From positions 2,122 through 66,121 of the forward strand of contig CAZKYP010000001.1 of the NCBI GenBank assembly GCA_964556885.1: a stretch of 64,000 nucleotides of DNA. The letters are read 5' to 3'. Below, piece by piece: positions 1 through 64,000 of the stretch (position 1 is the first letter of the stretch; every line of letters begins with the position of its first letter). This DNA comes from an uncultured Pirellulales bacterium. GTDB lineage: Bacteria > Planctomycetota > Phycisphaerae > Sedimentisphaerales > Anaerobacaceae. The position numbers and the translations under genes were made by a program. Under the pieces are notes generated by a model. It saw only the letters and a program-made list of their open reading frames with translations. It searched no databases and was not told where the DNA came from.

Positions 1-13
1 TATCTGACATCCC

Positions 14-27
14 GGCACGCTATTTGC
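14..27 (+). promoter_or_regulatory. sigma-54 (RpoN) -24/-12 promoter candidate upstream of fliO
   Basis: The sequence cGGCACGctatTTGCTc has GG and GC separated by exactly 10 nt. It fits TGGCACG-N4-TTGCW except for the first T. It lies about 95 nt upstream of the fliO GTG start. Confidence 0.6.
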
Positions 28-120
28 TCATATCAAAATCAATATGTATTCCGTTTGTGAACCTGGATGTAGAGCCTCGCCAAACGGATATTCGGAAATT
101 TGGTATGATGTATTTATAAC

Positions 121-624
121 GTGGCGACAGTTAAGAAAAAGGCTGTTTTTTCGATACTCGCAGTTGCATTAGCCGGCAGCTTGTTAGTGGTCTGCGCAGC
201 TCAAACAACAAATAACACCGGGCAGGAGGAGTTCGAACCTATAACACAGAGTTCAGAAACACAAAATCAATCCTTATTCGGTGAGGATCCCAATTTCCCA
301 GGCGGGTCCGGTTTCAGCCCAGGCGGTGGGGAATTATTCTATAGGGCGATGATTACCGTATTATTCGTCATTGTTCTTGGTTTTGGGGCCTATTATGTAT
401 CGAGAAAACTGTTGCCGAGAATTACACGCCTGCCGGGAAGAGAGATTCATGTTATCGAGACGACCTATCTTGGACCGCATAAGGCGTTACACCTGATTGA
501 CATTGGCAGTCGTCGTCTTCTGATTGGCAGCACGAATAATAACATCACAAAGCTGATGGATATAAACGATGGATATACAGATGCATCGACAGGATTGTCT
601 GATGATAATCGAGAATATAAATGA
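121..624 (+). CDS. fliO: Flagellar export apparatus protein FliO
   Basis: Small protein with a signal/TM segment and a second TM (ITVLFVIVLGFGAYYV). It has the FliO-type C-terminal block HVIETTYLGPHKALHLIDIGSRRLLIGSTNNNITKL. Its stop overlaps the fliP start by 4 nt (ATGA). The start codon is GTG. Confidence 0.8.
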   Translation: MATVKKKAVFSILAVALAGSLLVVCAAQTTNNTGQEEFEPITQSSETQNQSLFGEDPNFPGGSGFSPGGGELFYRAMITVLFVIVLGFGAYYVSRKLLPRITRLPGREIHVIETTYLGPHKALHLIDIGSRRLLIGSTNNNITKLMDINDGYTDASTGLSDDNREYK

Positions 625-1505
625 GCAACAACTCCGTAAAAATATTTTCCCATGTTTTCATTGTTCTATTTCTTACTGGATCATTATCTGCCCAGTCGGG
701 CAATTCATTAAGCCAAGTTACTAATACTGACTTATCAGCCTTGGGGTCCCGGCAGCTCGGCCCGCCGGGACTACCTGGTTCCGCCAGTAGTACGACTGCA
801 ATCGAAAACGGGATTCCGAGCATCAGCGATTTGATGACGGTGGTAAATAAAGCGACGGCTAATGAAAACGGCGGCGAAAACTGGTCGACTCCGGTCAGGC
901 TTGTTATTATTTTCGGCGGTCTGGCAATCCTGCCGAGCCTTCTGGTGATGATGACATCTTTTACACGGATTGTCATCGTTCTGGCTTTTATTCGACGTGC
1001 TTTGACAACACAAACCATACCGCCAACTATTGCAATCATGGGCCTGGCATTATTTTTGACACTTTACACTATGGCACCTACATTCGCAAAAATCAATGAA
1101 AATTCCATCCAGCCCTATATTTCGGATAATATTGATTTCGGTACGGCTGGTGCCAGAGCGGGTGATTGTATGAAGGAATTTATGCTTCGTCAATGCAGAC
1201 AAGCCGACCTTGCTTTGTTTGTTCAGATGGCCAGGATAAAACCGCCCACCAGATCGATGGATTTAAAAATGCATATAGTCATTCCTGCGTTTATCATTAG
1301 TGAATTTCGCACAGCATTCGAGATGGGCTGTCTGTTATTTATTCCTTTTTTACTAATTGATATGGTTATAGCAGGCGTGCTGCTCAGTGCCGGAATGATG
1401 ATGCTGCCACCAGTCATGATTTCGCTGCCGTTCAAGCTGATGCTGTTTATTCTTGTTGACGGCTGGGGGCTGCTGGCAAAGAGTCTCAGTCTTGGCTTTA
1501 AGTAG
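621..1505 (+). CDS. fliP: Flagellar type III export gate protein FliP
   Basis: Carries the conserved FliP core LLVMMTSFTRIVIVLAFIRRALTTQTIPPTIAIMGLALFLTLYTMAPTF and a multi-TM profile. Gene order is fliO-P-Q-R. Confidence 0.95.
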   Translation: MSNNSVKIFSHVFIVLFLTGSLSAQSGNSLSQVTNTDLSALGSRQLGPPGLPGSASSTTAIENGIPSISDLMTVVNKATANENGGENWSTPVRLVIIFGGLAILPSLLVMMTSFTRIVIVLAFIRRALTTQTIPPTIAIMGLALFLTLYTMAPTFAKINENSIQPYISDNIDFGTAGARAGDCMKEFMLRQCRQADLALFVQMARIKPPTRSMDLKMHIVIPAFIISEFRTAFEMGCLLFIPFLLIDMVIAGVLLSAGMMMLPPVMISLPFKLMLFILVDGWGLLAKSLSLGFK

Positions 1506-1568
1506 CATCGAATCCGAATTTTAAGTATGAGTCAACGATTGACATATTTAAGTATTTAGCAGGAGAAC

Positions 1569-1844
1569 TTGCTTATGGATAGCAGTTATGTACTTTACCT
1601 CGGTCGATATACCCTTGAGACTGCCCTGTTATTGTCTGCACCGGTACTGCTGACATGTGTGGTTGTCGGTGTTGTTGTGACGTTGTTTCAGGCGGTTACT
1701 TCCATTCGCGATATGACCTTGACAGTTGTTCCGAAACTTGTGGCCGTCGGCATTGTGTATCTGATCTTCAGCGGCTGGATGCTTCAGGTAATGCTAAGTT
1801 TCACAAACGAAATATTCGCACAAGTTCAAAACGTCGGGCATTAA
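1569..1844 (+). CDS. fliQ: Flagellar export gate protein FliQ
   Basis: 91-aa two-TM protein with the FliQ motif VVGVVVTLFQAVTSIRDMTLTVVPKL. It sits between fliP and fliR. Confidence 0.93.
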   Translation: MLMDSSYVLYLGRYTLETALLLSAPVLLTCVVVGVVVTLFQAVTSIRDMTLTVVPKLVAVGIVYLIFSGWMLQVMLSFTNEIFAQVQNVGH

Positions 1845-1853
1845 CGGGCGGCA

Positions 1854-2606
1854 ATGGAATTGATGATTGATAAACTGCTTGGCTTCGCAATGGTGCTGAC
1901 CCGAATTTCGGCATTCTTCCTTATTCTTCCGGTTTTCGGGTGGCTCAGCATTCCGGCCAGAGTCAAAGTCGGAATGACCATACTGATTGCAATCTTCTTC
2001 TCGACTATAACGCCACTGCCCGTCGATGTCCGGCGGGTCAGCGTTTTGGAAGCTGTATTGCTGCTGGCAAACGAAGCTACCTATGGGCTGGCTCTTGGAT
2101 TGATCGCCGCCTGCCTTTTCGCAACAGTTAAGTTCAGCGGCAGATTCATCGAAAGGCAGATGGGTCTGGCTACGGCCGAGGTGCTGGATCCGCTGACGGG
2201 CGAAGGCGCACAGATATTGGGCAGCCTTTTGGAGATGATATTTGTAATATTGTTTCTCAGTGCCAATGGTCACCACCTGTTTTTACAAATTATATTACGA
2301 AGCTATGAAGCATTTCCCGCCGGCAGCATTCCAACGATAACCGTTTTACTTAACGGAGTAACCAAAGCGGGGTCGGCCATGTTGATGGCCGGTCTGAAAC
2401 TGGCGGCGCCGATGCTGGCTGCTTTTATATTGCTATTAGTTGTATTGGCGGTGCTGGCAAGAATGGTTCCCGAAATGAACATACTTTTTATCAGTATGCC
2501 GTTACGTGTAGCGATGGGATTGTTTATGGCGGCAATATTTCTGCCGTTTATCGGTTCATTTGTATCTGAATTCGCCGAGATGATGGGTAAAATAATGCCA
2601 TTGTAG
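1854..2606 (+). CDS. fliR: Flagellar export gate protein FliR
   Basis: 250-aa polytopic membrane protein beginning LGFAMVLTRISAFFLILPVF. It follows fliQ and precedes flhB. Confidence 0.92.
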   Translation: MELMIDKLLGFAMVLTRISAFFLILPVFGWLSIPARVKVGMTILIAIFFSTITPLPVDVRRVSVLEAVLLLANEATYGLALGLIAACLFATVKFSGRFIERQMGLATAEVLDPLTGEGAQILGSLLEMIFVILFLSANGHHLFLQIILRSYEAFPAGSIPTITVLLNGVTKAGSAMLMAGLKLAAPMLAAFILLLVVLAVLARMVPEMNILFISMPLRVAMGLFMAAIFLPFIGSFVSEFAEMMGKIMPL

Positions 2607-2702
2607 CAGCAGTCGACCTGTTTAGCGACAACTGAATAATGGTTAATATGAATAACCAGTTACCCACTACCAATAGCTATTTACGAATAATAGAGATCGA
2701 TT

Positions 2703-3791
2703 ATGCCGGAACAAAGCGCTGCAGAAAGGACAGAACTACCAACCCAGAGGAAGCTGAATAAGGCTCGTGAAAAAGGGCAGGTTCCGCAGAGCCAGGAATT
2801 TACGTCGGTTGCAACGCTTTTAATATTAATAACAGTACTTGTGCTGTTGGGTCCCCACCTTCTTCAATGGTTTATTATGCAAATCAGGGAGGGCATCTCA
2901 TGTGAAAACAGCATCTTTACAAATCCTCGGACATTTATAAAATTTACCAATTCCAAGATTACGGATTTGCTTTTTACGATCTCACCGATACTTACAGCAC
3001 TTTGCGTAGGGGCCGTTCTGGCCAGTATCTTGGTTAGTGGCTGGAATTTTGCTCCGGGTGCCCTTCGTTTCAAGTTGAATCAGCTTAATCCTGTGACAGG
3101 TCTTAGTAAGCTGATAAGCGGCCGTTCTTTGGTTGCACTTTTGTTGTCCATACTAAAACTGTTGTTCGTTTCAATTATCATTTGGTTTTATCTGGAAAGC
3201 AGGCTTGAGTCACTGGCAGCTCTCAGGTGGGCATGGTCGGCACAGATTCTTACAGTTATCACCAGGATGATATTGGGTCTTCTGATTCGTATTGGAATCG
3301 CATTGTTTATTATATCAATAGTCGATGTTATTTACCAGAAATGGAAATATATCAACGAATTGAAAATGACCCGTCAGGAAGTCAAGCAGGATCGCAGGGA
3401 AACCGAAGGTTCGCCCGAGGTTAAAGGTCGGATTCGAAAGTTACAAATCGAAATGAGCCTGAGACGTATGTTGCAGGAAGTCCCCAAGGCCAGTGTCGTT
3501 CTTGTCAACCCGACGCACGTCGCCGTGGCCCTGCAATATGACGCCAAAACAATGGATGCGCCTATTATGGTAGCGAAAGGTGCGGACCACCTGGCGGAAA
3601 AAATCAGAGATATTGCGAGGGCTTACGGAGTGCCCGTAGTACAAAGACCGGAGCTTGCCAGGACGATATATGCAACGGTTAAACTGGGAAATCCCATACC
3701 GCAATCATTATATGTGGCCGTAGCGGAAATATTAGCCTTGATTTATCGTTTGCGGCATAAAAACAGGGTAACGAAACCAGTACGAATTTAA
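2703..3791 (+). CDS. flhB: Flagellar export switch protein FlhB
   Basis: The N-terminus has TELPTQRKLNKAREKGQVPQS. The autocleavage-site context LVNPTHVAVAL (NPTH) is present, followed by the C-terminal block VVQRPELARTIY. Confidence 0.95.
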   Translation: MPEQSAAERTELPTQRKLNKAREKGQVPQSQEFTSVATLLILITVLVLLGPHLLQWFIMQIREGISCENSIFTNPRTFIKFTNSKITDLLFTISPILTALCVGAVLASILVSGWNFAPGALRFKLNQLNPVTGLSKLISGRSLVALLLSILKLLFVSIIIWFYLESRLESLAALRWAWSAQILTVITRMILGLLIRIGIALFIISIVDVIYQKWKYINELKMTRQEVKQDRRETEGSPEVKGRIRKLQIEMSLRRMLQEVPKASVVLVNPTHVAVALQYDAKTMDAPIMVAKGADHLAEKIRDIARAYGVPVVQRPELARTIYATVKLGNPIPQSLYVAVAEILALIYRLRHKNRVTKPVRI

Positions 3792-3805
3792 GTCATATCA
3801 CCTTG

Positions 3806-5845
3806 TTAACTATTGATTCCGAGGGCTTCCATCTGGCTCTGTAGCAAAGCCAATGTTTTTTCAAGGCGGGCGAATCGGGCAATTAATCTTTCCTCCTTTT
3901 TAGTAAGACGTTCTTCCTCGTTGTCAATTTTATCCTGTAGGTTCCCTATTTGATCTTTGACGTACTCCTGGTCGATTTTTATTGATCCGGTTGTTACCTT
4001 AAGCATATTATCCAGTGCGTCCTCGATCGCACCGGTAAAACCTTGTTTGACCCTGACTTTGGCGGTGAAGGTTCCGTCCTGACTTAAGTCTATGGTTAAT
4101 TGAAGGGCGTTCTCGGGATTCACAGGATAGCCGTTGTCATCGAAAGTGCTGTCTCCGGTGACAACATTGCCGCTGGCGGTGGCGTCACGATATGTCGATT
4201 CTGATGAAAGTTTTATTCTGGAACTGGTGATTACTCCGCCGTTGATGACAACTTCCACGTCATAGTTGCCTGCTGTCGTGTAGTTGCTGCTGGCACTGTA
4301 AAATTTTACTGTGTTACTATCGCTGCTGCCACTTTTGTCTGCTCCAATCAGGGCCAGAACGCCCATATAATCTTCAGCTATGGCTTCGTCAAAAACGTTT
4401 GAGTTCAGGTTTAGAAGGCCTTCTTTATCAAGCTCGAGCCCGATTAGACCCGGCATCAGAAAAGTATCGATGTCCTGTATAAACCCGCTGGTCTGAGATA
4501 TTAGCGGCGTGAGAATTTGGGAGCGTATTGTTGAGACGATATAATCGCCCATCAGCGTGCCTGCGGTTTTTTCGACCGTATCATATCCCGTCATTTCCTG
4601 AATATAGGTAGCAACCAGATTGTAAGCATTTACCATAGAAGTCAGTTTTTCTTTGACTGACTCAATATCTCTTGTCAGCGTTATCTCCTCTCCCGCGGCA
4701 TCGGTAGTATCGTGCAGGTGTAATGTCACACCGGAAATAACATCATCTATTGTGTTAGAGCTCCTGCTTATCCATGCTTCAGGCGGATAGCCGTCGACTC
4801 TAATCTGGCTGTCCTGTGCCGACTGCGTCTCGAGAAAATCCGCTTCCGCAAAACCTTCCAGATCCGCCTCAGCCGTCGTAGGACCTCCCTCAACCGAAAC
4901 AGCCATTGTGGGCAAGGTCAATGTGGCCGCAGAACCATTGTCATTGTAGGTCAAATTTATTGAAAGGCCGCTTGTACCATATGTACTGTCCGTAAGGACT
5001 ATCTGACCGTTAACCAAAGTTGCCTTGGCAATTCCATCGAAGGCGTCGTTGATTTCCGAGATAAGGTGAGTCAGTTTTGTATTGCTTGTAATACTGAGAT
5101 TCACCTGGGCTATCGCGTCTCCATTGTGGTCGGTCCCGATAATTTCTATTACCTCACCGCCTTCGAGCGGGTTTTCTCCGAACTGGTCGAGGTCTGTTAT
5201 CTTCGTTGAAAGTGTGGCGTTATCACTGTCAACGGTAAATGATGAATCAGCCTGCCATACTTCAGTGCTGCTGGCGTTAATCGAAATTGCATAATTAGAA
5301 CCTGCGCTGTTTCCGTTCAATACCAGATGATATGTGTTATTGTAATATAAAAGACCTGCGGTAACGCCCGGATTATCGGCGTCGTTATTGATCAGACCGA
5401 CGAGGTCCTGGAGGGTTGTGGTCTCGGTTGTTGTGATTACTGTCTCCATGTGATTATATGAATATATAAATGTCCCGGCTCCGACATAATCTTCCGCGTA
5501 TTCTATGCCGCTTGAGTGAATCCATCGCTCCGCGGTCGCAAGTTGATTGACGACAACCGTGTGATTGCCTTCGAAGGCGTTGTAAGATGCCTCGGCGGTT
5601 AATTTGTCGGAATCGCTGGATGAAACTGAAAAAGCGCGAAGCTCATTCGAATCGGACAGGGCCCTGACGGAACTCCTGAAGTTGCTTAGTTTGCTGTCGA
5701 GGGTGCTAAGTGCGGTTTTTCTCTCGTCCCATGTATCCTTTCGCTCTTCATACATATCGAGTGTTTTGCGCTCGATAGCCATTAACTGTGAAATAAGCGT
5801 GGATGTGTCGATTCCCGATAAAAGACCTGAAAGTTGTGTTGCCAT
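3806..5845 (-). CDS. fliD: Flagellar filament cap protein FliD (hook-associated protein 2), long form of 679 aa
   Basis: The N-terminus reads MATQLSGLLSGIDTSTLISQLMAIERKTLDMYEERK. The C-terminus has the coiled-coil ERLTKKEERLIARFARLEKTLALLQSQ. The central domain is large and S/T/N-rich. Confidence 0.93.
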   Translation of the reverse strand: MATQLSGLLSGIDTSTLISQLMAIERKTLDMYEERKDTWDERKTALSTLDSKLSNFRSSVRALSDSNELRAFSVSSSDSDKLTAEASYNAFEGNHTVVVNQLATAERWIHSSGIEYAEDYVGAGTFIYSYNHMETVITTTETTTLQDLVGLINNDADNPGVTAGLLYYNNTYHLVLNGNSAGSNYAISINASSTEVWQADSSFTVDSDNATLSTKITDLDQFGENPLEGGEVIEIIGTDHNGDAIAQVNLSITSNTKLTHLISEINDAFDGIAKATLVNGQIVLTDSTYGTSGLSINLTYNDNGSAATLTLPTMAVSVEGGPTTAEADLEGFAEADFLETQSAQDSQIRVDGYPPEAWISRSSNTIDDVISGVTLHLHDTTDAAGEEITLTRDIESVKEKLTSMVNAYNLVATYIQEMTGYDTVEKTAGTLMGDYIVSTIRSQILTPLISQTSGFIQDIDTFLMPGLIGLELDKEGLLNLNSNVFDEAIAEDYMGVLALIGADKSGSSDSNTVKFYSASSNYTTAGNYDVEVVINGGVITSSRIKLSSESTYRDATASGNVVTGDSTFDDNGYPVNPENALQLTIDLSQDGTFTAKVRVKQGFTGAIEDALDNMLKVTTGSIKIDQEYVKDQIGNLQDKIDNEEERLTKKEERLIARFARLEKTLALLQSQMEALGINS

Positions 5846-5904
5846 ATTTTTATGTTTTCCCGTCTAAATTCTATTTTAGAGCTAAAAAGGCTCCGTGTAA
5901 TCAA

Positions 5905-5931
5905 TTATCGATAAAATTCCTTTTCTATTTA
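5905..5931 (-). promoter_or_regulatory. sigma-28 (FliA) type promoter candidate for fliD
   Basis: The minus-sense sequence reads TAAA-tagaaaaggaatttt-ATCGATAA. That is TAAA-N15-GCCGATAA with the CGATAA core intact. It lies in the 94-nt spacer between the stop of the giant gene and the fliD start. Confidence 0.5.
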
Positions 5932-5939
5932 ATGGTTTT

Positions 5940-8900
5940 TTAATAAATGGCTGTCTGCATTTGTTCAGCATACTTTTGTCTGCCGAGATCGCATTTTTGC
6001 AGCAATTGACGGATTTGGTCGTTATTGGGGTCCATTTTGAGGCATTCATTCAATTCCGACCAGGCCTGTTCAAAAGCTTTTTTGGCGTAAACAGGGGATG
6101 AGTTTGAATTTATGAAATTCTGGCCTATTGAAAGGTAAGTTGCGGCGACCAGACATTTGGCGTGTAATGACCTTTTCTCGGGGGCTATCTTGTCCCAGGC
6201 TACATCCGGAAACAACTCATCATAACTGAAACTCTCCGTAAATCGCTTTAGAACCTCAAAATTTGCCCGTGCCCCTTCATGTGAAGGTTTTCTTGAAACA
6301 CTATCAAGTACCATTCTTCTAAGGTACAACGGTGCTTTAAGGTGGTGGGCTTTTAATCCGTGTTTAACAAACAGCCGTATCATGTCGTAATCCATGCTGT
6401 TTCTAAAACTGTCATCGAACTTTCCGATCTTGTCAAAGACGCTCTTTCTGATACAGGTCCTGAACGGCACAACTGGAAATCCGCAGTGAAACAGGTCTCT
6501 GATAAGATATTTTCGATCCGTGTACTCCGGGCGTTCAATCACCCGGGTCGGTCTGCCAATGGTATCGATAAGATAATCGTCGCAATAAATAAGGTCGGCG
6601 TCGGGACATTTTTCAAATTCCTTTAAATGTGATGAAATGTAATCCGGAGTCATCATATCATCGGCATCAAGAGGCACGATAAAATCACCTGATGCTTTTT
6701 TCATACCGAGATTTCGGGCGGTATAAGGCCCGCCGTTTTCCTTGTAGAAGTATTTAATCCGTGGGTCTCCGAAGCTCAATACCGCATCCTTAGTGTGATC
6801 TGTGGAACCGTCATCAACTACAATCAGCTCGAAATTCATATAGTTTTGAATCAGTATGCTTTCAATCGCCTCTATGATATAATTTTCCATGTTATATACG
6901 GGCATTATAATCGAGACCAGGGGATTGTCTTTGTGTTGGTAGATTGGGAAAATACCCAAATACTCTCTGCCATATCTCCTGCCGACCTTGTACCTCTCGT
7001 ACCAACTGTGAATCCTTCTGCCATGTTCGATTCCATCCCTGTTATAATAGTACAGCCCCAAAAATTCCGGTATGTGTTTGAAATCGTATTTTTGGGAAGT
7101 ACGAAGCCAAAAATCCCAGTCTCCCGAACAAGCTAATGACTCGTCAAAAAAGCCCAGTTCATCATGAAGTGTTTTTCTCCACATCGGCTGTGAACCAACA
7201 CAACAGCCGAAGAGCAGTCTTTCTTTACTGTATTCAGACCTTTTGGCCAGTTCTATACAGTTATGGTTTTCAAAAGTGCCGTTGGGTGTATCTGTGCATA
7301 TCTGGTCGCCATAAATAAGTGCTATTTCCGGATTTTTCTCCAGTGTGCGGGCCATAATTTCGAGGGCATCCTTACGATGCCGGTCGTCCGTATTGGCATT
7401 TGTCAGGTATTTCCCGCGGGCCACCCTGACAGCACGGTTCCATGCCGTGTAGATTCCCTCACGACAGTCGGTTTTGATGTAGGATATGTTATTATATTTA
7501 TTCTGGTATTCACGAACGATTGCATCTTCGTTCTGTTCCGAGCCGCTGTTGACAATTACAATCTCCAGCTTATCTGCTATTGTCTGCTGAACCAGGTCGT
7601 CCATGCAGCCTCTCAGGAATTTCTCTGCATTATATGTCGACACTATCGCCGAAACCAGATACCGGCTTTCCGGACCGGCGGAGCTTTCAGAAATAGCTTC
7701 GCTCTTTTGCGGAGCGGCCGGTAACGACGGTGCGTTTTCCAGTTTGGCAAGCACGGCTTTCAGACTCGCTGTTTGCTCCTGTGGCATATTCAAGCGATTA
7801 TCGTTCAGTAGCGTATGATAAATCTGTTTGACTTTATCGTATTTTCCATGGTTGAGGTAACACTGGGCAAGCTTCGTGCCGGTGCTTATGTAGCAGTCGA
7901 TTTGTGCCGTCTTGTTTTTTTCGACATCAGAGCTTGTTTTTAATTTTCGTTCAATGAATTCATCTGATTGCATTACGGAGGAAAATACGGATTCAAGCAG
8001 TATCTCGGCTTCTGTGAATTTGCCGAGCTTGGCATACAGAGTACCGAGCAGATAACGTCCCTTGAGCAAGTCCGGCTCAAGGTTCACTGCTTTCAAAGCC
8101 CATTCAGCAGCTTCCTGTGGAGAATTTTCCTGTAGAAACAGGCAGTTGCTTAAGAGTTTAAGATAATCTTTTTCAAATATCCTGGCATTTTGCGGATACA
8201 AGCTGCGGATATACTGCAGATACAATTCGATATCGGGCCATTTTTTGCGTGCCATTTTGAGCATTTCTTTTTCCCGCAGGTTTTTCTCGATGCGATGCTC
8301 GAAGTCGACTTTTGGTTCATGATATACTATCACATCGGGGGCATATATTATGCAGTTAATCTTCTCATTTAGTGATTTGTATATCCTGTATGAAAGCTCC
8401 CGGTTCTCGTTCCCGAACAGGTCGGTATCATATCCGTCGACCTTGCAGAATATATCCTTTCTGAAGGCACAATGTGAACTGACTTCACATGTGGTATGTA
8501 TAACATTATCGCCCAAATCATAACTCGCGGGTGCTGTTTGTGAGTCCGTGGAACTTTTCGGCAGTACCTTTCCTCTCAGGCCGCAAATGTTGTGTTTTGC
8601 GAAGTTCGCAAGAATATTAGCGACAAAATTTTTGTCCGGCACTGCGTCGTCGTCAAGGAACGCGAAATAGTCAGCCCTTGCCTTCGATGCGCCTGTATTT
8701 TTTGCGTATGACGGGCCGAGGTTTTTGCTTAGCTCTATACAGCAAAGCCCGCATTTGAATCTCTCGGAGATGGTTTTTAATTCGGATAATTCACCATCGT
8801 TGCTTATAACAATTATCTCGAAATCTGTCTCGGTTTGGTTTTGCAGGGCGTTAAGATTTTCATTTAATTGCTGCGGCTTATTATAAGTAACAATTACGAC

Positions 8901-11900
8901 GGACAATTTCGGCTTTGTACCACCTCTCAAATCCCATTGGTTCTTGATATAATCCGTGCGGGAATCTGCTGCGGCGATTTTTGTGAGGACCTTCTTTTTC
9001 CATATCTGTATTTCAGGCCAGTTGGAAAACAGGGGATTGTTACTTATACCGTTCCAGTCAATAATCTTACAAGCCTGCAATGCATAGTTATAGCACTTGC
9101 TAATCATAATGTTTTCGTAACTGGTTAGAGCGCTGTTGGATTTGCAGACTGCGTCCGGACTTAAAAGACGTTCGCCCAATGTCTCATTGATGTAAAGAAA
9201 ATTGTATTTTTGAGTCAGTCTGAACCAGAATTCGTAGTCGCCCGAAATCATGAAGCCTTCGTCGAAATATCCGAGCACATTATGTACTTCTTTTCGCCAC
9301 ATGGGTTGTGAGCCGGGGAAGCACTGGCCGCTAAATAATCGATCTCGTGAAAATTCACCGTTTATCCTCTCACCAACTGCAACTCTTCGTCCGTCTGTTT
9401 CGCTTACTTCTACCTGGTTGGCATAAACCATGACTTTGTCCTGATTTGCATCCAGCGCCTTTGCCATGATTTCGAGGGCATCGGGACGATGCCTGTCGTC
9501 GGTATTGGCATTTGTGATGTATTTGCCGGTGGCGATTTTGATACCCCTGTTCCATGCAGCATAGATTGTTTCGCGTTTCTCAGTTTTGATGTATTTTATA
9601 TTATTGTATTTTTTTTGAAATTCTTTTACGATCAGGCCTTCATTTTGCTGAGAGCCGCTGTCAATCACTATTATTTCGACCTTCTCGGATATAGTTTGCT
9701 TTTCCAGGTCTTCAAGACAATCGTGAATGAAATTTTCTGAATTGTATGTGGATACTATGGCACTAACAAGGTATTGTTTCTCGTGAGCATGTTCTTTACC
9801 GGTCTTGGAATTTTGTATAGATGAATCGGGGATTTTTGTTAACCAGCTATTAACAGCCTGTTCGATCATCTCAACGGTTATGGTGTTTATGCAGCGGATG
9901 TCCTGGCCGTATTTGCACCGCCAGTTGCAGCCGTAACAATCCATCTGGGTATAAACCAAAGACGTCTTTGGACTATACGGCATGAATCTGCCGAAATGGC
10001 CGCCACCAATGATTACAACATGCGGACAATTGACTGTCGCCGCTATATGTACCGGTGCCGATTCGACTCCAATACATAACTTTGCCCTTTCTAATAAAGC
10101 TGCTAACTGCCTGAGGGATGTTTTACCGCAAAAGTTGCGCACGTTGGGGTGTTCGGTTGTTTTGATAATGTTTTCCGCATTCTGGCTACTCTGTTTAGAG
10201 CCACAGATTAAAATTGGATAGTTTTTCAAACATGACATCAATTCCGCCCACTTGGAATCGGGCCAATTCCGCTTCTCATACTGTGCGAAGGGGCATATTA
10301 TCATCGGCTCTTGTATGTTTAGGTCCTTCAGCAGCTTGTCGGCATAATCCCTGTGCTCAGGTTCCAGCCATAAGGTAGTTTCATACGGATGAATAACTGA
10401 TAGGCCAAGTCCCTCGACAAATTCGCTATTTCGCTCAGTCTCAAGCATTTTGCCGGCTTTTGCGGGAATGAGTTTCGTGAAATATGGATTGTTTGCATGG
10501 ACCTGTTCTGCCGGCATGTTGGTATCGTCGCCGACCGAGGCGATTTTTTCTTTGGCTCCACTGTTTATTACAATAAAGTCGGTAACCTTATCCCTCGAAT
10601 AAACAGGACAAATTGCAACATCATACTTCGCGGCCTGGATGCGACTCATAAAATCGGCGGCATAATTCTGATCGTAGACCATCGACTTGCGATGATTGAC
10701 AATGACTTCGTCGATATAGGGACATGCCTCGGCGAGTTCTATAGTGCACTCCCTCACAATAATCGCAATATGTGAGTTTGGATAGAGTTTTCGGTAATAG
10801 GGCAGGGCCCCTGAGAAAATCACGAAATCCCCGATTCCATCTGTTTTCACAATAAGAACCTTATGTTGTTGTTTGGAAATCGCCTGGACTGCTGTTTTCA
10901 AAGCTGTAACGTCAATATTTGTTTTGTCTTCATTATGGACAAAAGTGTCGGATTGATGGCCGTAGGTAGGTGTTGATGCCCTGTCACCTGACGATGAAGT
11001 GTGTGCAACAGGACGTAACATAAAACAGCCCAGGCTATAGGCGAGCATGGGTTCTCGTTGCAATGCCGACTCTTCATCTACTTCCCGCCACTGGTTGTTT
11101 TCGTCCTTTATCCAAAAACAACTGCTTTCTATCTCCCAGTTTTTGAGGAGTTTTACAAGTCTTGTTTGTCCGTAAACGCGATGCAGTGAGCCGACAACCA
11201 TGTCAAGACCTACCGGAATTGTCAGAAGCATTTTGCCGTCCGGTTTAATGATTTTACTCATCTGGTTCATTATTTCCAGGTCGTCGTCTATTCCCTCTTT
11301 GGTTACTCCGTATCTACCTACCAGTCCGGAGTGTTCGACTGACGAACAATTGATTATTAAATCATAACTTTGCGGCGTCCAATCCTGCTGCAAAAAATCG
11401 CCCTGAATGAAGTGTATATCTCCCAGACCGTCAAGAGAGACTGTAAGGGGAGTCATATCTATCGCTGTTATCCGGTATCCGAGCTGAGTTGCGAAACGTG
11501 TCAGTTCGGCGGTTTGGCCGCATCCGAAGTCAAGAAGCCTTGATCCTTTATTATGGTTATTTGTCATTTTCGTAAGCAGGCTTTTTGTGGAGCCCCACTC
11601 AACATCTCTGTCCCCTTTTAGGTCCGGTTTTAATCTGTGTATTTGCTCTGCAAATTGTGCTGAATCCGGATTTTCAGGATCTTTGTTCAGGGCGTTTTTT
11701 GCTTCGACTTCCGCTTCCAGTAATCGACCGAGCCGAGCCAGGCATACTGCTCGTCCGAAGTGAGCATCAATACTGTCTTGAGAATGGATCAGAATCTTTT
11801 CGAATTCCTTTAGTGCCTTTACAATATGACCCTGATTCAGAAGCGTCTGTGCATGTATGATTTGATTTATTGTATTTCCTGTTTCGAAGTTATCAACATT

Positions 11901-14900
11901 AACCGGCAGGTGTGTGTCTTTGTCGAGTTTTTTGTGTTTCGGGGTGAACTTAGCTATGCAGAAACCAAATTTTTCCTTTGAATGAGTTATCAGTTCAAAC
12001 CGTTTATCCTTCTGTATCTCCTGGAAACTATGATGATGTTTGACATGGTAAATATCGTCCAGGGCAATATAACATTCTCCTTGCAGGTTATCTATGAGGT
12101 GATTAAATTCGATATTACCCATGTGGCCGCCGCTGTCAAGAAGGACAAAATCCGGCTTAAAGTCGAATACTTTGAGACATTGATATAGCAAATCGTCGGG
12201 CAGACTGGGAAAATTTGTCTCGTTATAGTAAAGCTCGGCTCTGTTTTCTTCTTTGTGGTCAACGAAAATACCATCATAATCGATATCTGTTATCGTCTTT
12301 CGGGCTATTTCCTCCTTGCTCGGCAACATCGCCCGCGGAACGGACAGGCCGTTAAGTGCATTGACCTTTATGTTATTCGTCTCGAAATATTGTTTCGCAC
12401 GAGTATAATTTTTAGGATTAACTTCGATAGTAAAAAATATTGCATCAACAATACCCAGTCTTTGCAGCGATTTTGTGATTATAGTCGTGGTGCCGGTGCC
12501 AAGATAAGTTCCAGTCTCAATAATCTTTCTTGGTTTGATTTTACTGAATAATTCTTGAATTTTTTCACCGAACGAAGATTCTGCACCAACATTAACTCCA
12601 GTTTTGACATAATCAGCGGCTATCTTAACCTTTTTGGAAACTTTGTCTGTGAGTTCCGAAGGTTCTTTCTGACAGGCTTTTTGTGCTAATGATTTTCGGA
12701 AACTTTCCATTACTTCAGGATGAGAGCCCTCAAAAGGTACAGTCTGTGAATTGATATCGCCAGTCCAGATGGGATATTTTGAATCAATCTCCTGCCTGTT
12801 CGCCGGCATCCATTTCAGGAAACATTCTTTATACCATTCAAGCAGGTCGATATTCCAGTTCTTTCCCCAGCCGTATCTGCAATAAAGCTCGATTTTCTGT
12901 TTTACTTGTTTATCTAAGACATAGCTGTAATGGTAAAAAATTATTCCCATTTGTTTTGTCTGGGTTCCATCCAGCAGGTGCATTTGTTCGGTGGTTTTAT
13001 CGGAGTCGGGCCAGAGCATTGTTGGTGGCCGGTGTGACGTAAACAGGGCGCCGGGAACATACTTAAACAGCCTTCTGTAATGGCACCATTGTTTATAGAA
13101 TGCGGGTGAAACGAAGATGTATTCCAGACCTTTCCAGAAATTGTCCGGGATGAAATTAACCTGTGTAATTGACGGTTCTTTTTTAATAATTTCCTTTATT
13201 TTCTCAAGATGCTCTCTTTTGTAAACCTCGTCGGAATCTATGAGCCAGATATAGTCCCCCGTGACATATTTCAGGGCCTCATTTTGCATCTCACATTTTT
13301 CCGGCCATCTGCCCTGGATAAGCCTGATTTTATTTTGCGGGTCCGGGAAAGACTGTATAAATTCTACTGTTCCATCAGTAGAGCTGCCATCCGGATTGGC
13401 TGCGAACATGCAATTTTCAACGGCGCCTTCTATTATGATTATCTCGTGTGCAAAATCATAAACCGACTTCAGGCTGTATTCGATAAAGGGCATTCCATTC
13501 AGGACGATCATTACGAACGAAAACTTAGGCTCATGTAGCAACTTAGGCTGATCGATAGAATGCGATATTGGCGAAATAATTTCGTCTCGAAGGTTTGTCT
13601 TACTATTTCTTGGATCAAAGGAAATAAGCGATTCTGCAGAAGACGAGTTTTCGTTATTGACGGTCGTTATCTGGTTATTGTTCCGTTCATATTCATTGAT
13701 TGCCTGTCTGAGTCTTTCGAGCAGATTTTTAGCACCGCTGTGTTCGGGCTGGAACCTGAGTTCTGTCTCACAGGCTTGTAGAGCCGAATATAATTTACCG
13801 GCCTGTGTGTAGGCGGCGGCCATAGCAAAATTCAGGTTGGACATATCGGGACAATCCGAGTGTACTTCATTAAAATAATTCAATGCCTCCTGCAAATTGC
13901 CGTCACGCATAAATTCGATACCCATTTTGAGAAGTTCTTCCGCTATTTTATCCTGATGAGGTTGCAGGATTCCCTCGGGACAGGATTTGGCCAATCTGAT
14001 AATTGCCTTTGATTTGTGGTGATCAGGTTGTAATTTTAGCTCTTCGGAACCTGCTTTAGCCGCCTCAATCGTCCTGCCCAGCCTGAGTAGGATGTTGGCT
14101 CTTCGGTAATTGAAATTCGGCCGATTTTCTCCTGCTTCCAGCAGCAGGTCCAGATACTCAAGCGCATCTTCTATTTTCTCCTGTTGTTCAAGCTCGGCAG
14201 ACCTCTTTTGGAAATGCTCGGTTATTAAATCCAGCCTGTCACGGTTCGGGCCATTTTTATATGCGAGAGGAGCATACCGTTTTGCCATGTCCCATATCCC
14301 CATATTGCAGTAGTTAATTACGTGCCATGGATATAGACTTGCTATGGCTTTATCCTTAAGCAAACGTATAGGTTCCGGTGTATCGGTATTGTTGCAAAGA
14401 CGCTCAATTGCGGCCTTTCTCGATGTCATCAGCTCTTCCCTGATTTCCGCCTGATAGCTATACGCTGCCGGATGTACTGCATATTTCGACACAAAACATG
14501 ATATGTGTCGAATGGGAAAGACGGCGCCGAGTCTTGCCCAGATTTCGAATTCGCCGCAACCGCTGTATTGTGAAAGTTTGACTGCATCGTAACATTTTTT
14601 TCTGAAAAAACTGGCGCTAAACGGGGGCATTATTTCGGAGCAGATATATTTCTCATAATCCCATTCTTTAGCTTTAACCCAGCCGGTGATATTGCCGTCG
14701 CAGTCAGTATTATAATGGTCACCGTATATCGCTGCCAGTTCAGGATTTTCCGTCAAGTTCCTGACGGCCCAGGAAACTGCATTTGGCAGCAATTCCTCAT
14801 CGGACAAACATGAACCAAAAAATTCTCCGCGTACTCTTGAAAGACAGCGAAAAAATGCGTCTCCCGGTCCTGAGTCCGGTTCGGAGACAAGATTAATTTG

Positions 14901-15101
14901 GTCTCCGTAACTTTTAAGTAGTTCGAGTGTTCCGTCGGTAGACTCGCCGTCCTGCACAATGATTTCAATGTTCGGATAGTCCTGTGCAAGAATACTGTCA
15001 ATCGACCGCCTGACGGATTTTGCGCGGTTTTTCACGAATGAAAAGATGGATACAAGCGGGTATTTATTAGATTCTGTTTGCACAAATCGGTCCTTTATCA
15101 A
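5940..15101 (-). CDS. Giant multidomain glycosyltransferase / methyltransferase / TPR polyprotein (3053 aa)
   Basis: An uninterrupted 9.16 kb ORF. Six GT2-like modules are visible, for example PLVSIFSFVKN...IEIIVQDGESTDGT, KFSFVMIVLNGMPF...STDGT, two YLVSAIVSTYN...TNANTDDRHR modules, KLSVVIVTYNKP...IIVISNDG and PLVSIIMPVYN...LIVVDDGSTDHT...PLDADD. One GT9 heptosyltransferase-like module is present (KVLIVKTDGIGDFVIF). There are two class I SAM-methyltransferase-like modules (IIETGTYLGTGT and LLDFGCGQ). At least four TPR blocks are present. The start is TTG or GTG and overlaps the upstream gene. Confidence 0.85.
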   Translation of the reverse strand: MIKDRFVQTESNKYPLVSIFSFVKNRAKSVRRSIDSILAQDYPNIEIIVQDGESTDGTLELLKSYGDQINLVSEPDSGPGDAFFRCLSRVRGEFFGSCLSDEELLPNAVSWAVRNLTENPELAAIYGDHYNTDCDGNITGWVKAKEWDYEKYICSEIMPPFSASFFRKKCYDAVKLSQYSGCGEFEIWARLGAVFPIRHISCFVSKYAVHPAAYSYQAEIREELMTSRKAAIERLCNNTDTPEPIRLLKDKAIASLYPWHVINYCNMGIWDMAKRYAPLAYKNGPNRDRLDLITEHFQKRSAELEQQEKIEDALEYLDLLLEAGENRPNFNYRRANILLRLGRTIEAAKAGSEELKLQPDHHKSKAIIRLAKSCPEGILQPHQDKIAEELLKMGIEFMRDGNLQEALNYFNEVHSDCPDMSNLNFAMAAAYTQAGKLYSALQACETELRFQPEHSGAKNLLERLRQAINEYERNNNQITTVNNENSSSAESLISFDPRNSKTNLRDEIISPISHSIDQPKLLHEPKFSFVMIVLNGMPFIEYSLKSVYDFAHEIIIIEGAVENCMFAANPDGSSTDGTVEFIQSFPDPQNKIRLIQGRWPEKCEMQNEALKYVTGDYIWLIDSDEVYKREHLEKIKEIIKKEPSITQVNFIPDNFWKGLEYIFVSPAFYKQWCHYRRLFKYVPGALFTSHRPPTMLWPDSDKTTEQMHLLDGTQTKQMGIIFYHYSYVLDKQVKQKIELYCRYGWGKNWNIDLLEWYKECFLKWMPANRQEIDSKYPIWTGDINSQTVPFEGSHPEVMESFRKSLAQKACQKEPSELTDKVSKKVKIAADYVKTGVNVGAESSFGEKIQELFSKIKPRKIIETGTYLGTGTTTIITKSLQRLGIVDAIFFTIEVNPKNYTRAKQYFETNNIKVNALNGLSVPRAMLPSKEEIARKTITDIDYDGIFVDHKEENRAELYYNETNFPSLPDDLLYQCLKVFDFKPDFVLLDSGGHMGNIEFNHLIDNLQGECYIALDDIYHVKHHHSFQEIQKDKRFELITHSKEKFGFCIAKFTPKHKKLDKDTHLPVNVDNFETGNTINQIIHAQTLLNQGHIVKALKEFEKILIHSQDSIDAHFGRAVCLARLGRLLEAEVEAKNALNKDPENPDSAQFAEQIHRLKPDLKGDRDVEWGSTKSLLTKMTNNHNKGSRLLDFGCGQTAELTRFATQLGYRITAIDMTPLTVSLDGLGDIHFIQGDFLQQDWTPQSYDLIINCSSVEHSGLVGRYGVTKEGIDDDLEIMNQMSKIIKPDGKMLLTIPVGLDMVVGSLHRVYGQTRLVKLLKNWEIESSCFWIKDENNQWREVDEESALQREPMLAYSLGCFMLRPVAHTSSSGDRASTPTYGHQSDTFVHNEDKTNIDVTALKTAVQAISKQQHKVLIVKTDGIGDFVIFSGALPYYRKLYPNSHIAIIVRECTIELAEACPYIDEVIVNHRKSMVYDQNYAADFMSRIQAAKYDVAICPVYSRDKVTDFIVINSGAKEKIASVGDDTNMPAEQVHANNPYFTKLIPAKAGKMLETERNSEFVEGLGLSVIHPYETTLWLEPEHRDYADKLLKDLNIQEPMIICPFAQYEKRNWPDSKWAELMSCLKNYPILICGSKQSSQNAENIIKTTEHPNVRNFCGKTSLRQLAALLERAKLCIGVESAPVHIAATVNCPHVVIIGGGHFGRFMPYSPKTSLVYTQMDCYGCNWRCKYGQDIRCINTITVEMIEQAVNSWLTKIPDSSIQNSKTGKEHAHEKQYLVSAIVSTYNSENFIHDCLEDLEKQTISEKVEIIVIDSGSQQNEGLIVKEFQKKYNNIKYIKTEKRETIYAAWNRGIKIATGKYITNANTDDRHRPDALEIMAKALDANQDKVMVYANQVEVSETDGRRVAVGERINGEFSRDRLFSGQCFPGSQPMWRKEVHNVLGYFDEGFMISGDYEFWFRLTQKYNFLYINETLGERLLSPDAVCKSNSALTSYENIMISKCYNYALQACKIIDWNGISNNPLFSNWPEIQIWKKKVLTKIAAADSRTDYIKNQWDLRGGTKPKLSVVIVTYNKPQQLNENLNALQNQTETDFEIIVISNDGELSELKTISERFKCGLCCIELSKNLGPSYAKNTGASKARADYFAFLDDDAVPDKNFVANILANFAKHNICGLRGKVLPKSSTDSQTAPASYDLGDNVIHTTCEVSSHCAFRKDIFCKVDGYDTDLFGNENRELSYRIYKSLNEKINCIIYAPDVIVYHEPKVDFEHRIEKNLREKEMLKMARKKWPDIELYLQYIRSLYPQNARIFEKDYLKLLSNCLFLQENSPQEAAEWALKAVNLEPDLLKGRYLLGTLYAKLGKFTEAEILLESVFSSVMQSDEFIERKLKTSSDVEKNKTAQIDCYISTGTKLAQCYLNHGKYDKVKQIYHTLLNDNRLNMPQEQTASLKAVLAKLENAPSLPAAPQKSEAISESSAGPESRYLVSAIVSTYNAEKFLRGCMDDLVQQTIADKLEIVIVNSGSEQNEDAIVREYQNKYNNISYIKTDCREGIYTAWNRAVRVARGKYLTNANTDDRHRKDALEIMARTLEKNPEIALIYGDQICTDTPNGTFENHNCIELAKRSEYSKERLLFGCCVGSQPMWRKTLHDELGFFDESLACSGDWDFWLRTSQKYDFKHIPEFLGLYYYNRDGIEHGRRIHSWYERYKVGRRYGREYLGIFPIYQHKDNPLVSIIMPVYNMENYIIEAIESILIQNYMNFELIVVDDGSTDHTKDAVLSFGDPRIKYFYKENGGPYTARNLGMKKASGDFIVPLDADDMMTPDYISSHLKEFEKCPDADLIYCDDYLIDTIGRPTRVIERPEYTDRKYLIRDLFHCGFPVVPFRTCIRKSVFDKIGKFDDSFRNSMDYDMIRLFVKHGLKAHHLKAPLYLRRMVLDSVSRKPSHEGARANFEVLKRFTESFSYDELFPDVAWDKIAPEKRSLHAKCLVAATYLSIGQNFINSNSSPVYAKKAFEQAWSELNECLKMDPNNDQIRQLLQKCDLGRQKYAEQMQTAIY
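7040..7664 (-). repeat. Internal paralogous GT2 module, copy 2, within the giant gene
   Basis: Encodes RYLVSAIVSTYNAEKF...VARGKYLTNANTDDRHRKDALEIMARTL...GSQPMWRK...SGDWDFWLR. It aligns colinearly with copy 1. Boundaries are approximate. Confidence 0.8.
9165..9776 (-). repeat. Internal paralogous GT2 module, copy 1, within the giant gene
   Basis: Encodes QYLVSAIVSTYNSENF...IATGKYITNANTDDRHRPDALEIMAKAL...GSQPMWRK...SGDYEFWFR. Short near-identical DNA patches are shared with copy 2, for example gtattggcatttgt. Boundaries are approximate. Confidence 0.8.
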
Positions 15102-15831
15102 AGAAATTGACTCTGCTGTTAAAAAACTCTATCGCTTGTTTGTATCGGTTGGGTGTTCCGATATCGATTATTTTCTCGTTGGTTATAAAAGCGTGACTGT
15201 TCCGGCCGGCCAGTTGCGGAAACAGGTCATATTCCAGCGAGTACTTCATACCAGCAGGTATCATTGGAAGAACCTCTTTTTGAAAGAGATAGATACCTGC
15301 ATTAATATATCCATGTTTATCAATGTCTTTTTTTTCTTCGAAGCCGATGATCCTCTGCGAGTCATCCAGAAAAACAGAACCGTAACTTTCCGTATTTTCA
15401 GTACCGGTTACGACCATTGACATCAAAGCTTCTCTGTCCGAATGGAATTTAAGAAATTCGGTCATGTCGGCGGTACAAAATGAATCGCCATTGGTGACAA
15501 GGAAAGGATTGCTTATTATTAAATATTGAGCATTCTTAATAGCGCCAGCCGTTCCCAGTGGGCTCTTTTCTTCTGATATAACAAACTCGAGTGAGCTATT
15601 ATTATGAATGAAATGAGCAAGAATTACCTCCGATTTATAACCGGCGCACAAGACAAATCTTTCGAAACCGAATCTGCTGAAATATCCTGTAAGAATATCG
15701 AGAAAAGGCTGTTGATTTATCAGGGCCATCGGTTTGGGACGGTCATTGATAATTGGCGCAAGCCGATTGCCCATTCCTCCGCAGAGGATGACAACGTCTA
15801 TTTCCTCAATTCTCTTTTTATTAATGGTCAT
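15067..15831 (-). CDS. Sugar-1-phosphate nucleotidyltransferase (HddC / heptose-1-P guanylyltransferase-like)
   Basis: The N-terminal motif VVILCGGMGNRLAPIINDRPKPMALI (GGxGxRL) is present, followed by PLGTAGAI. It overlaps the upstream kinase gene by 11 nt. Confidence 0.8.
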   Translation of the reverse strand: MTINKKRIEEIDVVILCGGMGNRLAPIINDRPKPMALINQQPFLDILTGYFSRFGFERFVLCAGYKSEVILAHFIHNNSSLEFVISEEKSPLGTAGAIKNAQYLIISNPFLVTNGDSFCTADMTEFLKFHSDREALMSMVVTGTENTESYGSVFLDDSQRIIGFEEKKDIDKHGYINAGIYLFQKEVLPMIPAGMKYSLEYDLFPQLAGRNSHAFITNEKIIDIGTPNRYKQAIEFFNSRVNFFDKGPICANRI

Positions 15832-16816
15832 TATTCGAGTATAGAGTTATTTGACTTCCCAGTGTTTCAAAATGGAAGGGGACGTACAGGAGATTTTTCA
15901 GAGCCTCTTTGACTGCCCGTTGCTTTCGTGGCGGAACAAATAAAAGCATAAAGCCGCCGCCTCCTGCCCCGCATAATTTCCCTCCGATTGCTCCAGCTTT
16001 TATTGCTGCATCGTACATATCGTCTATGACACTCGTGGTTGTTTTGCTCGATAGACTTTTTTTCAGCTTCCATGACTCGTCAAGCAGCTCACCGAAACGT
16101 TCTATTCTCTCACGGTGGTCGTTAAGAATATTTACAGCTTCCTTAACCATGTCCTTCATCGCACTCAGTTCGGAAGTTTTCTGTGAAGTATTGTTAATCT
16201 GTTCGGTTGCGATCTCGGAAGCAGTCCTGGAAAATCCGGTAAAGAACATCATCAAATGATTCTGAAGTTCCTTTATCCTTGATAGCTCTATTGTGATAGG
16301 ATGTACGGAAAAAGCCGCTTTGCCGTTAAATTCTATCAGGTTGAGTCCACCAAAAGCAGCGGCCACCTGGTCCTGTGAACCCACCGCCTCTCCGATGACA
16401 TTCTGCTCGATACAAATTGCGTTCGAGGCGAGTTGTGCCTTGTCGACCATTCTGCCGGTCAATGCATACAAGGCGTTCAAAAGGCCGACAGTAAAGGCAG
16501 AGCTCGAACCGATACCGGACCGTGCGGGCAAATCACCTGTATGCACCATTTCTATACCCTGGTCTATTCCAAGGAACCTGAGAGACTCCCGTACCGCCGG
16601 ATGCCTGATTTGAAGAAGATTATCTACTTCCTCACGCAGCCTGTATCTTATGAGGTATTTATGATCGAAAAACTGGGGTAGATACCGGCAATTTATGTAG
16701 CAATATTTATTTATGGTCGTATTCAGCACTGCACCGCCATTGTCCCTGTACCATACAGGGTAATCCGTACCGCCGCCAAAGAACGAGATACGATATGGCG
16801 TTCTGCTGATAATCAT
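15821..16816 (-). CDS. GHMP-family sugar kinase (HddA / D-glycero-D-manno-heptose 7-phosphate kinase-like)
   Basis: The N-terminus has RTPYRISFFGGGTDYPVWY. The GHMP motif II PARSGIGSSSAFTVGLLNAL and the C-terminal GGKLCGAGGGGFMLLF are both present. Confidence 0.82.
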   Translation of the reverse strand: MIISRTPYRISFFGGGTDYPVWYRDNGGAVLNTTINKYCYINCRYLPQFFDHKYLIRYRLREEVDNLLQIRHPAVRESLRFLGIDQGIEMVHTGDLPARSGIGSSSAFTVGLLNALYALTGRMVDKAQLASNAICIEQNVIGEAVGSQDQVAAAFGGLNLIEFNGKAAFSVHPITIELSRIKELQNHLMMFFTGFSRTASEIATEQINNTSQKTSELSAMKDMVKEAVNILNDHRERIERFGELLDESWKLKKSLSSKTTTSVIDDMYDAAIKAGAIGGKLCGAGGGGFMLLFVPPRKQRAVKEALKNLLYVPFHFETLGSQITLYSNNDH

Positions 16817-16878
16817 CGATTATCCTTTTTAACCGGTTTTCGATAGACTTTTTCTAATGATTTTAATTTTTCTATACT

Positions 16879-16892
16879 GCAAATTTCGTGCC
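16879..16892 (-). promoter_or_regulatory. sigma-54 -24/-12 promoter candidate inside the modification island
   Basis: The minus-sense sequence is aGGCACGaaatTTGCAg, with GG-N10-GC spacing. It lies about 65 nt upstream of the kinase gene start, in a 208-nt gap. Confidence 0.6.
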
Positions 16893-17024
16893 TGTGGTCA
16901 AAAAAGCCGTTTATCAACGACCATGCCATCCGAACCGGCAAACATGTAAAATTATCAGACATCTTCAATGCTGCAATCATTGTAAATATGCCCCCATCAT
17001 TTGCTTAAAGAGCCCCAAAAAAGA

Positions 17025-17546
17025 TCAAATTAGGTCTGCCGAAGCATCTCTATGTGATAATATAGGACTTTCCACGGGCCACCAGATACCGAACTGCGGC
17101 TCATTCCATCTGTATGTATATTGTTTCGATGGTTCGTAGTAAGTTGACTGCTTGTAATGGAAAATTGTCAGTTCGCTCATAACCAGATGAGCATTTCCGT
17201 ATCTCGGCGGAACCAAAACCTGAAGATTATTCCTGTCGGACAGAACAAATGACTGCCACTTGCCGAAGTCCTTCGATTTGGTATCACAATTAACCACGAC
17301 AAAATAAAATTTACCGTACAAACAGGATATCAGTTTCCATGTACAGTCGTCGCCATGAATGCCGCGCAACACGTTCCTCGTGGAGGTTGAAATATCGTCC
17401 TGGACAAAATTTACATCAATGCCTTTTCCCCTGTATAACTTCTCATTATATGTCTCTATATAGCGGCCGCGGTGATCTTCGAAAGGATCAGGTTGAATAA
17501 CTAAAACCCCATCCAGTTTTGTTTTTTCGACTTTTATCATAATCAA
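17025..17546 (-). CDS. RmlC-like cupin sugar-nucleotide 3,5-epimerase
   Basis: Contains LDGVLVIQPDPFEDHRGRYIETYN and RGIHGD, typical of dTDP-4-dehydrorhamnose 3,5-epimerase-fold enzymes. Confidence 0.8.
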   Translation of the reverse strand: MIMIKVEKTKLDGVLVIQPDPFEDHRGRYIETYNEKLYRGKGIDVNFVQDDISTSTRNVLRGIHGDDCTWKLISCLYGKFYFVVVNCDTKSKDFGKWQSFVLSDRNNLQVLVPPRYGNAHLVMSELTIFHYKQSTYYEPSKQYTYRWNEPQFGIWWPVESPILSHRDASADLI

Positions 17547-17618
17547 TCCGCTCTTTTCATTTCGGCTCGAAAAATATGGAACTAATAACCATTTATATAT
17601 CTGGTTTCCGGCGTGTCC

Positions 17619-19076
17619 CTATACATACATATGCTTATTTTTTGCTTTTCCCCTGTTTTTGATATCCTTCAATAAATCATCGAACTTCCGGCGAAATTCA
17701 TTTAATCGCTCAATTTGCATCTTGTATGGTTTGATATAAAATCTGTCATTGTTGTGATAGTGAAAGCCCGGCGTCCGCCAGAGATTGTCGATGTCCATTT
17801 CGTCGATGAATAGCCGGTCTTTCATCGCCTGCTCGAAGACCGATGTACCGGGCAATGGCATAAGATTCGTAACATATACTTCATCGACATCAATCTCTTT
17901 TATCATGTCGTACGATTCCTGAAGCGTCTGCGGAGTCTCCTCCGGGAAACCGATTACGAAATATGCCTTCAAATATAGATCCTGATATTTTCTTAGTAAT
18001 CCCACCACTTCGTAAATCCTGTCCCGTGACAGATGTTTGCCGATTACCTTATTGCGAATAAAATCCGACCCGCTTTCTATGGCAATGGCGCCTCTTACCC
18101 AACCGGCCTGGACCATCGCGTCCGCTGCTTCATGGTCAAGTGGTGCGACGCTCAAACCATTCGGGGTTTCGAATTGGATATCGAGTTTTCTCTCTATAAT
18201 TTCATTACAAATCGTAATTATGTGCTTTTTTTTCAGATTGATATTATCATCCATAAAGCTGAAGTGGTTCAGACCATAATAGTCATGCAACATTTGCATC
18301 TCGTCAACCACATTTTCGGGATTCCTAAATCTGATTTTCGGCCCCATGACCATATACATCGAACAGAAATTACACCTGTTTGGACAACTCCTGCTCGATA
18401 TGATCGGAACTGTCATACCAAATGAAAGCTGCTTTGGATTGTGCCAGTGGGCTATAGAGTGATAATAGTCCCTGAAATTAATCAAATCGTAAGCAGGGAA
18501 AGCCAGATCGTTCAAATCTTCGATGAAATTTTTCTTGGCGTTTACAATCACCTGACCATCTTTACGATACGCAACTCCTTCCAGCCCGGACAATCCACCG
18601 AGGTCGTCTTTATTAATGGCTTTTGCTATAGTGACAATCTGTTGTTCTCCCTCGCCGATTACCACGTAATCTATCGAAAGGCAATTGGTAATGATTTGCT
18701 CAGCAAATATTGTCGGGTGCATTCCGCCAATGACAATTGGAATATGGTTGTATTCTGCCCGTACCCGCTCCGAAAATTTCAGTATTGGTGGGAATTGTCC
18801 GGAAAACAGACAGCCAAAACCAATAAGTAAGGGGCGAAACTCAGCTATGTGCTGAAGAATGATCTCTTCACAGAAAGTTGTTCTGTAAGTATTCTTCTCC
18901 CAGGGTTTATAGATATTTAAATCGAGTATTTTCACTTCAATCCCGTTACACTGTAAAGCAGCGGCAAGATATAAAAGTGAAGTGGGGGGTATGTATTCCT
19001 TGTTCGGCAGAAAATCGAGCGTTGACGGATTGACCAGTAATACGCCCGTATGTTCTTTTTTATCAATCCTTTTCAT
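17619..19076 (-). CDS. B12-binding-domain radical SAM enzyme (class B, probable methyltransferase)
   Basis: The N-terminal half looks like a Rossmann-type cobalamin-binding domain (LLIGFGCLFSGQF...VIGGMHPT). It is followed by the CxxxCxxC cluster SRSCPNRCNFCSM. Confidence 0.8.
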   Translation of the reverse strand: MKRIDKKEHTGVLLVNPSTLDFLPNKEYIPPTSLLYLAAALQCNGIEVKILDLNIYKPWEKNTYRTTFCEEIILQHIAEFRPLLIGFGCLFSGQFPPILKFSERVRAEYNHIPIVIGGMHPTIFAEQIITNCLSIDYVVIGEGEQQIVTIAKAINKDDLGGLSGLEGVAYRKDGQVIVNAKKNFIEDLNDLAFPAYDLINFRDYYHSIAHWHNPKQLSFGMTVPIISSRSCPNRCNFCSMYMVMGPKIRFRNPENVVDEMQMLHDYYGLNHFSFMDDNINLKKKHIITICNEIIERKLDIQFETPNGLSVAPLDHEAADAMVQAGWVRGAIAIESGSDFIRNKVIGKHLSRDRIYEVVGLLRKYQDLYLKAYFVIGFPEETPQTLQESYDMIKEIDVDEVYVTNLMPLPGTSVFEQAMKDRLFIDEMDIDNLWRTPGFHYHNNDRFYIKPYKMQIERLNEFRRKFDDLLKDIKNRGKAKNKHMYV

Positions 19077-19102
19077 TATGTTAAACTCTCCTGTTTTAAC
19101 AT

Positions 19103-20050
19103 CTACTTGATCGGTCTCCAGACCACGTAAGAATGAGAATCATCGAAGAAATTGCCGAGTTGCTGATGATGAACCTTAATTATCTCAATCCTGCCCTGTT
19201 CCTGAAGTTGACGCAGGTGGGTCAAAAAGCCATTCAAGTAGTTCTTTCTCTTATGATATTTCAATGCCAGATAGTCCGGCAGGGCGTCCTGGTTATAAAG
19301 CTCTATAATTCCCTCTATATTTGCACACAGTTCTGGAGACCTTTTCAGGATAAATTCCAGAAAAGGCCCGAAGTTATCTCCGACCTGTTCCAATGCCCCG
19401 AAAGTAAAGATTGCACTGTCGGGTTCTATCTGTATGTTTTCATCCGGGCTGAAAAAATCAAAATAACCGCCTGTGATAGACCAGTTATAGTGTTTAACCA
19501 ATAAACTTATAATTTCCTGTGAGGTTTGCGTCCAGTCGAAGCCGTAGAGCTTTTTATCTGGAAAAATTGTTGCCAGGTAGGCAAGATGCTGTGCTGCTCC
19601 ACAACCGAACTCATAAATATTTTTCACGTTTTGGAAAAATTTCTGAAAAAACCAGCTTCGAAACAGTTTAGTAGCGTTTACGAAAAAATTCTCATCGAGC
19701 GGAATAACATATTTCAGGTTAAGCCTGACTGAGACGTGTTTTCTGAAATATTTTGGAAATAACTTATCTATGTCAAAACCGGATTCGATTAATTCCTGTA
19801 AGTTTTCACCCCATCCTTTTTCCCATGCCGAGATTCTTTGTGGGCCTGTGACGGTTATTTCTTCGGAATCTATGAATTTAAGAAGTTTAAGGATTAATTG
19901 TTCTTTTTTCTCTCCGTCGATTATTCTATATCGAAAATCCGACTTCTCGATATGCTCTGCACAAAACTGTATGATTTCTTCTTCTGTTGCACCGAAAAGT
20001 TCGGCGAAATCTTTCCCTGTAAGATTATAAAATTTTTCACTATCGGCCAT
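19103..20050 (-). CDS. Class I SAM-dependent methyltransferase
   Basis: Glycine-rich motif I IYEFGCGAAQHLAYLA is followed by the acidic loop KLYGFDW. Confidence 0.65.
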   Translation of the reverse strand: MADSEKFYNLTGKDFAELFGATEEEIIQFCAEHIEKSDFRYRIIDGEKKEQLILKLLKFIDSEEITVTGPQRISAWEKGWGENLQELIESGFDIDKLFPKYFRKHVSVRLNLKYVIPLDENFFVNATKLFRSWFFQKFFQNVKNIYEFGCGAAQHLAYLATIFPDKKLYGFDWTQTSQEIISLLVKHYNWSITGGYFDFFSPDENIQIEPDSAIFTFGALEQVGDNFGPFLEFILKRSPELCANIEGIIELYNQDALPDYLALKYHKRKNYLNGFLTHLRQLQEQGRIEIIKVHHQQLGNFFDDSHSYVVWRPIK

Positions 20051-20080
20051 TTACACAATCCTTTGTTCCGAATACGAGCA

Positions 20081-21199
20081 TCAGATAACATTTATATGAC
20101 GTGGCGGATTGGCCATTTCATAGAGATACCCGTTGATTGAGTGCTGTTTACAGCAGAATTTCTGACACTTGTCCGTCTTGATTTCATCGTAAAAACGGTC
20201 GATAACCTGTCGCCACTGTTCGCTCTGCCAGATTTCCCCGAAGCGTTTCTCCTTCAGGTCACCCAGACAATACCTTTCATCCCGCCAACAGAGCTGACAG
20301 GGATACATTTTACCGTCTGCATCTATGTGTGTTTCGAATTCCACACCGTAACATTTTTTATAAGTCCGGGCAGGCGTGCTGACATTCATGAAATAATCAA
20401 GGTATTGCTCATTAAGGAAGACTTTGAAGTTTTCATCCTCCAGCGCCTTTGCCTCGGTAAACTTATCATTGTATTTCTGGTGGAAGGAGTTGCGCTGCCA
20501 GTGGTGATTTTTATTATGCCCCATCACAACAGACGGACAGGGTTTGAAGGCGTTAATCCCGATATTCTTGAGCAGGCGGGCAGTCTCTGCGATATAGGGA
20601 GTACTAAAGTCGAAAACGATATATGTTGCTATAATCACGACATCAAGGTTATCCCTGTCTCTTATCTTTACCGCTTCTTCCAGGGCATTGATAACAGAAT
20701 GAAAATGTGACTCGGGGCAGCCATGTAGCTTTGCATAAAATTCGGCATTATGTGCCAGGGAACTGACCCGCAAAAATGACAGGCTGGATTCAACCTTCTC
20801 CAGGATTTCCTTATTCAGAAGCACACCGTTTGTGACCAGACATATATCCATACCGGCTTTTTTACCAGTTACAATAGCGTCGGGGACTGCCTTGTTAAGC
20901 AGCGGCTCACCCGTTCCCTGAAGCTCACAGCATTTGACACCGGCTTCACCCATATCATGAAATATTTTTATGAGCAAATCTTCAGGAATAGACAAATTCT
21001 TGAATCCGAGATGCTCTACGTAGCAGTAGAAGCATTTCTGATTGCATCGATTTGTGGCGCTGACTTCCACGTACAACGGCGGAAACTTCTTGCCTTCTTT
21101 CCACTTTTGCAATGTATCGAGATGGTGGAAGATTCCGTGCAGACCGTCATAAGCGCCAAGCTTTATTCGTTGCGATTTTTTCTTTTTATCAGGTTCCAC
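20081..21199 (-). CDS. Radical SAM enzyme with C-terminal SPASM/twitch-type Cys-rich domain
   Basis: Has the cluster motif ATNRCNQKCFYCYV. The C-terminal auxiliary-cluster pattern is CYGVEFETHIDADGKMYPCQLC...LGDLKEKRFGEIW...DKCQKFCC. Confidence 0.8.
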   Translation of the reverse strand: MEPDKKKKSQRIKLGAYDGLHGIFHHLDTLQKWKEGKKFPPLYVEVSATNRCNQKCFYCYVEHLGFKNLSIPEDLLIKIFHDMGEAGVKCCELQGTGEPLLNKAVPDAIVTGKKAGMDICLVTNGVLLNKEILEKVESSLSFLRVSSLAHNAEFYAKLHGCPESHFHSVINALEEAVKIRDRDNLDVVIIATYIVFDFSTPYIAETARLLKNIGINAFKPCPSVVMGHNKNHHWQRNSFHQKYNDKFTEAKALEDENFKVFLNEQYLDYFMNVSTPARTYKKCYGVEFETHIDADGKMYPCQLCWRDERYCLGDLKEKRFGEIWQSEQWRQVIDRFYDEIKTDKCQKFCCKQHSINGYLYEMANPPRHINVI

Positions 21200-22409
21200 T
21201 GGACATACACTCCTTTGGCGTAGATTTTTTTACATCATTATTAATTCTGGCAAAACGGTCCTGCATAAAACCGGTGCCGTCTATATTATGCACAATGCCG
21301 GCTTTCTTTAACTCGACCTCGATAATTTTAAGGCGTTTATTCATTGTCTCGTCGTCAATCTTGTCGTCCCTGTTTGATGAGACGGCGCCGGGAGCGTCAT
21401 AATATTTGCTGACCAGAGCATACGCGGGCTTATAAACTCTCAGGAAATCAATCGTCTCCATGAAGTCACTTTCAGTCTCCGATGGAAAACCGACAATAAT
21501 ATGTGTATCGAAGGCTCTGAAATTCAAATCAATCATCAGGCCGAATACCTTATCCAAATCCTTTCTGTTGTACTGACGCTTCATTGCAGCGAGGATCCTG
21601 TCTGATGCCGACTGGATCGGAAGGTTGATATGTATCAGCCAGCCGTCTTCGATAAACTGCTTCATATCATCGTAAAAATCCAGGAAGTTCTTAGGATGAT
21701 AGTTTTGCAGGGCATAGACGGTCTGGGGATATTCGCAGCGCAGACGTCGGATAAGTTGTGGAAGGGAAGAGCCTGTGTCGATTCCATACATTCCGAGGCA
21801 GTCACCAAGAAGGATAATGCGACGCTGGCCCTGTTGTTCAATCGGTACGCGGCAGACCTCAACGAGTTCATCTTCGCTTACGCTTTTATAAGGCGGAAAA
21901 GCAAGCTTTTCAGTGCAATATACACAATTATATGGACAACCCTGACTAATAAGCAGTTTGAAAAATTGGTCTGCAAAAATAACATCCTCTTCGGGATGGA
22001 GTTCTCTGTATTCTGATGCGTCTGTGCAGATCGCATTTTCGTAATAGACCGGTGAGTATTTGTCAAACGAACCGGCTGGGGCGCCGAAATATTCATCGAG
22101 AAATTTCCCCTCCTTTTTCCAGGGGATAATTTTACCTTTAAAACTACCTTCAAGAAGCTTCCTGTCTATATCGGGAAGACAACCAAGCGATATGACCTCT
22201 CCGGGATATTCCCTGCTGCTGCGTTTTAACTCGGAAATACTGTTGTCGACCACATCTTTTCTATAGCCGCAGGTCCAGACCAGAATAACGTCGCTGTCGT
22301 ATGGATTGGATACGACTTCGTGACCGGTACTTTTCAAAAAACACCTATAATGCAAAAGGCTTTGCCTGCGGAGGGCACAAATGTTCAGTCCCTTGATATA
22401 AACTTTCAT
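21189..22409 (-). CDS. Radical SAM enzyme with MiaB/RimO-like (methylthiotransferase-type) N-terminal domain
   Basis: The N-terminal block DVILVWTCGYRKDVVDNSI resembles the MTTase N-domain. The radical SAM motif is SQGCPYNCVYCTE. It overlaps the downstream gene by 11 nt. Confidence 0.7.
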   Translation of the reverse strand: MKVYIKGLNICALRRQSLLHYRCFLKSTGHEVVSNPYDSDVILVWTCGYRKDVVDNSISELKRSSREYPGEVISLGCLPDIDRKLLEGSFKGKIIPWKKEGKFLDEYFGAPAGSFDKYSPVYYENAICTDASEYRELHPEEDVIFADQFFKLLISQGCPYNCVYCTEKLAFPPYKSVSEDELVEVCRVPIEQQGQRRIILLGDCLGMYGIDTGSSLPQLIRRLRCEYPQTVYALQNYHPKNFLDFYDDMKQFIEDGWLIHINLPIQSASDRILAAMKRQYNRKDLDKVFGLMIDLNFRAFDTHIIVGFPSETESDFMETIDFLRVYKPAYALVSKYYDAPGAVSSNRDDKIDDETMNKRLKIIEVELKKAGIVHNIDGTGFMQDRFARINNDVKKSTPKECMSSGT

Positions 22410-22472
22410 TTTTTCAGTTTCTCCACTATATCACAAGATTTATATGACAATCTAATTTAACTTCTTGAGTTT

Positions 22473-23273
22473 TTATTCCACTTCCAGATATGAAAGTCTC
22501 GAAGTCATTGACATACGCTGTATTCGCATTTTGCGCATGTCAATCGCCTCCCGCAACGCGGCCGTTTCTCCCGGGAAAACATTGTCTACCAAGTCGTCGA
22601 AAACAAGAATGCTTCCCTTGCAAAGATACGGTTGAATAATTTCAAGTGCTGCCTTTGTAGGGGTATAGATATCCATGTCAAAGACTGCCAGCGAAACAAT
22701 GGTCTCGGGATGTTTTTCAAGATAAACCGGAAGAGTCTGTACGACGTCACCTTTAATCAGCTCGAATTTCTTTATATGACTGATTGGATTAAGTTGCTCC
22801 TGGAGTGTGAGAATTTTATCGAGATGATTTTCATAGTTGCTCGTCACGGCGAAGGCGCCATCTTTACAATTATGATTGGAGCCATCTTGTTCGCACATAC
22901 CAGTGTGTCCGCGGAAAGTGTCGAATCCTACGATTTTTCGTGTGCGGTTAAAAGGCTCGAATATGCCACGTAACGACGAAAGGATAGACACTGTCTGTCC
23001 CCAGCGTGTCCCGAATTCGATAATGATGCCGTGCATATTTACAATCTTTTTGTATATTTCATAGAAAAACAAAAGCCTGGAGAAATTCTTGCTTGTAAGG
23101 TATAATCCCAGATTTGACAGAAGCTCATCGTCCGGAATCGGGCTGCTTTTAAGTATTTCAACGAGCTTCATCTGAGTCTCTTTTTCATCCGTACTGGAAT
23201 GGACAATATTTGAAACATTTTGAGTTTGCTTCGTTTCATTGCTCCTGACGTCGGTATATTCTTTTAATTTCAT
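22473..23273 (-). CDS. TylF/MycF-family sugar O-methyltransferase-like protein
   Basis: Contains GIIIEFGTRWGQTVSIL and the metal/SAM fold block LAVFDMDIYTPTKAALEIIQPYLCKGSILVFDD. This resembles the macrocin O-methyltransferase family. Confidence 0.65.
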   Translation of the reverse strand: MKLKEYTDVRSNETKQTQNVSNIVHSSTDEKETQMKLVEILKSSPIPDDELLSNLGLYLTSKNFSRLLFFYEIYKKIVNMHGIIIEFGTRWGQTVSILSSLRGIFEPFNRTRKIVGFDTFRGHTGMCEQDGSNHNCKDGAFAVTSNYENHLDKILTLQEQLNPISHIKKFELIKGDVVQTLPVYLEKHPETIVSLAVFDMDIYTPTKAALEIIQPYLCKGSILVFDDLVDNVFPGETAALREAIDMRKMRIQRMSMTSRLSYLEVE

Positions 23274-23322
23274 TTTTTATTCTCTTTCAGTGTTTATTGT
23301 TTACTCTTGCAGTAGGAGAATT

Positions 23323-24690
23323 TCAGCATGGTATTCCTTTCATTGCCATCTCCAGCCTATTGAGCAATTGTCCGGCCGGAAGATTGTCCTTATATAATAA
23401 CAATTCCGCCTCACATGCCTTTTTTGCATAGCCCAGCTTGCCCAACTGAGCCAGGGCCGTCGCTCTGGCAAATTCCAGATTAGGAAGCCACGGTGAAATT
23501 TCCTTAGCCTTGTCCAGGCTGATTAAAGCGTTCTGGGGCTCGCCGGCTTGCAGCTTTGCAACACCGTCTTTCATCAAGTCTGTAAAATTCGGGTAGCTGC
23601 CTACAAGAAGATTCATGTAATCATTCGCCTTTTCCTTCTGGCCGGATTCCAGGAACGATGAAATAAGTAATTTGAGAGAACCAACATCGTCGAATGATTT
23701 TTCGAGTTTCAATTTGTCGAGTATTTTACCCCAGAAGTTTTCAGGCCTGCAGAGTTCGAATGCTTTGCGTCTGCCGTTTTCAGCTATTGCAATTCGTTCG
23801 GAATCGTGTGTCAGGTAATACCTTGCCTTTTCGGCCAGATCTCTTTCATCTTTGAAAGGGACGAATTCCACCATCGGTTCGAACCATCTCGGTGTTTCAG
23901 GGTTATCTGATTCCAGCAGCATTGTCCCGCATAAGGTCGACTCCATCAGGCGTCCCTTGTATGTCAGCTTATCACCGGAGCCGCAGAAATTAAGAGATAT
24001 TTTTGATCGCTTATATATTCCCGCGTATTCCTCGAGAGTGAGTCTGTCCTCCAGTTGGCCGCCGGTTTTATGCACATTGATTCCGGCCGCTCGCAGGGCA
24101 TTAATGCCTTTAATCCTGTCTTGTTTGTTTATGATGCGGCCGTTAAAACTGATATTGATGTCCCTTTCCAGTTTCGGATCAAAAAATATTGTTGTATCCG
24201 ATGAAAACGGCAGGCTCATGTATTTGTCCGGGCGGGCGATGTTCTTAAAGCTTTCTATAGGATCCGTGGTGATGCCGACGTCTACCAGCGGCATAATTTT
24301 CTCGGCAAGCCTGACTATCAGGTCCGCCCACGTATCGGGCCACATTGCAATAATAGGTATTCTCAGGTTTTTCCTGATAATATACAGAGTCTCGAATGTC
24401 GGATTCAGGTAATCGGGAGCACTGGGCAGCCAGACCAGTACGAAATAATCCGGCCGGACAGCTTTGCACATTTGAATCAATTCCGAATCAACAGGGCGTT
24501 TGAGGGTAAGGTAATGATCGTCAACCAGAAAAACATCATAGGTTGCAAAATCCCAGCCGTTAAGGGTATCCCATGTGAAGTACGCACAGTTGCTTGGTCC
24601 GCGGTTCGGTTCTCCCCTCAGCCACTTGGTGCCCCAGAACAGAAAATGAGGTTTTTCTCTCCGTTTATAATCTGTTTTTGATGCATCCAT
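23323..24690 (-). CDS. CgeB-like (Glyco_trans_1_2 / DUF3880-type) glycosyltransferase fused to C-terminal TPR
   Basis: The central block is YKRSKISLNF...RLMESTLCGTMLLESDNPETPRWFEPMVEFVPFKDERDLAEKARYYLTHDSERIAIAENGRRKA. The C-terminus holds TPR-like helices (ALISLDKAKEISPWLPNLEFARATALAQLGKLGYAKKACE). Confidence 0.65.
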   Translation of the reverse strand: MDASKTDYKRREKPHFLFWGTKWLRGEPNRGPSNCAYFTWDTLNGWDFATYDVFLVDDHYLTLKRPVDSELIQMCKAVRPDYFVLVWLPSAPDYLNPTFETLYIIRKNLRIPIIAMWPDTWADLIVRLAEKIMPLVDVGITTDPIESFKNIARPDKYMSLPFSSDTTIFFDPKLERDINISFNGRIINKQDRIKGINALRAAGINVHKTGGQLEDRLTLEEYAGIYKRSKISLNFCGSGDKLTYKGRLMESTLCGTMLLESDNPETPRWFEPMVEFVPFKDERDLAEKARYYLTHDSERIAIAENGRRKAFELCRPENFWGKILDKLKLEKSFDDVGSLKLLISSFLESGQKEKANDYMNLLVGSYPNFTDLMKDGVAKLQAGEPQNALISLDKAKEISPWLPNLEFARATALAQLGKLGYAKKACEAELLLYKDNLPAGQLLNRLEMAMKGIPC

Positions 24691-24721
24691 ATAAACGTCC
24701 TTTCAGACAAGGTCGACAGGC

Positions 24722-25654
24722 TTAAACGTTTGCATACTGGTTTCTTTTTATTACCTGATATCCTTTGATCAATTCTGTTATGCCGTCATCCAGTGAATAG
24801 ACTGGCTTGAATCCCGCCGCTTCTATCTTCTCGTTGCTTACTATATAATTCCTTTTGTCCGGGTCCAGTCCAACTTTAGCCTCGACAAAATAGAATTTTG
24901 GAACCTGCTTTTGAATCCGCTCGCACAATTGCCATTTGCTCAGGTTGGCGTCGCTCAGCCCGACATTATAAGGCTGGTCTTTCATGCGATTGAAGTTGTC
25001 CAGGCAATGCAGAAAAACCCTTGCCACATCGCGTATATGGATATAGTTCCGCATAAAATGTGCCTGATAAAGAACGATATAGCCGTCATTAACAGCGCGA
25101 TATGTAAAGTCATTGACCAGAAGGTCCAGCCGCATTCTCGGGCTTATACCGAAAACCGTAGCCAGCCTTAACGTAATTACATCACCATCGGATAACAAAT
25201 CTTTTTCTATATCCACCTTTAGTCTGCCGTAAAGCGAAACAGGCTTAAGTGGTGTATCTTCAGTACAATGAATACCTTCCTGACCAATCCCATATCCGCT
25301 GTTTGTTGTCGGAAAAACAATCATCTGGTTTCTGCTTCGCAGCTCGAGAATCATTTTTATAGCATCGTATATGATCGATTTGGCTTCGATTGGAAATTTA
25401 TCACAAAGTGGTGCACCCGTAAGGCACGCAAGAGGCAGGATAACGTCGGCTTTTTTAATATGTTTCGAAATCAGGGATTTATCTCTGACATCGCCGCGAA
25501 TTATGTCGAGATGTTTACTGTGACAGCAATCCAGCAGTGACGCCTGGTTGTACATAAAGTTGTCAATAACAGTGACATCATGGCCGCTGCTCAGTAATTC
25601 CGGGACCAGAACAGAGCCAAGGTATCCTGCACCGCCTGTAACTAAAACTTCCAT
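24722..25654 (-). CDS. NAD-dependent sugar-nucleotide epimerase/dehydratase/reductase (extended SDR)
   Basis: Has the N-terminal VLVTGGAGYLGS motif and the catalytic YxxxK in SLYGRLK. Confidence 0.85.
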   Translation of the reverse strand: MEVLVTGGAGYLGSVLVPELLSSGHDVTVIDNFMYNQASLLDCCHSKHLDIIRGDVRDKSLISKHIKKADVILPLACLTGAPLCDKFPIEAKSIIYDAIKMILELRSRNQMIVFPTTNSGYGIGQEGIHCTEDTPLKPVSLYGRLKVDIEKDLLSDGDVITLRLATVFGISPRMRLDLLVNDFTYRAVNDGYIVLYQAHFMRNYIHIRDVARVFLHCLDNFNRMKDQPYNVGLSDANLSKWQLCERIQKQVPKFYFVEAKVGLDPDKRNYIVSNEKIEAAGFKPVYSLDDGITELIKGYQVIKRNQYANV

Positions 25655-25673
25655 GTCGACCTTTTTAACGTTA

Positions 25674-26585
25674 CTAATTCCATTCCACGATTGTGTTTAC
25701 GATACTTTCTTTATCAAGTCCGAGTTTACAATGAATATCTTCCCGTATCCCGTATGTATATAAATGGTCATCCGATACGGCCAGCCGCTTCAATGGAACA
25801 GATACACCGGCATCAGTTAGAATTTCGGCAACGATACTTCCGAGTCCGCCATTGATTGTATGCTCTTCGATTGTTATTGCCTTTTTTATGTTTCTTACAG
25901 CTTGAAGAATGCTCTTCGTATCGATTGGTTTGAGCCTATACAGTTCAACAACCTGCGCTTCAATTGAATACTTGACAAGTTCCTTGGCGATCTCGAGCGC
26001 CCTGTGTACCATCATGCCGGTAGCGATGATACAAATATCCCAACCTTTCTTAAGGACGGAAAATCCTTTATCTATATTTTCGTTTTCTTTATGCAGCAGG
26101 GGGTATTTGCCCCTGTCGAGCCGGCAATAAACGGGTGTTTTGGCTCGAAGAGAGACGTCAACAAGAGCGGCTGCCATATTCGTGTCAGCCGGACTGTATA
26201 TGTGCATATTTGGAAGAGCACGCATAACGGCGATATCCTCGGTGGCGTGATGGGTCGGTCCGTCTACACCGTATGCATAGCAGGGCCCCACACCTATGAG
26301 AGTTACAGGCAGATTCATAGCGCACAAATCGATTTTCAACTGCTCGTAGCAACGCAGTGTAATAAAAGAAGCTATGCTGTACACATAAACCTTCTTGCCT
26401 GCTAAGGCCATACCGGCCGCGACTGAAATAAGATTCTGCTCTGAGATGCCGCCGTTGATAAACTGCTTCGACAGGTCCGCTCGGAATTTATCCAGACTCG
26501 GGGCGCCGTATTCATTGGACATAAAAATTATGTCAGGATCAGATTTTGCCCGAGTATATAGTTTCTGGATAAATGCGTCTCTCAT
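25674..26585 (-). CDS. Transketolase, C-terminal (pyrimidine-binding) subunit of a split enzyme
   Basis: Contains GISEQNLISVAAGMALAGKKVYVYS and GVDGPTHHATEDIAVMRALPNM. It is paired with the adjacent N-terminal subunit gene. Confidence 0.88.
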   Translation of the reverse strand: MRDAFIQKLYTRAKSDPDIIFMSNEYGAPSLDKFRADLSKQFINGGISEQNLISVAAGMALAGKKVYVYSIASFITLRCYEQLKIDLCAMNLPVTLIGVGPCYAYGVDGPTHHATEDIAVMRALPNMHIYSPADTNMAAALVDVSLRAKTPVYCRLDRGKYPLLHKENENIDKGFSVLKKGWDICIIATGMMVHRALEIAKELVKYSIEAQVVELYRLKPIDTKSILQAVRNIKKAITIEEHTINGGLGSIVAEILTDAGVSVPLKRLAVSDDHLYTYGIREDIHCKLGLDKESIVNTIVEWN

Positions 26586-26607
26586 ATTAGTTCCAAATAC
26601 TCTATAT

Positions 26608-27501
26608 CTAACCGCGTTCCAATTCTTCTATCGCCATTTTAATTTCTTCCTTACGGTTTAAGGAACGGACATGCCATGTCGGATCATTTTCCATAAAGGA
26701 AATGCCTTTACCTTTGACTGTTTCGGCGATGATAATCAACGGCGTGCAGGTATCTCTCGAACGGGCATAGCGAAAAGCCCCGTCAAGCTGGTTAAAATCA
26801 TGTCCGTTACATACGACAGTTTCCCATCCGAAGGACTTCCACTTGTCACCAAAAGGCTCAAGGCCCGTGAAATTGTCTGTGAAATCGATTGATCCGATGT
26901 GATTTCTGTCCACAATAGCGACTATATTGTCTAATTCATGTTTGCCGGCAAACATGGCGGCTTCCCAGACCGAGCCTTCGGTACATTCGGCATCACCCAT
27001 CAGTACGAACTGGAAGTGATTTTTGTTATCCATTTTCGCGGCCAGAGATATACCGGCCGCAATTCCAAGTCCATGACCGAGAGAACCGCTTGTGATTTCA
27101 ACGCCGGGTATAGCTCTGTCCGGATGTCCGCCGAGAAAACAGTCACCTCGTCGGTAGCGGGTTTCGAGCCATGATACGGGGAAAAAACCGAGGTCCGCCA
27201 AAACGGCATACAGGGCGGTTTCGCCGTGTCCTTTGCTTAACAAAAATCGGTCCCGGTCTTCCCACTCTGGGACACTCGGGTCAACATTCAAATTGTGACC
27301 ATAGTATAGAGAGACCAGAATATCGACACAGGAAAGTGACGAAACTATATGCCCTCCGGTGCTTATACACATTTGTAATACTTTTTTGCGTATTTGATTC
27401 GCTTTGTGTTCCAATTCAACCGCATTCAGATGAAGTTCTTTTAATGAAGCGATTATCGTTTCCATGTTACGTTTAGTGGTATCTTCTTTTATAATCTTCA
27501 A
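26608..27501 (-). CDS. Transketolase, N-terminal (ThDP-binding) subunit of a split enzyme
   Basis: Contains GGHIVSSLSCVDILVSLYY, LSKGHGETALYAVLADLG, GSLGHGLGIAAG and the ThDP motif GDAECTEGSVWEA. Confidence 0.88.
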   Translation of the reverse strand: MKIIKEDTTKRNMETIIASLKELHLNAVELEHKANQIRKKVLQMCISTGGHIVSSLSCVDILVSLYYGHNLNVDPSVPEWEDRDRFLLSKGHGETALYAVLADLGFFPVSWLETRYRRGDCFLGGHPDRAIPGVEITSGSLGHGLGIAAGISLAAKMDNKNHFQFVLMGDAECTEGSVWEAAMFAGKHELDNIVAIVDRNHIGSIDFTDNFTGLEPFGDKWKSFGWETVVCNGHDFNQLDGAFRYARSRDTCTPLIIIAETVKGKGISFMENDPTWHVRSLNRKEEIKMAIEELERG

Positions 27502-27510
27502 TATTAATCT

Positions 27511-28755
27511 TCAAACCTTTCTCATGACCAGTCTGAGACTGCTTGTTAAAAGCTCTTCTTCACTATAGTCTTGCAGCTCACTTAATATATCTGGTGTCAG
27601 TAGTTCCAAATGTTTGAAGTTCATTCCAAATCTGATATGTACCGGACTTACAATTTGAAAAAGATCAGCTACTATTGACTTGTATTCTCTGGTGCTGATC
27701 TGGTTATATCCATCTGAATAAATATAATCGATATGAGATCCAATCGGGGCTGATTGAATGATCTCTTTGCAGCGATCTTTGTAGTATGATTTCATTCCTT
27801 CGGCGTTCTTTTTTCTAAGATGAATCCAAGGATCGTTCGGAAAAATTGTCTCTTTATGGTGACCAAAAGCCGAGTTCCACAACGGAGCCGCAAAACAATA
27901 AATAATTCCTCTTTTTGCAGTAACTCTTACCATTTCTTCAAGCGCGTCCTTCGGATTTAAGACATGTTCTAATGTCGCCATGGAACAACAAATATCAAAG
28001 GAATTGTCCTTAAATGGTATTTTCTCAGCCGAACCTCTGACATATCTTATCCGGGGATGTGGATAACCTTGTCCCACATCTTCTATTATATCTAATCCTG
28101 TTACTTCTTTGGCTCCCATACAGGCGAGCAAATCACATTCCAATCCCCTATTGCACCCTACATCCAGAACGGTTTGATTACGGATGTCAACATATTTCCT
28201 CATATCATTCAGTAAATTTTGATGATAGCTTTTTTGTTCTTTTTCCTGTTTTGTGCTTTCTTGTTTATGGGCTAATCTATCAAAACTACCTTTGTCCAGG
28301 AAAGCCGCTCTGTTTACGAGGATAAAGTTCTTCTCGACAGGTATGACTATTTTCACCTTTAGATTTTCAAGCCGTTCTATTACATTATCGAGCAGATTTT
28401 CATCTAATTGGCACTGGCTGAAAATCGTATATTCACCTTTTGCTTCCTGGGCCGCCAGGAGACATAACTGCACGAAATCAAGTCCTGCCGGAGGCTTAAT
28501 TATTTTAATGTCGTCGATAATGGTTTTTATGTGGGATTCGTCAATCGCAACTGAGCTGTTATTGATAATTATGAGTTCGTACAGGCCGGGTAGGCTGGTT
28601 GCCAATAGTGAGTGCACGTAATTATATGCGTTTGGACAGTCAGTACCTATAAAAAGAACAATAGAGCATCGTTTCTTGACCCGGTCTGTTCCGTAACCGG
28701 TTGCTGTCTTGACGCTATTAATGACTTTGGTGTTGTTTGGTTGAACACAGAGCAC
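27511..28755 (-). CDS. Two-domain protein: degenerate GT2-like N-domain plus class I SAM methyltransferase
   Basis: The C-terminal half has VLDVGCNRGLECDLLA...VTGLDI...FDICCSMATLEHV (Methyltransf_11-like). The N-terminal half, CSIVLFIGTDCPN...LIIINNSS, resembles a GT-A fold but has no clear DxD motif. Confidence 0.6.
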   Translation of the reverse strand: MLCVQPNNTKVINSVKTATGYGTDRVKKRCSIVLFIGTDCPNAYNYVHSLLATSLPGLYELIIINNSSVAIDESHIKTIIDDIKIIKPPAGLDFVQLCLLAAQEAKGEYTIFSQCQLDENLLDNVIERLENLKVKIVIPVEKNFILVNRAAFLDKGSFDRLAHKQESTKQEKEQKSYHQNLLNDMRKYVDIRNQTVLDVGCNRGLECDLLACMGAKEVTGLDIIEDVGQGYPHPRIRYVRGSAEKIPFKDNSFDICCSMATLEHVLNPKDALEEMVRVTAKRGIIYCFAAPLWNSAFGHHKETIFPNDPWIHLRKKNAEGMKSYYKDRCKEIIQSAPIGSHIDYIYSDGYNQISTREYKSIVADLFQIVSPVHIRFGMNFKHLELLTPDILSELQDYSEEELLTSSLRLVMRKV

Positions 28756-28992
28756 TTGTAAAGCTCCTAAAAACAGTTATCCAAGGTTACCTTTTTAATA
28801 ACTTTTCTTACTCTATAATAAGACAATCGCTTCATTTTGATGTCCTACGATTTTTCCAAGGTAATTTATTGTTCTTGTTAGATATTGATAAAGACCGGAA
28901 CGAAATTGTTGATCCAGTTCTATCTCCTCCTTTCTCAAGAACACGCTTGATTGAACCGTGACTTTCCATTAATATCCACCCCATTAGTTACT

Positions 28993-29322
28993 TTACTGTA
29001 AATCAATATTATTTCGATAAGTTCCGACTATTTTTCTGCCTATGCGGACTTGACAAAGCTTATTGGCGGCGTCGGCCTTCTGGCATTCCAGAGACAAATA
29101 TAAACTGTCATATAATTCCCGGAGCCGTTTCCAATGATCTTCATAACCGGAATGTTTATGTATCCCGGCCTGTGTTATTTTCTGTACGAGTGAATCCGTC
29201 TGTGTGCCGAGCAGTTTGATTTGTTCGCCGGAAGAATTACCATGTTGAACCAGCTCGATCTGTTTTTCCAACATACTCTGTAATTCTCTCAGCATTTGTT
29301 CTTCGGTGGTTGTATTCATCAA
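28993..29322 (-). CDS. Small helical protein of unknown function (possible FlgN/FliT-style chaperone)
   Basis: 109 aa with predicted helical heptad-like composition. Its ATGA overlaps the stop of the upstream TPR gene. I recognise no diagnostic motif. Confidence 0.4.
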   Translation of the reverse strand: MMNTTTEEQMLRELQSMLEKQIELVQHGNSSGEQIKLLGTQTDSLVQKITQAGIHKHSGYEDHWKRLRELYDSLYLSLECQKADAANKLCQVRIGRKIVGTYRNNIDLQ

Positions 29323-29969
29323 ATTTCTATTTTTGCCAGTTTTTCCTGTGCCAGACTGTGTTCGACTTCTTCCAGCAGATTGGATGCATCCTTATGACCT
29401 GAATCCAGCGTCAGAAGGTCATAAAGTACCTGTTTTGACTGCTCCAGCTTTCCGTCTTTCAGATATAACGCTGCAAGCGGGAACATTACAGACGTATCAC
29501 CCGGATGCATATCCAGATACACCTCCAGATAATGAGTAACCTGTTCGAAGGAACCCATCTGGCTGGAAGTTTGAAACAGTCCAAGGAGAGCCGCGATATT
29601 ATCGCTGTCAAGTTCCAGGCATTTCAGATACATCTCGAACGACCGTCTGTAATCGCTTTTTTTCTGTGCCACCAGGCCCAGACCGGCGTAAGCCTTGGCA
29701 CAGTTTTTATCGAGTCTGCATGCAACCTTGAAAGCGGCTTCCGCGTCTTCGAGCATATTTTCCTGTAGAGCAATAACTCCAAGCCCGACATAAGGACCAG
29801 CTTCATCAGTGGCAAGAACCGCCGCTTTTTCGTAATATTTTTTTGCCTGTGTGTAATTACCCAAAGAAGTGTGACAATCCCCCAATTCCTGTAATACTTC
29901 ATAATGTTGCGTAGAGTCATGCTGTTGGTCGATATCGTTTTGGGTTATGTCCATAATTTTTTCCCACAA
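29319..29969 (-). CDS. Stand-alone TPR repeat protein
   Basis: Shows repeated 34-residue A/Y/G patterns: LGNYTQAKKYYEKA, LEDAEAAFKVACRLDKNCAKAYAGLG, YRRSFEMYLKCLELDSDN. Confidence 0.7.
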   Translation of the reverse strand: MWEKIMDITQNDIDQQHDSTQHYEVLQELGDCHTSLGNYTQAKKYYEKAAVLATDEAGPYVGLGVIALQENMLEDAEAAFKVACRLDKNCAKAYAGLGLVAQKKSDYRRSFEMYLKCLELDSDNIAALLGLFQTSSQMGSFEQVTHYLEVYLDMHPGDTSVMFPLAALYLKDGKLEQSKQVLYDLLTLDSGHKDASNLLEEVEHSLAQEKLAKIEI

Positions 29970-30010
29970 GTACTCCGGAGATTTTCACTTGTTCCGGTAA
30001 GTAATCCGTT

Positions 30011-31588
30011 TCAGCGACATCCGGAAAAATATTCCATTTCATTGTTAAGTATCTGTTCAGCCGATTCGAGCAGTTCAATTGCCGAATCGAAATTATTCTC
30101 GTTTCGTTTAATCTTCGCCTCTAATAAAAGCGTATCCACAGAGGGTCTTTGATTGTTAATTTCACTGTTGAGTATCGCTGCTCTTCTTAAATCTCCGGCT
30201 TTATAGAATGCCTTTGCGGCCATAGTCATCATCCACAACCGGTTCCGATGGTTGTCAGCAATGTGCTCAAACAATTCGGCCGCTTCCAGCCATTCTCCAT
30301 CCCGGCCGGCCGATTTAGCCTGTTGGAGTAAATTGTCGAACTGGAAAGGATACTCCTTAAAGTCCGGTTTTCTTACGGCTATTCCGGAAGCCTTTAAAGA
30401 TTCATATACTGGTAAATCAGGCCTGTTTTTTCTGGCAATAAGCAGGTCTTCTTTACGAATCACCGCCGCCCAAAGTTCATCTGTCGATTCTTCAAGCTCA
30501 AGTACCTGCCGGTCAACTGGATTGTTGATCATTGCGTATAGCGGGATTTCGATCCATAGATCCTTTATTGGATATCTGTCAGATACTATTCCGATATAAT
30601 CCCCATCACATTTTTCAAGAACCGCATCAATACGTCGGGCTGAAGATGCTGTTTCATCTACTGGTATGAAAATCAGGTTGGGCATATCGGTATTTAATTT
30701 GGCAAACTCGGACTTTGGCATGGGTATATATATTTTATATGGGTAGAACGTACACCGCCAGATAGTAAGTATGGCCGTAGCAGTCTGTATGTCTACGTGG
30801 TCGGAGAGAAATATGAGTGACATATCCTTAATCTTAGGCCAGGGTTTGGCCGGTCTGGTTGTTCGTATTGTCAGTACGTTCCAGAAATATTTGTTTGTAT
30901 CTTTACGCTGCTGAACCGATATTCTGTCACAGTCACCCATCGGGTGGTAATATTCACCGGTGATTTCATGGACATGATGAAAATCAGAAAAGAAGACCAG
31001 CCGACGAGCCATATCCCAGTCAATTAGAACATTTAGCTGCTCGTTGTAAGGCCCGGTTTTATCAAGCAAATCCAAACGGTGCATCAGGCATACGTGCAAA
31101 ACGTGATTGAATAATAACATAAGGAAACGGTCGAAGTCCCGGCTGACCTCGACAACTTTACTTAAGACCTGCCGTGTGCCGTCCGACATAACTTTACAGT
31201 AAACTTTGTAGAAGTCGCTGTAGGCGACCTGGCAATCGGTATCTCCTTCGAGGGCATCGACCAGTGTCCGGATATGATTGGGGTAATATATATCATCGTC
31301 GTCAAGGTATGCAACATATTTACCTTTGGCCCTTTCAAGGGCTTCATTTAGAGAATGGGCCTTGCCGCGGTTTTCCTTTCTGTTGATAAATATCAATCGT
31401 GGATCTTGAAATGAACGAATTATATCACTAACATCATCACCACCGTCGTTGACCACGAGTATCTGCATATTCTCGTAGCTCTGACCAAGAACGCTGGCCA
31501 GCGCCTTATGCAAATATTGGGGGCGGTTGAAAGTCGAAATAAGCACGCTAACCACCGGCCCGGCCATTTTCTCATAATTTTCCGACAT
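30011..31588 (-). CDS. GT2 glycosyltransferase with C-terminal TPR domain
   Basis: The N-terminus reads PVVSVLISTFNRPQYLHKALASVLGQSYENMQILVVNDGGDD...YLDDDD. The C-terminus has TPR-like helices (WLEAAELFEHIADNH..., AKAFYKAGDLRRAA). Confidence 0.8.
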   Translation of the reverse strand: MSENYEKMAGPVVSVLISTFNRPQYLHKALASVLGQSYENMQILVVNDGGDDVSDIIRSFQDPRLIFINRKENRGKAHSLNEALERAKGKYVAYLDDDDIYYPNHIRTLVDALEGDTDCQVAYSDFYKVYCKVMSDGTRQVLSKVVEVSRDFDRFLMLLFNHVLHVCLMHRLDLLDKTGPYNEQLNVLIDWDMARRLVFFSDFHHVHEITGEYYHPMGDCDRISVQQRKDTNKYFWNVLTIRTTRPAKPWPKIKDMSLIFLSDHVDIQTATAILTIWRCTFYPYKIYIPMPKSEFAKLNTDMPNLIFIPVDETASSARRIDAVLEKCDGDYIGIVSDRYPIKDLWIEIPLYAMINNPVDRQVLELEESTDELWAAVIRKEDLLIARKNRPDLPVYESLKASGIAVRKPDFKEYPFQFDNLLQQAKSAGRDGEWLEAAELFEHIADNHRNRLWMMTMAAKAFYKAGDLRRAAILNSEINNQRPSVDTLLLEAKIKRNENNFDSAIELLESAEQILNNEMEYFSGCR

Positions 31589-31624
31589 TCCAGGAGTATC
31601 TTACTTTCTCTTCGTAACAATGAT

Positions 31625-33181
31625 TTATGTGATCCAATTATTCTCGAATATCCGAGAACCAGTAACAGCGGGATGTTTATATTGCTTGATATTGGAATTT
31701 TGCGAACTGTTACTTTGCGCGGCCGCAGTTTGTTGCGAATCTATTGAGGTCTCAATCTGAGTAAAAATATCGTTGATCTTGTTCAACTGTTTATTCAACG
31801 AATACTTTTCTTCTACAAAACTACGATACCTGTGCGGCTCGTACGGCCCGGAGCAAATTTGTTCGCAAAATTCTTCAGCGATATTGAATAAAAATTCGGA
31901 GGGGAACGTTTCGCTCGCTCCCGGAAAGTTATGTATTACGGGTTTCAAACCGCAAGCCATCGCTTCCAAAAGTCCCATGCCCTGACTCTCGATAAGGCTG
32001 GTCGAAACGATGTAATGTTTGTCCCTGAGCCATGCATTGACGTTTTCCTGCCAGCCGTCGAAGAAAATCACGTTGTTGAGATTAAGAGCATCAACCATGT
32101 GTCTTACATATTGCTCGATGGTTTCATCCTGGAACATACCTCCAAAGAACAGGCGGTAGCCGGGGTCTATATAGTGTAGTTTCTGCATGCACTGCAAAAC
32201 AAAAGCAGGATTCTTCACCGCTCTAATGTTAGACAGGAAGGCTATGTTTTTCCCTCGCGGCCGGTCGACGAAATTAAATTGGTCGAAATTTATACCGTTG
32301 GGAATAGTGACGATTGATGTTTGACTTTCAAGTGATGGGACCTTTCGGAAGAGGGCGTCCTTTACAAACTTGTTACCAATTATTACAAGGTAATCGATGT
32401 CGGACCAGTTTATCTGTTGCGGCCACGGCCCATAAGCTTCATAACGATGCAATCTTATAATGTTCTTACAGACCTTTGGCATCTTGGAACCGATAACCGC
32501 AAGGTCGGTGCACCATTCAAACCATGAAATATCGCTCCATTTCATCAAGTCGTACAGTTCTTCCTCTGTTTTACCGTTAAAAATACGTATTTCAAATCGC
32601 TGGTCTGTAAATTTTGTGATTTCATCAAGAAATTTCATACCATCAGCGCCGCAAATAAATGCCAGCTTCGGTCTTTTGTAACGAATTACATCGATCATCG
32701 GCCGCAATATTTCCTGATCGGGACAAATTTGGAGGGAATGAAGCAACATTTCGATTGCCCCGGCTTTGTTATCCTGATCAAGTAATACATTGGCGGTTCT
32801 GTTCAGAACATCTGCATTTAAGATATTCATTCGCTCCATATCATTAAAAAGCTGTACCGCTTCATTTGCTCTGCCGGTCGCCAGATATGCCTCCACCAGG
32901 TTCCAAACTATTTCACCGGAATCGTTTTTCAGGGAACGGGCCTTGAGGAAATGATCTATGGCTTCTTTTGAGCGGCCCAGGCAATGGAGAATCGCTCCTG
33001 TATCATTCAGGGCCTGTGCATCATTTTTATCGGTAAGAAGATATTCCTGCATGTACACAAGGGCCTGCTCGTATTGTCCGTTTTCGGCTAATTTCAAACC
33101 TTTTTCGTAATTATTGAGGTTTCCATGGTTTCCATCATGTATTTGCCCATCGTGGCTGTTCAAATTTATGTCCTTTATCAT
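31625..33181 (-). CDS. N-terminal TPR domain fused to GT-B (GT4-like) glycosyltransferase
   Basis: The N-terminus has TPR repeats (GQYEQALVYMQEYL, GRSKEAIDHFLKARSL, GRANEAVQLFNDM). The C-terminus has the GT-B signature STSLIESQGMGLLEAMACGLKPVIHNFPG (E-x7-E region). Confidence 0.78.
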   Translation of the reverse strand: MIKDINLNSHDGQIHDGNHGNLNNYEKGLKLAENGQYEQALVYMQEYLLTDKNDAQALNDTGAILHCLGRSKEAIDHFLKARSLKNDSGEIVWNLVEAYLATGRANEAVQLFNDMERMNILNADVLNRTANVLLDQDNKAGAIEMLLHSLQICPDQEILRPMIDVIRYKRPKLAFICGADGMKFLDEITKFTDQRFEIRIFNGKTEEELYDLMKWSDISWFEWCTDLAVIGSKMPKVCKNIIRLHRYEAYGPWPQQINWSDIDYLVIIGNKFVKDALFRKVPSLESQTSIVTIPNGINFDQFNFVDRPRGKNIAFLSNIRAVKNPAFVLQCMQKLHYIDPGYRLFFGGMFQDETIEQYVRHMVDALNLNNVIFFDGWQENVNAWLRDKHYIVSTSLIESQGMGLLEAMACGLKPVIHNFPGASETFPSEFLFNIAEEFCEQICSGPYEPHRYRSFVEEKYSLNKQLNKINDIFTQIETSIDSQQTAAAQSNSSQNSNIKQYKHPAVTGSRIFENNWIT

Positions 33182-33254
33182 TTTCTATACTCCCTTATAG
33201 ACCTTATTTATAGCAAGTCCAGTTGCAATAACAGCCGAAGCCTTTTTTGATTCA

Positions 33255-33268
33255 GCAAATTCCGTGCC
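33255..33268 (-). promoter_or_regulatory. sigma-54 -24/-12 promoter candidate at the head of the modification island
   Basis: The minus-sense sequence is cGGCACGgaatTTGCTg, with GG-N10-GC spacing. It lies about 75 nt upstream of the TPR-GT gene ATG, which is preceded by an AAGGGAG Shine-Dalgarno site. Confidence 0.6.
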
Positions 33269-33391
33269 GCCCGCCCGAACCAATAAATAAAGGCAATAAT
33301 ATGTTGGCCGGCCCGGAAATCTGTATAAATATCAAACATCCGCGCCTTTTAAGATGGCTGCATTTCTTGCTTTGATTCTGGTAAATACTGA

Positions 33392-34576
33392 TTATTGAAG
33401 GAAATCAATCAATGAAGCAGATGTAAGTGTGCCGATAACCGAAAGCGACATTTGGTACAGAATTTCACGACGGGACAGATCGATGGCAATTTGGGCAATA
33501 TCGGCTTCCTGCAGGCGGGTGGTTTCGTCTTCAGTGTTGTATTTAATATTTTCCAGTGAATTCTTTATATCTTCCAAGAATCCGATTCTCGATCCCGCAG
33601 AAACGGATTTCTCCGCTAAAAGACTTCTAACCTCTTCCAGTGAATCGACAGCCATATCTCGCAGCTCCGACAATTCGGCTTCAGAGAATTCTTGATCATT
33701 CTCTAAAATATCACGAATAGTAATGAGCGTTTGAAATATATTATGAGTTCCTGGTACGCTCACCATATCAGTTCCTGTGCGGCTTATTTCGGTAGTATCG
33801 ATATACAATACTTCTCCGGTAGTAGAATTGGTAACCGCCAGATTGGTATCTGTGCCGTCGGTATGAAAAGTGCTCAAGCCGCCGTCAATAGATAAAGTAT
33901 AATCTCCGGCTGAGCCGGTGACGGTCAGCCATATATTTCCTTTTACGCTCGAAGTACCGGTCCCGGTCTGAGCACCGGTCTGACCTACAAAAACCGGCTC
34001 GCCGCGATCGTCTGAACTGAATAAATCATCACCGACAAAAAATGCCGATGAGTTGATATTGGGAGCTATTTCTATATTTCGATTCTCATAACTGCCCTGG
34101 TAGGTAACACTGGTTATTTCCCCGTTGGTTCGTTCGATAAGGTACGGTACTGTAGTTGTGTTACTCCCCCCGAAGAGATATTGGTTCGAATGTTTGGTAT
34201 TGGCAAGTAAAACCATCTGCTCCAATATGTCGTTGATTTCTTCGGCGGTTCTTGCCCTTGCATCTTCTGTATATATACCGCTGGTAATCTGTGTAAGAAG
34301 TGTGTTGGTTGACGACAGGCTCGTTGACATGTCGTCGATCACGCTGGACGAAATCTCCAGAGTGCTGATAACCTCCGAGAGACTGTCAATGTAACTGGTC
34401 AGTGATCTGTCCTGAGAATTCAATCCCAGCACTCTGAACGCGCTCGAAGGATCGTCTGACGAACGATTAATTCGCGAGCCTGTGGCTACCTGTTCCTGCA
34501 ATAATGCCATTGCGTTAGTATGAAGACGCAAAGCATAGCTTGCATTGTCATATATGCTGTTCAGTGTTCCACTCAT
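33392..34576 (-). CDS. flgL: Flagellar hook-filament junction protein FlgL (HAP3)
   Basis: The N-terminus has ATGSRINRSSDDPSSAFRVLGL, which is FlgL-type rather than the flagellin LSSGLRIN type. It lies directly downstream of flgK. The C-terminal helix is ILYQMSLSVIGTL. Confidence 0.85.
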   Translation of the reverse strand: MSGTLNSIYDNASYALRLHTNAMALLQEQVATGSRINRSSDDPSSAFRVLGLNSQDRSLTSYIDSLSEVISTLEISSSVIDDMSTSLSSTNTLLTQITSGIYTEDARARTAEEINDILEQMVLLANTKHSNQYLFGGSNTTTVPYLIERTNGEITSVTYQGSYENRNIEIAPNINSSAFFVGDDLFSSDDRGEPVFVGQTGAQTGTGTSSVKGNIWLTVTGSAGDYTLSIDGGLSTFHTDGTDTNLAVTNSTTGEVLYIDTTEISRTGTDMVSVPGTHNIFQTLITIRDILENDQEFSEAELSELRDMAVDSLEEVRSLLAEKSVSAGSRIGFLEDIKNSLENIKYNTEDETTRLQEADIAQIAIDLSRREILYQMSLSVIGTLTSASLIDFLQ

Positions 34577-34625
34577 ATTTGTTTCCGTTATAAGAAATTA
34601 TTTGTATGGTATTAACAAGATATCG

Positions 34626-36593
34626 TCATATTATGTCCATGACCGTCGACATTGATGATTGAACTATGTTAAGATATTTGGACATTGCCTTGAACATCTG
34701 CTCAAAAACGAGCATCGCTGCGGCTTCGTCATTAATATTGACGCCACTTGTATTGCTTTCCTGGTTCTTGAGGTTCTGAATCACAGCCTCGATATTGTCG
34801 TAGCGCATCTGCCTTGTGGACACATCCTGTCCGACGTTGGTGATCAACTGGCGATAGAACTCACCGAGTGTCTGATCATTCAGTTCGGTCATGACCTTAT
34901 CCTGTAAGTCCACTATCCGTGAAACATTGGCATTATCCATCATATCGGAACCCAATGCCGTTGCAATGCGTCCGAGATCGTCGATTATATCCGAACAGAC
35001 ATCTATATCCGAAGCGTTGCTGCCGGAGAAGAATGTGTTGATTCCTACGGCCGCTAAAAAGCCGGATGTATCTGTTTGTGCAAAAACATCTACGTCGAAA
35101 TTATCTGTGGCGCCGAAATCACCGGTGCCCACAGATATTTTAATTCCGTTACCTATGTCAATCTTGTCGCCTGCTGCATACCCGCTGCCTATACTAACTG
35201 TGGCGATCACATCACCGGTCCCTCCGTCAGCCCTGACTTCGAGTTGCAGGCTGCCGTTCCCAACCGAGCCGGCGCCGGATACTGTGAATTTATAAGTGTC
35301 GTTTTCGTCGCCTGTGTAAATGCCGGAAACTGTAATTTGCGGGACTGTTCCTCCCGTTAAAACGGATGCTGTCGGTTCACTTAGGACCGCGGGGAGAAAA
35401 TCAAATTCATAGTTTGATTCGGCCTCTATATGGAGCGCCGAGCTGGCTACGACCGCGTCCAGACCGGTTATTGAAGAAATAGCAGCAGCTATAGTGCTGA
35501 GTGAATCCGTTGAAACATCGACAGGGATAAAGTTCCTTGTTATTTCTCCGGTACTGGTGTTGATTACTCTTATATAAATATTGCCGTCCGATATAGATTC
35601 GCCAAGAGAGTCCAGAGTCCCGCTTGCAACCGGCCAGCCCGAAATCTCCGTAAAAGAGCCCTCCGAACCGACGCCCTGAACATGATACTGGTTGATTTGT
35701 TGAATTATTATGCCTGCCAGGTCGTCCATGTCACTTTTAATGTCAGGAATGATATCGTTCCTGAGTGAAATCAATCCGCCAAGTCTTCCCCCCTGGACAT
35801 CGGATGTATAACTGGTTGTATTGACCATGCCAATACCTAATTCTCCATCCTCCGTCAAACCGGTCCGTAGTTCTATAGCAGAGGTGCCTGTCACTACGGG
35901 CATCGTGGATACACTCAGATCAATCATTCCGTTATCACGAGTCTGTGCTTCGACGCTTATCAGCTCGGAGATTTCTGCAATGCACTGGTCTCTCTGGTCT
36001 CTCAGATTGTTCGCCTCACCTCCGGCAAATTCCTGTTTTGCTATACTCTCGTTAAGTTCGGCAACTCTGTTTACAAGTAAATTAATCTGCTCGACCGTAT
36101 TATCAGCTTCCAGCTCAATCTGCTCTTCCAGGGTTGAAAGAAAATCCGAAGATGTCCTGAATTGATCGGACAAAGATTGTGCCGCTGTCACGGCCTGGTT
36201 TTGCCAGATTGATTCGGTCGGATGGGCAGACAAATCCTGCATCGCGATGAAAAAATCGTCCAAAGCCGTGCTCAGGCTGCTTCCTTCCGAAAACTCTCCA
36301 AATGTACTTTCTATCGTTTGTAATGTAGAAAGCTCCTGTGAAACCTGTCCGAATATTGACTTCTGGTTGAATATCTCCTGTTGCAGAAAAGTATCGATAA
36401 TCCTTGTGACACTGGTAACTTCGACACCGCCTCCGAAAAGAACATCACCAACTTGTCCGGAGTATGAGGGAGTTAGTTCAATTTTCTGTTTGTGATAGCC
36501 TTCGGTTGCAGCGTTGGCGATATTATTGCCGATTACTTCAAAAGCCCTCTGGGCCGCAGTAATGCCGCTGATTCCTATATAATAACTGTCCAT
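34626..36593 (-). CDS. flgK: Flagellar hook-associated protein FlgK (HAP1)
   Basis: The N-terminus reads GISGITAAQRAFEVIGNNIANAATEGYHKQ. The C-terminus has NINDEAAAMLVFEQMFKAMSKYLNIVQS. Confidence 0.93.
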   Translation of the reverse strand: MDSYYIGISGITAAQRAFEVIGNNIANAATEGYHKQKIELTPSYSGQVGDVLFGGGVEVTSVTRIIDTFLQQEIFNQKSIFGQVSQELSTLQTIESTFGEFSEGSSLSTALDDFFIAMQDLSAHPTESIWQNQAVTAAQSLSDQFRTSSDFLSTLEEQIELEADNTVEQINLLVNRVAELNESIAKQEFAGGEANNLRDQRDQCIAEISELISVEAQTRDNGMIDLSVSTMPVVTGTSAIELRTGLTEDGELGIGMVNTTSYTSDVQGGRLGGLISLRNDIIPDIKSDMDDLAGIIIQQINQYHVQGVGSEGSFTEISGWPVASGTLDSLGESISDGNIYIRVINTSTGEITRNFIPVDVSTDSLSTIAAAISSITGLDAVVASSALHIEAESNYEFDFLPAVLSEPTASVLTGGTVPQITVSGIYTGDENDTYKFTVSGAGSVGNGSLQLEVRADGGTGDVIATVSIGSGYAAGDKIDIGNGIKISVGTGDFGATDNFDVDVFAQTDTSGFLAAVGINTFFSGSNASDIDVCSDIIDDLGRIATALGSDMMDNANVSRIVDLQDKVMTELNDQTLGEFYRQLITNVGQDVSTRQMRYDNIEAVIQNLKNQESNTSGVNINDEAAAMLVFEQMFKAMSKYLNIVQSSMSTVMDII

Positions 36594-36675
36594 CTGCTTG
36601 CTCCGTCGATAATACTGCTCTGTTTATATGTGTACCGATAGCATACCGGACAATGCTTTGTATGTTATGGATATT

Positions 36676-37197
36676 TCAGAACTGCAAATTTACAAACGCC
36701 ATATCGGTCTGCTTTCTGGTTGTCCCCTTTGAGTCGTAACTAACAACATCTGTTTTACCCATATTAAAAATGCTTTTTAACAGCATATTATTGATACGGG
36801 CACACTCGTTTAGCAGCAGGGCGGTGCTCAGATGTTCCTTCCTGAGTTCTTCGATCAGCGATTTTAATTTAGATTTTGTTTCGGTTAGTTTTGTTCTTGC
36901 CGTTTCGGACACATTTTCTTCGAGGGTGGATAAAGTTATTTGTTCTACGGGACATTCAAGTTCCTTCGCCAGTTCCTCTCGTATTGACTGCCGGTTCAAT
37001 TCGTTTTTACGGTAGTCTTCCGACTTTGCCAGAACGATCTCAAGCATTTTACCGAGTGCGGCGTCATCCCGTCGGATTATCAGCTCTCGCAGTTCGTTCA
37101 GTTGTGAGATAGTATCGTGTATGTGCTTACAATCATTGTCGAGACAGGCAGCCAGCTCATTGATTTTATCATCCGTTATAATTGCAATCGATTTCAT
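36676..37197 (-). CDS. flgN: FlgN-like export chaperone for FlgK/FlgL
   Basis: 173-aa helical protein immediately upstream of flgK, overlapping the flgJ-like gene by 4 nt. The call rests on position and composition, not on a strong motif. Confidence 0.6.
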   Translation of the reverse strand: MKSIAIITDDKINELAACLDNDCKHIHDTISQLNELRELIIRRDDAALGKMLEIVLAKSEDYRKNELNRQSIREELAKELECPVEQITLSTLEENVSETARTKLTETKSKLKSLIEELRKEHLSTALLLNECARINNMLLKSIFNMGKTDVVSYDSKGTTRKQTDMAFVNLQF

Positions 37198-37541
37198 AAA
37201 TTTCCATCCGGAGAATTTGCTATATTTGTCTGGTTGGTATCTTTTATAAATTTATATATGTCTTCCCACAAACCCAGGCCGCCATTGTCTGCAACATCAC
37301 GTGCAAGGTGCAGCCAGAAAATCCCCTGTATCTGCTCGGAAGCCCCATCTTCTTCAGAATCCCAGTCGACGACCGTATTTTTCATCTCGTCAAATATCTT
37401 GTTGAGCAGAACCGATTCAAAATCTTTGGCGATCTGCTTTTTTTTCTCATCCGAAACGCTACCAATATTTGACGTATTAATATTGTCAAGTAAAGATGGT
37501 GGCGAAACGGGCTGTGTTAAAATTAACTGGACACTGTCCAT
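37194..37541 (-). CDS. flgJ: Rod-binding protein (FlgJ N-terminal domain only, no muramidase domain)
   Basis: Contains KKQIAKDFESVLLNKIFDEMKNT, typical of the FlgJ rod-binding domain. At 115 aa it has no hydrolase domain. Confidence 0.8.
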   Translation of the reverse strand: MDSVQLILTQPVSPPSLLDNINTSNIGSVSDEKKKQIAKDFESVLLNKIFDEMKNTVVDWDSEEDGASEQIQGIFWLHLARDVADNGGLGLWEDIYKFIKDTNQTNIANSPDGNL

Positions 37542-37551
37542 AAAACTGCTC

Positions 37552-38700
37552 CTACATTATCACAAGTTTGGCCTGAAGTGCGCCGGCCTTCTTCAGGGCA
37601 TTGAATATTGCTATCAGGTCGCTCGGTGTTGCGCCGATACTGTTGAGGCTCTTGGCCAGTTCCGAGACCGTGACCGAGCGAGAAACAGGAACGAGGTACG
37701 AGTTTCGTTCCTGGACGTCCAACATGGTATCTGGAACTCTTTCGGTCGTGCCTGCATCCGAAAATGGAGCATTGGGTTGGGAAACAGTCTCCGATTCTTT
37801 AATTTTCACAATCAGCCCGCCCTGAGATATCCCCACTGCGGAAATGCCGACGTGCTCGCCGACAACGATGGTACCTGTGCGTTCGTTGATAACAACAATC
37901 GCCGGGACGTCAACTTCAACTTCAGGCTTTGTTATATTGTCTATGAAATCGGCAATACCGGCCTGAGTAATATTGTTGGGTATCTTGACCTTGATTGTGC
38001 CGGCGTCAATCACCACGGTACTGTTGGGGTAGTCCTGGTTGATAATTTTGCTGATTCGCTCTGCGGTTGAAAAATCACTGTTTCTGAGATTCAGCGTTAT
38101 GAACCTGTACCCGCCGATTTGTTCGATGAAGGTCGCAAGCTCCTCCATTTCAACCGTTGCACCGCCTGGGATTCGTCCGACTGTTTGGTGATTCTTGGTA
38201 ATTGAGGCTTTCTCACCTGAAGCGGTCCAGCCGCCGATTGAAACTCCACCGTCGGCGACAGCATAAACCTGGCCGTCAAGACCTCTCAATGGCGTCGGAA
38301 GCAGTTTCCCGCCCTGAAGACTGCTAGCGTCTCCGATGGTTGATACATCAACGTCGATTCTTGAGCCTTCGCGGGAAAATGGACCTAGTTCTGCGGTAAC
38401 CCATACTACTGCGACATTTTTACCGGTTAAATCAGATGGGGAGAGGACTAAACCAGAGTCCCTCAAGATATTCGTCAGCATTTGTCTCGCAAGTAGTGTA
38501 GTATCGCCGGTTCCCGCCAGGCCGACGACCAGACCCACACCGGTCAGCGGGTTGCTGCGAAGCCCCTGGATATCGACGATATCCTTTATTCGCTCACACC
38601 GCCCGACACCGGGCATCGATGCACAAATTACAACTGCACAGGCAATCAGTATTATTATGTCACTTTGTTTTTTCAACCGAATGTGCTCAGATAACGTCAT
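37552..38700 (-). CDS. flgI: Flagellar P-ring protein FlgI
   Basis: Has a signal peptide followed by RIKDIVDIQGLRSNPLTGVGLVVGLAGTGD. The C-terminus is IAIFNALKKAGALQAKLVIM. Confidence 0.95.
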   Translation of the reverse strand: MTLSEHIRLKKQSDIIILIACAVVICASMPGVGRCERIKDIVDIQGLRSNPLTGVGLVVGLAGTGDTTLLARQMLTNILRDSGLVLSPSDLTGKNVAVVWVTAELGPFSREGSRIDVDVSTIGDASSLQGGKLLPTPLRGLDGQVYAVADGGVSIGGWTASGEKASITKNHQTVGRIPGGATVEMEELATFIEQIGGYRFITLNLRNSDFSTAERISKIINQDYPNSTVVIDAGTIKVKIPNNITQAGIADFIDNITKPEVEVDVPAIVVINERTGTIVVGEHVGISAVGISQGGLIVKIKESETVSQPNAPFSDAGTTERVPDTMLDVQERNSYLVPVSRSVTVSELAKSLNSIGATPSDLIAIFNALKKAGALQAKLVIM

Positions 38701-38740
38701 AGGTAAATACTTTCAAAAATTGCTGTTAACAGCCTTAATT

Positions 38741-39349
38741 TCATAACGGCCAGATGATGTCGAATATCCCGCCGAGCCAGCCCTGTTTGGTATAAGGGGC
38801 CGAGACACCGGCGTTCCTTGTCACAATGCGGAAATCTGCAACCTGCTCGCTCATGATCGTGTTGTCAAATGCAATGTCACTCGGCCTGATTATACCGCTT
38901 ACCTCAATTGTCTGGATGTCGCCGGCAATGTTGCGGTAACGGTTTCCCATGACGACAAGATTCCGGTTCGGCAGAACGTCCATAACGACCACGGTAATAC
39001 TGTCGATGAACGAACGTTCATCCTTGTAATCGGCTTTGCCCTTCAACTCGTTATCCGAGCCGGCACTCATGCCGAATTCGCCGAGATCTGCGAAATTGCC
39101 CATAACACCGTTAAAAGTCGTCGAACGGTCGGTTTCTTTCTTCAAATCTCTTTTTGCCTTGTTGTCGACTTTGCTGTCTTCGGTGATTTTTACCGTCAGG
39201 ACGTCTCCTATCCGATGGGCTACATCGTCGGCATAGAGGGTTTTCATGTTCTTATCTCTTTTAGCCCAGATCGAATCCGCCTTTGTGCAGGTAACACCAA
39301 AAAACACAAAAAAAATAACTATAATCCATAGAACTTTGCTTTTGTTCAT
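38741..39349 (-). CDS. flgH: Flagellar L-ring protein FlgH
   Basis: Contains LYADDVAHRIGDVLTVKITE and the C-terminal GWLGGIFDIIWP. I place the start at the internal ATG (MNKSKVLW...), which is preceded by an AAAGGAG Shine-Dalgarno site. The longest ORF extends to 39379. Confidence 0.9.
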   Translation of the reverse strand: MNKSKVLWIIVIFFVFFGVTCTKADSIWAKRDKNMKTLYADDVAHRIGDVLTVKITEDSKVDNKAKRDLKKETDRSTTFNGVMGNFADLGEFGMSAGSDNELKGKADYKDERSFIDSITVVVMDVLPNRNLVVMGNRYRNIAGDIQTIEVSGIIRPSDIAFDNTIMSEQVADFRIVTRNAGVSAPYTKQGWLGGIFDIIWPL

Positions 39350-39399
39350 TGTTACTCCTTTTAAGAGAATAAGTTCCATTTGAATTCTATTAGAGTTTT

Positions 39400-40422
39400 C
39401 TACAATGCCGGCTCCACGCTTCCGTCTTCGTTAACTTTGGCCATGATAATCCTTTGCGAGTCCACGTTTCTAACTCTGATATGGTCTCCGATGTACCCTT
39501 TTTCCATAGCCAATCCAACGGTAGTAATCAGGAATCCCGGCTTGTCGATCCTGATTACAACATTACGATTTTTTTCAACAACAACTGCCGGCTCGGCAGG
39601 ACCAACCATATTTGGTTGAATCACAGTATTTGCCGGCAGTTTGCGTTTGGCCAGAAGGCCATAAGGGGACTTCCAATCCGCAGGCTCAGGACTGTCTGAT
39701 TCTGTTTTTTCTATACGCACATTGTCAGGGCCGATTACGGTTCCCGGCATTATATCTTCCGTGGTTACTGCATTGCGCGATTCATATCCAAGATTGAATA
39801 TTACTTCACGAGCTCCTATTTGTTTGCCCTCTTCAAGCACGTCAATTGTGACCTTTGCATAATTTGGGGAGCAGCCGGTCAGTTTCGGTGACAATTCCAC
39901 ATCATTACCCTCGCCCTGTAAAATCAAATCCGCCGGGGTTCTCTGCGGCTCGAAACGGCGAACGAGAAAGTTTGGTGGATGCTTTGTAATAAAATCAGAC
40001 GCTATATCTATGAATCCGGAACCTTCGATAATCTTGCTCTTTTGTTTAACAGTAATTGTTTCCGCGCCAACCATTTTTACTTTTGATACGGAGATACCGT
40101 TGCAGGCCAGCCTGCTCAGAATCGTCGGTCTGTCGAAAACTATCTTTTGTCCGGGTACCGAAACCTGACCAAGTTCAATTTCGTTGGCTTTGCTGACAAG
40201 GGATTCCGGACCACGTATTGCACTGATCTGGCCAAGAGTAAGCCTACTATTGTCAACTGTGATTTCCCTCGGAAGATAAACCTGAAGGAAGGAATCCGTC
40301 TGTGACTTGTCCGAAGCGTCGTTGCCCATGGCCGGACAAAATAGAGTGCACATTATCAATGTGCAGACTGCTATCTCTGTATTCTTAAACTCCTTTGGTC
40401 TTACATTCTTGAATCTCTTCAT
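39400..40422 (-). CDS. flgA: Flagellar P-ring assembly chaperone FlgA (long, 340 aa)
   Basis: Has a signal peptide and a SAF-like segment. The FlgA C-terminal block is VVIRIDKPGFLITTVGLAMEKGYIGDHIRVRNVDSQRIIMAKV. Confidence 0.8.
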   Translation of the reverse strand: MKRFKNVRPKEFKNTEIAVCTLIMCTLFCPAMGNDASDKSQTDSFLQVYLPREITVDNSRLTLGQISAIRGPESLVSKANEIELGQVSVPGQKIVFDRPTILSRLACNGISVSKVKMVGAETITVKQKSKIIEGSGFIDIASDFITKHPPNFLVRRFEPQRTPADLILQGEGNDVELSPKLTGCSPNYAKVTIDVLEEGKQIGAREVIFNLGYESRNAVTTEDIMPGTVIGPDNVRIEKTESDSPEPADWKSPYGLLAKRKLPANTVIQPNMVGPAEPAVVVEKNRNVVIRIDKPGFLITTVGLAMEKGYIGDHIRVRNVDSQRIIMAKVNEDGSVEPAL

Positions 40423-40431
40423 GAGGTCCTC

Positions 40432-41217
40432 TTAGCTTACGATGTTGTTCGCAGTGCGAAGTATATCATCGCCTGCTTTTATTGCGCGTGAGTTAATTTC
40501 ATAAGCTCGTTGCGCGGTGATAAGATTGACTAATTCGGTTACCATCTGCACATTGGATTTTTCAAGAAATCCTGACTGGATTGAACCGAAACCATTTTCA
40601 CCCGGGGTGCCGGTGGTAGGGGCACCGCTGGCTTCAGTTTCTGCATACAAATTATCACCTTCACTCGAAAGACCCGACGGATTGGCAAAACGGGCCAGTT
40701 GAATGGTTCCAACAACCGATTGTGTACCGGATATATCAATTACATTGACGCCACCGTCTTTTTCAATGCTCACTGAAGACACATCCGACAGGCCGCTGAT
40801 GGTTGGCTCTATCGGATAGCCGCTGGTTGTAACCAGCTCACCGAGAGCATTTATCATCAGAGAACCGTCTCTTGTGTACCTTATGTCACCGTTAGGCATA
40901 GTTACCTGGAGAAAACCATCTCCTCCGATTGCTATATTCAGAGGATTGTTTGTGTTTTCGAACTCGCCTGTGGTAAAGACCTTTGTCGTGGATGCCGCAC
41001 GTACACCGCTTCCGATTTCCACGCCGCTGGGTGAATTTATGCCGGATGCGACTTCCGTTCCAAAATTCTTCATCTGGACGTAGAGCAGGTCCTGAAAATT
41101 GATCTGGCTTCTTTTAAAACCGGAGGTGTTAACGTTGGCGAGATTGTTGGCGATGACGTCCACCATCATTTGCTGACCTGTCATGCCCGTTGCCGCCGTG
41201 GAAAATGCTTTTAACAT
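40432..41217 (-). CDS. flgG: Flagellar distal rod protein FlgG
   Basis: The protein begins MLKAFSTAATGMTGQQMMVDVIANNLANVNTSGFKRS and ends LITAQRAYEINSRAIKAGDDIL. I place the start at the ATG at 41217, preceded by an AAGGAGAA Shine-Dalgarno site. The longest ORF extends to 41268. Confidence 0.93.
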   Translation of the reverse strand: MLKAFSTAATGMTGQQMMVDVIANNLANVNTSGFKRSQINFQDLLYVQMKNFGTEVASGINSPSGVEIGSGVRAASTTKVFTTGEFENTNNPLNIAIGGDGFLQVTMPNGDIRYTRDGSLMINALGELVTTSGYPIEPTISGLSDVSSVSIEKDGGVNVIDISGTQSVVGTIQLARFANPSGLSSEGDNLYAETEASGAPTTGTPGENGFGSIQSGFLEKSNVQMVTELVNLITAQRAYEINSRAIKAGDDILRTANNIVS

Positions 41218-41277
41218 ATTGTTTTTCTCCTTGTGTCGTAATCCACTTTTGTTAGTGGACAAAATCAAACATATCCC

Positions 41278-42012
41278 TTAGCCCATAGCCGCGTTCATTA
41301 AGCTCGATGAAGTGTCTTTTTTGACGGAAACAAATTTCATATTTGCTTCATATAGCCTGGATACCATTATCATGTCCACAAGCTCGTCAATGATTTTTAC
41401 ATTGGATGCTTCCTGGAAGCCCTGTTTGACGATTAGATTTTCCGCATCATCCGGCTGTAAGCTCGTATCGGTCATCCGGAAGCAGCCTTCTCCTACCGGT
41501 ACGAGTTTTGCCTGGTTTTCTTTGAAGTCAACCAGTTTGAATTTTCCGATGCTTATTCCATCGGCGCTTATATTTCCGTCACTCGAAACATTTAACTGGG
41601 ATATTCCCACAGTATTCGGAAAGGTAATCGGACCGGACTGGCCTGCAATAGTACGCCCCATGGAATCCACTATCTGGCCATTCTGGTTAAGATGAAACAT
41701 ACCGTTGCGGGTATAAAGCGGCCCTTCAGTTGTCTCGACAAGAAAGAAGCCCTGGCCATATAAAGCAAAGTCAAGCGGATTTTCAGTGCTGACTATATTG
41801 CCCTGGGAAAAATCAAACATCGTTTTGAAATTAATGTCCTCGGACGAAGCTCCCTGTGCCTTTTTCTCCTGCGCTTCGAGAGATTGTGAAAACGTATTGC
41901 ACCTGCGCTTGTAACCGACGGTGCTGACGTTCGCCAGGTTGTGAGCGACGATATCAAATTCCTGCGTCAGTGCATCAAGACTTGAACTAATCTGTTGTGC
42001 AATATCCGTCAT
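41278..42012 (-). CDS. flgF: Flagellar proximal rod protein FlgF
   Basis: Contains FDIVAHNLANVSTVGYKRR and the C-terminal MIMVSRLYEANMKFV. It lies immediately upstream of flgG. Confidence 0.88.
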   Translation of the reverse strand: MTDIAQQISSSLDALTQEFDIVAHNLANVSTVGYKRRCNTFSQSLEAQEKKAQGASSEDINFKTMFDFSQGNIVSTENPLDFALYGQGFFLVETTEGPLYTRNGMFHLNQNGQIVDSMGRTIAGQSGPITFPNTVGISQLNVSSDGNISADGISIGKFKLVDFKENQAKLVPVGEGCFRMTDTSLQPDDAENLIVKQGFQEASNVKIIDELVDMIMVSRLYEANMKFVSVKKDTSSSLMNAAMG

Positions 42013-42013
42013 T

Positions 42014-43255
42014 TCAGACTCCCTGCACCGTTACCGGCTCCTCGATATCTTCGTTTTTACCGATGATTTTCAGAGAAGCTGCATTAGTGGCTCGTACCAG
42101 TTCGTTGATATTCGAGTCACTTAATCCCGTTAATTCGACTGCTATCGAAAAACCATTCTCGACGGCTTTTGTATGTCTTACTTCACCTATGTCCTCGACA
42201 ATTCGGATGGTTTTTGTTGTTCCTTCTTTTTGCGGATTTGGATTTTTGCCCTCATCGTCCAGCTTGAATATTACCAGAACCCTGTCGCCGACATTTACAT
42301 CGAGCGGCGCTTCAATACGCAGGCCCGGACCGGCCAGTTCGGTGACAGCCGCCGGTACGAAATCAGGCGGTCCCCATTCATTTTTGGCTTCGGCGGTCGA
42401 GTCGTTCTTGTTATCACCGTTATCTTCCGGCGGCAATGTCTTATCAAAAGGAAATTGAGCGATGTAGGTCGGCTGATTGACAGGGACACGCACGAAACGC
42501 CGTCGATTTATAAACCGTACGTTGTCACTATGGCTTAATACCAGGATGTTGTCCTGGCAGCTTAATACAGATGTTTCAAACTCCCAGACCGAGGCGCCGA
42601 AATAATATCGCACACACCATTTTTCGCCGGGTCTGCTCTCCAGGGACACAGTTAGTTTGATGGTAAGCTCCACATCGTTATTATCCACAACCGTTGATTC
42701 GACATTTGCCATATCGTTTTCCCGTCGTGTCATGTGAAGTTTTTTGCCGGGAGGAATCTGCCTGCTGCTCGGCTTGTTCGACTTTTCCGCGGACCCGTTT
42801 GTAGCGGTGCTTTGTTTCTGAAAACCGAGTTTCTCACGCAGGACGGAAAGCTCGCCGATTAATTGTTTAGCGGCTTCCGATCCTTGTAGTTCAAGAGTTT
42901 TTTGTGCGATGGCAGTAGCCCCTATGCTGAAAGCCTGGGGCACTGTGAAAATCGATTCTTTCTCCTTGAGATTTGTCTTGGACACGACATCAAGCAGAAT
43001 ATCGTATTCACGCTCGCTGAGACCTTTTTTTTTCGCATATTCGGAAAAGAGCGAATTGCTTTGATCCTGTCTCTTTGTTTTTTGATTGATTTTTATTACG
43101 AAGTAGAGCAGTACAAACAATGCTATTAAAACGACGAGACATGTCAGGATAAACCAGTGTTCGGAGATATAACCTCCCTGGTAATTATTTACGGCCTGCC
43201 ATTTCTGAATCGGCGTCAATCCCAAAATAATGTTTGTTCCTGCGGTCATTACCAA
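42014..43255 (-). CDS. Membrane-anchored PilZ-domain protein (YcgR-like flagellar brake candidate)
   Basis: Has one N-terminal TM (HWFILTCLVVLIALFVLLYFVI) and the PilZ RxxxR motif in INRRRFVRVPV. The second motif is non-canonical: TELAGPGLRI replaces D/NxSxxG. It is tightly packed between flgE and flgF, with a 1-nt gap to flgF. Confidence 0.6.
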   Translation of the reverse strand: MVMTAGTNIILGLTPIQKWQAVNNYQGGYISEHWFILTCLVVLIALFVLLYFVIKINQKTKRQDQSNSLFSEYAKKKGLSEREYDILLDVVSKTNLKEKESIFTVPQAFSIGATAIAQKTLELQGSEAAKQLIGELSVLREKLGFQKQSTATNGSAEKSNKPSSRQIPPGKKLHMTRRENDMANVESTVVDNNDVELTIKLTVSLESRPGEKWCVRYYFGASVWEFETSVLSCQDNILVLSHSDNVRFINRRRFVRVPVNQPTYIAQFPFDKTLPPEDNGDNKNDSTAEAKNEWGPPDFVPAAVTELAGPGLRIEAPLDVNVGDRVLVIFKLDDEGKNPNPQKEGTTKTIRIVEDIGEVRHTKAVENGFSIAVELTGLSDSNINELVRATNAASLKIIGKNEDIEEPVTVQGV

Positions 43256-43285
43256 TACTCTGAAAATCCTAATTTCAATTCGGTG

Positions 43286-44959
43286 TTATCTGATAAGATT
43301 GGTCAGCTCACTGAGAATTTCGTTGGCGACTTTTATACTTCTGGCGTTTGCCTGGAAACCGTTCTGGGCCTGAATCATGTTGACGAACTCGGTTGCTACA
43401 TCAGCGTTTGATTTTTCCAGAGCCGCACCATGGATGGAACCGGCACCGCCGGTCATTGCCTGGGTTGCTATGGCCTCACCTGAGTTGGCCGAGGGAATGT
43501 AGTATCCGTTTCCGATGCTCTCAAGGCCGGATGCGTTTTTGAATAATCCAATTTGTATAGTCGCAATATTCTTCTTGATGCCGTTGGAAAATGCGCCGAT
43601 GAGTACACCTTCATTATTGACCGAGACGGTTGAAAGCCGACCGGCTTCATAACCATCCTGATCTCTTGCCACCGCGGTCGAGCTTCCTGCGAATTGCGTC
43701 AGACCGTCAAGCATTTCAGGCGTACCCAGATTAATATCGATGGTTTGGGGGTTCGATGTATCATGCCCGAAAGTTATTACAAACTCGGTTGATTCATCTT
43801 CTTCACTTAATCCGGTGTATGAGCCGTTGTTGGCGTCAAATGTTATTCCCTCGATGCGTCGATCCGTCATATCTATTGCGCTGACGTCACCGGTAATTGT
43901 TGTTAATACCATATCCCATGTGTTGGCAGTATCGGTTCGGACAAATGCACCGGAGAGAACGTGTTTGCCGCCCTGGGAGTCAAAAACCGTAATATTGATG
44001 GTCTTATATTCCTCTCCGCCAACCGTCGAAACCTCGAAATAACCTGGCATTGTAAGTGTGCCGGCGCCGGAGTCGGAGTATGATAAGGTCATGTCTGTCT
44101 TGCTGTAGCCTGTGGTGTCGTCCGTTATTCTGATTTGTCCGTTAACTAAAGAAGCCGTTGAACCGTCGAGAACATTCGTGTTCAAATGATCAATCAGGTC
44201 ACCCAATGTGGTTGTAGCATCAATATCTAACGTAAGACCGCTGTCGAAATCAGTGCCGTCCATATCATAGCCGCTGATTGTGATTGTGCCCGAAGTAAGT
44301 GTGCCGCTGTACTGATCGAGGCTGCCAATCAAGGTCGCTTCCGTAGCTGATGTACCATCGTTGTATGTATAGGCCACATTTGAAGTCATTACCTGGGCTG
44401 CAATTGAAGTGGACACAGCGTCGGCGCTCAGGTTACCTGATACGACTACTTCCGTTGATGCTTTTGCGGGCATGGCAACATCGTATGGGACATAAATATT
44501 ACTGTCGCTGGCGGTCTGGAAACCGTCGATTTCACCTTCCGAACCGATACGTTGGACATAATAGCCGGTGGCGGGGTCCACAAGGCTCGAGTCCGAGTCG
44601 ACTGCGAAAGAGCCCGATCGGGTATAAATGAGTTTTTCTCCATCACTTAGTACAAAATAACCTTCTCCTTCAAGGGCCATGTCGAGTGGAGTACCTGTAT
44701 TGACGATGCTGCCCTGTGACAGGTCGGGAGTGATACTTGCAACTCCGACGCCGCTACCCATCTGCTGAGGATTGGTACCGCCGATATCGGATGTCGGCTG
44801 TGATGCCTTTTTAATTGTTTCATTCAGCAGTTCCGAAAAGGTAATCCTGCTGGCCTTGAAGGCGGTTGTGTTGACGTTGGCTATGTTGTTTGCGGCTACG
44901 TCGAGCATCTTCTGGTGGGCCTGCAAACCGGTAACTCCTGATGATAGTGCAAAACTCAT
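43286..44959 (-). CDS. flgE: Flagellar hook protein FlgE
   Basis: The N-terminus reads SGVTGLQAHQKMLDVAANNIANVNTTAFKASR. The C-terminus has LEKSNADVATEFVNMIQAQNGFQANARSIKVANEIL. Confidence 0.94.
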   Translation of the reverse strand: MSFALSSGVTGLQAHQKMLDVAANNIANVNTTAFKASRITFSELLNETIKKASQPTSDIGGTNPQQMGSGVGVASITPDLSQGSIVNTGTPLDMALEGEGYFVLSDGEKLIYTRSGSFAVDSDSSLVDPATGYYVQRIGSEGEIDGFQTASDSNIYVPYDVAMPAKASTEVVVSGNLSADAVSTSIAAQVMTSNVAYTYNDGTSATEATLIGSLDQYSGTLTSGTITISGYDMDGTDFDSGLTLDIDATTTLGDLIDHLNTNVLDGSTASLVNGQIRITDDTTGYSKTDMTLSYSDSGAGTLTMPGYFEVSTVGGEEYKTINITVFDSQGGKHVLSGAFVRTDTANTWDMVLTTITGDVSAIDMTDRRIEGITFDANNGSYTGLSEEDESTEFVITFGHDTSNPQTIDINLGTPEMLDGLTQFAGSSTAVARDQDGYEAGRLSTVSVNNEGVLIGAFSNGIKKNIATIQIGLFKNASGLESIGNGYYIPSANSGEAIATQAMTGGAGSIHGAALEKSNADVATEFVNMIQAQNGFQANARSIKVANEILSELTNLIR

Positions 44960-45001
44960 ATTTATCTCTCCTTAATATATAGAGAAACTTTAATCCCGAA
45001 A

Positions 45002-45385
45002 TTAATTTTTAACTGATATAACTTCATCTATTCCAAGGGCGTAATCGCCAACCGTTAAAATAATTTCACCTTCCACGTTATTGTAAACCTGCTCAACTAC
45101 GCCGCTCTTCGACTCGACATCACCAGTTTCAGTCTCAATGTAGAACTGGACTTCCTTACCTATCAACGAGCTTGCATAAGAGCGTTTGGCGTTGACAAGT
45201 ACGTCGGAGAAATTTGTGTTCATCGATTCAAGCTGCTGAAGTTGTGAGAATTGCGTCAACTGGGATGCCAGGTCGTTGTTATCCATAGGTTCGAGAGGAT
45301 TCTGATTTTGAAGCTGTGCAACGAGCAGTTTCATATAATCCAACTGGATGTCACTTGCTGATGTTACTGACGATGTTGTACTCAT
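45002..45385 (-). CDS. flgD: Flagellar hook assembly (capping) protein FlgD
   Basis: Contains DYMKLLVAQLQNQNPLEPMDNNDLASQLTQFSQLQQLE. Confidence 0.9.
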   Translation of the reverse strand: MSTTSSVTSASDIQLDYMKLLVAQLQNQNPLEPMDNNDLASQLTQFSQLQQLESMNTNFSDVLVNAKRSYASSLIGKEVQFYIETETGDVESKSGVVEQVYNNVEGEIILTVGDYALGIDEVISVKN

Positions 45386-45465
45386 AAATTTTTACCTTAT
45401 TGTTTACAAAACCAATTTTTTCTGTGTACCTCGTTACTATTCAGAAACAAGCCAGTTAATATTGA

Positions 45466-45480
45466 GCAATTGTCGTGCCA
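45466..45480 (-). promoter_or_regulatory. sigma-54 -24/-12 promoter for the flgD-to-flgL operon
   Basis: The minus-sense sequence TGGCACGacaaTTGCTc is a full match to TGGCACG-N4-TTGCW. It lies about 80 nt upstream of the flgD ATG. Confidence 0.75.
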
Positions 45481-45948
45481 TGCCCGAGCCGATGCGGATG
45501 TCGACGTATCTATCTCCTTTTGTGAAATGATGTTAGCAGAAACTAAATTTTCATTAAATGACACAACAGCTTCACTTTGGCACGTTTTTGAAGTACAATT
45601 TATCCCTTACTCCAGAAAAAATTTCCGTGTTTTGTAAGAAGTTAGGTATCAAGAAAAAATTAAACAGGCTGGTTGTAATGTCCTATAAAATTGTATTTTC
45701 ATGTCAGTAGACGATTAGATTAAATTGAAGCAGTGACATTATTGGCCCGTCCCATAAAAAGATTAAAGTTGGTTTTACCTGCCTGACGATTAATAGCTTG
45801 TGCTGTCCATTAATGATTTGGATCGCGTGATGTCAATAAATTGGCATCTTGGGGGGGCCGCATAAGTGAATGGGTTGTACCCAATGCGTATGGGATACGA
45901 ATCCCATGATTCAATGAAGCGATATCTAAGGAACAGAATGCGCCTAAA

Positions 45949-47442
45949 ATGAGCCTAAGAAGAATTGTAGCAATAGGTAAAAATCCGGAAGTCCTGAGAC
46001 TAGCTCAACAGTTCGGCCGTGAGATATTTGGAGCCGATGACCTGACTGATGCTCTTGATATTGTCCAAACAGTTAATCCGAACCTTATTCTTTTCGATCA
46101 TGGTTTCAGTCCCGATCAGATCCGTCAGTTTTTGGATATGGCCGATAAAAACGTTTCGGATATCCCCGTAATTGTGATTGGCAGCGAAGATGGCGATATT
46201 AATCTTTCCTCTGAATACGTACAGATGGGGGCCTATGATTACCTTCACGGAAAAAAGGATTATGACTGGTTGGAGCGAATCGTTAATAAAATCAAGATTC
46301 GATTGAATGCCAGTGATTCAATTAGTACGGACAAACCGGAACAGTCTGATACCCTTTTGGAACGAAACAAGAATCGCTTTTTTGAAAACAATATTGCAGG
46401 CTCCGTATCAATGGTCGGCCGAAGCAAAGCTATTGCTAATACTGTTAAAATGATTAAACTCGTCGCATCCAGCCGATGCAATCCAGTCCTGATTGTCGGA
46501 GAAACAGGTACGGGCAAGGAACTTGCGGCCAAAGCAATACATGCTGTCAGGCATTCGAATGAGGTATTCGTTGCCGTTAATTGTGCGGCCCTGACAGCGA
46601 ACCTACTGGAAAGCGAGCTTTTCGGACATGTAAAAGGTTCATTTACCGGAGCAGACCGGGAAAAAACAGGCCTTCTGGAAGTGGCAGCTTCGGGGACACT
46701 TTTTCTTGACGAGATATCTGAAATGCCGATGGATCTCCAGGCCAAACTGCTGCGAGTCTTGCAGGAGAAAAGCTTCAGAAAGGTAGGAGGTATCAGTGAT
46801 ATCTCCTGTCAGGCTACTATAATTGCATCGAGCAATCGCGACCTTAAGAACGAGGTTCAGGCAAATCGTTTCAGACGCGACCTTTATTACCGTCTGAACA
46901 TCAGCCCCATTGTCTTAGCTCCTCTCAAATCACCGGAGCGAAGAACGGACATCAGGCTTCTGGCTGAATATTTCCTCCTGATATCCAGTATATGCCCTGA
47001 GAAACGCAATAAGGTAAAATCGATAACTGAATTGGCCTTGGAAGCATTGGAAAAGCATGACTGGCCCGGAAACGTTCGTGAATTGAAGAACGTAATTGAC
47101 AGGGCGATTTTGCTTGAAACAACCGATAAAATAGGTCTAAGCGGCATTGTGCTTGATCCGACAGAGTGCTCTAAAACACATGAAGGTCCAGCTACAGGTC
47201 TGATTAAAAGTTTCTCTCTGGCGAAAGCCGAACGAGAACTGATTTCCCTCGCTCTGAAGGAAACGGGCTGGCAAAAGACGCGTGCCGCCGCTCTTCTTGG
47301 CATAACCCGGGCAACACTTTACGCTAAAGTCAAGCAGTACAATCTCGAAAAGGATTCGAGCAATTCAACCGACGATTCAAATCAATATCAAAATGAATTT
47401 TCATCTATATCCATACCAGAGTCTACAGCAGTCGGTTTTTAA
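45949..47442 (+). CDS. Sigma-54-dependent transcriptional activator with atypical receiver domain (FleQ/FlrA-like)
   Basis: Has the AAA+ Walker A motif GETGTGKELAAKAIH, plus ESELFGHVKGSFTGA (GAFTGA variant) and a C-terminal Fis-type HTH (KTRAAALLGITRATLYAKVKQY). The N-terminal receiver-like fold keeps LILFDHG but lacks the acidic pair near the N-terminus. Confidence 0.88.
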   Translation: MSLRRIVAIGKNPEVLRLAQQFGREIFGADDLTDALDIVQTVNPNLILFDHGFSPDQIRQFLDMADKNVSDIPVIVIGSEDGDINLSSEYVQMGAYDYLHGKKDYDWLERIVNKIKIRLNASDSISTDKPEQSDTLLERNKNRFFENNIAGSVSMVGRSKAIANTVKMIKLVASSRCNPVLIVGETGTGKELAAKAIHAVRHSNEVFVAVNCAALTANLLESELFGHVKGSFTGADREKTGLLEVAASGTLFLDEISEMPMDLQAKLLRVLQEKSFRKVGGISDISCQATIIASSNRDLKNEVQANRFRRDLYYRLNISPIVLAPLKSPERRTDIRLLAEYFLLISSICPEKRNKVKSITELALEALEKHDWPGNVRELKNVIDRAILLETTDKIGLSGIVLDPTECSKTHEGPATGLIKSFSLAKAERELISLALKETGWQKTRAAALLGITRATLYAKVKQYNLEKDSSNSTDDSNQYQNEFSSISIPESTAVGF

Positions 47443-47596
47443 TTCCTCAGTTCCTTTTAACTGTGTCAGAAAATCTATCGATCCGTATAGAATCCTGACA
47501 ATCTTTTTACGAATAAAAGCATTTCCGATACAATAAAGTTATTGTTTTGTACCCCAAACCTTAAAAAGTAAGCATCAGGGAATGCGCGTTCGGCTC

Positions 47597-47611
47597 TGGC
47601 ACAGTAATTGC
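47597..47611 (+). promoter_or_regulatory. sigma-54 -24/-12 promoter for the TPR / activator / fliLMN-flhA-fliA operon
   Basis: The sequence cTGGCACagtaATTGCTa has GG-N10-GC spacing. It lies about 95 nt upstream of the ATG at 47705. Confidence 0.72.
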
Positions 47612-47704
47612 TAATTTATTTCAGAAAAGATTTATAAAACGGCCTCGCATATTCCGGGATCGTTCGGAAACACGGGATTTGCGCGGTTGTGATATTAGAA
47701 AAAA

Positions 47705-50212
47705 ATGGCTAAAGAAGAAGAACAAAACAAAGTTCCCGAAGAAAACCTCTCCGAAAAACTTTCGGATCGCGATATATTTTCGGACGAAGTTTATAAAGAG
47801 CTCCGAGAAAGCGATATAATTACCGGCGATGAGAATCTGTATGAGCTTTTAAAAGATTTTTCTGCAACGGATGAGAAATTTCAAATCGAGGGTAAATCTG
47901 AAGTTGGGCCAAAACTGAAAGAAAAGTTTTCGCTTATCCCCAAAGTGCTTATTTTCTGTATTATTACCGTAGCATCGATACTGTTGTACGTGTTGCTAAA
48001 ACCCATTCTCAGCCCCGTGAACGCTCCACCTTCATCCGAGGCTGTGACAAAAACGGCCTTCCCGCAAATAACTGATGCATCACAGCCTGTTTCAGAGACC
48101 GAACAGAGTACCCCGGAACAGGTTCGCAATCCTGCGTCTTCATTATCATCGAATCAGTCATTATCTTTAAGTGTTGCCCGCAATTTCTATGAGCAGGAAG
48201 ATTTTACCCTGGCATACTCCGTCTATCAGAAAATGAGGGAAAACCTTCCAACCGTCGGGGAAGAGGAGCTGTTGAGGGATTTCCTCCAGTTGAAGATGGC
48301 ATTATGTGCAAACAGGGGGGCTGATTATGAACAGGCCAACCATCTATTGAGTTTGGTTTGCGAGAGTCGCTCTCCGGCCGTGAAGGTAATTGCCAATTAC
48401 CATCTTACTCTGCTCGATATCCGAAAAAAGCAATATCTTCGGGCTCGAACCAGAGCGTATAAGACCATCGCGTTAATAAAAGCAGTCGATTTCAACGATG
48501 ACTGGGCCTTGTCGTTCGAATGTGACTGTTATTTTCTCGCCGCCGAATGTCTTACTCGACATATACTTTCTCTTGGCAACGCAGATAACAACCTTCCCGA
48601 AAACCTCTGGGACAATCCTGTGACATTGGACGACCCGTTCGATAAACTCAATGAATCACAACTGCGTCGTTTCCTGAACTCAGGCACGGATAACCTGGCC
48701 GGCGGGCTTCTTGACCCGGAAATTCATAAAATTGAACGCCCCGATGGTCTGCCCCGCTGGTCCGTTGTTTCTTACGGCGTGCCCGTGGATGAATTGCTGG
48801 CTAAAATCGCCAGCGATGCGGGCTTCGATATCAACTGGGCCGTTGAAGTGCAATCCGACGCCGACCCGGAGAAAGATAAAATCAGGCAAAGGTCTGTCAG
48901 CTTGTATCTTCCGGCGGCTTCGTACGGACAAATTGTGCAGATTACCGCCGGTTGCGCCGGTTTACTGGTATCTACGGAAAACGAACATGACAAGCCTGGA
49001 ATCACAATCTTCGATCCAACGGATTATTCATCCTTACAGGAACATATATATTTCCTGAGCCGGCATGCTGTGTCGCTCTGGCAGGAGTTTGTCCTTATGT
49101 TTTACAGCGATAAACGTCTCGGCAACTGTCATTTTGCCATGGGTCTTTTGCAGTCTCTTATGGAATTACCGGCCGAAGCGATTGCAGAGTACAAGCTGGT
49201 TGCCAATCGGTTTCCACAAAGCCCGCTCGCGCCATTCGCATTGCTGCATTCGAGCAGGCTGAAATCGAATTTGCGCGACCACAAAGGAGCCAGAGAGGAT
49301 TTGAAACAGCTAATAGAGCAATATCCCGATACGAAAGTTTTCGGCCAGGCTTATCTGCGTCTTGCAGATGCTACGATGGAGGCAGGACTTAAATCGGAGG
49401 CGGCCCAGCTTTATCAAAGGATTTATAATTTCGATTTGTCGGTGGAATCCAACAAAGCCTCCGCTCTCGGTGCCGCCGGATGTCACTATGAAACCGAATC
49501 GTACCAGGATGCGGTAAAATGGCTGATCCGATATATCAACCTGGCGGACGACGACAACAACAACTTATATTCGGCCTACCTTCTTTTAGGCAAATCTTAT
49601 CTGGCGTTGGAGCAATATCAGCAGGCATGTGACGCCTTTAAATATGCGTTAACGGAGCAAAACTCAAGAGAACAATATGTGGAGGCCATTCAATCACTTG
49701 TGGAAAGTCATATAGAGCAGGGTAATTTCCTGGAAGCGATTGATGTGCTGGAAAGTGTCCGCTCTATCGCTTTGTCGCAGGAACAATCGGTTGATATGCT
49801 GGTTCTAAAGAGCAGAATTTATCGGTTACTGGCTCTTGTGGATACGGCCGTTGTTTTACTGCGTGACAGGTCCGGATTTGTCACTGAACCTGTATTAAAG
49901 GCAAAAATCTCTTTCGAATTAGCCATGTGTTATATTACAAAGGGTGATCTGGAGCTTGCCCGCAGCAGCCTGGGTGATGTCCTCGGCTATGTCGAGTCCG
50001 GGCCCTTTTCACATAAAGCCGCTCTCGAATTAGCAGATGTTTGTTTGAAGCTCGGCCAGAACTCCCAAGCTATAACAATATGTTCACAGCTTCTTGATTC
50101 CGACACATCGGATCAGACGAAGCGAAAAGCTTTAGAACTGCTGGCTTCGGCTTACAACCAGCAGGGAAACTACGAAAAAGCGGCGTTGGCCCTGTCCGGT
50201 CAATGGAAATGA
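47705..50212 (+). CDS. Large single-pass membrane protein with extensive extracytoplasmic TPR repeats
   Basis: Has an acidic N-terminus and one TM (VLIFCIITVASILLYVLL), followed by many TPR / YbgF-BamD-like units, for example ANRFPQSPLAPFALLHS, LIEQYPDTKVFGQAYLRLADA and YNQQGNYEKAALAL. Confidence 0.75.
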   Translation: MAKEEEQNKVPEENLSEKLSDRDIFSDEVYKELRESDIITGDENLYELLKDFSATDEKFQIEGKSEVGPKLKEKFSLIPKVLIFCIITVASILLYVLLKPILSPVNAPPSSEAVTKTAFPQITDASQPVSETEQSTPEQVRNPASSLSSNQSLSLSVARNFYEQEDFTLAYSVYQKMRENLPTVGEEELLRDFLQLKMALCANRGADYEQANHLLSLVCESRSPAVKVIANYHLTLLDIRKKQYLRARTRAYKTIALIKAVDFNDDWALSFECDCYFLAAECLTRHILSLGNADNNLPENLWDNPVTLDDPFDKLNESQLRRFLNSGTDNLAGGLLDPEIHKIERPDGLPRWSVVSYGVPVDELLAKIASDAGFDINWAVEVQSDADPEKDKIRQRSVSLYLPAASYGQIVQITAGCAGLLVSTENEHDKPGITIFDPTDYSSLQEHIYFLSRHAVSLWQEFVLMFYSDKRLGNCHFAMGLLQSLMELPAEAIAEYKLVANRFPQSPLAPFALLHSSRLKSNLRDHKGAREDLKQLIEQYPDTKVFGQAYLRLADATMEAGLKSEAAQLYQRIYNFDLSVESNKASALGAAGCHYETESYQDAVKWLIRYINLADDDNNNLYSAYLLLGKSYLALEQYQQACDAFKYALTEQNSREQYVEAIQSLVESHIEQGNFLEAIDVLESVRSIALSQEQSVDMLVLKSRIYRLLALVDTAVVLLRDRSGFVTEPVLKAKISFELAMCYITKGDLELARSSLGDVLGYVESGPFSHKAALELADVCLKLGQNSQAITICSQLLDSDTSDQTKRKALELLASAYNQQGNYEKAALALSGQWK

Positions 50213-51069
50213 AGATGAGGAACAAGAAATCAAAATACAAATACGAGTTTGAATCCGGCAATTACAGAATGACAAAAATGAGGTTTTGCTGTTTTGTTTT
50301 TTGCTTTATGATGATACCTCTGAACCTTTTAACGTCGCTGACAGATACATTATATGCGAAACCTAATGCGGATCCGAACTACGAAACATCCGACAGTGAT
50401 TTTCCTTTGCCACAGGATACGAACAGTACCGCCGTTCACAATCTGCAGTCGGCCGGGGTCAGTTCCGCAAAGGAAAGAAACGAGCAAAGGAGCAAGGAAC
50501 GGCTCAGACAAATGATTGAGATGCTTCGTTCTATCGAACTTTCGTCACAAAAGCCGTCCTTTGAACCCCTGGTTGTTTCAAAACAAATAGAGAAACAAGA
50601 GCCAAACGAGGTTCCACTTCATGATATTATGCCGATGCAACCAGAAAAAAGTACCAGTCCAAAGGTAGAAACAGAATCTCAATCATCTACCGGACTGATT
50701 AATAATTCAACTTTACAAATGTTGAAGGACCTGTCACAGCAACCCGGTGAACTGCACAATCCTTTTGAGCTTGGAGAGGTTCTGTTTCTAAGCGGACATC
50801 TGAGAGAGGCGGCTGCTTTCTACCAGGAAGCATTGCGTCGAATCGATGCCAAAGATATCAGGATGGTGGAAACAAGGGCCTGGATATTGTTCCAGATAGG
50901 AAATTGCTTGAGAAACAGCGATATGCCCGCCGCCGCGAAGATATATGGTCAGCTTATTGCGGAATACCCCAATTCGCCCTGGACGGAGTTGGCACAGGCA
51001 CAGGTAAAGCTGATTGAATGGCTGCAAAAGGACGAACCGGAAAATTTGATTGTCGGCTATAAACCGTAA
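50203..51069 (+). CDS. Exported protein with C-terminal YbgF/TPR-like domain
   Basis: Has a hydrophobic N-terminal segment (FCCFVFCFMMIPLNLLTSL). The C-terminus reads AAFYQEALRRID...AAKIYGQLIAEYPNSPWTELAQAQV. The ATG overlaps the stop of the preceding gene (ATGGAAATGA), and several in-frame Met codons make the exact start uncertain. Confidence 0.65.
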   Translation: MEMKMRNKKSKYKYEFESGNYRMTKMRFCCFVFCFMMIPLNLLTSLTDTLYAKPNADPNYETSDSDFPLPQDTNSTAVHNLQSAGVSSAKERNEQRSKERLRQMIEMLRSIELSSQKPSFEPLVVSKQIEKQEPNEVPLHDIMPMQPEKSTSPKVETESQSSTGLINNSTLQMLKDLSQQPGELHNPFELGEVLFLSGHLREAAAFYQEALRRIDAKDIRMVETRAWILFQIGNCLRNSDMPAAAKIYGQLIAEYPNSPWTELAQAQVKLIEWLQKDEPENLIVGYKP

Positions 51070-51111
51070 ATGTTGCAGACTTAAAATAACAAGAGAGACA
51101 ATAGAAAATAT

Positions 51112-52647
51112 ATGACCGAGACAGACAAAAAAAATGCTGCAATGCGGGAAGATATAGCAAACGTGCTGATAGTCGACAACGACACCGAGTTGGCTCGCGC
51201 CATGCTTGAAGTTATGGCTCGCAAAGGAATTCGGGGATATCTTGTCAGTGACATAAAGAAAGCCGGCGAATTCGTATGCAAGAGTCGTTGCGATCTCGTG
51301 TTCATAAGTGACAATCTGGAACAAACCATAGAAGGATCACGTCGGTCTCAGAGCGGCTTCGAGCTGCTTGAAAATATTAAAACAAACTGGCCCGAGATGC
51401 CGATTATTATGACGGCCGGTGCCCAAAACCAGAAATCTCAAAATCAGCAGCGAATTATCGAAACCGCCGTCAGGGCTGTTCGCAGGGGCTGCTGCGATTT
51501 TGCGGCCAAACCGCTGAGCCGCGAAAGAATAGAAAATCTGCTCGATACATACCTGCCAAACCACGGCATATCAACGATAGAGACCGCCCATGAAAACATG
51601 AATTGCCTTTATCATATCGTAGGAAAAAGTGCTAGCCTCTTCAGGACCGTTGACCTGGCCAGGAGAGTCGCTCCAACCTCAGCGCCCGTATTAATAAGCG
51701 GTGAAAGCGGCACAGGCAAAGAGCTGCTTGCTTATTATATTCATCATAACAGCAAAAGAGCTCAGGGTTCGTATATCAAAATTAATTGTGCCGCCTTAAA
51801 TGAATCTCTTCTTGAAAGTGAGCTGTTCGGTCATGAGAAGGGAGCTTTCACCGGCGCCTATATGCAGCGTAAAGGGCGGTTTGAAATGGCTCATGGCGGG
51901 ACTCTGCTGCTGGATGAAATATCCGAAACGCCCATCAGGTTTCAGGCCAAGTTGTTGCGTGTGCTCGAGCAGCAGGATTTCGAACGTGTCGGCGGCAATG
52001 AAAGCGTAAGAGTCAATGTCAGAATTATCAGCACCACCAACAAGAATCTGTTGCACGAAATCAGAAGAGGTCGGTTCCGTCAGGATTTGTATTATCGCCT
52101 GAGCGGTGTAAGACTGGTTATATCTCCTCTGCGGGAACGTACCGACGATTTGCGTGAGCTTGTATGGTATTTCATCAATCTTTACGCCCGTGAAATATCT
52201 CGTCGTATAACACGTCTTGATCCGGCCATGATGGACATCCTTGCTAAATATCACTGGCCCGGCAATGTGCGTCAATTGCGTAATGTGGTTCGAACATCTC
52301 TGATATTGGGATTTGGGGAGACTTTATCGCTCGCCGATGTTTCCTGGCTGTTCGACGAATTGCAACCGCTGATCCAGGAAGGGTGTGGCAATATTGATTC
52401 ATCACGTATCGAACATGAAATTGGGGGTGAGGATTGTTCATATACTGATATGAATGTGGAACAAAATAATGAGGGTGGTCTGGGAGGCGTACCGCTCGTA
52501 CAGATAGAACGAAGAGCGATTATCGATACATTACGTCAGACCGGCGGAAATCAGACAAAAGCCGCTAAAGTCCTGGGCATAAGTGACCGTACATTAAGAG
52601 ATAGAATACAAAGATATAAAAAGGAAGGTTGTTTACAGGCATCATGA
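51112..52647 (+). CDS. Sigma-54-dependent response regulator (FlrC/FleR-like)
   Basis: The receiver looks canonical: VLIVDNDTE, DLVFISDN, IIMTAG, FAAKP. The AAA+ domain has GESGTGKELLA and ESELFGHEKGAFTGA. The C-terminal HTH is QTKAAKVLGISDRTLRDRIQRY. Confidence 0.9.
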   Translation: MTETDKKNAAMREDIANVLIVDNDTELARAMLEVMARKGIRGYLVSDIKKAGEFVCKSRCDLVFISDNLEQTIEGSRRSQSGFELLENIKTNWPEMPIIMTAGAQNQKSQNQQRIIETAVRAVRRGCCDFAAKPLSRERIENLLDTYLPNHGISTIETAHENMNCLYHIVGKSASLFRTVDLARRVAPTSAPVLISGESGTGKELLAYYIHHNSKRAQGSYIKINCAALNESLLESELFGHEKGAFTGAYMQRKGRFEMAHGGTLLLDEISETPIRFQAKLLRVLEQQDFERVGGNESVRVNVRIISTTNKNLLHEIRRGRFRQDLYYRLSGVRLVISPLRERTDDLRELVWYFINLYAREISRRITRLDPAMMDILAKYHWPGNVRQLRNVVRTSLILGFGETLSLADVSWLFDELQPLIQEGCGNIDSSRIEHEIGGEDCSYTDMNVEQNNEGGLGGVPLVQIERRAIIDTLRQTGGNQTKAAKVLGISDRTLRDRIQRYKKEGCLQAS

Positions 52648-52683
52648 TTTGCTTGTTCGTTTGATTCAAATGGGGGCAAAAGC

Positions 52684-53265
52684 ATGGCAGATGAAGAAAA
52701 TAAACAGGAAAATGAAGATTCAAAATCAGAAAGTAACAGTGGAGAATCTATGATAAAGCGATTACTTCCGTGGATAATATTAACCGTAGTGGTGATATTC
52801 TGTGCCGGCGCAGGTTTTGGTCTTGGCAGGTTATTTGCCGGTTCCAGAACGACGGACGCGACCGAGGTCGATTCATCGGCGGATAACTCGAATCAAAAAG
52901 AAGACCTCAGCACCCCCGTTGGTTCAGAGGCCAGTTCGAATAATGTTTGGTACTATGACCTTGATCCGGTCGTTGCAAGTCTTAATGAACCCAGCGTAAC
53001 GCGTTATGTCCGGGCCTCTCTGACGCTTCAAATGAGCTCCGACCTGGAGCAGAAAAAGGGTACAGAAATAATCGATAAGAAAAAACCCGTTCTGATTAAC
53101 TGGCTTACTGTTTATCTTTCAGGTTTAACCCTTGAAGATATAAGAGGTGATAAAAACCTCAAAGCCATACAATGGAAAGTTTGCGAGTCCTTTAATGAGA
53201 TACTGTTCCCTGATTCAAAAGCTTATCTTAAAGAGATCCTGATTAAGGAATTTCCAGTTCAATGA
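52684..53265 (+). CDS. fliL: Flagellar basal-body-associated protein FliL
   Basis: Has a single TM (LLPWIILTVVVIFCAGAGFGLG) and the FliL body YYDLDPVVASLNEP...YVRASLTLQM...DIRGDKNLKAIQWKV...EFPVQ. It lies upstream of fliM with a 4-nt overlap. Confidence 0.85.
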   Translation: MADEENKQENEDSKSESNSGESMIKRLLPWIILTVVVIFCAGAGFGLGRLFAGSRTTDATEVDSSADNSNQKEDLSTPVGSEASSNNVWYYDLDPVVASLNEPSVTRYVRASLTLQMSSDLEQKKGTEIIDKKKPVLINWLTVYLSGLTLEDIRGDKNLKAIQWKVCESFNEILFPDSKAYLKEILIKEFPVQ

Positions 53266-54233
53266 GCAGTCGTATAATGAACAACTTGAGCAGAGACAGG
53301 ATAAATCAGCTTTTTACGGCGGCGCGTGCTACGGCTAAAGAAGAACCGTCACAGGTACAAGCCACGGAATTCAACTGGCTTGAACCTCATTATTTCAACG
53401 CCGTCCAGCTTGAAAATATTAACAAATTCACACAAATGCTCGCTGTAGCAATTAGTAAAAAATTTACCGAACTTAATAACTGTAAGTTCGAAGTTACCAT
53501 TGTTTCAGTTACCCAGTACTTTGCGGGTGAATATCTTAAAGATGCCCAAAACAGTGAACCGAAAAATTATTACCTTCCTTTCGCCGCAGACAAGCAGAGC
53601 CCTTGCGGATTTGTCGGTATCCCTGAGCAAACCGCTTTTACCTGGGCAACGCAATTGCTCGGAGATTCAAAGCCGGAAGACGGCTCGAACAGGGATTTAT
53701 CACAATTAGAAGAATCTCTCCTGGGGGATCTGGCCGGTGCTATTGTCGGAGTTTTTTCAAGTACATATAAGGCATCTGCTTTTATTCCTGCCGGAAATTT
53801 TATAAAGGGACACTGGCCTCTCAATATACAGCCAAACGATGAAATATGTAAAATTTCTTTTGATGTCAAAAAGACCGATTCCGAGAGCGGCTCCGGTGCA
53901 TACATTATAATCCCTTGCAGTAAATTTGAAACCGCGGCGGGGAAATCCGCACAAACTGCCGGTCAGCAGTCGTCGGCAGATATTTCAAAAGCAATCATTG
54001 GGCACCTGCATGAAATAAAGCTCTCGGTTAAAGCTCAATTAACCCGGGCCGCAATTACATTCGAAGAAATGATGAATCTTCAGGTAGATGATATCTTGCT
54101 GCTTGACAGAAAGATTGATGAGCCGGTCGAATTAATGTTGGGCGATCGGACGATCAGTTACGGCCGGCCTGCGAGATCAGAGGGTAAATATGCTTTGGTA
54201 ATCACCGCAGATAAAGGACCTCTGCGTAAGTGA
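53262..54233 (+). CDS. fliM: Flagellar motor switch protein FliM
   Basis: The N-terminal LSRDRINQLF resembles the CheY-P binding peptide LSQxEIDxLL. The C-terminal SpoA-type block is ITFEEMMNLQVDDILLLDRKIDEPVELMLGDRTISYGRP. Confidence 0.9.
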   Translation: MSSRIMNNLSRDRINQLFTAARATAKEEPSQVQATEFNWLEPHYFNAVQLENINKFTQMLAVAISKKFTELNNCKFEVTIVSVTQYFAGEYLKDAQNSEPKNYYLPFAADKQSPCGFVGIPEQTAFTWATQLLGDSKPEDGSNRDLSQLEESLLGDLAGAIVGVFSSTYKASAFIPAGNFIKGHWPLNIQPNDEICKISFDVKKTDSESGSGAYIIIPCSKFETAAGKSAQTAGQQSSADISKAIIGHLHEIKLSVKAQLTRAAITFEEMMNLQVDDILLLDRKIDEPVELMLGDRTISYGRPARSEGKYALVITADKGPLRK

Positions 54234-54289
54234 TATTAATTAAATAAACATAAATGTGATAACAAATAAATTTTAAGGAAAGTCATAAC

Positions 54290-54685
54290 ATGGCAAAAGC
54301 AGCTCAGGGGGTAATGGAAAAACCGGATGTTAAGCAAGAGACTTCCCAATCAGAAGCTCAGAAGCAGGCACAGTCCGTGGAGTTTGAAGAAGCTGTCGGA
54401 AGCGACGCGGCGGGCAATGGTGCGAGTCTGGACATACTATTGGATATGAATGTGCCTATTACGGTTACCATTGGTCAAACAGAAATACAGGTGCGGCGTC
54501 TTTTACAGCTTGGGCCGGGTTCGGTTGTAAAGCTTGATAAATCCATTGAAGAACCGATGGATTTGTACTTGAAGGATGTTAAATTTGCAACTGGAACCGC
54601 TGTTGTAGTGGACGGACGTTTTGCCATAAAAATAACTCAGATTCTGGGTCTTGGTAACTCGGCAGGCAACACCGCGAAGCAGTAA
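54290..54685 (+). CDS. fliN: Flagellar motor switch protein FliN
   Basis: Carries a SpoA domain: LDILLDMNVPITVTIGQTEIQVRRLLQLGPGSVVKLDKSIEEPMDLYLKDVKFATGTAVVVDGRFAIKI. Confidence 0.92.
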   Translation: MAKAAQGVMEKPDVKQETSQSEAQKQAQSVEFEEAVGSDAAGNGASLDILLDMNVPITVTIGQTEIQVRRLLQLGPGSVVKLDKSIEEPMDLYLKDVKFATGTAVVVDGRFAIKITQILGLGNSAGNTAKQ

Positions 54686-54703
54686 ACTTGTTAAGGAATT
54701 CTG

Positions 54704-56848
54704 ATGTCGGGAACTGCACAATCAAATATATCCTCCTCAGACGGCTCGATCAGATTGAATCTGTCTAATGCAACTTACAGCAATCTAATATTAGTCGTCG
54801 GTCTGGTGGCGGTCCTTGCTACCCTTATAATTCCTCTGCCGACATTAATTTTGGATATGTTTTTGGCTTGTAGTATTTCACTTGCCATAGCTGTTCTGAT
54901 TATTACATTGTCATCAAAGGAAGCCCTCGAATTATCCACATTTCCTTCATTGCTGCTTTTTGTGACACTTTTTCGTCTTTCATTGAATGTCGCTTCGACC
55001 AGACTTATTCTGCTGCAGGGTGATGCGGGGAAAATAATTCAGACATTCGGCAGTTTTGTTGCTGGCGGCAGTTTCGTGGTCGGTATCGTAATCTTTCTTA
55101 TCCTTGTTGTTATCCAGTTTATCGTTATTACCAAAGGTGCCGAGCGAATCAGCGAAGTCTCGGCCCGATTTACCCTTGACGCCATGCCGGGCAAACAGAT
55201 GGCGATTGACGCCGACCTCAACGCCGGGACGATTACAGAGACGCAGGCCAACGAACGCAGGGCGAAAATCGTAAAAGAAAGCGAGTTCTACGGTGCTATG
55301 GATGGTGCCAGCAAGTTTATTCGAGGCGATGCCAAAGCAGGACTTCTCATCACTGCCGTCAATATAGTCGGCGGTATAGCTCTTGGCTATTCGCGCTTCG
55401 GCTCAATTGCTGACGCTATAAGAACCTATTCCATCTTGTCTATCGGTGACGGACTCGTCAGCCAGATACCTTCAGTCATCATATCAGTTAGTTCCGGATT
55501 CCTGGTGACGAAAATATCATCGAACTTCAGTGTCGGGCAGGATTTGTCCAAACAATTCCTGAAGTCCAGCCAGCCGTTGACCATGGCGGCCTTTATAATA
55601 GCACTAATGGCCTTCGTGCCGGGCCTGCCCAAAATACCCTTTTTATTTTTGGGAATTGGAACGGCTGCAGTGGGGAGAATGATAGCAAAGTCGGAAAAAG
55701 ACCAGAAAGACCAGCGTGGAACAACGCCGCAATCAAAAATGGAAAAACAACCGGTGGAAGAGCTTCTCGACGTCGACAGAGTATCTGTTCAGGTGGGGGT
55801 GAGATTAATCAGCATGGTTGATCCTCGCAAAAACAGTGCTATATTTGACCGTATCGGCTCACTGCGGCGGAAGTTTGCCCAACAGCTCGGTATCATTATT
55901 CCTCTTGTCCGGTTACGGGATAATATCAATCTTGAGCCGACGGCTTATGAGATAAGAATAGCCGAGCTTCCGGTTGCGAAAGGACGGCTGGAGCCGGACA
56001 TGTTTCTGGCTATGGATCCCGGGACCGTCCAGAATAAAATCCAGGGAATCAAGACTTCGGAACCTGTCTATGGGTTATCGGCTTTGTGGATTACAGTGAA
56101 CGACAAGGAAAAAGCTGAGCTTAACGGGTATACCGTGATTGATCCTGAGTCGGTATTTATTACGCACCTGTCCGAGACGTTACGGAATCACGCTGATGAT
56201 ATGCTGACCCGTGAAGACGTCCAGTTGTTGATAGACAGGCTTCGCAAAACTCAGCCGTCGCTGGTTGGTGACGTAGTTGGCCCGGATAAAGACGTGTCCA
56301 TCGGACTACTTCAACGAGTATTAAAAAACCTCATTAAAAACGGAATCCCGATTCGTGAAATGACTGCAATTCTCGAATCGCTCGGTGAATACGCACCGAA
56401 AACAAAAAATCCGGCCGTTCTGACGGAAATGGTTCGCAAACGTCTCAGCAGGACCATCACCGAACTGCATAAAACCGACGCCGGCAAGATTGTGGCAATA
56501 ACGCTGAATCCGGCGCTCGAACACCAGATGGCTTCGACCCTGCAGCAGGATGCGGATTCAATCAGCCTTGCTTTGCCGACCGACATGGCAATGGAAATCA
56601 GCAGGAAAATCGCACAGGCCTGGAAATCGGCTATGGATAAAGGCCGGGACAAGGTGGTCCTGTTATGCGATTCGAGATTGCGTTCGCCCCTGTCTGTTAT
56701 GCTGATGCGAACCGTTTCGATGCTGCCTGTGGTTGCTTACGATGAAATTGTGCTTGGGGCGGAAATAGAGCCGATAGAAACAATTTCCATTCAGCAGGTT
56801 GAATCGACGCAGACGAGGGAGCGTGAGCTTGCTGCGGCGATAAAATGA
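54704..56848 (+). CDS. flhA: Flagellar export apparatus protein FlhA
   Basis: Contains FPSLLLFVTLFRLSLNVASTRLIL, ERISEVSARFTLDAMPGKQMAIDADLNAG and GAMDGASKFIRGDA. At 714 aa it includes the cytoplasmic C-domain. Confidence 0.96.
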   Translation: MSGTAQSNISSSDGSIRLNLSNATYSNLILVVGLVAVLATLIIPLPTLILDMFLACSISLAIAVLIITLSSKEALELSTFPSLLLFVTLFRLSLNVASTRLILLQGDAGKIIQTFGSFVAGGSFVVGIVIFLILVVIQFIVITKGAERISEVSARFTLDAMPGKQMAIDADLNAGTITETQANERRAKIVKESEFYGAMDGASKFIRGDAKAGLLITAVNIVGGIALGYSRFGSIADAIRTYSILSIGDGLVSQIPSVIISVSSGFLVTKISSNFSVGQDLSKQFLKSSQPLTMAAFIIALMAFVPGLPKIPFLFLGIGTAAVGRMIAKSEKDQKDQRGTTPQSKMEKQPVEELLDVDRVSVQVGVRLISMVDPRKNSAIFDRIGSLRRKFAQQLGIIIPLVRLRDNINLEPTAYEIRIAELPVAKGRLEPDMFLAMDPGTVQNKIQGIKTSEPVYGLSALWITVNDKEKAELNGYTVIDPESVFITHLSETLRNHADDMLTREDVQLLIDRLRKTQPSLVGDVVGPDKDVSIGLLQRVLKNLIKNGIPIREMTAILESLGEYAPKTKNPAVLTEMVRKRLSRTITELHKTDAGKIVAITLNPALEHQMASTLQQDADSISLALPTDMAMEISRKIAQAWKSAMDKGRDKVVLLCDSRLRSPLSVMLMRTVSMLPVVAYDEIVLGAEIEPIETISIQQVESTQTRERELAAAIK

Positions 56849-56934
56849 TTCACTTAAAGAAAAAACGAATTCGGTATGATAGTAATTGACAAACCGGGAT
56901 TGAATATAGACGCAATAAGTAAGAAGGGATAATA

Positions 56935-57180
56935 ATGCCGTTACATGTTCGTCCAATAGCAATAAGCGCAGCAGTTATATGTTTTTTCCTTTTCAGCTTC
57001 ATCGGCTGGTTCAGCGGACTGTCGCCTTACGTTTGCAGCAAAAGGGCTCTGACAGGGGCCGCCCTTGTGTATATTGCGGGCTCATGGGCTGTGAGGGCAC
57101 TCAATAGCATCCTATTGAGTGCGATGATTTCGAACGAGATAAATCAGCAGAAGGATTTTGAAGGTGTCGGTAAAGACTAA
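56935..57180 (+). CDS. Small two-TM membrane protein of unknown function
   Basis: 81 aa with hydrophobic segments AISAAVICFFLFSFIGWF and LTGAALVYIAGSWAV, preceded by an AAGGGA Shine-Dalgarno-like sequence. It occupies the flhA-fliA interval. Confidence 0.45.
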   Translation: MPLHVRPIAISAAVICFFLFSFIGWFSGLSPYVCSKRALTGAALVYIAGSWAVRALNSILLSAMISNEINQQKDFEGVGKD

Positions 57181-57979
57181 AAATATCTCTGAAGAAAACG
57201 CGGCCGAGGATAATCAAAAGCATCTGAACAACGTTGCCCTGCGCACTTATTCAGGGCAGCAGAAGTCCGACAAGAGCTTAATTGACGACGAGCAGATCAG
57301 TGAATTTATTCCCATGGTCCACAAGATAGTCAGACAGGTCGTAACATATTTGAAACCACCTCTGTCTTTCGAAGATATGGTTTCGGCGGGGACCGTCGGT
57401 CTGGTCAAGGCTGCTCGTGATTTCGATCCGTCTCACAGCGCCGAGTTCAAGACATACGCCTACATCAGAATCAAGGGGGCTGTCCTGGATGAACTGAGGG
57501 GCTGGTCATCCGTACCGTCGAATCTGAGCAGACGGATTCGCGATGCCCAACGGGTAAGCCAAAGCATCGCCCAGGAGAAAGGTTCCGCACCCGACGACTA
57601 CGAACTGGCCGAAGAACTCGGAATAACAGTAACCGAACTCCATGAAATGTTTGATAACGCCCGCGCCCAGCATTTTATTTCACTCGACGGTTACGGTGAC
57701 GATGTACCGGGTCTTGGCAGTGTTTTGCCCGCTGATCGCAACAGCTCCCCGGACGAGCAGGTCGAACGGGCCGAGCTTATAGAAAAGCTGGCCGAAGGAA
57801 TACAAAAGCTAACGGAAAACCAACGACAGGTTATCCTGCTTTACTATCAACAGCATCTGACAATGAAACAGATTGCAGATGTTTTGGAAATAACCGAATC
57901 ACGAGTCAGCCAGGTACATTCGAGTGCCTTGTTTAACTTATCGGTAAAATTAAGGCAGTGGAAAGATGACAGAATATGA
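57158..57979 (+). CDS. fliA: Flagellar sigma factor FliA (sigma-28)
   Basis: Region 2 is VSAGTVGLVKAARDFDPSHSAEFKTYAYIRIKGAVLDELR. Region 4.2 is LTENQRQVILLYYQQHLTMKQIADVLEITESRVSQVHSSAL. The start is uncertain: TTG at 57158 or GTG at 57164, both overlapping the preceding small ORF. Confidence 0.9.
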   Translation: MKVSVKTKNISEENAAEDNQKHLNNVALRTYSGQQKSDKSLIDDEQISEFIPMVHKIVRQVVTYLKPPLSFEDMVSAGTVGLVKAARDFDPSHSAEFKTYAYIRIKGAVLDELRGWSSVPSNLSRRIRDAQRVSQSIAQEKGSAPDDYELAEELGITVTELHEMFDNARAQHFISLDGYGDDVPGLGSVLPADRNSSPDEQVERAELIEKLAEGIQKLTENQRQVILLYYQQHLTMKQIADVLEITESRVSQVHSSALFNLSVKLRQWKDDRI

Positions 57980-58229
57980 TTCAAATTTGATTAAGCCGGT
58001 GGAAAGCCTGCAAAATATTACGCGGCTGGATCCGGCCAAACGTCGCGATGGAAGAAAACCAAGGCAGCAAATGTATGAACAGAACAAGGAAGAAAACGAA
58101 TCCACCGAGGAACAATCCGGCGAAGTGTTCGATGAATCCGCAGGCCAGGAAGACGTTTTGAAAAAAGACGCCAAACATCATGATATAGAACGGGATTCCG
58201 ACACAGACAGGATTGATTTTTGTGCCTGA
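57966..58229 (+). CDS. Small highly charged (acidic) protein of unknown function, translationally coupled to fliA
   Basis: 87 aa whose ATG overlaps the fliA 3' end by 14 nt. It has an E/D/K-rich low-complexity middle. I recognise no motif. Confidence 0.4.
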   Translation: MTEYDSNLIKPVESLQNITRLDPAKRRDGRKPRQQMYEQNKEENESTEEQSGEVFDESAGQEDVLKKDAKHHDIERDSDTDRIDFCA

Positions 58230-58326
58230 AACGGGTGCTGACAATCCTTAGTTTTGACAAAAATTGGGAAACTGATTTGGAATTCTTCAGAATAATCAAC
58301 AGCTTTTGAGAAAGGCAGAGTGAAAG

Positions 58327-58548
58327 ATGGCGATAACAGCAGGACGGATCTTAAAAAGTAATGAGGTCAAAATAGAAGGCCGGTTTCGACTCAACACAGA
58401 TCAGGCGGGCCGGTGCCTGCCGCAGCAGGGTAATACCATCTCGGCCTCGCCTGATGTGCGTATTTTGGAACAACATCCCGAGTACGCCGTCATCGAGATA
58501 ACCTGTGTCTGCGGCGGAAAAACCTGTGTAAAGTGCGAATATACATAA
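58327..58548 (+). CDS. Small Cys-rich protein of unknown function
   Basis: 73 aa with the C-terminal cluster ITCVCGGKTCVKCEY (four Cys in 11 residues). A plausible AAAGG Shine-Dalgarno site lies upstream. Confidence 0.4.
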   Translation: MAITAGRILKSNEVKIEGRFRLNTDQAGRCLPQQGNTISASPDVRILEQHPEYAVIEITCVCGGKTCVKCEYT

Positions 58549-58603
58549 GACTGTATAGTGTTATTGAGACTCTTAAAAAGATGATTTATAAGATGGAATA
58601 AAA

Positions 58604-59173
58604 ATGGAGACCAGTATTATGCAAACCGGCAAACAAACAATTCTTTTACTTATTTTATCAATTTCGGTGTTTTTTCCGTCAGGTTGCACAACAAATCCAC
58701 ACCCCGCGCAGGTTACGCCGCAATCGGCCTACACTATAAAACAGCCGGGTGACTCTCTGGCAAAAAGATTTCAGGACACGATGCCACAGGGTGCTACCGC
58801 GATTGAATCCGCGATGGAACTATCGGAAAAGTATGCCAGCCTGTCGGAGCAGGCCGCCCTGTTAAAACAGCAAAACCAGGATGTGACCTCGGAGAATCAG
58901 AAGTTGAAAGAGCAGATTCTTTCAATTGAAAACCAGTTAAAACAAACACAAAAAGAGCTTACGGAAGCGAACGATTTTTTAATCGAAATGCGGATCGAGC
59001 TGAACAACTGGAAAGCCGATGTTCTTGGCTTCCGCGATGAAATGCGTGATGCTGAAACCGCTCAGCTTGAAGCGCTGCTTAAAATATTGAAAGCTCTTGG
59101 CGGGGATGTACAGGAAACCGCTGCGAGCAATAATGCGGGATCGATAGTTGCGTCGTTGAAGGTATCCGAATAA
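58604..59173 (+). CDS. Lipoprotein with coiled-coil domain
   Basis: Signal peptide plus lipobox FFPSGC. A long heptad-rich segment follows: LLKQQNQDVTSENQKLKEQILSIENQLKQTQKELTEANDFLIEMRIELNNWK. Confidence 0.6.
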   Translation: METSIMQTGKQTILLLILSISVFFPSGCTTNPHPAQVTPQSAYTIKQPGDSLAKRFQDTMPQGATAIESAMELSEKYASLSEQAALLKQQNQDVTSENQKLKEQILSIENQLKQTQKELTEANDFLIEMRIELNNWKADVLGFRDEMRDAETAQLEALLKILKALGGDVQETAASNNAGSIVASLKVSE

Positions 59174-59210
59174 TCCGAATCTGGGAAGTTTTTGTGCCTG
59201 GGTGCAATAA

Positions 59211-59858
59211 ATGAAAAATCAAATAACATCATATTCATATCATATTTGCAGGTTACTCTTAATGTTGCTGCTCATCGTGATTTTGTCAGGTTGCATTTCT
59301 AACAAAACGTCTTCACCGTTGGGCGATTACTATTATGTCAATCCTGATAAAAGTTTGTCTATGATCGGGAGGGTTACTATCGTCGAGCTTGATAACGATT
59401 CGAGTTATCCACAAATGTCCACAGACATAACGGAATCACTTTATCAGGCGCTGCAAAAGAAACAGATTTTCGGCTTGACGATAATCCGTCAGAATGATCC
59501 TTTATGGCGTTCTTTGCAGTTGCAGGGCAATTCCACATATTCTCTCGACCAGATATCGGCAATGTATGACACGCTGAAATGTGACGGTATTTTAATCGGG
59601 ACTATCACCGAGTTCAGGCCGTATCCTCACATGGCGATCGGGCTGCGGCTGAAACTTCTGGACCTGAGAGACGGACAGTTAATTTGGGCGCTTGAGCAGA
59701 TATGGGACAGCGCTGAAAAGAAGACCGAGTCCAGAATGAAACGTTATTTTCAATCCCAGAAAAGCACGGGCTTTACTCCTTTGTATGAGCAGTTGCTGGA
59801 TGTCAGCCCGCTTGAGTTCATCAAATTCGTTAGTTACGAGGTGGCCGGAACACTATAG
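59211..59858 (+). CDS. Lipoprotein with LpoB / DUF799 / FlgP-like (TolB-N-type) signature
   Basis: Lipobox ILSGC. The pattern VTIVELDNDS...DGILIGTITEFRPYPHMAIGLRLKLLDLRDGQLIWA is typical of small envelope lipoproteins of this fold. The assignment is by eye only. Confidence 0.5.
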   Translation: MKNQITSYSYHICRLLLMLLLIVILSGCISNKTSSPLGDYYYVNPDKSLSMIGRVTIVELDNDSSYPQMSTDITESLYQALQKKQIFGLTIIRQNDPLWRSLQLQGNSTYSLDQISAMYDTLKCDGILIGTITEFRPYPHMAIGLRLKLLDLRDGQLIWALEQIWDSAEKKTESRMKRYFQSQKSTGFTPLYEQLLDVSPLEFIKFVSYEVAGTL

Positions 59859-59982
59859 ATGAAAAACGGTATATTCCTTATATACGGTTTAAACTGGATA
59901 ATTTATAAAACTGTGATTTTACAGTTGTGACCGAAAAAAAATGAGTACTTGAAATAAGAATTAAAATTTGTTAAAAAGCTCT

Positions 59983-60008
59983 AAAGCTTTGGCGAAAACT
60001 TACGAAAA
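59983..60008 (+). promoter_or_regulatory. Possible sigma-28 promoter for flgM
   Basis: TAAA-gctttggcgaaaact-TACGAAAA has N15 spacing and matches the GCCGATAA -10 consensus at 5 of 8 positions. It lies 39 nt upstream of the ATG. Confidence 0.35.
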
Positions 60009-60046
60009 GAATTGTGAATTGATGATTCTTTTATTAATGTGCTGAA

Positions 60047-60316
60047 ATGATAGAAAAGATAAACACAAATCAAATATCGGATTTCATGGACAAACCGGTG
60101 TCAAAACAGCCCAATACGACCGGTGCCGTTCCCGACATTAACACGGACGTTTCTATTGATGTTAATTATGCCTCTTTGATCTACAAAGCTATTCAGGTCC
60201 CGGAAGCGGACACCCAGGCTGTTCAGCGGGCGAAAGAGCTTTTAAAGTCGGGAAAGCTCGAAAGCCCGGAAAATATCAAACAAGCTGCGGAAAATATCAT
60301 AAAATTCGGTATATAA
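60047..60316 (+). CDS. flgM: Anti-sigma-28 factor FlgM (candidate)
   Basis: 89 aa with a disordered-looking N-terminal half. The C-terminal helices AVQRAKELLKSGKLESPENIKQAAENIIKFG resemble the FlgM sigma-28-binding region. It sits in the fliA neighbourhood. Confidence 0.6.
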   Translation: MIEKINTNQISDFMDKPVSKQPNTTGAVPDINTDVSIDVNYASLIYKAIQVPEADTQAVQRAKELLKSGKLESPENIKQAAENIIKFGI

Positions 60317-60458
60317 GACATTTGTTCTGGGTCTATTTGCGACAGGCGGCAATTCTTCCAATCCCTAATAAAAAATTAATACGACAATAACACAGCCTCG
60401 GATCGTACTCAGATAATCCAATCAATTTCGTTGAGGTGATGAAAAAATTGGGACTGGT

Positions 60459-60665
60459 TTAGATATAAAGGTCGAGAATCCGTGACGTTTGATTGCCGTT
60501 TGATGTTTCTACCATTTTCCTGCAATTTGTATATGTGAAGGCTTTGCTATCGTACTCCGTATCGCATTTGATATCGTACAGAGTTTTATAGTGTGAAAAT
60601 TCACCGTCCTCATTGAGAGGAACTGATTTGATGACCCTGCATGTAATTTTTTTTCTCATCCCCAA
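60459..60665 (-). CDS. Hypothetical small protein
   Basis: ORF only (68 aa). I recognise no motif and see no clear Shine-Dalgarno site. Confidence 0.2.
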   Translation of the reverse strand: MGMRKKITCRVIKSVPLNEDGEFSHYKTLYDIKCDTEYDSKAFTYTNCRKMVETSNGNQTSRILDLYI

Positions 60666-60850
60666 CCTCGAGTTTCATTATAGCAAAATTCGGCAAGTTA
60701 GTCAAGAGAAAAATGCAGTACCGGATATGTTGCATATGGGGAAATAATATGAATCAGGGGAGCGTTTAATATACGGACCGAATCAATGGTTGATAATAAC
60801 CGGCCCCACAGATAAAATTTCCGGTAAAGGTCTGGTAAGGAATTGTAGTT

Positions 60851-61051
60851 ATGCAGATTATCGCCAAGTGTCCGAAATGCGGCAGTACATGGTTGCTCGA
60901 CGGTAGTACTGCGGACCGAAGGATAAGATGCCGGAAATGTGGCAGGTTATTCAAGGTCCCGAATCAGGATGAGGTACCAAAAGCGACCGAGATAATAAAA
61001 CAGGTAAAAGGGACCGTCTACGTCGATGAATCAGGTAAAACTTACGGTTGA
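60851..61051 (+). CDS. Zinc-ribbon (MJ0042-type CxxC...CxxC) small protein
   Basis: The N-terminus has IAKCPKCGSTWLL...RIRCRKCGRLFKVP, giving two CxxC pairs. Confidence 0.55.
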   Translation: MQIIAKCPKCGSTWLLDGSTADRRIRCRKCGRLFKVPNQDEVPKATEIIKQVKGTVYVDESGKTYG

Positions 61052-61107
61052 AAAGTAAAAAGCAAACTACTGATAAATATACCGCCTTTTGTTGATGTAT
61101 TATCTAA

Positions 61108-61491
61108 TCATTTTCGGCCTTCCGTTTTTGATTTTGCATCGGTAGTTTGAATTGTTGTGTTCACTTCTATGCCAAGTGTCTTTTCAATTCTTGCGGTTTT
61201 AGCGGCCAGTTCCGTCAATTTGGCATCGATTGAATCAAGCTTCGTGATAATTGTTTCGAGGTCCGAGCCCATTCCCGTCAAATTCCGTTCGGTTAGGTCC
61301 ATATATCTGTCCATCAGACGCTCGTAAGCGTCAACGACGCGGTCAATATCGGTTTTATACTCAGGTATGGTCAGATTGGGCTGGACTTCGTAAGTCCTCT
61401 GGCTGCTTTGGATTGAACCTGAAAAACAAATTATCGATATACAGCATATCAGTATTATCACGATGGTCGGTAAATACTTTTTCATTTTCAT
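61108..61491 (-). CDS. Exported coiled-coil protein of unknown function
   Basis: Has a signal/TM segment (YLPTIVIILICCISIICFSG) and a helical body. Confidence 0.45.
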   Translation of the reverse strand: MKMKKYLPTIVIILICCISIICFSGSIQSSQRTYEVQPNLTIPEYKTDIDRVVDAYERLMDRYMDLTERNLTGMGSDLETIITKLDSIDAKLTELAAKTARIEKTLGIEVNTTIQTTDAKSKTEGRK

Positions 61492-61566
61492 GGTAATATC
61501 TCCAATATATTTACATTGTGCAATTTGTTTATCGGCATAAAGGACGTTTGAAATAAGGTAACGACG

Positions 61567-62622
61567 CTAAAAATCCAGGCTATTAATGACTTCCATCAGC
61601 GAAAGCTCCACGTAACAAACAGATGTATCCGCCGCCCCATAATAGATTCTGAGCTTGTCGCCTTCAGGCAGCAGGCCGCAGCTAAAGACCACATTTCCGA
61701 AAAAGCCGTTACATTCGTAGTCGGCTTCCGGAGTAAAAATCGGTTCTTTTGACCTGCCTAAAATAATATATGGTTTTTTGGCTTCGAACAAGGCGGCGCC
61801 GAGGTAATAGCGGTTATTATGGTCCGCACCGTGATAGATTTCCAGCCATCCCATCTCAACTTTGAAGGGTACTGCTCCGGCCCCGATTTTCATCTGGTCC
61901 CAGAAGTTGTTGCGCGGACTCATAATACAGCGATGATTTCCCCAATTTAGCAAATCGTGTGATTGAGCAATCCAGATTTCATGCTTCTGAAATAAGGTTG
62001 AAACGGGTCTGTGAAGGGCGTAGTATTTTCCTTCGATTCGTTCGGGAAAAATAACCACATCCTTGTTGTCGGGGCAGAAGATTATGCCGTGTCGCTCGAA
62101 AGAGATAAAGTCCTTCGTCGATGTCAAACAGGTTGTTACCCCAGACTCGGATACGGCTACATAATCGATATAATACCGACCGTCAATAAATGTTATCCGT
62201 GGATCTTCAAGACCAAAGGCTTCATATTTATTTGCAGGCGAAATGGTGGGGCGGTCGTCTATCCGGAAATTGATTCCGTCATTGCTTATTGCCAGTCTCA
62301 AATGTGAAATGCTGGTCAGGTATGTTTGTGATGTAGTTTTAATCAGCCGGGGATCAGAAAAGTCATTCTCCGGATCATCTCTCAGAAATTCTTTTATAAC
62401 TATATGATTTTCATGAATATCAAAAACAGCCGTCTGAACTATGTTAGGATTTACGTTAACCGGTCTTTCCGCCACCCGAAGCAGCAGAATAATATCTTCC
62501 TTATAACGGGCGACACCGGCGTTAAAAACACCGATAACTTCGAAATCTTCCCTGGACGGCTTAATATCATCAGGCTTAATCAGCGGATTTTCCGGTACTC
62601 GTAATACTTTCGCTTTATTCAT
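61567..62622 (-). CDS. GH130-family glycoside phosphorylase/hydrolase-like protein
   Basis: Contains FNAGVARYKEDIILLLRVAE, FGLEDPRITFIDGRYYIDYVAVS and the C-terminal KLRIYYGAADT. These are characteristic of the beta-mannoside phosphorylase fold. Confidence 0.75.
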   Translation of the reverse strand: MNKAKVLRVPENPLIKPDDIKPSREDFEVIGVFNAGVARYKEDIILLLRVAERPVNVNPNIVQTAVFDIHENHIVIKEFLRDDPENDFSDPRLIKTTSQTYLTSISHLRLAISNDGINFRIDDRPTISPANKYEAFGLEDPRITFIDGRYYIDYVAVSESGVTTCLTSTKDFISFERHGIIFCPDNKDVVIFPERIEGKYYALHRPVSTLFQKHEIWIAQSHDLLNWGNHRCIMSPRNNFWDQMKIGAGAVPFKVEMGWLEIYHGADHNNRYYLGAALFEAKKPYIILGRSKEPIFTPEADYECNGFFGNVVFSCGLLPEGDKLRIYYGAADTSVCYVELSLMEVINSLDF

Positions 62623-62904
62623 TCTTAATCCTTAATTTTAGTCTCTAAAAGTCCGAAATCTTATTTAGGATCGTAAATTTCTAATGATAATAACTCAATA
62701 TGTCAGATTCAAGTGATCTGGCCAAAAAACGTTTATACGAGTACTAATGTCTAAAATACAGCTTGTATCGAATTTTCATGGAACTTTAAAAGAGCATCAT
62801 CGTAGGCTACTTAACGAAAAAGATTTGGTATAAACGATATGAATCTGTTATTATAGGTAAAATGCTTTTTTGGCTAATGTGTCTATTTGGGAAGGGTTAA
62901 GAAG

Positions 62905-64000
62905 ATGTCGGTAATTATACGAATTTCATCAGTAATCATAATATTATTCATGTGTCTGGTCGGCTCTGTACAGGCCCAGGGAGTGACGTCCCTTGTTATC
63001 AACGAAATTATGGCTTCTAATACCGAATGTGTTCAGGATCCACAGGGCCAGTATGACGACTGGGTTGAGCTTTATAACAGCGGCACAGTTCCGGTGAATG
63101 CGGGCGGATTGTATTTGACTGATAATTTATCGGTGCCTACCAAATGGCAGATTCCAACCGATAATCCGTCTGCTACCGTTATACCGGCACGAGGATATCT
63201 GTTGATCTGGGCCGACAATGATACAACCGATACAGGTCTGCATGCGAATTTCAAACTCGATATCGGTGGTGAGGAAATCGGTTTGTATGACAGTGATGGT
63301 CTTACGCTGGTAGATACTGTAACTTTTGATAACCAGGCAAACAACATATCATACGGACGATTTCCGAATGGCGATGACAACTGGCAGTTGTTTACTATCC
63401 CGAGTCCCGGAGCGACAAATGATTATATAGGTCAGGTCGAAGCCCTAAGGTTCAGTCATAATCGCGGCTTCTATGATGAACTATTTTATCTGACAATTGC
63501 AACTGAAACCGAGGGAGTATCAATATACTATACTCTCGACGGCAGATCGCCTTATAACGATGAAACTGGTATTGCCAGAGGCATGCGTTATACCGAACCT
63601 TTACCTATCACCCAGACTACGTGTCTGCGGGCAGTCGCGATAAAATCCGGGTTCAAACCTACAAAAATTGAAACGCATACGTATATCTTCCTGGCGGATG
63701 TAATAACACGCAGCCAGCAGGATGTTCTTAATGTCGGTTATCCGGATACGTGGTTTCCACCGTATCCGGCTGATTATGAGATGGACCCAGAAATTTATAA
63801 CGATCCGGATTACCGGGATCTGATGGACGATGCACTGTTGGCGATTCCCACCCTTTCAATTACAACTGACAAAGACAATCTTTTTAGCAATATAAGAGAT
63901 CCTGAAAAAGGTGGCATTTATATTTATGATGGTCACTCAAGCACAGGAGGAGAGGATTGGGAACGTCCGGTTTCGGCTGAGTTCTTTACAAAAAATGGGG
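62905..64000 (+). CDS. Secreted lamin-tail-domain (LTD) / CotH-family protein, 5' partial (runs off the window)
   Basis: An open frame runs from the ATG at 62905 to the window end. It is absent from the ORF track because it has no stop. It has a signal peptide and the LTD motif LVINEIMASN...DDWVELYNSG...GLYLTD...GYLLIWAD...NFKLDIGGEEIGLY...ISYGRFPNG. A CotH-like start follows (IPTLSITTDKDNLFS...ERPVSAEFF). Confidence 0.8.
   Translation, partial: MSVIIRISSVIIILFMCLVGSVQAQGVTSLVINEIMASNTECVQDPQGQYDDWVELYNSGTVPVNAGGLYLTDNLSVPTKWQIPTDNPSATVIPARGYLLIWADNDTTDTGLHANFKLDIGGEEIGLYDSDGLTLVDTVTFDNQANNISYGRFPNGDDNWQLFTIPSPGATNDYIGQVEALRFSHNRGFYDELFYLTIATETEGVSIYYTLDGRSPYNDETGIARGMRYTEPLPITQTTCLRAVAIKSGFKPTKIETHTYIFLADVITRSQQDVLNVGYPDTWFPPYPADYEMDPEIYNDPDYRDLMDDALLAIPTLSITTDKDNLFSNIRDPEKGGIYIYDGHSSTGGEDWERPVSAEFFTKNG

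Follow-up and report, generated by a model that had tools for sequence, protein, structure and literature searches.

A probable flagellar protein O-glycosylation locus with a fixed and a replaceable part in a Sedimentisphaerales planctomycete

Results

Organisation of the flgL-fliD interval

Between the genes for the hook-filament junction protein FlgL and the filament cap FliD, the window (the whole 64 kb stretch of DNA analysed) carries 18 ORFs of 100 aa or longer, all on the minus strand, which are separated by short gaps or overlap. The first-pass annotation had placed a 27 kb glycan/modification locus of nineteen genes here, and this locus proved real when its borders and content were checked by Pfam and NCBIfam. 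Eighteen of the genes stood up, while the 19th ORF (55 aa, 16813-16980) is doubtful because it has no family match and overlaps a sigma-54-like promoter. The interval had been read as one island; instead it divides in two, a fixed part at 28993-33181 and a replaceable part of 14 genes at 5940-28992. The borders and the fixed part are as follows.

33392-34576, minus strand: flgL, hook-filament junction protein, upstream border (TIGR02550, 169 bits, cut-off 127)
31625-33181, minus strand: TPR-GT4, core gene 1, N-terminal TPR and C-terminal GT-B domain (Glycos_transf_1; Pfam)
30011-31588, minus strand: GT2-TPR, core gene 2, N-terminal GT-A domain (GT2) and weak C-terminal TPR (Pfam)
29319-29969, minus strand: all-TPR protein of 216 aa, core gene 3 (many TPR Pfam matches)
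28993-29322, minus strand: FliT-like helical protein of 109 aa, core gene 4, end of the conserved block (Pfam FliT among orthologues)
3806-5845, minus strand: fliD, filament cap, downstream border (FliD_N 88 bits, FliD_C 134 bits)

The order flgK, flgL, TPR-GT4, GT2-TPR, TPR protein and FliT-like gene is kept in about 80 Sedimentisphaerales species representatives, and TPR-GT4 is 57-70% identical across 80 of them. Comparison of gene neighbourhoods bore out the claimed flagellar linkage, with flgL directly upstream of TPR-GT4 in 67/72 relatives and at most 2.2 kb away in 71/72. GT2-TPR (GT2 105 bits; TPR_19 19 bits, below cut-off) was found in 58 of the 60 relatives with enough downstream sequence, and a sequence search with it against PDB chains, GmaR 141-637 included, returned GT2 matches only. 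The 216-aa TPR protein, a candidate adaptor or chaperone, is present in 59/60 relatives (56-78% identity). Pfam FliT was matched by 15 of 36 orthologues of the 109-aa protein, one of them at the cut-off (29.7 versus 29.5) over the full profile; since orthologues match FliT, assignment of this gene as a modification enzyme was rejected in favour of a divergent FliT-like chaperone. Across about 80 Sedimentisphaerales species, the four genes adjoining flgL form a constant part of the flagellar operon, behind a conserved sigma-54 promoter.

Relatives lacking an insert have the FliT-like gene directly upstream of fliD, and inserts between the two span about 100 bp at the smallest and more than 10 kb at the largest. 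In a contig at 87% nucleotide identity, synteny breaks exactly at the FliT-like stop codon, with different genes beyond. The 14 genes at 5940-28992 thus occupy a replaceable slot. Flagellum glycosylation islands have been described as replacement islands, with FlgL entered in a table as bordering gene of the P. aeruginosa island (PMC4033161). The first-pass annotation had judged the size to go beyond usual flagellar glycosylation islands, which does not hold: a slot bordered by flgL is, position included, a classic replacement island (PMC4033161).

Contents of the replaceable part

The replaceable part encodes the following proteins.

27511-28755, minus strand: first variable-island gene, marginal GT2 (21.3 bits versus cut-off 23.3) plus SAM methyltransferase (Methyltransf_11, 71 bits)
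25674-27501, minus strand: split transketolase, N-terminal subunit 26608-27501 and C-terminal subunit 25674-26585 (Pfam, NCBIfam)
24722-25654, minus strand: SDR, close homologue of PDB 6VO6, GDP-heptose C4-dehydrogenase type (396 bits, 56% identity over 308 aa)
23323-24690, minus strand: Glyco_trans_1_2 glycosyltransferase with helical C-terminal tail (69 bits versus cut-off 25)
22473-23273, minus strand: Methyltransf_24/TylF-like methyltransferase, marginal (26.0 bits versus cut-off 26.3)
21189-22409, minus strand: MiaB/RimO-like radical SAM enzyme (UPF0004 and Radical_SAM domains)
20081-21199, minus strand: radical SAM/SPASM enzyme (Pfam)
19103-20050, minus strand: 315-aa protein, possible methyltransferase (weak PDB methyltransferase hints, E 0.005-0.14)
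17619-19076, minus strand: B12-binding radical SAM enzyme, class B methylase type (B12-binding 71 bits, Radical_SAM 66 bits)
17025-17546, minus strand: RmlC-fold 3,5-epimerase, nearest to GDP-4-keto-heptose epimerases (PDB 8db5, 8dco, 7m14, E about 1e-37)
15821-16816, minus strand: GHMP sugar kinase, heptokinase (HddA) type (top PDB matches 4usk, 3k85, 4n3o)
15067-15831, minus strand: sugar-1-phosphate nucleotidyltransferase, HddC type (NTP_transferase 116 bits)
5940-15101, minus strand: fusion protein of 3053 aa (segment-wise Pfam scan)

Ten glycosyltransferase modules exceed Pfam cut-offs across the interval, in agreement with the count of at least 10 given earlier; the marginal GT2 in 27511-28755 comes on top. 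Seven of them, six GT2 and one GT9, reside in the 3053-aa protein, and the other three are Glyco_trans_1_2 (23323-24690), GT2 (30011-31588) and Glycos_transf_1 (31625-33181). The domain order of the giant protein is GT2, TPR, GT2, unknown, TPR, methyltransferase, GT9, GT2, GT2, TPR, GT2, GT2, which includes three TPR blocks; residues 830-1075 had no match of any kind. Its GT9 module is matched better by LPS-type GT9 proteins than by TibC (E 0.008). ORFs of at least 1000 aa resembling this protein occur in 27 relatives.

Six methyltransferase modules had been listed. Two were recovered above cut-off (residues 1175-1325 of the giant protein, and 27511-28755) and one is marginal (22473-23273); the remainder were not substantiated, and the 315-aa protein at 19103-20050 had no match in Pfam or NCBIfam. 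With just two solid domains behind it, the description of the glycan as heavily methylated is overstated. The B12-binding radical SAM enzyme (17619-19076) belongs to a methylase class.

Pfam and NCBIfam also recovered the sugar-activation set of kinase, nucleotidyltransferase, epimerase and SDR, together with the three radical SAM enzymes, the split transketolase and the TPR domains. The kinase scored 161 bits with NCBIfam HddA, under the equivalog cut-off of 600, and the nucleotidyltransferase 151 bits with the HddC model, under the cut-off of 300. The earlier proposal of a heptose-type sugar is supported by the 56% identity of the SDR to 6VO6, which we take to be C. jejuni Cj1427, a GDP-heptose C4-dehydrogenase, by the epimerase and kinase being nearest GDP-heptose enzymes, and by the GT9 domain. 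GmhA and GmhB, which the heptose pathway requires at its start, are absent from the 64 kb window, and no C4-reductase is recognisable in the island. The MiaB/RimO-like enzyme scored 157 bits with TIGR00089, under the cut-off of 251, without a detectable TRAM domain, and its homologues are found in glycan clusters of many phyla.

The sugar cassette is portable, and at 51-72% protein identity it adjoins O-antigen-type ABC exporters of the Wzm/Wzt kind in two loci of other organisms (L085, L088); the cassette is thus not dedicated to flagella, whereas the first-pass annotation had inferred a dedicated system. The split transketolase recurs in the portable cassette elsewhere; the radical SAM/SPASM enzyme (20081-21199) is 71-72% identical to its partners in L085 and L088, and the methyltransferase at 22473-23273 is 58-70% identical to those in L085, L088 and L086.

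Promoter elements

33323-33336, minus strand: conserved upstream element TTTGATATTTATAC (single occurrence in the window)
33255-33268, minus strand: sigma-54-type promoter GGCACGGAATTTGC of the core glycosyltransferase operon (pattern and conservation)
16879-16892, minus strand: second sigma-54-type site GGCACGAAATTTGC, 63 nt upstream of the kinase gene, inside the variable part
5905-5931, minus strand: sigma-28-like fliD promoter, TAAA-N15-ATCGATAA (weak on window statistics alone)

The window contains 6 matches to the sigma-54 pattern, versus 1.16 expected. The site before TPR-GT4 is kept at the same position in 64/74 relatives, and together with the second sigma-54-like site inside the island it upholds the claimed embedding in a flagellar regulon. 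The TTTGATATTTATAC element was found in the flgL/TPR-GT4 intergenic regions of 59/74 relatives, 66-69 nt upstream of the -24 GG in 49/55. The fliO and flgD operons are likewise preceded by sigma-54 sites, and the window encodes two sigma-54 activators. Upstream of fliD, a CGATAA element is present in 9 of the 11 relatives inspected for upstream sequence.

Absent genes

The reported lack of flagellin and fliS in the interval extends to the whole 64 kb window: phmmer over the six-frame ORF set, with two flagellin reference sequences as queries, matched FlgL only, and no scanned ORF gave a Pfam match to FliS, NeuB or Maf, the NeuB result agreeing with the reported lack of a nonulosonic acid synthase. 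No relative has a flagellin gene within 10 kb of the locus. Membrane-like segments were seen in 0/18 interval proteins, with FliP, FliQ, FliR and FlhB positive as controls, and 2 of the 210 ORFs in relatives' inserts (n=54, 342 kb) look membrane-embedded. An initiating phosphoglycosyltransferase, a flippase, a polymerase and an ABC exporter are all missing from the window. The lack of both membrane segments and exporter is in keeping with glycosylation, in the cytoplasm, of a flagellar export substrate, probably a flagellin encoded elsewhere.

Discussion

We consider the locus probably to serve flagellar protein O-glycosylation, with a fixed and a replaceable part. Beyond the observed gene content, synteny, promoters and lack of membrane proteins, we infer which protein is modified, how the steps follow one another and what chemistry is involved. 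The fixed part would be transcribed from its sigma-54 promoter within the flagellar gene set, and TPR domains would recruit a flagellar export substrate while it is still unfolded in the cytoplasm, most likely a flagellin encoded elsewhere in the genome. The conserved transferases of the fixed part may then attach the first sugars, and the replaceable part would provide strain-specific chemistry. A GDP-activated heptose could be made by the heptokinase-type kinase, the nucleotidyltransferase, the 6VO6-like C4-dehydrogenase and the 3,5-epimerase, and tailored further by the split transketolase, the three radical SAM enzymes and the methyltransferases. The chain would be lengthened directly on the protein by the 3053-aa fusion, which combines seven transferase modules with three TPR blocks and at least one methyltransferase module. 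Exit of the glycoprotein would be via the flagellar export apparatus, so that neither flippase nor exporter would be needed.

This explanation is favoured by the synteny across the order, the replacement behaviour of the insert, the purely soluble enzymes, the heptose-type enzymes and the precedents given below; the conserved sigma-54 site with its fixed-distance element, the sigma-54 sites before the fliO and flgD operons, the two sigma-54 activators and the sigma-28-like fliD element count for flagellar regulation. Against it stand the lack of a flagellin gene, both in the window and in the 10 kb around the locus of every relative, the cassettes beside ABC exporters in other organisms, the missing GmhA and GmhB, and the lack of a recognisable C4-reductase. 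The genes have flgL and fliD as neighbours instead of a flagellin gene, a FliT-like chaperone is encoded alongside (FliT is the FliD chaperone), and GmaR is a flagellin transferase that doubles as regulator; the same TPR-guided cytoplasmic mechanism might therefore act on FliD, FlgK, FlgL, the hook or, in the manner of O-GlcNAc transferase, cytoplasmic regulators. We regard such a non-flagellin target as unlikely, because the 57-70% identity of TPR-GT4 across the order suggests a very conserved partner, whereas FliD N-terminal matches are just 45-73% identical, and because the characterised TPR-bearing flagellar transferases compared here all act on flagellin.

Occurrence of the cassette beside Wzm/Wzt-type exporters elsewhere means that its sugar could also feed a polysaccharide here. 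The variable part would then be a surface-polysaccharide or LPS sugar locus in a recombination hot spot of the flagellar cluster, its transporters encoded elsewhere, in line with the ABC2_membrane and ABC_tran/Wzt_C genes adjoining the related cassette in L085 and L088, and with GT9 being best known from LPS heptosyltransferases. This is somewhat less probable still, given a window devoid of the assembly and export genes named above, island proteins without membrane segments, 54 relatives' inserts nearly free of membrane proteins, a sigma-54-like site within the island, and three TPR blocks in the giant transferase, typical of protein-directed enzymes. Three radical SAM enzymes, one of them MiaB-like, and a split transketolase recall natural-product tailoring more than the flagellin islands described so far, and a full-text literature search for flagellin glycosylation with radical SAM retrieved no relevant paper. 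Even so, it appears very improbable that the island makes a small glycosylated molecule or a modified nucleotide sugar without a structural role and that its flagellar location is incidental: ten transferase modules and the TPR domains point to a polymeric glycan carried by a macromolecule, the island lacks a core scaffold synthase, transporter and resistance gene, and the slot is conserved beside conserved TPR transferases.

Several known systems resemble parts of the locus. The P. aeruginosa a-type flagellin glycosylation island, located after flgL, and the replacement-type flagellum glycosylation islands of Alteromonas and P. aeruginosa share with this locus a fixed site inside the flagellar cluster with a flgL border and a strain-variable block of transferase and sugar-synthesis genes without an exporter. 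They differ in that here the island is followed by fliD, not flagellin, that the variable part comes after a conserved block of four TPR, transferase and chaperone genes, and that the contents comprise heptose genes, a fusion protein with seven transferase modules and three radical SAM enzymes. The cytoplasmic autotransporter heptosyltransferases TibC and AAH, which place heptose directly onto serine of a secreted protein, are GT9-related like the GT9 module of the giant protein, to which TibC is a weak match. Maf-2/GlfM tripartite systems (Shewanella, Kurthia) encode a small helical FliS/FliT-like adaptor beside the flagellin transferase; by analogy the FliT-like 109-aa protein could play this adaptor part, although no Maf (DUF115) domain occurs here.

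FlmG, the bipartite flagellin O-glycosyltransferase of Caulobacter and Brevundimonas, combines TPR and GT-B, its TPR domain binding flagellin (PMC7591256). TPR-GT4 resembles it in architecture, being soluble with N-terminal TPR and C-terminal GT-B, and both lie among flagellar genes and are produced ahead of late substrates; FlmG, however, transfers pseudaminic or legionaminic acid, and the locus has no nonulosonic acid genes. GmaR, the flagellin O-GlcNAc transferase and anti-repressor of Listeria monocytogenes, consists of GT and TPR (PMC9638930), the N-terminal transferase preceding the TPR as in GT2-TPR, which shows no sign of an anti-repressor domain. Four enzyme types match the C. jejuni capsular pathway (HddA, HddC, Cj1427 C4-dehydrogenase, Cj1430-type epimerase), in which GDP-heptose synthesis and modification have been described (PMC10680097). 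The island differs from C. jejuni in having a flagellar, cytoplasmic context instead of a capsule locus, in lacking GmhA and the C4-reductase, and in carrying three radical SAM enzymes and the split transketolase as extra enzymes. The contents are unusual among known flagellar glycosylation islands; the kind of system itself is known.

Flagellar setting of the island

Annotation of open reading frames with Pfam and NCBIfam models over the 64 kb revealed that the window is almost wholly a flagellar supercluster, arranged as listed here.

Gene layout of the window
121-3791 (+), left side: fliO, fliP, fliQ, fliR and flhB
3806-5845 (-): fliD, with FliD_N and FliD_C domains
5940-33181 (-): 18 ORFs of at least 100 aa
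33392-34576 (-): flgL (TIGR02550, 169 bits against a cut-off of 127)
Beyond flgL (-): flgK, flgN, a short FlgJ-like gene, flgI, flgH, flgA, flgG and flgF
After flgF (-): an unknown 413-aa gene, flgE and flgD
Right side (+): two sigma-54 activators, two TPR proteins, fliL, fliM, fliN, flhA and fliA

The interval between fliD and flgL, counted as 19 genes in the first-pass annotation, contains 18 clear genes, the nineteenth being a doubtful 55-aa ORF. Its proposed flagellar embedding was borne out, since the island lies between flgL and fliD at a position shared by about 80 species. The reported lack of flagellin and fliS in the interval also held: phmmer searches with FliC of E. coli and Hag of B. 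subtilis as reference flagellins matched only FlgL among six-frame ORFs of the window (at least 50 aa) and of 83 loci, a blastp search for flagellin at 1e-8 gave no match, and none of the window ORFs scanned matched the FliS, Maf or NeuB families. Base composition gave no argument for recent foreign origin, the dip in the island (43.3% G+C, against about 46% in the flanks) being too small. A generic sigma-70 promoter and terminator scan was uninformative.

Several genes elsewhere in the cluster were also recorded. The ORF of 413 aa (42014-43255, -) that separates flgE from flgF matched no Pfam or NCBIfam model, and a relative (L001) carries a 442-aa gene without Pfam matches at the equivalent position; the former may be a conserved unknown gene of the flagellar operon. 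Between the genes for the two sigma-54 activators, 47705-51069 (+) encodes the two TPR proteins (835 and 288 aa), which follow a sigma-54-type site. Downstream of fliA, an 89-aa ORF (60047-60316, +) appears FlgM-like by eye and has no Pfam match, and a GH130 mannoside phosphorylase gene (61567-62622, -) forms the right-hand end of the flagellar cluster.

Conserved core and replaceable insert

Four genes adjoin flgL on the minus strand.

Genes next to flgL
31625-33181 (-): TPR-GT4
30011-31588 (-): GT2-TPR
29319-29969 (-): 216-aa TPR protein
28993-29322 (-): 109-aa FliT-like protein

TPR-GT4 has over 1000 homologues, of which the best 120 display 64-89% identity, and the named organisms among these belong to Phycisphaerae, Sedimentisphaerales or Planctomycetota. 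Scanning species-representative genomes with TPR-GT4 yielded 80 loci, all at 70% identity or below, indicating that the source species is absent from those representatives. The window proteins were then mapped by synteny onto the 80 representative loci and three others. Of 72 loci, 67 have flgL directly upstream of TPR-GT4 and 71 have it no more than 2.2 kb away. Downstream, out of 60 loci, GT2-TPR is present in 58, the 216-aa TPR protein in 59 and the 109-aa protein in 55. Past the 109-aa gene, gene content differs between loci, and insert size at the slot ranges from 0.1 to more than 10 kb across relatives: fliD follows after roughly 100-460 bp in seven loci, an insert of 4-7 kb, usually a single giant multi-transferase ORF, is present in seven, and fliD was not met within 6 kb in 36. 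An ORF of at least 1000 aa occurs in the insert of 27 loci, the longest reaching at least 2478 aa where the locus edge ends it. Where fliD is in view, convergent flhB, fliR, fliQ, fliP and fliO come next, as in the window, and then mot genes.

A metagenomic contig, L003 (87% DNA identity), aligned to window positions 37087 down to 29000, with no similarity beyond, which sets the boundary of the variable island at 28993, where the 109-aa gene has its stop codon. Its first gene after the breakpoint is a double methyltransferase that has no counterpart in the window. The breakpoint and the range of insert sizes reveal differing gene content at one site in close relatives. What had been described as one island spanning the interval is, as judged by sequence comparison, two parts: 28993-33181 forms a conserved core and 5940-28992 a replaceable island. 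Many of the loci L004-L083 are titled "uncultured Pirellulales bacterium", and sister records with the same conserved locus are Sedimentisphaerales or Phycisphaerae, so the taxonomic labels of these loci look inconsistent.

Promoters of the core and the island

The sigma-54 pattern was observed six times in the window, 1.16 being expected and none of 100 shuffles reaching six; five of the six sites are placed just upstream of operons in the correct orientation.

Sigma-54-type sites
14-27 (+): before the fliO operon
7867-7880: within the giant gene, probably by chance
16879-16892 (-): inside the island, before the heptokinase gene
33255-33268 (-): before the operon of TPR-GT4 and the core transferases
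45466-45479 (-): before the flgD operon
47598-47611 (+): before a TPR gene

The flgL/TPR-GT4 intergenic region of 64 of 74 relatives carries GGCAC-N5-TTGC. The element TTTGATATTTATAC, found once in the window (33323-33336, -), lies 66-69 nt upstream of the sigma-54 promoter in 49 of 55 relatives, and candidates for the factor bound there are an enhancer-binding activator and an IHF-like protein. Upstream of fliD (5905-5931) is the sigma-28-type sequence TAAA-N15-ATCGATAA, and of 11 relatives with upstream sequence inspected, 9 have the CGATAA element before fliD. The sigma-54-type and sigma-28-type sites place the variable island between a sigma-54 operon and the fliD promoter, inside the flagellar regulon.

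The 109-aa FliT-like protein

The window copy of the 109-aa protein displayed no match to Pfam or other families. The 36 orthologues include 15 with a match to Pfam FliT and 19 with a weak match to FlgN; for one, the match spans the whole FliT profile and attains the gathering score (29.7 versus 29.5), and in insert-free relatives the gene is directly upstream of fliD. Assignment as a FlgN paralogue was rejected, as hhalign against the local FlgN was negative (probability 0.2). Searching the PDB with the family profile returned nothing significant, only chance helical matches, and Foldseek gave no significant match for a single-sequence AlphaFold model (pLDDT 77), whose higher TM-scores, 0.55-0.57 and not significant, were to FliT structures. 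With moderate confidence, these family matches suggest a divergent FliT-like chaperone; alternatively, by analogy, the protein could be a GlfM-like adaptor for the neighbouring transferases. The alignment of the FliT-like family (A1) shows a conserved basic tail at the C-terminus with the majority consensus R-K-G-K-K-T-I-x-x-Y-R-x-N-I, in which G, Y and the second R are each found in 90% or more of 36 sequences. One possible role for this tail is as a docking peptide that binds, for instance, a TPR domain.

The giant protein and the enzymes of the island

The island ends at the fliD side with a 3053-aa ORF (5940-15101), which was dissected by a segment-wise Pfam scan.

Domains of the giant protein (residues)
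19-133: GT2
about 305-470: TPR
530-650: GT2
830-1075: no Pfam match
1083-1150: TPR
1175-1325: methyltransferase
1592-1725: GT9
1780-1910: GT2
2067-2187: GT2
2313-2371: TPR
2484-2612: GT2
2730-2890: GT2

GT2 modules 3 and 5 (residues 1775-2045 and 2470-2720) share 49% identity, which points to internal duplication, and the remaining modules are at most 30% identical. The modules of the giant protein and three further transferases above cut-off amount to 10 glycosyltransferase modules, in keeping with the minimum of ten previously estimated, and an eleventh is marginal. Three radical SAM enzymes had been predicted, and Pfam and NCBIfam assigned them as one B12-binding, one SPASM and one MiaB-like enzyme. 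The count of six methyltransferases was borne out only in part: two are solid, another is marginal and two could not be demonstrated. The MiaB-like enzyme possesses UPF0004 and Radical_SAM domains and scores 157 bits for TIGR00089 (cut-off 251), and no TRAM domain was detected in it by Pfam. The searches run assigned no family to the ORF at 19103-20050 or to residues 830-1075 of the giant protein. A literature search for radical SAM enzymes in flagellin glycosylation retrieved no relevant paper.

The sugar made by the island

The SDR encoded at 24722-25654 displays 56% full-length identity, over 308 aa, to the protein of PDB 6VO6 and 6VO8, the former of which we take to be Cj1427. The function of Cj1427 has been described (PMC10680097). 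GDP-4-keto-heptose 3,5-epimerases are the top PDB matches of the RmlC-fold protein, so that the island encodes both a Cj1427-type C4-dehydrogenase and a Cj1430-type 3,5-epimerase. The GHMP kinase best matches heptokinases in the PDB; its best NCBIfam model is of the HddA type (161 bits, below the equivalog cut-off of 600), and that of the nucleotidyltransferase is of the HddC type (151 bits, below the equivalog cut-off of 300). The giant protein contributes a GT9 module, fitting a heptose context. The best matches of the SDR, epimerase, kinase and nucleotidyltransferase, together with the GT9 module, lend good support to the heptose-type sugar suggested earlier, with the equivalog cut-offs unreached. 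Pfam scans of the window recognised no GmhA isomerase, GmhB phosphatase or C4-reductase; these may be encoded elsewhere in the genome, as GmhB is in C. jejuni (PMC10680097). For the split transketolase, the three radical SAM enzymes and the methyltransferases, we infer as possibilities sedoheptulose 7-phosphate supply, two-carbon transfer, C-methylation and methylthiolation.

A portable cassette in other organisms

The MiaB-like enzyme has homologues in many phyla, and the neighbourhoods of these homologues share one gene set: the split transketolase, GHMP kinase, epimerase, at least one SDR, an MT24/TylF-type methyltransferase, B12 and SPASM radical SAM enzymes and, often, the nucleotidyltransferase.

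Cassettes outside the window
L085, a contig: 6857-14797
L088, a contig: 2317-16867
L084, a Mobilitalea MAG: 291-6295
L086, a Desulfovibrio MAG: 1601-21029

Cassette proteins of L085 and L088 are 51-72% identical to those of the window, and in both contigs the cassette adjoins ABC2_membrane and ABC_tran/Wzt_C (Wzm/Wzt-type) genes. Such a gene pair is a hallmark of ABC-dependent polysaccharide export, which indicates that the cassette is not flagellum-specific. The notion of a dedicated flagellar system was consequently abandoned for the sugar genes, which are shared with exported-polysaccharide loci; in the window, a portable cassette is plugged into a flagellar slot. The cassette recurring among these unrelated organisms is apparently uncharacterised. 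L085 also encodes a 986-aa fusion of asparagine synthase type and GT9 (751-3711) beside the ABC exporter.

Protein glycan or polysaccharide

A glycan of this kind could belong to an exported polysaccharide or to a protein. Using a 19-residue window and a Kyte-Doolittle threshold above 1.6, no membrane-like segment was found in the 18 island proteins; the controls FliP, FliQ, FliR, FlhB and the FlgH and FlgI signal peptides passed the test. In the inserts of 54 relatives (342 kb; 210 ORFs, each 150 aa or longer), two ORFs had at least three membrane-like segments. Pfam, NCBIfam and the membrane test found no initiating phosphoglycosyltransferase, flippase, polymerase or exporter in the window. 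The locus does not match an ABC-transporter or Wzx/Wzy O-antigen or capsule locus, as Wzm/Wzt, Wzx/Wzy and an initiating transferase are absent from the window; exporter genes do accompany the homologous cassette in L085 and L088. The location and the enzymes without lipid-carrier machinery both correspond to a flagellar glycosylation island. In the interval, TPR domains are fused to transferases or encoded beside them. Maf-1's TPR domain binds to flagellin and is required for glycosylation; the same holds for that of FlmG (PMC7591256), and GmaR combines a transferase domain with a TPR region (PMC9638930). Flagellum glycosylation islands have been termed replacement islands, the one of P. aeruginosa being listed with FlgL as its bordering gene (table in PMC4033161). 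The lack of membrane segments and exporter, the TPR-transferase pairing and this precedent argue for a protein glycan, not a polysaccharide.

Comparison with known systems gave partial likeness. TPR-GT4 resembles FlmG in domain architecture, with TPR (25-157) and Glycos_transf_1 (310-426) in one soluble protein (PMC7591256), but the island lacks the nonulosonic acid donor pathway: Pfam and NCBIfam scans found no NeuB/PseI-type synthase or other nonulosonic acid gene in it, confirming the earlier remark on the synthase. A Maf-type transferase was rejected because the MAF_flag10/DUF115 domain is absent from every island protein (Pfam), and GT2-TPR was rejected as a GmaR, only its GT2 part matching solved structures and nothing matching GmaR 141-637. 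The statement that the island goes well beyond usual ones was overstated, since flgL-bordered replacement islands have already been described (PMC4033161).

Overall reading and significance

On sequence grounds, we rate the locus as a putative flagellar glycosylation island of Planctomycetota, combining an order-wide TPR-transferase core, giant multi-transferase fusions and a radical-SAM-rich heptose-tailoring cassette. A fuller reading, which we put forward tentatively and regard as rather unlikely, is that TPR-GT4 and GT2-TPR would be a new order-wide, nonulosonic-acid-independent family of flagellin glycosyltransferases priming the filament protein, that the glycan would then be lengthened in the cytoplasm by megasynthase-like proteins carrying as many as seven transferase modules, and that the sugar would be an undescribed heptose or higher-carbon sugar tailored by the MiaB-like, B12-dependent and SPASM radical SAM enzymes (C-methyl or methylthio), the cassette also serving exported polysaccharides in several other phyla.

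In the literature searched, no description of flagellar glycosylation in Planctomycetota was found, and if true, the finding would extend it to this phylum. A fixed recognition module with a swappable chemistry module makes a clean natural system, suited to the study of target choice in cytoplasmic O-glycosylation and of long-glycan assembly free of a lipid carrier. The radical-SAM-rich cassette, present in many phyla, represents an apparently uncharacterised pathway that may hold new sugar chemistry, and variation at the slot is in line with phages or grazers driving the diversification of an exposed structure.

What the first reader, a model, noticed from the sequence alone, without database searches (positions are those of the whole stretch)
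5940..15101. A single 3053-aa polyprotein combines six GT2-like modules, one GT9 module, two methyltransferase modules and four or more TPR blocks
The ORF runs 9162 nt without interruption in AT-rich DNA, so it is unlikely to be a chance ORF. Approximate module positions read from the translation (window coordinates):
- GT2-A: 14400-15060
- TPR: 13690-14200
- GT2-like B: 12720-13525
- Class I MT-like (IIETGTYLGTGT): 11950-12560
- TPR: 11630-11880
- MT (LLDFGCGQ): 11010-11560
- GT9 heptosyltransferase-like (KVLIVKTDGIGDF): 9840-10865
- GT2-C: 9165-9776
- GT2-D: 8310-8915
- TPR: 7800-8200
- GT2-E: 7040-7664
- GT2-F (DDGSTDHT...DADD): 6300-6925
- Helical/TPR tail: 5943-6200
Bacterial glycosyltransferases are normally one or two domains. 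An assembly-line arrangement of about nine catalytic modules interleaved with protein-binding TPR blocks suggests one enzyme could build and methylate a whole oligosaccharide while docked on a protein substrate. I am not aware of a characterised enzyme with this architecture.
Basis: partly seen in the sequence, partly recalled or inferred. Interest (0 to 1): 0.87.

Follow-up and report, generated by a model that had tools for sequence, protein, structure and literature searches.

The report
Giant flagellar-locus glycosyltransferase fusion enzyme
A real 3,047-residue gene in an uncultured planctomycete strings seven sugar-adding and two methyl-adding enzyme modules onto one protein, and it sits inside the flagellum gene cluster, so it most likely builds the sugar coat of the flagellar filament; the family recurs in related genomes but I found no paper describing it.

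Summary
An uninterrupted ORF at 5940..15101 (-), most likely starting at GTG 15083 (3,047 aa), carries:
- six GT2 modules and one GT9 module, all above Pfam's curated cut-offs;
- one standard class I methyltransferase;
- a second methyltransferase, weak in Pfam but confirmed by profile search and a pLDDT 95 model as a COMT-like O-methyltransferase fold;
- three Pfam-supported TPR blocks. The C-terminal tail has no TPR support.

The gene lies in a sugar-biosynthesis island between flgL and fliD, inside a full flagellar cluster of a Phycisphaerae-type planctomycete. The order kinase, nucleotidyltransferase, giant gene recurs in six relatives, and fliD follows directly in three of them. Orthologous giants measure 1,890-4,121 aa.

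In three relatives the N-terminal GT2+TPR unit is a separate ~480-aa gene followed by a second giant gene, so the window protein is a fusion. The N-terminal module is conserved, the C-terminal block is widely shared, and the middle modules are swapped between lineages.

Best reading: a soluble cytoplasmic megaenzyme that assembles and methylates the flagellar O-glycan. "Polyprotein" is unsupported, because no protease domain is present. It is a new variant of a known kind (TPR-bearing flagellin glycosyltransferases and multi-module GT/MT enzymes such as WsaE). The function is inferred, not shown.

The parts
5940..15083 (-). Giant multidomain glycosyl-/methyl-transferase gene. It encodes 3,047 aa from GTG 15083; the maximal ORF from TTG 15101 is 3,053 aa. 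The stop codon is at 5940-5942.
   Evidence: It is 100% identical to the NCBI protein P0001. It has no TM segment and no internal DNA repeats.
14214..15083 (-). Module A: GT2 (GT-A fold), aa 1-290. It is the N-terminal module in most homologues mapped. The S-D-E-E motif is invariant and stands in place of DxD.
   Evidence: PF00535 at 3e-17. PDB sequence hits are K4CP and the WrtF fucosyltransferase. AF2 plus Foldseek support the fold. Homologues are 38-66% identical.
13674..14213 (-). TPR block 1, aa 291-470. Together with module A it forms a unit that is a stand-alone ~475-aa gene in relatives.
   Evidence: TPR_2, TPR_16, TPR_14 and TPR_19 are above cut-off. The helical repeat region has pLDDT around 90. 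Foldseek matches CTPR, the OGT TPR and SPY. Its last two repeats are 37.5% identical to the C-terminus of the separate GT at 23323-24690.
12594..13556 (-). Module B: GT2 with a long C-terminal extension, aa 510-830. It has a DSD motif.
   Evidence: PF00535 at 6.7e-14, 52.6 bits. It is 68-81% identical in homologues, the best-conserved module.
11934..12581 (-). Module M1: COMT/Methyltransf_24-like class I O-methyltransferase, aa 835-1050.
   Evidence: The Pfam CmcI hit is sub-threshold. The family has 520 representatives, both stand-alone and embedded. The profile hits COMT-type O-MTs in the PDB at E 2e-4. The AF2 model has pLDDT 94.9. Foldseek top hits are cation-dependent O-MTs with prob 1.0 and TM 0.53-0.61.
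11619..11906 (-). TPR block 2, aa 1060-1155.
   Evidence: TPR_2 scores 31.8 bits against a cut-off of 27, with TPR_19 and TPR_16 hits as well. The same T2-M2-GT9 order occurs in P0005 and L006.
10974..11606 (-). Module M2: class I SAM methyltransferase with the LLDFGCGQ motif, aa 1160-1370.
   Evidence: Methyltransf_31, Methyltransf_23, Methyltransf_11 and DUF268 are all above cut-off.
9819..10886 (-). Module H: GT9 (heptosyltransferase-like), aa 1400-1755.
   Evidence: PF01075 at 9.9e-24, 84.4 bits. PDB sequence hits are 3tov, WaaF 1psw, WaaC, and weakly the protein heptosyltransferase TibC.
8964..9806 (-). Module C: GT2, aa 1760-2040, with a TDD motif. It is a paralogue of module E (49% identity).
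   Evidence: PF00535 at 1.2e-28.
8214..8951 (-). Module D: GT2, aa 2045-2290, with a DDD motif.
   Evidence: PF00535 at 8e-23.
7764..8213 (-). TPR block 3, aa 2291-2440.
   Evidence: ANAPC3, TPR_19 and TPR_2 are above cut-off.
6984..7691 (-). Module E: GT2, aa 2465-2700, with a TDD motif.
   Evidence: PF00535 at 1.8e-25. It is 68-76% identical in homologues.
6204..6956 (-). Module F: GT2, aa 2710-2960, with a DAD motif.
   Evidence: PF00535 at 9.4e-34 and Glyco_tranf_2_2 at 5.7e-20.
5943..6203 (-). Conserved C-terminal tail, aa 2961-3047. It has no HMM-supported TPR; by eye it contains one TPR-like hairpin.
   Evidence: No TPR family was found in segment 10. It is 49-62% identical in homologues and always follows module F.
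15067..15831 (-). Sugar-1-phosphate nucleotidyltransferase (HddC-like). It overlaps the start of the giant gene by 17 nt.
   Evidence: PF00483. The best NCBIfam model is HddC, but below its cut-off. It lies directly upstream of the giant gene in L001, L002/3, L004/5, L006 and L087.
15821..16816 (-). GHMP sugar kinase (HddA-like).
   Evidence: GHMP_kinases_N and GHMP_kinases_C. The best NCBIfam model is HddA, below its cut-off. Its synteny is conserved.
3806..5845 (-). fliD (filament cap), 94 nt downstream of the giant gene on the same strand. No terminator-like site lies between them.
   Evidence: FliD_N and FliD_C. FliD follows the giant gene in L001, L002/3 and L006.
17025..33181 (-). The rest of the glycosylation island, in order along the window coordinate: RmlC-like epimerase, B12-radical SAM, an unknown protein, rSAM-SPASM, MiaB-like rSAM, Methyltransf_24, Glyco_trans_1_2+TPR, an NAD epimerase, a split transketolase, GT2?/Methyltransf_11, a TPR protein, a GT2, and a TPR+GT4 protein.
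33392..34576 (-). flgL (hook-filament junction), the upstream border of the island.
   Evidence: TIGR02550 scores 169 bits against a cut-off of 127.

Best explanation
The gene encodes a soluble, cytoplasmic, nine-catalytic-module enzyme dedicated to building the O-linked glycan of the flagellar filament. The host is a Phycisphaerae-type planctomycete. The target is most likely flagellin, and possibly other exported filament proteins.

**What is shown**
- The protein has seven glycosyltransferase modules (six GT2, one GT9) and two O-/SAM-methyltransferase modules. Three TPR blocks and Ser/Thr/Pro-rich linkers separate them.
- It has no membrane segment.
- It lies in a nucleotide-sugar biosynthesis island between flgL and fliD.
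- A sugar kinase and a nucleotidyltransferase precede it directly, with overlapping coding regions. No terminator-like site lies between it and fliD.
- This arrangement is conserved in relatives.
- It is a fusion of a GT2+TPR unit, which is a separate gene in some relatives, with a long string of further modules.

**What is inferred**
- The GT2-A+TPR1 unit docks on the protein substrate through its TPR repeats, as FlmG's TPR domain does with flagellins. It transfers the first sugar, perhaps the NDP-sugar made by the two conserved upstream enzymes.
- The other GT modules each add one further residue. All are inverting families according to CAZy knowledge.
- The two methyltransferase modules O-methylate particular residues, possibly as a chain cap as in WsaE/WbdD.
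- The internal TPR blocks keep the growing glycoprotein, or partner enzymes of the island that carry a related TPR, close by.
- Glycosylation would be finished before export through the flagellar type III channel.
- Exchange of the middle modules between lineages would diversify the glycan.
For: **Module inventory:**

**Catalytic motifs and solubility:** a DxD-type motif is retained in all six GT2 modules and there is no TM helix (maximum KD19 of 1.45).

**Flagellar context:**
- FlgE/F/G/A/H/I/N/K/L lie upstream.
- FliD lies directly downstream.
- FliP/R, FlhB, FlhA, FliL, FliM/N and a sigma factor are also in the window.
- No ABC transporter, flippase or polyprenyl-phosphate transferase was found among the ORFs scanned.

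**Conserved synteny:** kinase, nucleotidyltransferase, giant gene in L001, L002/L003, L004/L005, L006 and L087, and by ORF sizes L007. FliD follows the giant gene directly in L001, L002/L003 and L006.

**Independent assembly:** the identical 3,211-aa orthologue was assembled in two separate samples.

**Split state:**
- 17 stand-alone ~475-aa orthologues of A+TPR1 are 51-64% identical over 98-100% of the query.
- The gene is split in L004, L006 and L007.
- L006's two genes are collinear with the window protein at 44-81% identity, except that a radical-SAM module replaces M1.

**Modularity:** the N-terminal module is conserved, the C-D-TPR-E-F-tail block is shared by the closest relatives, and the middle is variable.

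**A+TPR1 model:** it shows a GT-A domain plus a TPR superhelix. Whole-length but weak alignments reach the peptide-glycosylating SunS/ThuS enzymes.

**Shared TPR tag:** a related TPR is carried by two other island proteins.

**Literature precedents:**
- The TPR domain of FlmG is necessary and sufficient for flagellin binding (PMC7591256).
- WsaE combines an MT with two GT domains, and its methylation caps the chain (PMC2943079).

**Taxon:** FlhA is 78-85% identical to the top 119 other hits, and every one that carries a name is Planctomycetota, including Phycisphaerae, Phycisphaerales and Sedimentisphaerales.
Against: - No flagellin gene is in the window, though the tblastn test used was weak. 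Glycosylation of this organism's flagellin has not been shown.
- No homology was found to proven flagellin glycosyltransferases. GmaR is not among the PDB hits, and no Maf- or FlmG-type domain occurs in the giant.
- A separate TPR+GT4 protein with FlmG-like domain order (31625-33181) could be the priming enzyme instead of module A.
- More distant relatives in Desulfobacteraceae and Verrucomicrobiota have no flagellar genes within 8 kb. L087's giant gene is followed by more GT genes rather than fliD.
- The order of action, the donors, the acceptors, and whether every module is active are all unknown.
- A heptasaccharide-bearing flagellin must still pass the narrow export channel. Large flagellin glycans are known in other bacteria (my own knowledge, not checked here).
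Confidence: 0.65

Rival explanations
1. The enzyme builds a non-flagellar glycoconjugate, such as a cell-surface polysaccharide, an LPS-like glycan or another glycoprotein. Its position in the flagellar cluster would then reflect co-regulation in swarmer cells or simple chance.
For: - GT2, GT9 and MT modules are generic for polysaccharide synthesis.
- The nearest solved relatives are polysaccharide enzymes: K4CP, WrtF and WaaF/WaaC.
- More distant homologues lack flagellar neighbours.
- No flagellin gene is in the window.
Against: - Kinase-nucleotidyltransferase-giant synteny is conserved in six independent relatives, and fliD follows directly in three of them.
- The island fills exactly the flgL-fliD interval.
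- No lipid-carrier transferase, flippase or ABC exporter was found among the ORFs scanned.
- The protein is soluble and rich in TPR.
Confidence: 0.18
2. The enzyme is a processive polymerase rather than a one-pass assembly line. A subset of the GT modules would act repeatedly to make a long repeat-unit polymer on the filament protein, and the methyltransferases would terminate the chain. The TPR or helical regions would act as a length ruler, as in the WbdA/WbdD and WbbB systems.
For: - Modules C and E are paralogues (49% identity), as is typical of alternating-linkage polymerases.
- MT capping has a precedent in WsaE.
- Multi-module O-antigen polymerases are known (title and abstract of PMC11231755).
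Against: - The six GT2 modules are otherwise only 20-30% identical to each other. Seven different GT modules are more than a repeat unit usually needs.
- A long polymer on flagellin would be hard to export through the flagellar channel (inference).
- Nothing here discriminates directly between the two readings.
Confidence: 0.12
3. The 9-kb ORF is an assembly or sequencing artefact. It would have joined two or more ordinary neighbouring genes, for example through a lost stop codon at the TPR1/module B boundary where relatives are split.
For: - The window's protein is known from a single contig.
- Relatives L004, L006 and L007 have a gene boundary after TPR1.
- One 90%-identity cluster holds both an intact 3,905-aa version and a version broken into 3,483 and 409 aa on another contig.
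Against: - The fused A-TPR1-B arrangement with the same spacing occurs in P0004, P0005, P0006 and P0007, which come from different sources.
- Even in the split relatives the second gene alone is 2,674 to more than 3,400 aa.
- Every module junction except M1|TPR2 is seen in another assembly.
- The identical 3,211-aa orthologue was assembled twice.
- The ORF contains no DNA repeats.
- Domain hits are in one frame along the whole length.
Confidence: 0.05

Closest known systems
FlmG of Caulobacter crescentus (modular flagellin O-glycosyltransferase; PMC7591256)
   Same: - It is a cytoplasmic enzyme encoded with flagellar genes.
- A TPR domain binds flagellins and is fused to a glycosyltransferase domain.
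- Its logic is modular, pairing a binding domain with a catalytic domain.
   Different: - FlmG is 596 aa with one GT-B domain that transfers pseudaminic acid, and its TPR is N-terminal.
- The protein here has seven GT modules (GT-A type GT2 plus GT9), two MT modules and three TPR blocks, and the first TPR is C-terminal to its GT.
- No sequence relationship was detected.
GmaR of Listeria monocytogenes and FgtA-type GT2+TPR flagellin glycosyltransferases
   Same: The domain order is an N-terminal GT2 (GT-A) followed by a TPR/helical domain. This matches the A+TPR1 unit, which is a stand-alone ~475-aa gene in relatives. These enzymes glycosylate flagellin in the cytoplasm (my own knowledge; GmaR paper PMC9638930 listed).
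   Different: - GmaR did not appear among sequence or fold matches to solved structures.
- These enzymes add a single sugar and are not fused to further catalytic modules.
WsaE of Geobacillus stearothermophilus (trifunctional S-layer glycan enzyme; PMC2943079)
   Same: - It is a soluble single polypeptide that combines an O-methyltransferase domain with two glycosyltransferase domains.
- Its methylation caps the chain.
   Different: - WsaE has three modules and works on a lipid-linked glycan that is exported by a Wzm/Wzt ABC transporter and then transferred to protein.
- No such transporter or lipid-carrier transferase is in this island.
- This protein has nine catalytic modules plus TPR blocks.
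Multi-module O-antigen and capsule glycosyltransferases (WbdA, WbbB, K4CP chondroitin polymerase)
   Same: - Several GT modules sit on one chain.
- K4CP is the best solved sequence relative of module A (E 3.8e-14).
- The general principle of diverse organisation of catalytic modules is set out in PMC11231755.
   Different: - These enzymes have two or three GT modules.
- They act on lipid-linked acceptors at the membrane.
- They are not associated with flagellar genes or with TPR blocks.
SunS/ThuS glycocin S-glycosyltransferases and TibC/AAH protein heptosyltransferases
   Same: - SunS and ThuS are GT2 enzymes with a helical repeat domain that glycosylate a peptide directly. They align over the whole A+TPR1 model.
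- TibC is a GT9 enzyme that glycosylates a protein (weak hit at E 0.007).
- Both cases show that GT2 and GT9 enzymes can use protein acceptors.
   Different: - The similarity is low (TM 0.30-0.33 for SunS/ThuS; E 0.007 for TibC).
- These are single-module enzymes with unrelated substrates.

Membership tests
GT2 (Pfam PF00535, GT-A fold), six modules | The HMM match is above the curated gathering score. | tested here: met
   The six segments score 52.6-117.2 bits against a cut-off of 23.3.
GT2 (Pfam PF00535, GT-A fold), six modules | An acidic DxD-type metal/nucleotide-binding motif follows a hydrophobic strand. | tested here: met
   The motifs are DSD, TDD, DDD, TDD and DAD in modules B-F. Module A has S-D-E-E, which is invariant in 19 orthologues. 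This is a variant form, so its activity is unproven.
GT2 (Pfam PF00535, GT-A fold), six modules | The predicted structure has a GT-A fold. | tested here: met
   Tested for module A only. The AF2 model matches WrtF, K4CP, SpsA and 6p61 with prob 1.0, but pLDDT in the GT part is only 60-80. Modules B-F were not modelled.
GT9 (PF01075, heptosyltransferase family) | The HMM match is above the gathering score, with similarity to solved GT9 enzymes. | tested here: met
   The match scores 84.4 bits against a cut-off of 22. Solved relatives are 3tov, WaaF, WaaC and, weakly, TibC.
GT9 (PF01075, heptosyltransferase family) | The enzyme uses an NDP-heptose donor. | not testable with these tools
   The only lead is circumstantial. 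HddA- and HddC-like genes lie upstream, but both score below the NCBIfam cut-offs.
Class I SAM-dependent methyltransferase (module M2) | HMM matches are above the cut-offs and a glycine-rich motif I is present. | tested here: met
   Methyltransf_11 (31.6 against 21.2), Methyltransf_31, Methyltransf_23 and DUF268 all match, and the motif LLDFGCGQ is present.
Cation-dependent class I O-methyltransferase (COMT / Methyltransf_24 / CmcI type; module M1) | The module has a Rossmann-like MT fold and profile-level similarity to the family. | tested here: met
   The AF2 model has pLDDT 94.9. The top 50 Foldseek hits are all class I SAM methyltransferases, nearly all COMT-type O-MTs (prob 1.0, TM 0.53-0.61). 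The profile reaches COMT at E 2e-4. 13 of 28 family members hit Methyltransf_24.
Cation-dependent class I O-methyltransferase (COMT / Methyltransf_24 / CmcI type; module M1) | The Pfam gathering score is reached by the window sequence itself. | tested here: not met
   RMNT_CmcI scores 17.6 bits against a cut-off of 23.2. The module is therefore a divergent sister family rather than a member of a curated Pfam family.
TPR repeat domains | TPR HMMs are above the cut-off. | tested here: met
   This holds for three blocks, aa ~300-470, ~1080-1150 and ~2310-2440. It does not hold for the C-terminal tail.
Flagellin glycosylation island / dedicated flagellin glycosyltransferase | The gene lies within a flagellar gene cluster next to filament genes and is accompanied by nucleotide-sugar biosynthesis genes. 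| tested here: met
   The island fills the flgL-fliD interval. The synteny is conserved.
Flagellin glycosylation island / dedicated flagellin glycosyltransferase | The protein is homologous to an experimentally proven flagellin glycosyltransferase (Maf, FlmG, GmaR, FgtA). | tested here: not met
   No such match appeared in Pfam, PDB sequence or fold searches. FlmG, Maf and FgtA sequences were not compared directly.
Flagellin glycosylation island / dedicated flagellin glycosyltransferase | Flagellin is glycosylated and the enzyme binds and modifies it. | not testable with these tools
   This needs flagella and mass spectrometry or reconstitution. No flagellin gene is in the window.
ABC-transporter-dependent polysaccharide assembly (WsaE/WbdA-type) | Wzm/Wzt transporter genes and a polyprenyl-phosphate priming transferase are encoded alongside. 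| tested here: not met
   None was found among the window's ORFs scanned with Pfam.
Polyprotein (proteolytically processed precursor) | The protein has an embedded or associated protease and cleavage into separate mature proteins. | tested here: not met
   No protease family was found in any segment. Cleavage itself cannot be tested here.

The most novel reading that the evidence does not exclude
These flagellar-locus giants are template-like glycan assembly lines. The order and identity of the modules on the polypeptide would specify the sequence and methylation pattern of the flagellar O-glycan, in the way module order works in NRPS/PKS systems. The substrate protein would be held by TPR blocks while it is passed from module to module. 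Lineages would diversify their flagellar glycan by swapping middle modules between a fixed priming end (GT2-A+TPR1) and a largely shared finishing block (E-F-tail). This is suggested by the conserved N-terminus, the widely shared C-terminal block, the variable middle, and the clean replacement of the O-methyltransferase M1 by a radical-SAM module in L006.
Probability: 0.2. Interest if true: 0.85.

Novelty: new variant of a known kind. Interest (0 to 1): 0.6.

Why it matters
Flagellin glycosylation is normally carried out by one or a few small enzymes. How complex flagellar glycans are ordered without a lipid carrier is poorly understood.

A family of soluble 2,000-4,000-residue enzymes carrying up to nine catalytic modules, fixed next to fliD, would offer two things:
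- a natural system in which glycan sequence might be read from domain order;
- a tractable entry point, the ~475-aa GT2+TPR unit, for studying how a protein substrate is recognised.

It also bears on three further points. It marks planctomycete flagella as probably heavily and unusually glycosylated, with methylated and possibly C-methylated or thiomethylated heptose-like sugars. It extends the known size range of bacterial glycosyltransferases. And its interchangeable, pre-fused GT/MT modules could be useful for glyco-engineering.

If the function were not flagellar, the gene would still be an extreme example of domain fusion, but of less general interest.

Tried and rejected
- **Exact look-up of the window protein.** Three attempts failed, even though the identical protein is in the protein collection. 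No independent assembly of this exact gene was obtained.
- **The one allowed genome-contig scan.** It used generic GT2 patterns, so only L007-L011 were close relatives and the other ~75 loci were ordinary GT2 genes. The window's own genome is not among the species representatives.
- **PDB sequence search with M1 alone.** It found nothing meaningful, so a family profile and a structure model were needed.
- **tblastn with E. coli FliC termini.** It found no flagellin in the window. It also missed FlgL, so it is a weak negative.
- **GmaR as structural neighbour of A+TPR1.** It is not among the top 50 fold matches.
- **Giant-gene relatives outside Planctomycetota (P0010, P0017).** Neither has flagellar neighbours within 8 kb. 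The flagellar link is therefore claimed only for the planctomycete clade.
- **Literature searches.** Five queries found no description of such giant flagellar-locus glycosyltransferases. Subscription journals are not covered, so this is not proof of absence.
- **Internal repeat-mediated mis-assembly.** Rejected, because the ORF has no direct repeats of 25 nt or more.
- **Recent tandem duplication as the origin of the six GT2 modules.** Rejected, because only C and E are close (49% identity) and the others are 20-30% identical.

Full report
**1. The observation**

The window has one ORF of 3,053 codons at 5940..15101 on the minus strand. The next longest ORF in the window is 835 aa. GC content is 42-46% across the region and does not differ from the flanks. 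At that composition a stop-free run of this length has a chance probability of about e^-177 (my arithmetic).

The TTG at 15101 is only the first possible start. A GTG at 15083 is preceded by AAGGA at a 7-nt spacing. The identical protein deposited in NCBI (P0001, 3,047 aa, contig of 67,952 bp) starts there. Nineteen orthologous N-termini align from that methionine. The upstream gene ends at 15067, so the two coding regions overlap by 17 nt. There are no direct DNA repeats of 25 nt or more inside the ORF.

**2. Domain map**

I cut the protein into ten overlapping segments and scanned them against Pfam.
- GT2 (PF00535) is found six times, always above the gathering score (52.6-117.2 bits against 23.3).
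- GT9 (PF01075) is found once (84.4 bits against 22).
- The 'LLDFGCGQ' module matches Methyltransf_11/23/31 and DUF268.
- TPR families exceed their cut-offs in three blocks.

I followed up that last module.
- An exhaustive search found 520 representative proteins carrying it. Some are stand-alone 215-250-aa proteins and very many are 1,000-3,195-aa proteins with the module embedded.
- A profile of 28 members reaches COMT-type O-methyltransferases in the PDB at E 2e-4.
- 13 of 28 members hit Methyltransf_24.
- The AlphaFold model (pLDDT 94.9) matches cation-dependent class I O-methyltransferases with probability 1.0 and TM 0.53-0.61.

So the second methyltransferase is real but divergent.

The C-terminal tail has no TPR support, although it is conserved. 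All six GT2 modules keep a DxD-type motif; module A has an invariant S-D-E-E. Modules C and E are paralogues (49% identity). The other pairs are 20-30% identical, so the array is not a recent tandem duplication. The protein has no predicted membrane helix (maximum 19-residue hydropathy 1.45), and hydrophobic-poor linkers sit between modules. No protease domain is present, so 'polyprotein' is the wrong word; this is a multidomain fusion enzyme.

**3.

The whole window is a flagellar regulon.
- On the minus strand, in the direction of transcription: flgE, flgF/G, flgA, flgH, flgI, flgN, flgK and flgL (TIGR02550 above cut-off). A 27-kb sugar island follows, then fliD.
- On the plus strand: fliP, fliR, flhB, two sigma-54 activators, fliL, fliM/N, flhA and a sigma factor gene.

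The island contains, in the direction of transcription:
- a TPR+GT4 protein, a GT2, a TPR protein, and a GT2-like/methyltransferase;
- a split transketolase and an NAD-dependent epimerase;
- a Glyco_trans_1_2 protein with a C-terminal TPR, and a Methyltransf_24;
- three radical-SAM enzymes (MiaB-like, SPASM, B12-binding);
- an RmlC-like epimerase, an HddA-like kinase and an HddC-like nucleotidyltransferase;
- the giant gene.

fliD starts 94 nt after the giant's stop, with no terminator-like hairpin between them. Nothing among the ORFs scanned resembles an ABC exporter, a flippase or a polyprenyl-phosphate transferase.

FlhA is 78-85% identical to the top 119 other hits. Every hit that carries a name is Planctomycetota, including Phycisphaerae, Phycisphaerales and Sedimentisphaerales. 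The source is therefore an uncultured planctomycete of that group.

**4. Relatives**

The full-length query found 25 other large proteins of 1,675-4,121 aa. Those with a source name are mostly Planctomycetota MAGs, for example MHC4753627.1 at 3,905 aa.

The gene order kinase, nucleotidyltransferase, giant recurs in five relatives, and by ORF sizes in a sixth, L007.

| Locus | Giant gene | What follows |
|---|---|---|
| L001 | 3,889 aa | fliD |
| L002/L003 | 3,211 aa | fliD, then flhB/fliR/fliQ/fliP/fliO as in the window |
| L004/L005 | 475 aa + second gene of more than 3,400 aa | locus ends |
| L006 | 483 aa + 2,879 aa | fliD |
| L087 | 4,121 aa | more GT genes |

L002 and L003 are two different samples that assembled the identical 3,211-aa ORF. 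This is independent evidence that such ORFs are real.

Searching with the first 470 residues alone gave 17 stand-alone proteins of 473-486 aa. They are 51-64% identical over 98-100% of the query. In L004/L005, L006 and L007 this ~480-aa GT2+TPR gene is followed by a second giant gene of more than 3,400, 2,879 and 2,674 aa respectively. The window protein is therefore a fusion of the two. The same fused A-TPR1-B arrangement with the same spacing occurs in P0004-P0007.

Module-by-module mapping shows three things.
- Module A is the N-terminal module in most homologues mapped.
- The block C-D-TPR3-E-F-tail ends the protein in L004, L006 and L007. In L002 the same modules occur in the same order, but about 700 aa of other sequence separate TPR3 from E.
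- The middle differs between lineages.

L006's two genes are collinear with the window protein at 44-81% identity, except that a radical-SAM module sits where the window has the O-methyltransferase M1. Every junction of the window protein except M1|TPR2 is seen in at least one other assembly.

One 90%-identity cluster contains both an intact 3,905-aa form and a form broken into 3,483 and 409 aa on another contig. Breaks, whether real or caused by sequencing errors, do therefore occur in this family.

**5. Structure of the conserved N-terminal unit**

The AlphaFold model of residues 1-470 has mean pLDDT 80.5. The GT part scores 60-80 and the helical part about 90. It shows a GT-A domain followed by about seven helical hairpins.

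Foldseek gives the following matches.
- The GT part matches the GDP-fucose-dependent WrtF, K4CP, SpsA and a Leptospira GT2.
- The helical part matches consensus TPR proteins, the TPR domain of O-GlcNAc transferase, and SPY.
- Weak whole-length alignments (TM 0.30-0.33) reach SunS and ThuS, which are GT2 enzymes that glycosylate a peptide held by a helical domain.
- GmaR does not appear.

The last two repeats of TPR1 are 37.5% identical to the C-terminus of the separate GT at 23323-24690. They are 31% identical to the small TPR protein at 29319-29969. This suggests a shared docking partner or mutual assembly.

**6. Mechanism**

Shown:
- nine catalytic modules on one soluble chain;
- a position inside a flagellar sugar island that is conserved across relatives;
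- a separable GT2+TPR head;
- modular variation of the middle.

Inferred:
- The head docks on flagellin through TPR1 and primes it. The FlmG TPR domain is necessary and sufficient for flagellin binding (PMC7591256).
- The other GT modules extend the chain.
- The MT modules O-methylate it, possibly as a cap as in WsaE (PMC2943079).
- The work is done in the cytoplasm before type III export.

Confidence by level:

| Claim | Confidence |
|---|---|
| Domain inventory | about 0.97 |
| The gene is real and fused | about 0.9 |
| Flagellar glycosylation role | about 0.7 |
| Module A is the primer and action follows module order | 0.35 or less |

The island's TPR+GT4 protein has FlmG-like domain order and is an alternative primer. 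No flagellin gene lies in the window.

**7. Comparison with known systems and novelty**

Flagellin glycosylation islands at flgL/fliC/fliD, and TPR-bearing flagellin glycosyltransferases (FlmG, GmaR, FgtA), are established. So are multi-module GT or GT/MT enzymes (WsaE, WbdA, WbbB, K4CP). This protein works like a combination of the two, but it is not a sequence member of any proven flagellin glycosyltransferase family.

What is new is the scale (seven GT and two MT modules) and the evidence for cassette-like module exchange in a conserved flagellar position. Five literature searches found no description of it. The sequence itself is already public, though the collection gives no source name for it. 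Where relatives carry a name, it is simply 'glycosyltransferase'. I rate it a new variant of a known kind, with interest 0.6.

Noticed in passing
window 17619-22409 (-): Three radical-SAM enzymes sit inside the sugar island. One is a B12-binding rSAM whose best NCBIfam match is a P-/C-methyltransferase family (17619-19076). One is an rSAM-SPASM protein (20081-21199). One is a MiaB/RimO-like methylthiotransferase (21189-22409). This is unusual for nucleotide-sugar pathways and hints at C-methylated or methylthiolated sugars. A B12-rSAM recurs in L001, L006 and L088.
   Followed up: partly
window 25674-27501 (-): A split transketolase (N-terminal and pyrimidine/C-terminal halves as two genes) lies in the island, next to an NAD epimerase. 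It is accompanied further along by HddA/HddC-like genes. The same set recurs in L001 and in the Desulfobacteraceae locus L088. It may supply a heptose or another higher-carbon sugar. No GmhA or GmhB was identified.
   Followed up: partly
window 31625-33181 (-): A 518-aa protein has an N-terminal TPR and a C-terminal GT4 (GT-B) domain and lies directly after flgL. This is the domain order of the proven flagellin glycosyltransferase FlmG. It is a candidate priming enzyme that competes with module A of the giant.
   Followed up: no
window 23323-24690 (-) and 29319-29969 (-): The C-terminal TPR of the Glyco_trans_1_2 protein is 37.5% identical to the last two repeats of the giant's TPR block 1, and the small 216-aa TPR protein is 31% identical to them. 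Several island proteins therefore seem to share a common TPR 'tag'.
   Followed up: partly
window 19103-20050 (-) and 42014-43255 (-): Two ORFs of 315 and 413 aa have no Pfam or NCBIfam match. The first lies in the sugar island; a ~329-aa gene with no Pfam hit sits at the corresponding position in L001. The second lies between flgE and flgF.
   Followed up: no
L006 11476-20115; L004 4379-14278: In relatives the second giant gene carries modules absent from the window. L006 has a radical-SAM domain in place of M1. L004 has asparagine-synthase/GATase, Methyltransf_21, TylF and GT4 domains. These megaenzymes can therefore also embed sugar-modifying chemistry beyond GT and MT.
   Followed up: partly
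protein cluster of P0004: Orthologues at 90% identity or more exist in two states. One is an intact 3,905-aa gene (MHC4753627.1). The other is a 3,483-aa plus 409-aa pair on another contig (MHC4636440.1 and MHC4636441.1). This reflects either a real frameshift or pseudogene, or a sequencing error.
   Followed up: no
window 45949-52647 (+): Two sigma-54 enhancer-binding proteins (FleQ/FleR-like) flank two TPR proteins of 835 and 288 aa in the middle of the flagellar cluster. The role of the large TPR protein is unknown.
   Followed up: no
window 61567-62622 (-): A GH130 beta-1,4-mannooligosaccharide phosphorylase-like gene lies at the edge of the flagellar region. It is probably unrelated.
   Followed up: no
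L088 (Desulfobacteraceae, GCA_027404635.1): A 2,094-aa relative carries the same module A at its N-terminus. It sits behind a similar sugar-gene set (transketolase, B12-rSAM, RmlC-like, epimerases) and is followed by two more TPR-GT proteins. No flagellar genes lie within 8 kb. The sugar pathway plus TPR-GT combination therefore extends beyond planctomycetes and may not always be flagellar.
   Followed up: partly

Follow-up and report, generated by a model that had tools for sequence, protein, structure and literature searches.

The window, by which we mean the whole 64-kb stretch of DNA analysed here, stems from a Sedimentisphaerales-like planctomycete and carries flagellar genes together with an island of glycan genes on the minus strand. 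The island starts with a head module of four genes, the P1 operon (28993-33181, delimited by Pfam and synteny): a glycosyltransferase with TPR and GT-B domains (TPR-GT, 31625-33181), a GT2 (30011-31588) and a TPR protein (29319-29969), all three assigned by Pfam, and, as the last gene, a 109-aa protein (28993-29322). Then comes a middle block of 11 sugar-synthesis/modification genes (17025-28755, Pfam), namely a methyltransferase-GT2, a split transketolase, an epimerase, a GT, a methyltransferase, three radical-SAM enzymes, one unknown and an RmlC-like epimerase. The tail is the P2 operon (5940-16816), with an HddA-like GHMP sugar kinase (15821-16816), an HddC-like nucleotidyltransferase (15067-15831) and a giant protein of 3053 aa (5940-15101) comprising six GT2 domains, one GT9, a methyltransferase and TPRs. 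Judging from the HddA/HddC-like enzymes and the RmlC-like epimerase, the sugar pathway looks heptose-like and not like one for pseudaminic acid. Beyond the island lies fliD (3806-5845, minus strand).

Two sigma-54 activators are encoded on the plus strand. EBP1 (45949-47442) combines a degenerate receiver domain with an AAA+ domain (GSFTGA) and a Fis-type HTH; its orthologs are 67-88% identical among the matches listed, and its neighbours are alike in six of the six contigs examined. EBP2 (51112-52647) has a receiver domain, an AAA+ domain with GAFTGA and a Fis-type HTH, and its gene is part of the operon that follows the promoter at 47597. No histidine kinase that might serve EBP2 turned up among the proteins scanned, nor any of the FlrB/FleS type in the window, and rpoN is absent from the 64-kb window.

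A preliminary description of this DNA had proposed five sigma-54 sites of common geometry, and all five are indeed found in place and orientation: at 13-28 (+, CGGCACGCTATTTGCT), preceding fliOPQR-flhB; at 16878-16893 (-, AGGCACGAAATTTGCA), the site P2, whose end is 61 nt from the start codon of the GHMP kinase (16816); at 33254-33269 (-, CGGCACGGAATTTGCT), the site P1, whose end is 72 nt from the start codon of TPR-GT (33181); at 45465-45480 (-, TGGCACGACAATTGCT), preceding the flgD...flgL rod/hook/ring/HAP operon; and at 47597-47612 (+, TGGCACAGTAATTGCT), preceding the TPR835-TPR288-EBP2-fliLMN-flhA-(fliA) block. The core GGCAC-N5-TTGC has six exact matches in the 64-kb window against 0.34 expected, a number attained by none of 100 dinucleotide shuffles. 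A self-built sigma-54 matrix was run on both strands of the window; the five sites take its top five positions (16.2-19.0 bits), and seven sites reach at least 14 bits, compared with 1.2 in shuffles. The sites were said to sit in rare intergenic gaps, 65-95 nt upstream of first genes. All five do lie in gaps, which total 6.1 kb of the 64 kb (9.6% of the window), and all face the next gene, the distance from promoter end to start codon being 61-92 nt, so that the first figures were off by a few bases at most. Between the island sites, described as nearly identical, 2 of the 15 bases of the motif then used differ. A sixth exact match at 7867-7880 (-) had been overlooked. This match is within the giant gene; since no upstream element accompanies it and it sits in codons for G-T-K-L-A, it is probably a coincidence of coding. 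The window scan gave a further matrix match inside fliL.

P1 is widely kept. In 70 of 74 species-level related genomes, whose TPR-GT is 57-70% identical, the flgL/TPR-GT spacer holds a match of at least 10.4 bits; information content reaches 2.0 bits at GG, A and TTTG and stays at 0-0.5 bits in flanking positions. At a threshold of 13.5 bits, 1.29 Mb of related DNA gives 55 matches upstream of TPR-GT and, before fliO, 4 of 4; the remainder are 19 scattered ones and 15 within the TPR-GT gene. The fliO promoter, CGGCACG(C/A)TATTTGC, is conserved in all four related loci that extend to fliO; the flgD promoter, TGGCACA(A/G)(C/T)AATTGC, and the TPR835 promoter are conserved in L161-L166. Because the sites are retained at orthologous positions in dozens of species and two activators are encoded nearby, it is very likely that the five are working sigma-54 promoters. 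P2 has a narrower distribution: a match of 10.4-15.8 bits stands 59-67 nt before the kinase start in eight close relatives (L081-L085, L088, L093, L121), and no counterpart precedes the kinase in L087, L089 or more distant loci. The order kinase, nucleotidyltransferase, giant GT is retained in L081, L083, L084 and L086. As far as these sequences tell, P2 is a feature of the closest relatives only, and given that narrow retention it could be young.

What is new here is that, among the five promoters, the two of the island and only these are paired with an upstream dyad, TGT-N11-ACA, of 17 nt. At P1 it occupies 33322-33338 (-, TGTTTGATATTTATACA), 52 nt before the promoter 16-mer, and at P2 16945-16961 (-, TGTCTGATAATTTTACA), 51 nt before it; these are the only matches in the window at two or fewer mismatches. 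The P1 dyad has no mismatch and scores 36.6 bits with a matrix built from relatives. Its AT-rich centre (TTGATATTTAT) is strongly conserved, and the P1 region can be aligned with that of P2 both across the dyad plus flanks and across the promoter. In related loci there are 72 matches upstream of TPR-GT and two strays across all loci; variants of the P2 dyad occur in the same eight relatives that keep P2. Between dyad and P2 lies an A/T-rich element (16909-16918, -, GTTGATAAAC), possibly a DNA-bending site; in relatives, the corresponding position upstream of P1 holds GC(R)AATA(W)AC counterparts, and the window's own copy upstream of P1 is degenerate. As a sigma-28 promoter the element at P2 does not fit, no TAAA standing 15 nt upstream. 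The sole strict intergenic sigma-28-type match in the window (5905-5931, -, TAAA-N15-ATCGATAA) is directly upstream of fliD. Twelve related loci keep a CGATAA core before fliD, TAA(A/G) preceding it by 15-16 nt; the core variant CGATAT occurs in L045.

The preliminary description placed the glycan genes in one tier with those for rod, hook and export. This part lacks support, since the island dyad is absent at flgD, TPR835 and fliO, and other conserved elements are found there. With the island-dyad matrix, the flgD and TPR835 control regions give background-level scores only, in seven of seven genomes. Upstream of fliO, related loci have a different repeat (TTGTCAAGTTTTTCGACAA) and no island dyad. 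In the TPR835 spacer the sole conserved blocks are the promoter and an inverted repeat 96 nt upstream of it (47464-47500, +, TGTCAGAAAATCT-N11-(T)AGAATCCTGACA), a candidate second-class enhancer akin to the island dyad, yet distinct from it. The core boxes are split as well: CGGCACG-NNA-TTTGC at P1, P2 and fliO versus TGGCACA-NNW-ATTGC at flgD and TPR835, as seen in relatives. A single RpoN/activator tier, in which the same activator switches on glycan, rod, hook and export genes together, would have to accommodate these differences, and also the presence of two activators, one encoded within a sigma-54 operon, as is usual for two-step cascades (PMC4481668). The core geometry is common to all five sites, the TPR835 repeat half-site TGTCAGGATTCTATACG is identical to the island dyad at 10 of 17 positions, and in Xanthomonas one master activator, FleQ, serves several promoter types including a glycosylation island (PMC8657755); even so, we consider a single tier unlikely. 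Given that flgD, TPR835 and fliO are without the island dyad, it is in our opinion more likely that the island promoters form a class of their own, with a separate class of activator.

The island was further assigned to the flagellar programme on the strength of its sigma-54 sites. The membership stands, on synteny. The order flgL-[P1]-TPR-GT-(GT2)-TPR216-hyp109 is found in L001-L080, and every relative examined has the head module between flgL and fliD, even genomes without extra sugar genes (in the minimal loci L004, L045, L051 and L053 it is followed directly by fliD); hence the island belongs to the flagellar cluster. The core motif by itself was insufficient for that assignment: as sigma-54 is widely tied to exopolysaccharide (EPS) and LPS genes (PMC3162934), a sigma-54 promoter alone cannot separate flagellar from capsule/EPS loci. 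The case, as we read the sequences, is synteny plus the shared enhancer. The same breadth of sigma-54 would allow the promoters to be real and the co-located island to be controlled by a non-flagellar activator from elsewhere, such as a cell-envelope/EPS regulator. The dyad is unlike the elements of the structural operons, and the cassette of epimerase, radical-SAM, transketolase, RmlC-like, kinase and nucleotidyltransferase genes is also present in many metagenome loci that have no flagellar-gene match and no sigma-54 site before the kinase. Nevertheless, more than 70 genomes, the minimal loci without sugar-synthesis genes among them, have P1 and its dyad at a constant position between flgL and fliD, the first gene has the TPR and GT-B layout of the flagellin glycosyltransferase FlmG (PMC7591256), and in the 2.6 Mb examined the dyad occurs only within flagellar clusters or at P2. 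We therefore hold control by such an outside regulator to be improbable and retain a flagellar assignment for the dyad-bearing promoters.

That the promoters serve the island, as had been assumed, is true of its head (four genes, P1) and tail (three genes, P2), but the 11 middle genes, whose content differs among relatives, have no promoter of their own. Since the 237-nt gap before the block (28756-28992) contains no sigma-54 or sigma-28 match, these genes would be reachable only by read-through from P1. We found no strong terminator in the middle block, none after the RmlC-like gene and none after flgL, and thus read-through from the flgD promoter may contribute to the island as well, with P1 and P2 merely boosting expression.

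Among relatives the spacing between dyad and promoter falls into two groups, 50-53 nt (65 instances) and 60-63 nt (12 instances), one helical turn apart, and because of this the dyad fits an enhancer for a sigma-54 activator. We regard it as very doubtful that TGT-N11-ACA is instead the operator of a repressor or other protein, or a 3'-end signal of the flgL transcript. The flgL stop codon precedes the P1 copy by about 50-60 nt, so that a role at an RNA 3' end is conceivable there; yet the element recurs at P2, behind the unrelated RmlC-like epimerase gene, and keeps its distance of 51-52 nt to the promoter. Its spacing is quantised by the helical turn, it is rich in A/T without folding into a stable hairpin, half of it is lost jointly with the promoter in L011, L040 and L076, and its centre precedes the predicted start by about 95 nt, the standard place of a sigma-54 enhancer. 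It is hardly credible that the motif matches arose by chance or as by-products of coding and have no promoter function: although 14 of the 15 matches within the TPR-GT gene are GGCAAGAATATTGC, codons of a conserved GKNIA peptide in 14 related loci, and the window has matches within the giant gene and fliL, the five sites are intergenic, correctly oriented, ranked 1-5 in the window and conserved where their flanks are not, and the dyad phasing contradicts it as well.

We thus consider it probable that P1 and P2 are RpoN promoters set in dyad cassettes, a class of their own on a flagellar sugar module. The sequences themselves show the motifs, with their conservation and phasing, and the difference in class; RpoN dependence, which activator acts, the cascade order and flagellin as glycan target are inferred. 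In each cassette the dyad would be followed after about 30 nt by the A/T-rich element and, about 15 nt further, by the -24/-12 box. A sigma-54 activator, most economically EBP1 or EBP2 from the cluster, would bind the dyad and reach the closed RpoN-polymerase complex by DNA looping from a fixed helix face, promoter opening being driven by ATP hydrolysis; it is possible that the activator is encoded outside the cluster. P1 would be ancestral and drive a conserved flagellar module (FlmG-like TPR-glycosyltransferase, GT2, TPR protein and small protein) between the flgD-flgL operon and the sigma-28-driven fliD. Variable sugar genes would have been inserted downstream of this head module, and in the present lineage the last three genes (kinase, nucleotidyltransferase, giant multi-GT) may have gained a second copy of the cassette, P2. 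As for the cascade, we infer a likely order in which EBP1 activates the flgD and TPR835 operons, the latter including EBP2 and fliA, EBP2 then activates P1 and P2, and FliA finally acts on fliD. Flagellin is the presumed target of the glycan, the 64 kb being without a flagellin gene.

The NifA-type enhancer is TGT-N10-ACA and acts about 100 nt upstream of a sigma-54 promoter from a fixed helix face. The island dyad resembles it in its TGT...ACA form, position and apparent phasing, but has a spacer of 11 nt instead of 10 and the conserved AT-rich centre. Two cluster-encoded activators, one with a degenerate receiver domain, the second in a sigma-54 operon, with fliA and sigma-28-type late promoters following, recall the cascades FlrA then FlrC (Vibrio, Aeromonas) and FleQ then FleR (Pseudomonas) (PMC4481668, PMC3120886). 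EBP1 and EBP2 are likened to FlrA/FlrC by layout, their NCBIfam scores being far below every equivalog cut-off. A difference is that the window yielded no FlrB/FleS-type kinase; furthermore, rod, hook and HAP genes here appear grouped with export and switch genes, and the glycosylation module appears as the separate class. FlmG of Caulobacter crescentus is a flagellin O-glycosyltransferase whose N-terminal TPR binds flagellin and whose C-terminal domain is GT-B (PMC7591256); TPR-GT, compared by domain layout alone, shares both domains and the flagellar-gene context, and differs in its apparently heptose-like sugar pathway.

In Pseudomonas aeruginosa, flgL and fliC flank the flagellin glycosylation island (Arora et al. 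2001, as cited in PMC4020848). By that account it is likewise a variable-size sugar island directly downstream of flgL, its content differing between strains, whereas ours is between flgL and fliD, has no flagellin gene nearby and has a conserved head module before the variable part. The Pseudomonas island reportedly depends on FleQ/RpoN, a finding ascribed to Dasgupta et al. in 2003. The closest parallel in regulation is GigX1-10 of Xanthomonas oryzae pv. oryzae, a flagellin glycosylation island whose transcription RpoN2/FleQ controls (Yu et al. 2018, summarised in PMC8657755). According to this summary, it too is a multi-gene island inside a flagellar cluster under sigma-54 and a flagellar activator, with fliD and fliC left to FliA, much as fliD has a sigma-28-type promoter here; there, experiment placed the island with the structural genes in class II under the single master FleQ, while in our planctomycete case, argued from DNA, a dedicated dyad separates the island promoters from the rod/hook promoter. 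We found no report on flagellar regulation in Planctomycetota. RpoN-controlled flagellin glycosylation islands are already known, and the present island is a further case, in Planctomycetota: its dyad-paired sigma-54 sites would tie sugar genes to the building of the flagellum, as is known in other bacteria.

The five sigma-54 sites named in the preliminary description lie where it placed them, and they stand well clear of the background. Exact matches to the core GGCAC-N5-TTGC number six in the window, where 0.34 would be expected, and a count of six was not reached by any of 100 dinucleotide shuffles. A 16-mer search with one mismatch allowed recovered the five sites and no others, and when a simple sigma-54 matrix was applied to all positions on both strands (128 kb in total), the same five took ranks 1 to 5 with 16.2-19.0 bits; seven positions in the window reach at least 14 bits, compared with 1.2 in shuffles. 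Intergenic DNA makes up 6.1 kb of the 64 kb, and all five sites are intergenic, oriented to the downstream gene, with 61-92 nt from site end to start codon. Two of them concern us most: P1 at the head of the sugar-modification island between flgL and fliD (33254-33269, minus strand; 16.5 bits), and P2 before an HddA-like kinase gene (16878-16893, minus strand; 16.2 bits). In both, the GG at -24 and the GC at -12 are exactly 10 nt apart, within the extended consensus TGGCAC-N5-TTGCW, and the leaders to the start codon (72 nt at P1, 61 nt at P2) carry the ribosome-binding sites AGGGAG and AAGGA before the start codons. The claim that such sites are sigma-54 promoters is supported. The gene for the sigma factor itself, rpoN, is absent from the 64-kb window; its presence in the genome is implied by the two sigma-54 activators encoded here, EBP1 (45949-47442, plus strand), with the sigma-54 contact loop GSFTGA, and EBP2 (51112-52647, plus strand), with GAFTGA.

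Two further candidates were set aside. The sixth core match, which the preliminary description did not list (7867-7880; 16-mer 7866-7881, minus strand), lies inside the giant gene of the P2 operon, has no dyad of the kind described below upstream of it and falls in G-T-K-L-A codons, so that it is probably a coding coincidence, though it may be an internal promoter; one related locus (L073) retains the motif with G-T-M-L-A codons. The other, TGGCAGGTTATTTGCC at 52824-52839 (plus strand; 15.1 bits), is situated 140 nt inside fliL. It was rejected: among the six contigs with EBP1 orthologs, L161, where the ortholog is 88% identical, is alone in retaining it, and L162-L166 lack it.

The gene map, built from Pfam and NCBIfam matches, places glycosyltransferase and sugar-nucleotide synthesis genes within the flagellar cluster. 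On the plus strand, fliOPQR-flhB occupies 121-3791. On the minus strand, flgD-flgE-unknown-flgFGAHI-unknown-flgN-flgK-flgL runs from 45385 down to 33392, followed by a 210-nt gap from flgL to the TPR-GT gene, which holds P1; a head module at 33181-28993 (a TPR + GT-B glycosyltransferase, called TPR-GT here, a GT2, a TPR protein and a 109-aa protein); a gap of 237 nt (28756-28992); a middle block of eleven sugar-modification genes (28755-17025); a gap of 208 nt with P2; the P2 operon (16816-5940), which encodes the HddA-like kinase, an HddC-like nucleotidyltransferase and a 3053-aa protein; a gap of 94 nt; and fliD (5845-3806). EBP1 is followed on the plus strand by a gap with a sigma-54 site and then by TPR835, TPR288, EBP2, fliLMN, flhA and fliA. 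The flagellar gene set is nearly complete, yet the scan of proteins across the 64 kb turned up no flagellin gene; the sole Flagellin_N protein among those scanned is FlgL (TIGR02550, 169 bits).

A scan of a genome collection with the TPR-GT protein as query, one genome per species, gave 80 loci at 57-70% identity, nearly all titled Planctomycetota, Phycisphaerae or Sedimentisphaerales. Mapping the proteins of the window onto related loci by tblastn reveals one conserved order: unknown-flgFGAHI-flgN-flgK-flgL, TPR-GT, (GT2), TPR protein, 109-aa protein, variable sugar genes, fliD; flhB-fliRQPO is on the other strand. The location between flgL and fliD is conserved in relatives, and in four loci (L004, L045, L051 and L053) the 109-aa gene is followed directly by fliD. 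Because of this synteny and of these minimal loci, we regard the head module as a core part of the flagellar cluster, behind which variable sugar genes have been inserted.

Several proteins of the map deserve a mention in their own right. The 216-aa TPR protein (29319-29969, minus strand) shows weak similarity to SycD/LcrH-type type III secretion chaperones (48.8 bits, below cut-off), while the 109-aa protein (28993-29322, minus strand) has no family match; both are retained even in the minimal loci, immediately before fliD. A 413-aa protein (42014-43255, minus strand) has no significant family match apart from a faint PilZ hit (E = 0.02), and its position between flgE and flgF is conserved in nearly all related loci. 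One locus, L076 (JAIVYN010000006.1), carries the title Candidatus Aegiribacteria but stands in full synteny with the planctomycete loci, with 70% identity in TPR-GT; this contig is probably mis-binned.

P1 is widely conserved. A P1-type motif of at least 10.4 bits is found in the flgL/TPR-GT spacer of 70 of 74 loci, most commonly in the form CGGCACGGAATTTGCA and mostly some 60-130 nt upstream of the estimated start codon. With the sequences aligned on the motif, GG, A and TTTG carry 2.0 bits of information, most flanking positions 0-0.5 bits. Over 1.29 Mb of related DNA, matches of at least 13.5 bits number 55 upstream of TPR-GT, 4 upstream of fliO (that is, all four loci that reach fliO), 15 inside the TPR-GT gene and 19 scattered. 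The matches inside the relatives' TPR-GT genes were rejected as promoters, 14 of the 15 lying in codons of a conserved GKNIA peptide. We interpret P1 as the ancestral promoter of the conserved glycosyltransferase module.

Another feature lies farther upstream. Within the 130 nt upstream of P1, the relatives have in common a further block that is very strongly conserved, TGT(T/C)(T/C)GATATTTATACA, which is a TGT-N11-ACA dyad. It stands at 33322-33338 upstream of P1 and, as the variant TGTCTGATAATTTTACA, at 16945-16961 upstream of P2; with up to two mismatches allowed, the window holds no others. In about 2.6 Mb, a matrix derived from the relatives gave 72 matches upstream of TPR-GT, more at P2-type promoters, and two strays. 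The dyad is separated from the promoter 16-mer by 51-52 nt in the window; across all instances the spacing is 50-53 nt in 65, 60-63 nt in 12, 79 nt in one and 100 nt in one, so that the two principal classes (77 instances) are quantised by one helical turn. An upstream activator sequence is expected about 80-150 nt from the start site, and the dyad is a candidate for it. In L082 (about 5830-5940), L083 and L084, a repeat, aatttgccggttttagctgcagaat, is present in two to three copies between the dyad and the P2-type promoter, so that these two stand about 100 nt apart.

Dyad and promoter are also lost together. In three loci (L011, 2097-2251; L040, 9835-10001; L076, 9829-10001) a deletion has taken away the sigma-54 box of P1 entirely, along with the 3' half of the dyad; there TPR-GT presumably rides on the flgL transcript. 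In the same loci TPR-GT has a new ribosome-binding site and start codon immediately behind the half of the dyad that is left. Within the window, the P1 and P2 regions align over the dyad and its flanks and over the promoter, and not between them, a pattern that shows the same putative modular cassette at both places; the two may possibly have arisen by duplication. Besides the dyad and the promoter there is a weaker, A/T-rich element (GTTGATAAAC at P2) about 15 nt before the -24 box. It does not fit the IHF consensus, as judged by eye, nor does it qualify as a sigma-28 promoter: GCCGATAA-like strings occur in some relatives, but with no TAAA 15 nt upstream. P1 and P2 are very likely to be RpoN promoters at which a sigma-54 activator acts from the dyad. 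Sigma-54 is commonly linked to EPS and LPS loci as well (PMC3162934), and for this reason the core motif does not settle whether the island is part of the flagellar programme; what decides it is the synteny, together with the phased enhancer that P1 and P2 share. Both indicate that it is, in agreement with what had been proposed.

P2 has a narrower distribution. A metagenome scan with the kinase as query gave 80 loci, in the closest of which the kinase is at least 72% identical. Eight close relatives (L081-L085, L088, L093 and L121) carry a P2-type site, (A/C)GGCAC(G/A)NAATTTGC or a weaker variant, 59-67 nt before the kinase start; it is absent from L087 and L089, which are close relatives too. 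In more distant kinase loci the kinase directly follows the RmlC-like gene, with no sigma-54 site there. P2 would put a recently added operon of kinase, nucleotidyltransferase and giant glycosyltransferase genes under P1-type control. The giant ORF (5940-15101, minus strand) contains six GT2 domains, one GT9 (heptosyltransferase-like), a SAM methyltransferase and several TPR blocks, and its product looks like a glycan assembly line in one polypeptide; partial orthologs exist in L029, L074, L081, L083 and L084. The sugar cassette itself (epimerase, B12 radical-SAM enzyme, split transketolase, RmlC-like epimerase, HddA-like kinase and HddC-like transferase) recurs in many metagenome contigs (L094-L153). 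No flagellar-gene matches were found near it in the DNA fetched, and the sigma-54 site before the kinase is absent in most of these contigs, which suggests a mobile, modified-heptose-type pathway that was recruited to the island.

The control of the eleven middle genes is less direct. Neither a sigma-54 nor a sigma-28 site was found in the 237-nt gap before them, and no clear terminator was found between P1 and this block; co-regulation of these genes therefore rests on read-through. A search for intrinsic terminators after flgL, hyp109 and the RmlC-like gene gave weak hairpins only, so that the operon limits used here are provisional. A weak dyad-like match in the gap (28876-28892, three mismatches, opposite strand) is not a third cassette, since no sigma-54 box follows it. 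The gap also holds a possible 54-codon ORF.

On one point the preliminary description finds no support here, namely that the glycan genes share a tier with the rod, hook and export genes. Six contigs of the same layout were identified through EBP1 orthologs (L161-L166), and in all six the promoters of flgD (TGGCACAACAATTGCT or close variants) and of TPR835 (TGGCACA(G/A)TTATTGC) are retained. The island dyad is absent from the flgD and TPR835 control regions in all six, where its best scores are those of background. The TPR835 spacer has one conserved block apart from the promoter, an inverted repeat, TGTCAGAAAATCT-N11-(T)AGAATCCTGACA (47464-47500, plus strand). This repeat closely follows the stop codon of EBP1, precedes the sigma-54 box of TPR835 by 96 nt and may represent a second class of enhancer. 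Near flgD there is, as judged by eye, a GGAAATTTTTTCTGG-like block, and the element upstream of fliO is TTGTCAAGTTTTTCGACAA; the island dyad differs from both the TPR835 and the fliO repeat. The core boxes, too, fall into two groups, CGGCACG..ATTTGC (P1, P2 and fliO) versus TGGCACA..(A/T)ATTGC (flgD and TPR835 in relatives). Judged by their upstream elements, the structural promoters are a class apart from those of the island.

Ahead of fliD the arrangement is different again. The only strict intergenic match in the window to a sigma-28-type promoter, TAAA-N15-ATCGATAA, lies just before fliD (5905-5931, minus strand), and 12 related loci keep its CGATAA core ahead of fliD, preceded at 15-16 nt by TAA(A/G) (CGATAT in L045). 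A sigma-54 site before fliD was sought in the minimal loci and none was found; the sigma-28-type site is present instead.

These observations can be arranged in a cascade. The cluster encodes two sigma-54 activators, EBP2 being inside the operon of the 47597 promoter as inferred from gene spacing, and the same two-activator layout is found in the six contigs with EBP1 orthologs. In the simplest cascade EBP1 would act on the flgD and TPR835 operons, the latter including EBP2 and fliA; EBP2 would then act on P1 and P2, and FliA, finally, on fliD. Both the order and the assignment of proteins to sites are our inference. The FlrA/FlrC and FleQ/FleR cascades are analogous (PMC4481668). No histidine kinase (FlrB/FleS) lies beside EBP2, whose neighbours are TPR proteins and fliL, nor was a kinase domain found in any protein scanned; as to orthology with FlrA/FleQ and FlrC/FleR, the best NCBIfam matches of EBP1 and EBP2 are generic (PrdR, NifA, AtoC, FlbD), all far below cut-offs. 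We tentatively go one step further, with a proposal that we ourselves consider somewhat more likely to fail than to hold: that Sedimentisphaerales-type planctomycetes have an undescribed flagellar hierarchy, in which an FlmG-like glycosylation module forms a sigma-54 class of its own, defined by a helically phased TGT-N11-ACA enhancer and served by the operon-embedded EBP2, and which new sugar genes enter by copying of the whole enhancer-promoter cassette, as at P2. If this is true, filament glycosylation would be a hard-wired checkpoint between hook completion and the sigma-28 late genes.

The novelty of the principle is limited. In Xanthomonas oryzae, a ten-gene GigX flagellin glycosylation island is under RpoN2/FleQ (PMC8657755), so that the idea of flagellin glycosylation genes governed by RpoN is an established one, and what is gained here is breadth and detail. 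Variable glycosylation islands directly downstream of flgL are found in Pseudomonas aeruginosa (PMC4020848), and the flagellin glycosyltransferase FlmG has the same TPR + GT-B layout as the first gene of our head module (PMC7591256). Compared with the GigX and P. aeruginosa islands, the planctomycete case adds a putative dedicated enhancer class. We found no report in the literature on flagellar gene regulation in Planctomycetota, sigma-54 flagellar control included. In Campylobacter, Cj1293 probably has a sigma-54 promoter.

The locus offers a testable regulatory map, with five conserved sigma-54 promoters, at least two enhancer types, two activators and a sigma-28-type fliD promoter. The quantisation of spacing by one helical turn across about 70 species is clean comparative evidence for face-of-helix activation. 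With a conserved promoter-enhancer cassette at the island head and a second one of the same layout before recently acquired genes, the locus shows how a variable sugar island gets tied into a fixed developmental programme.
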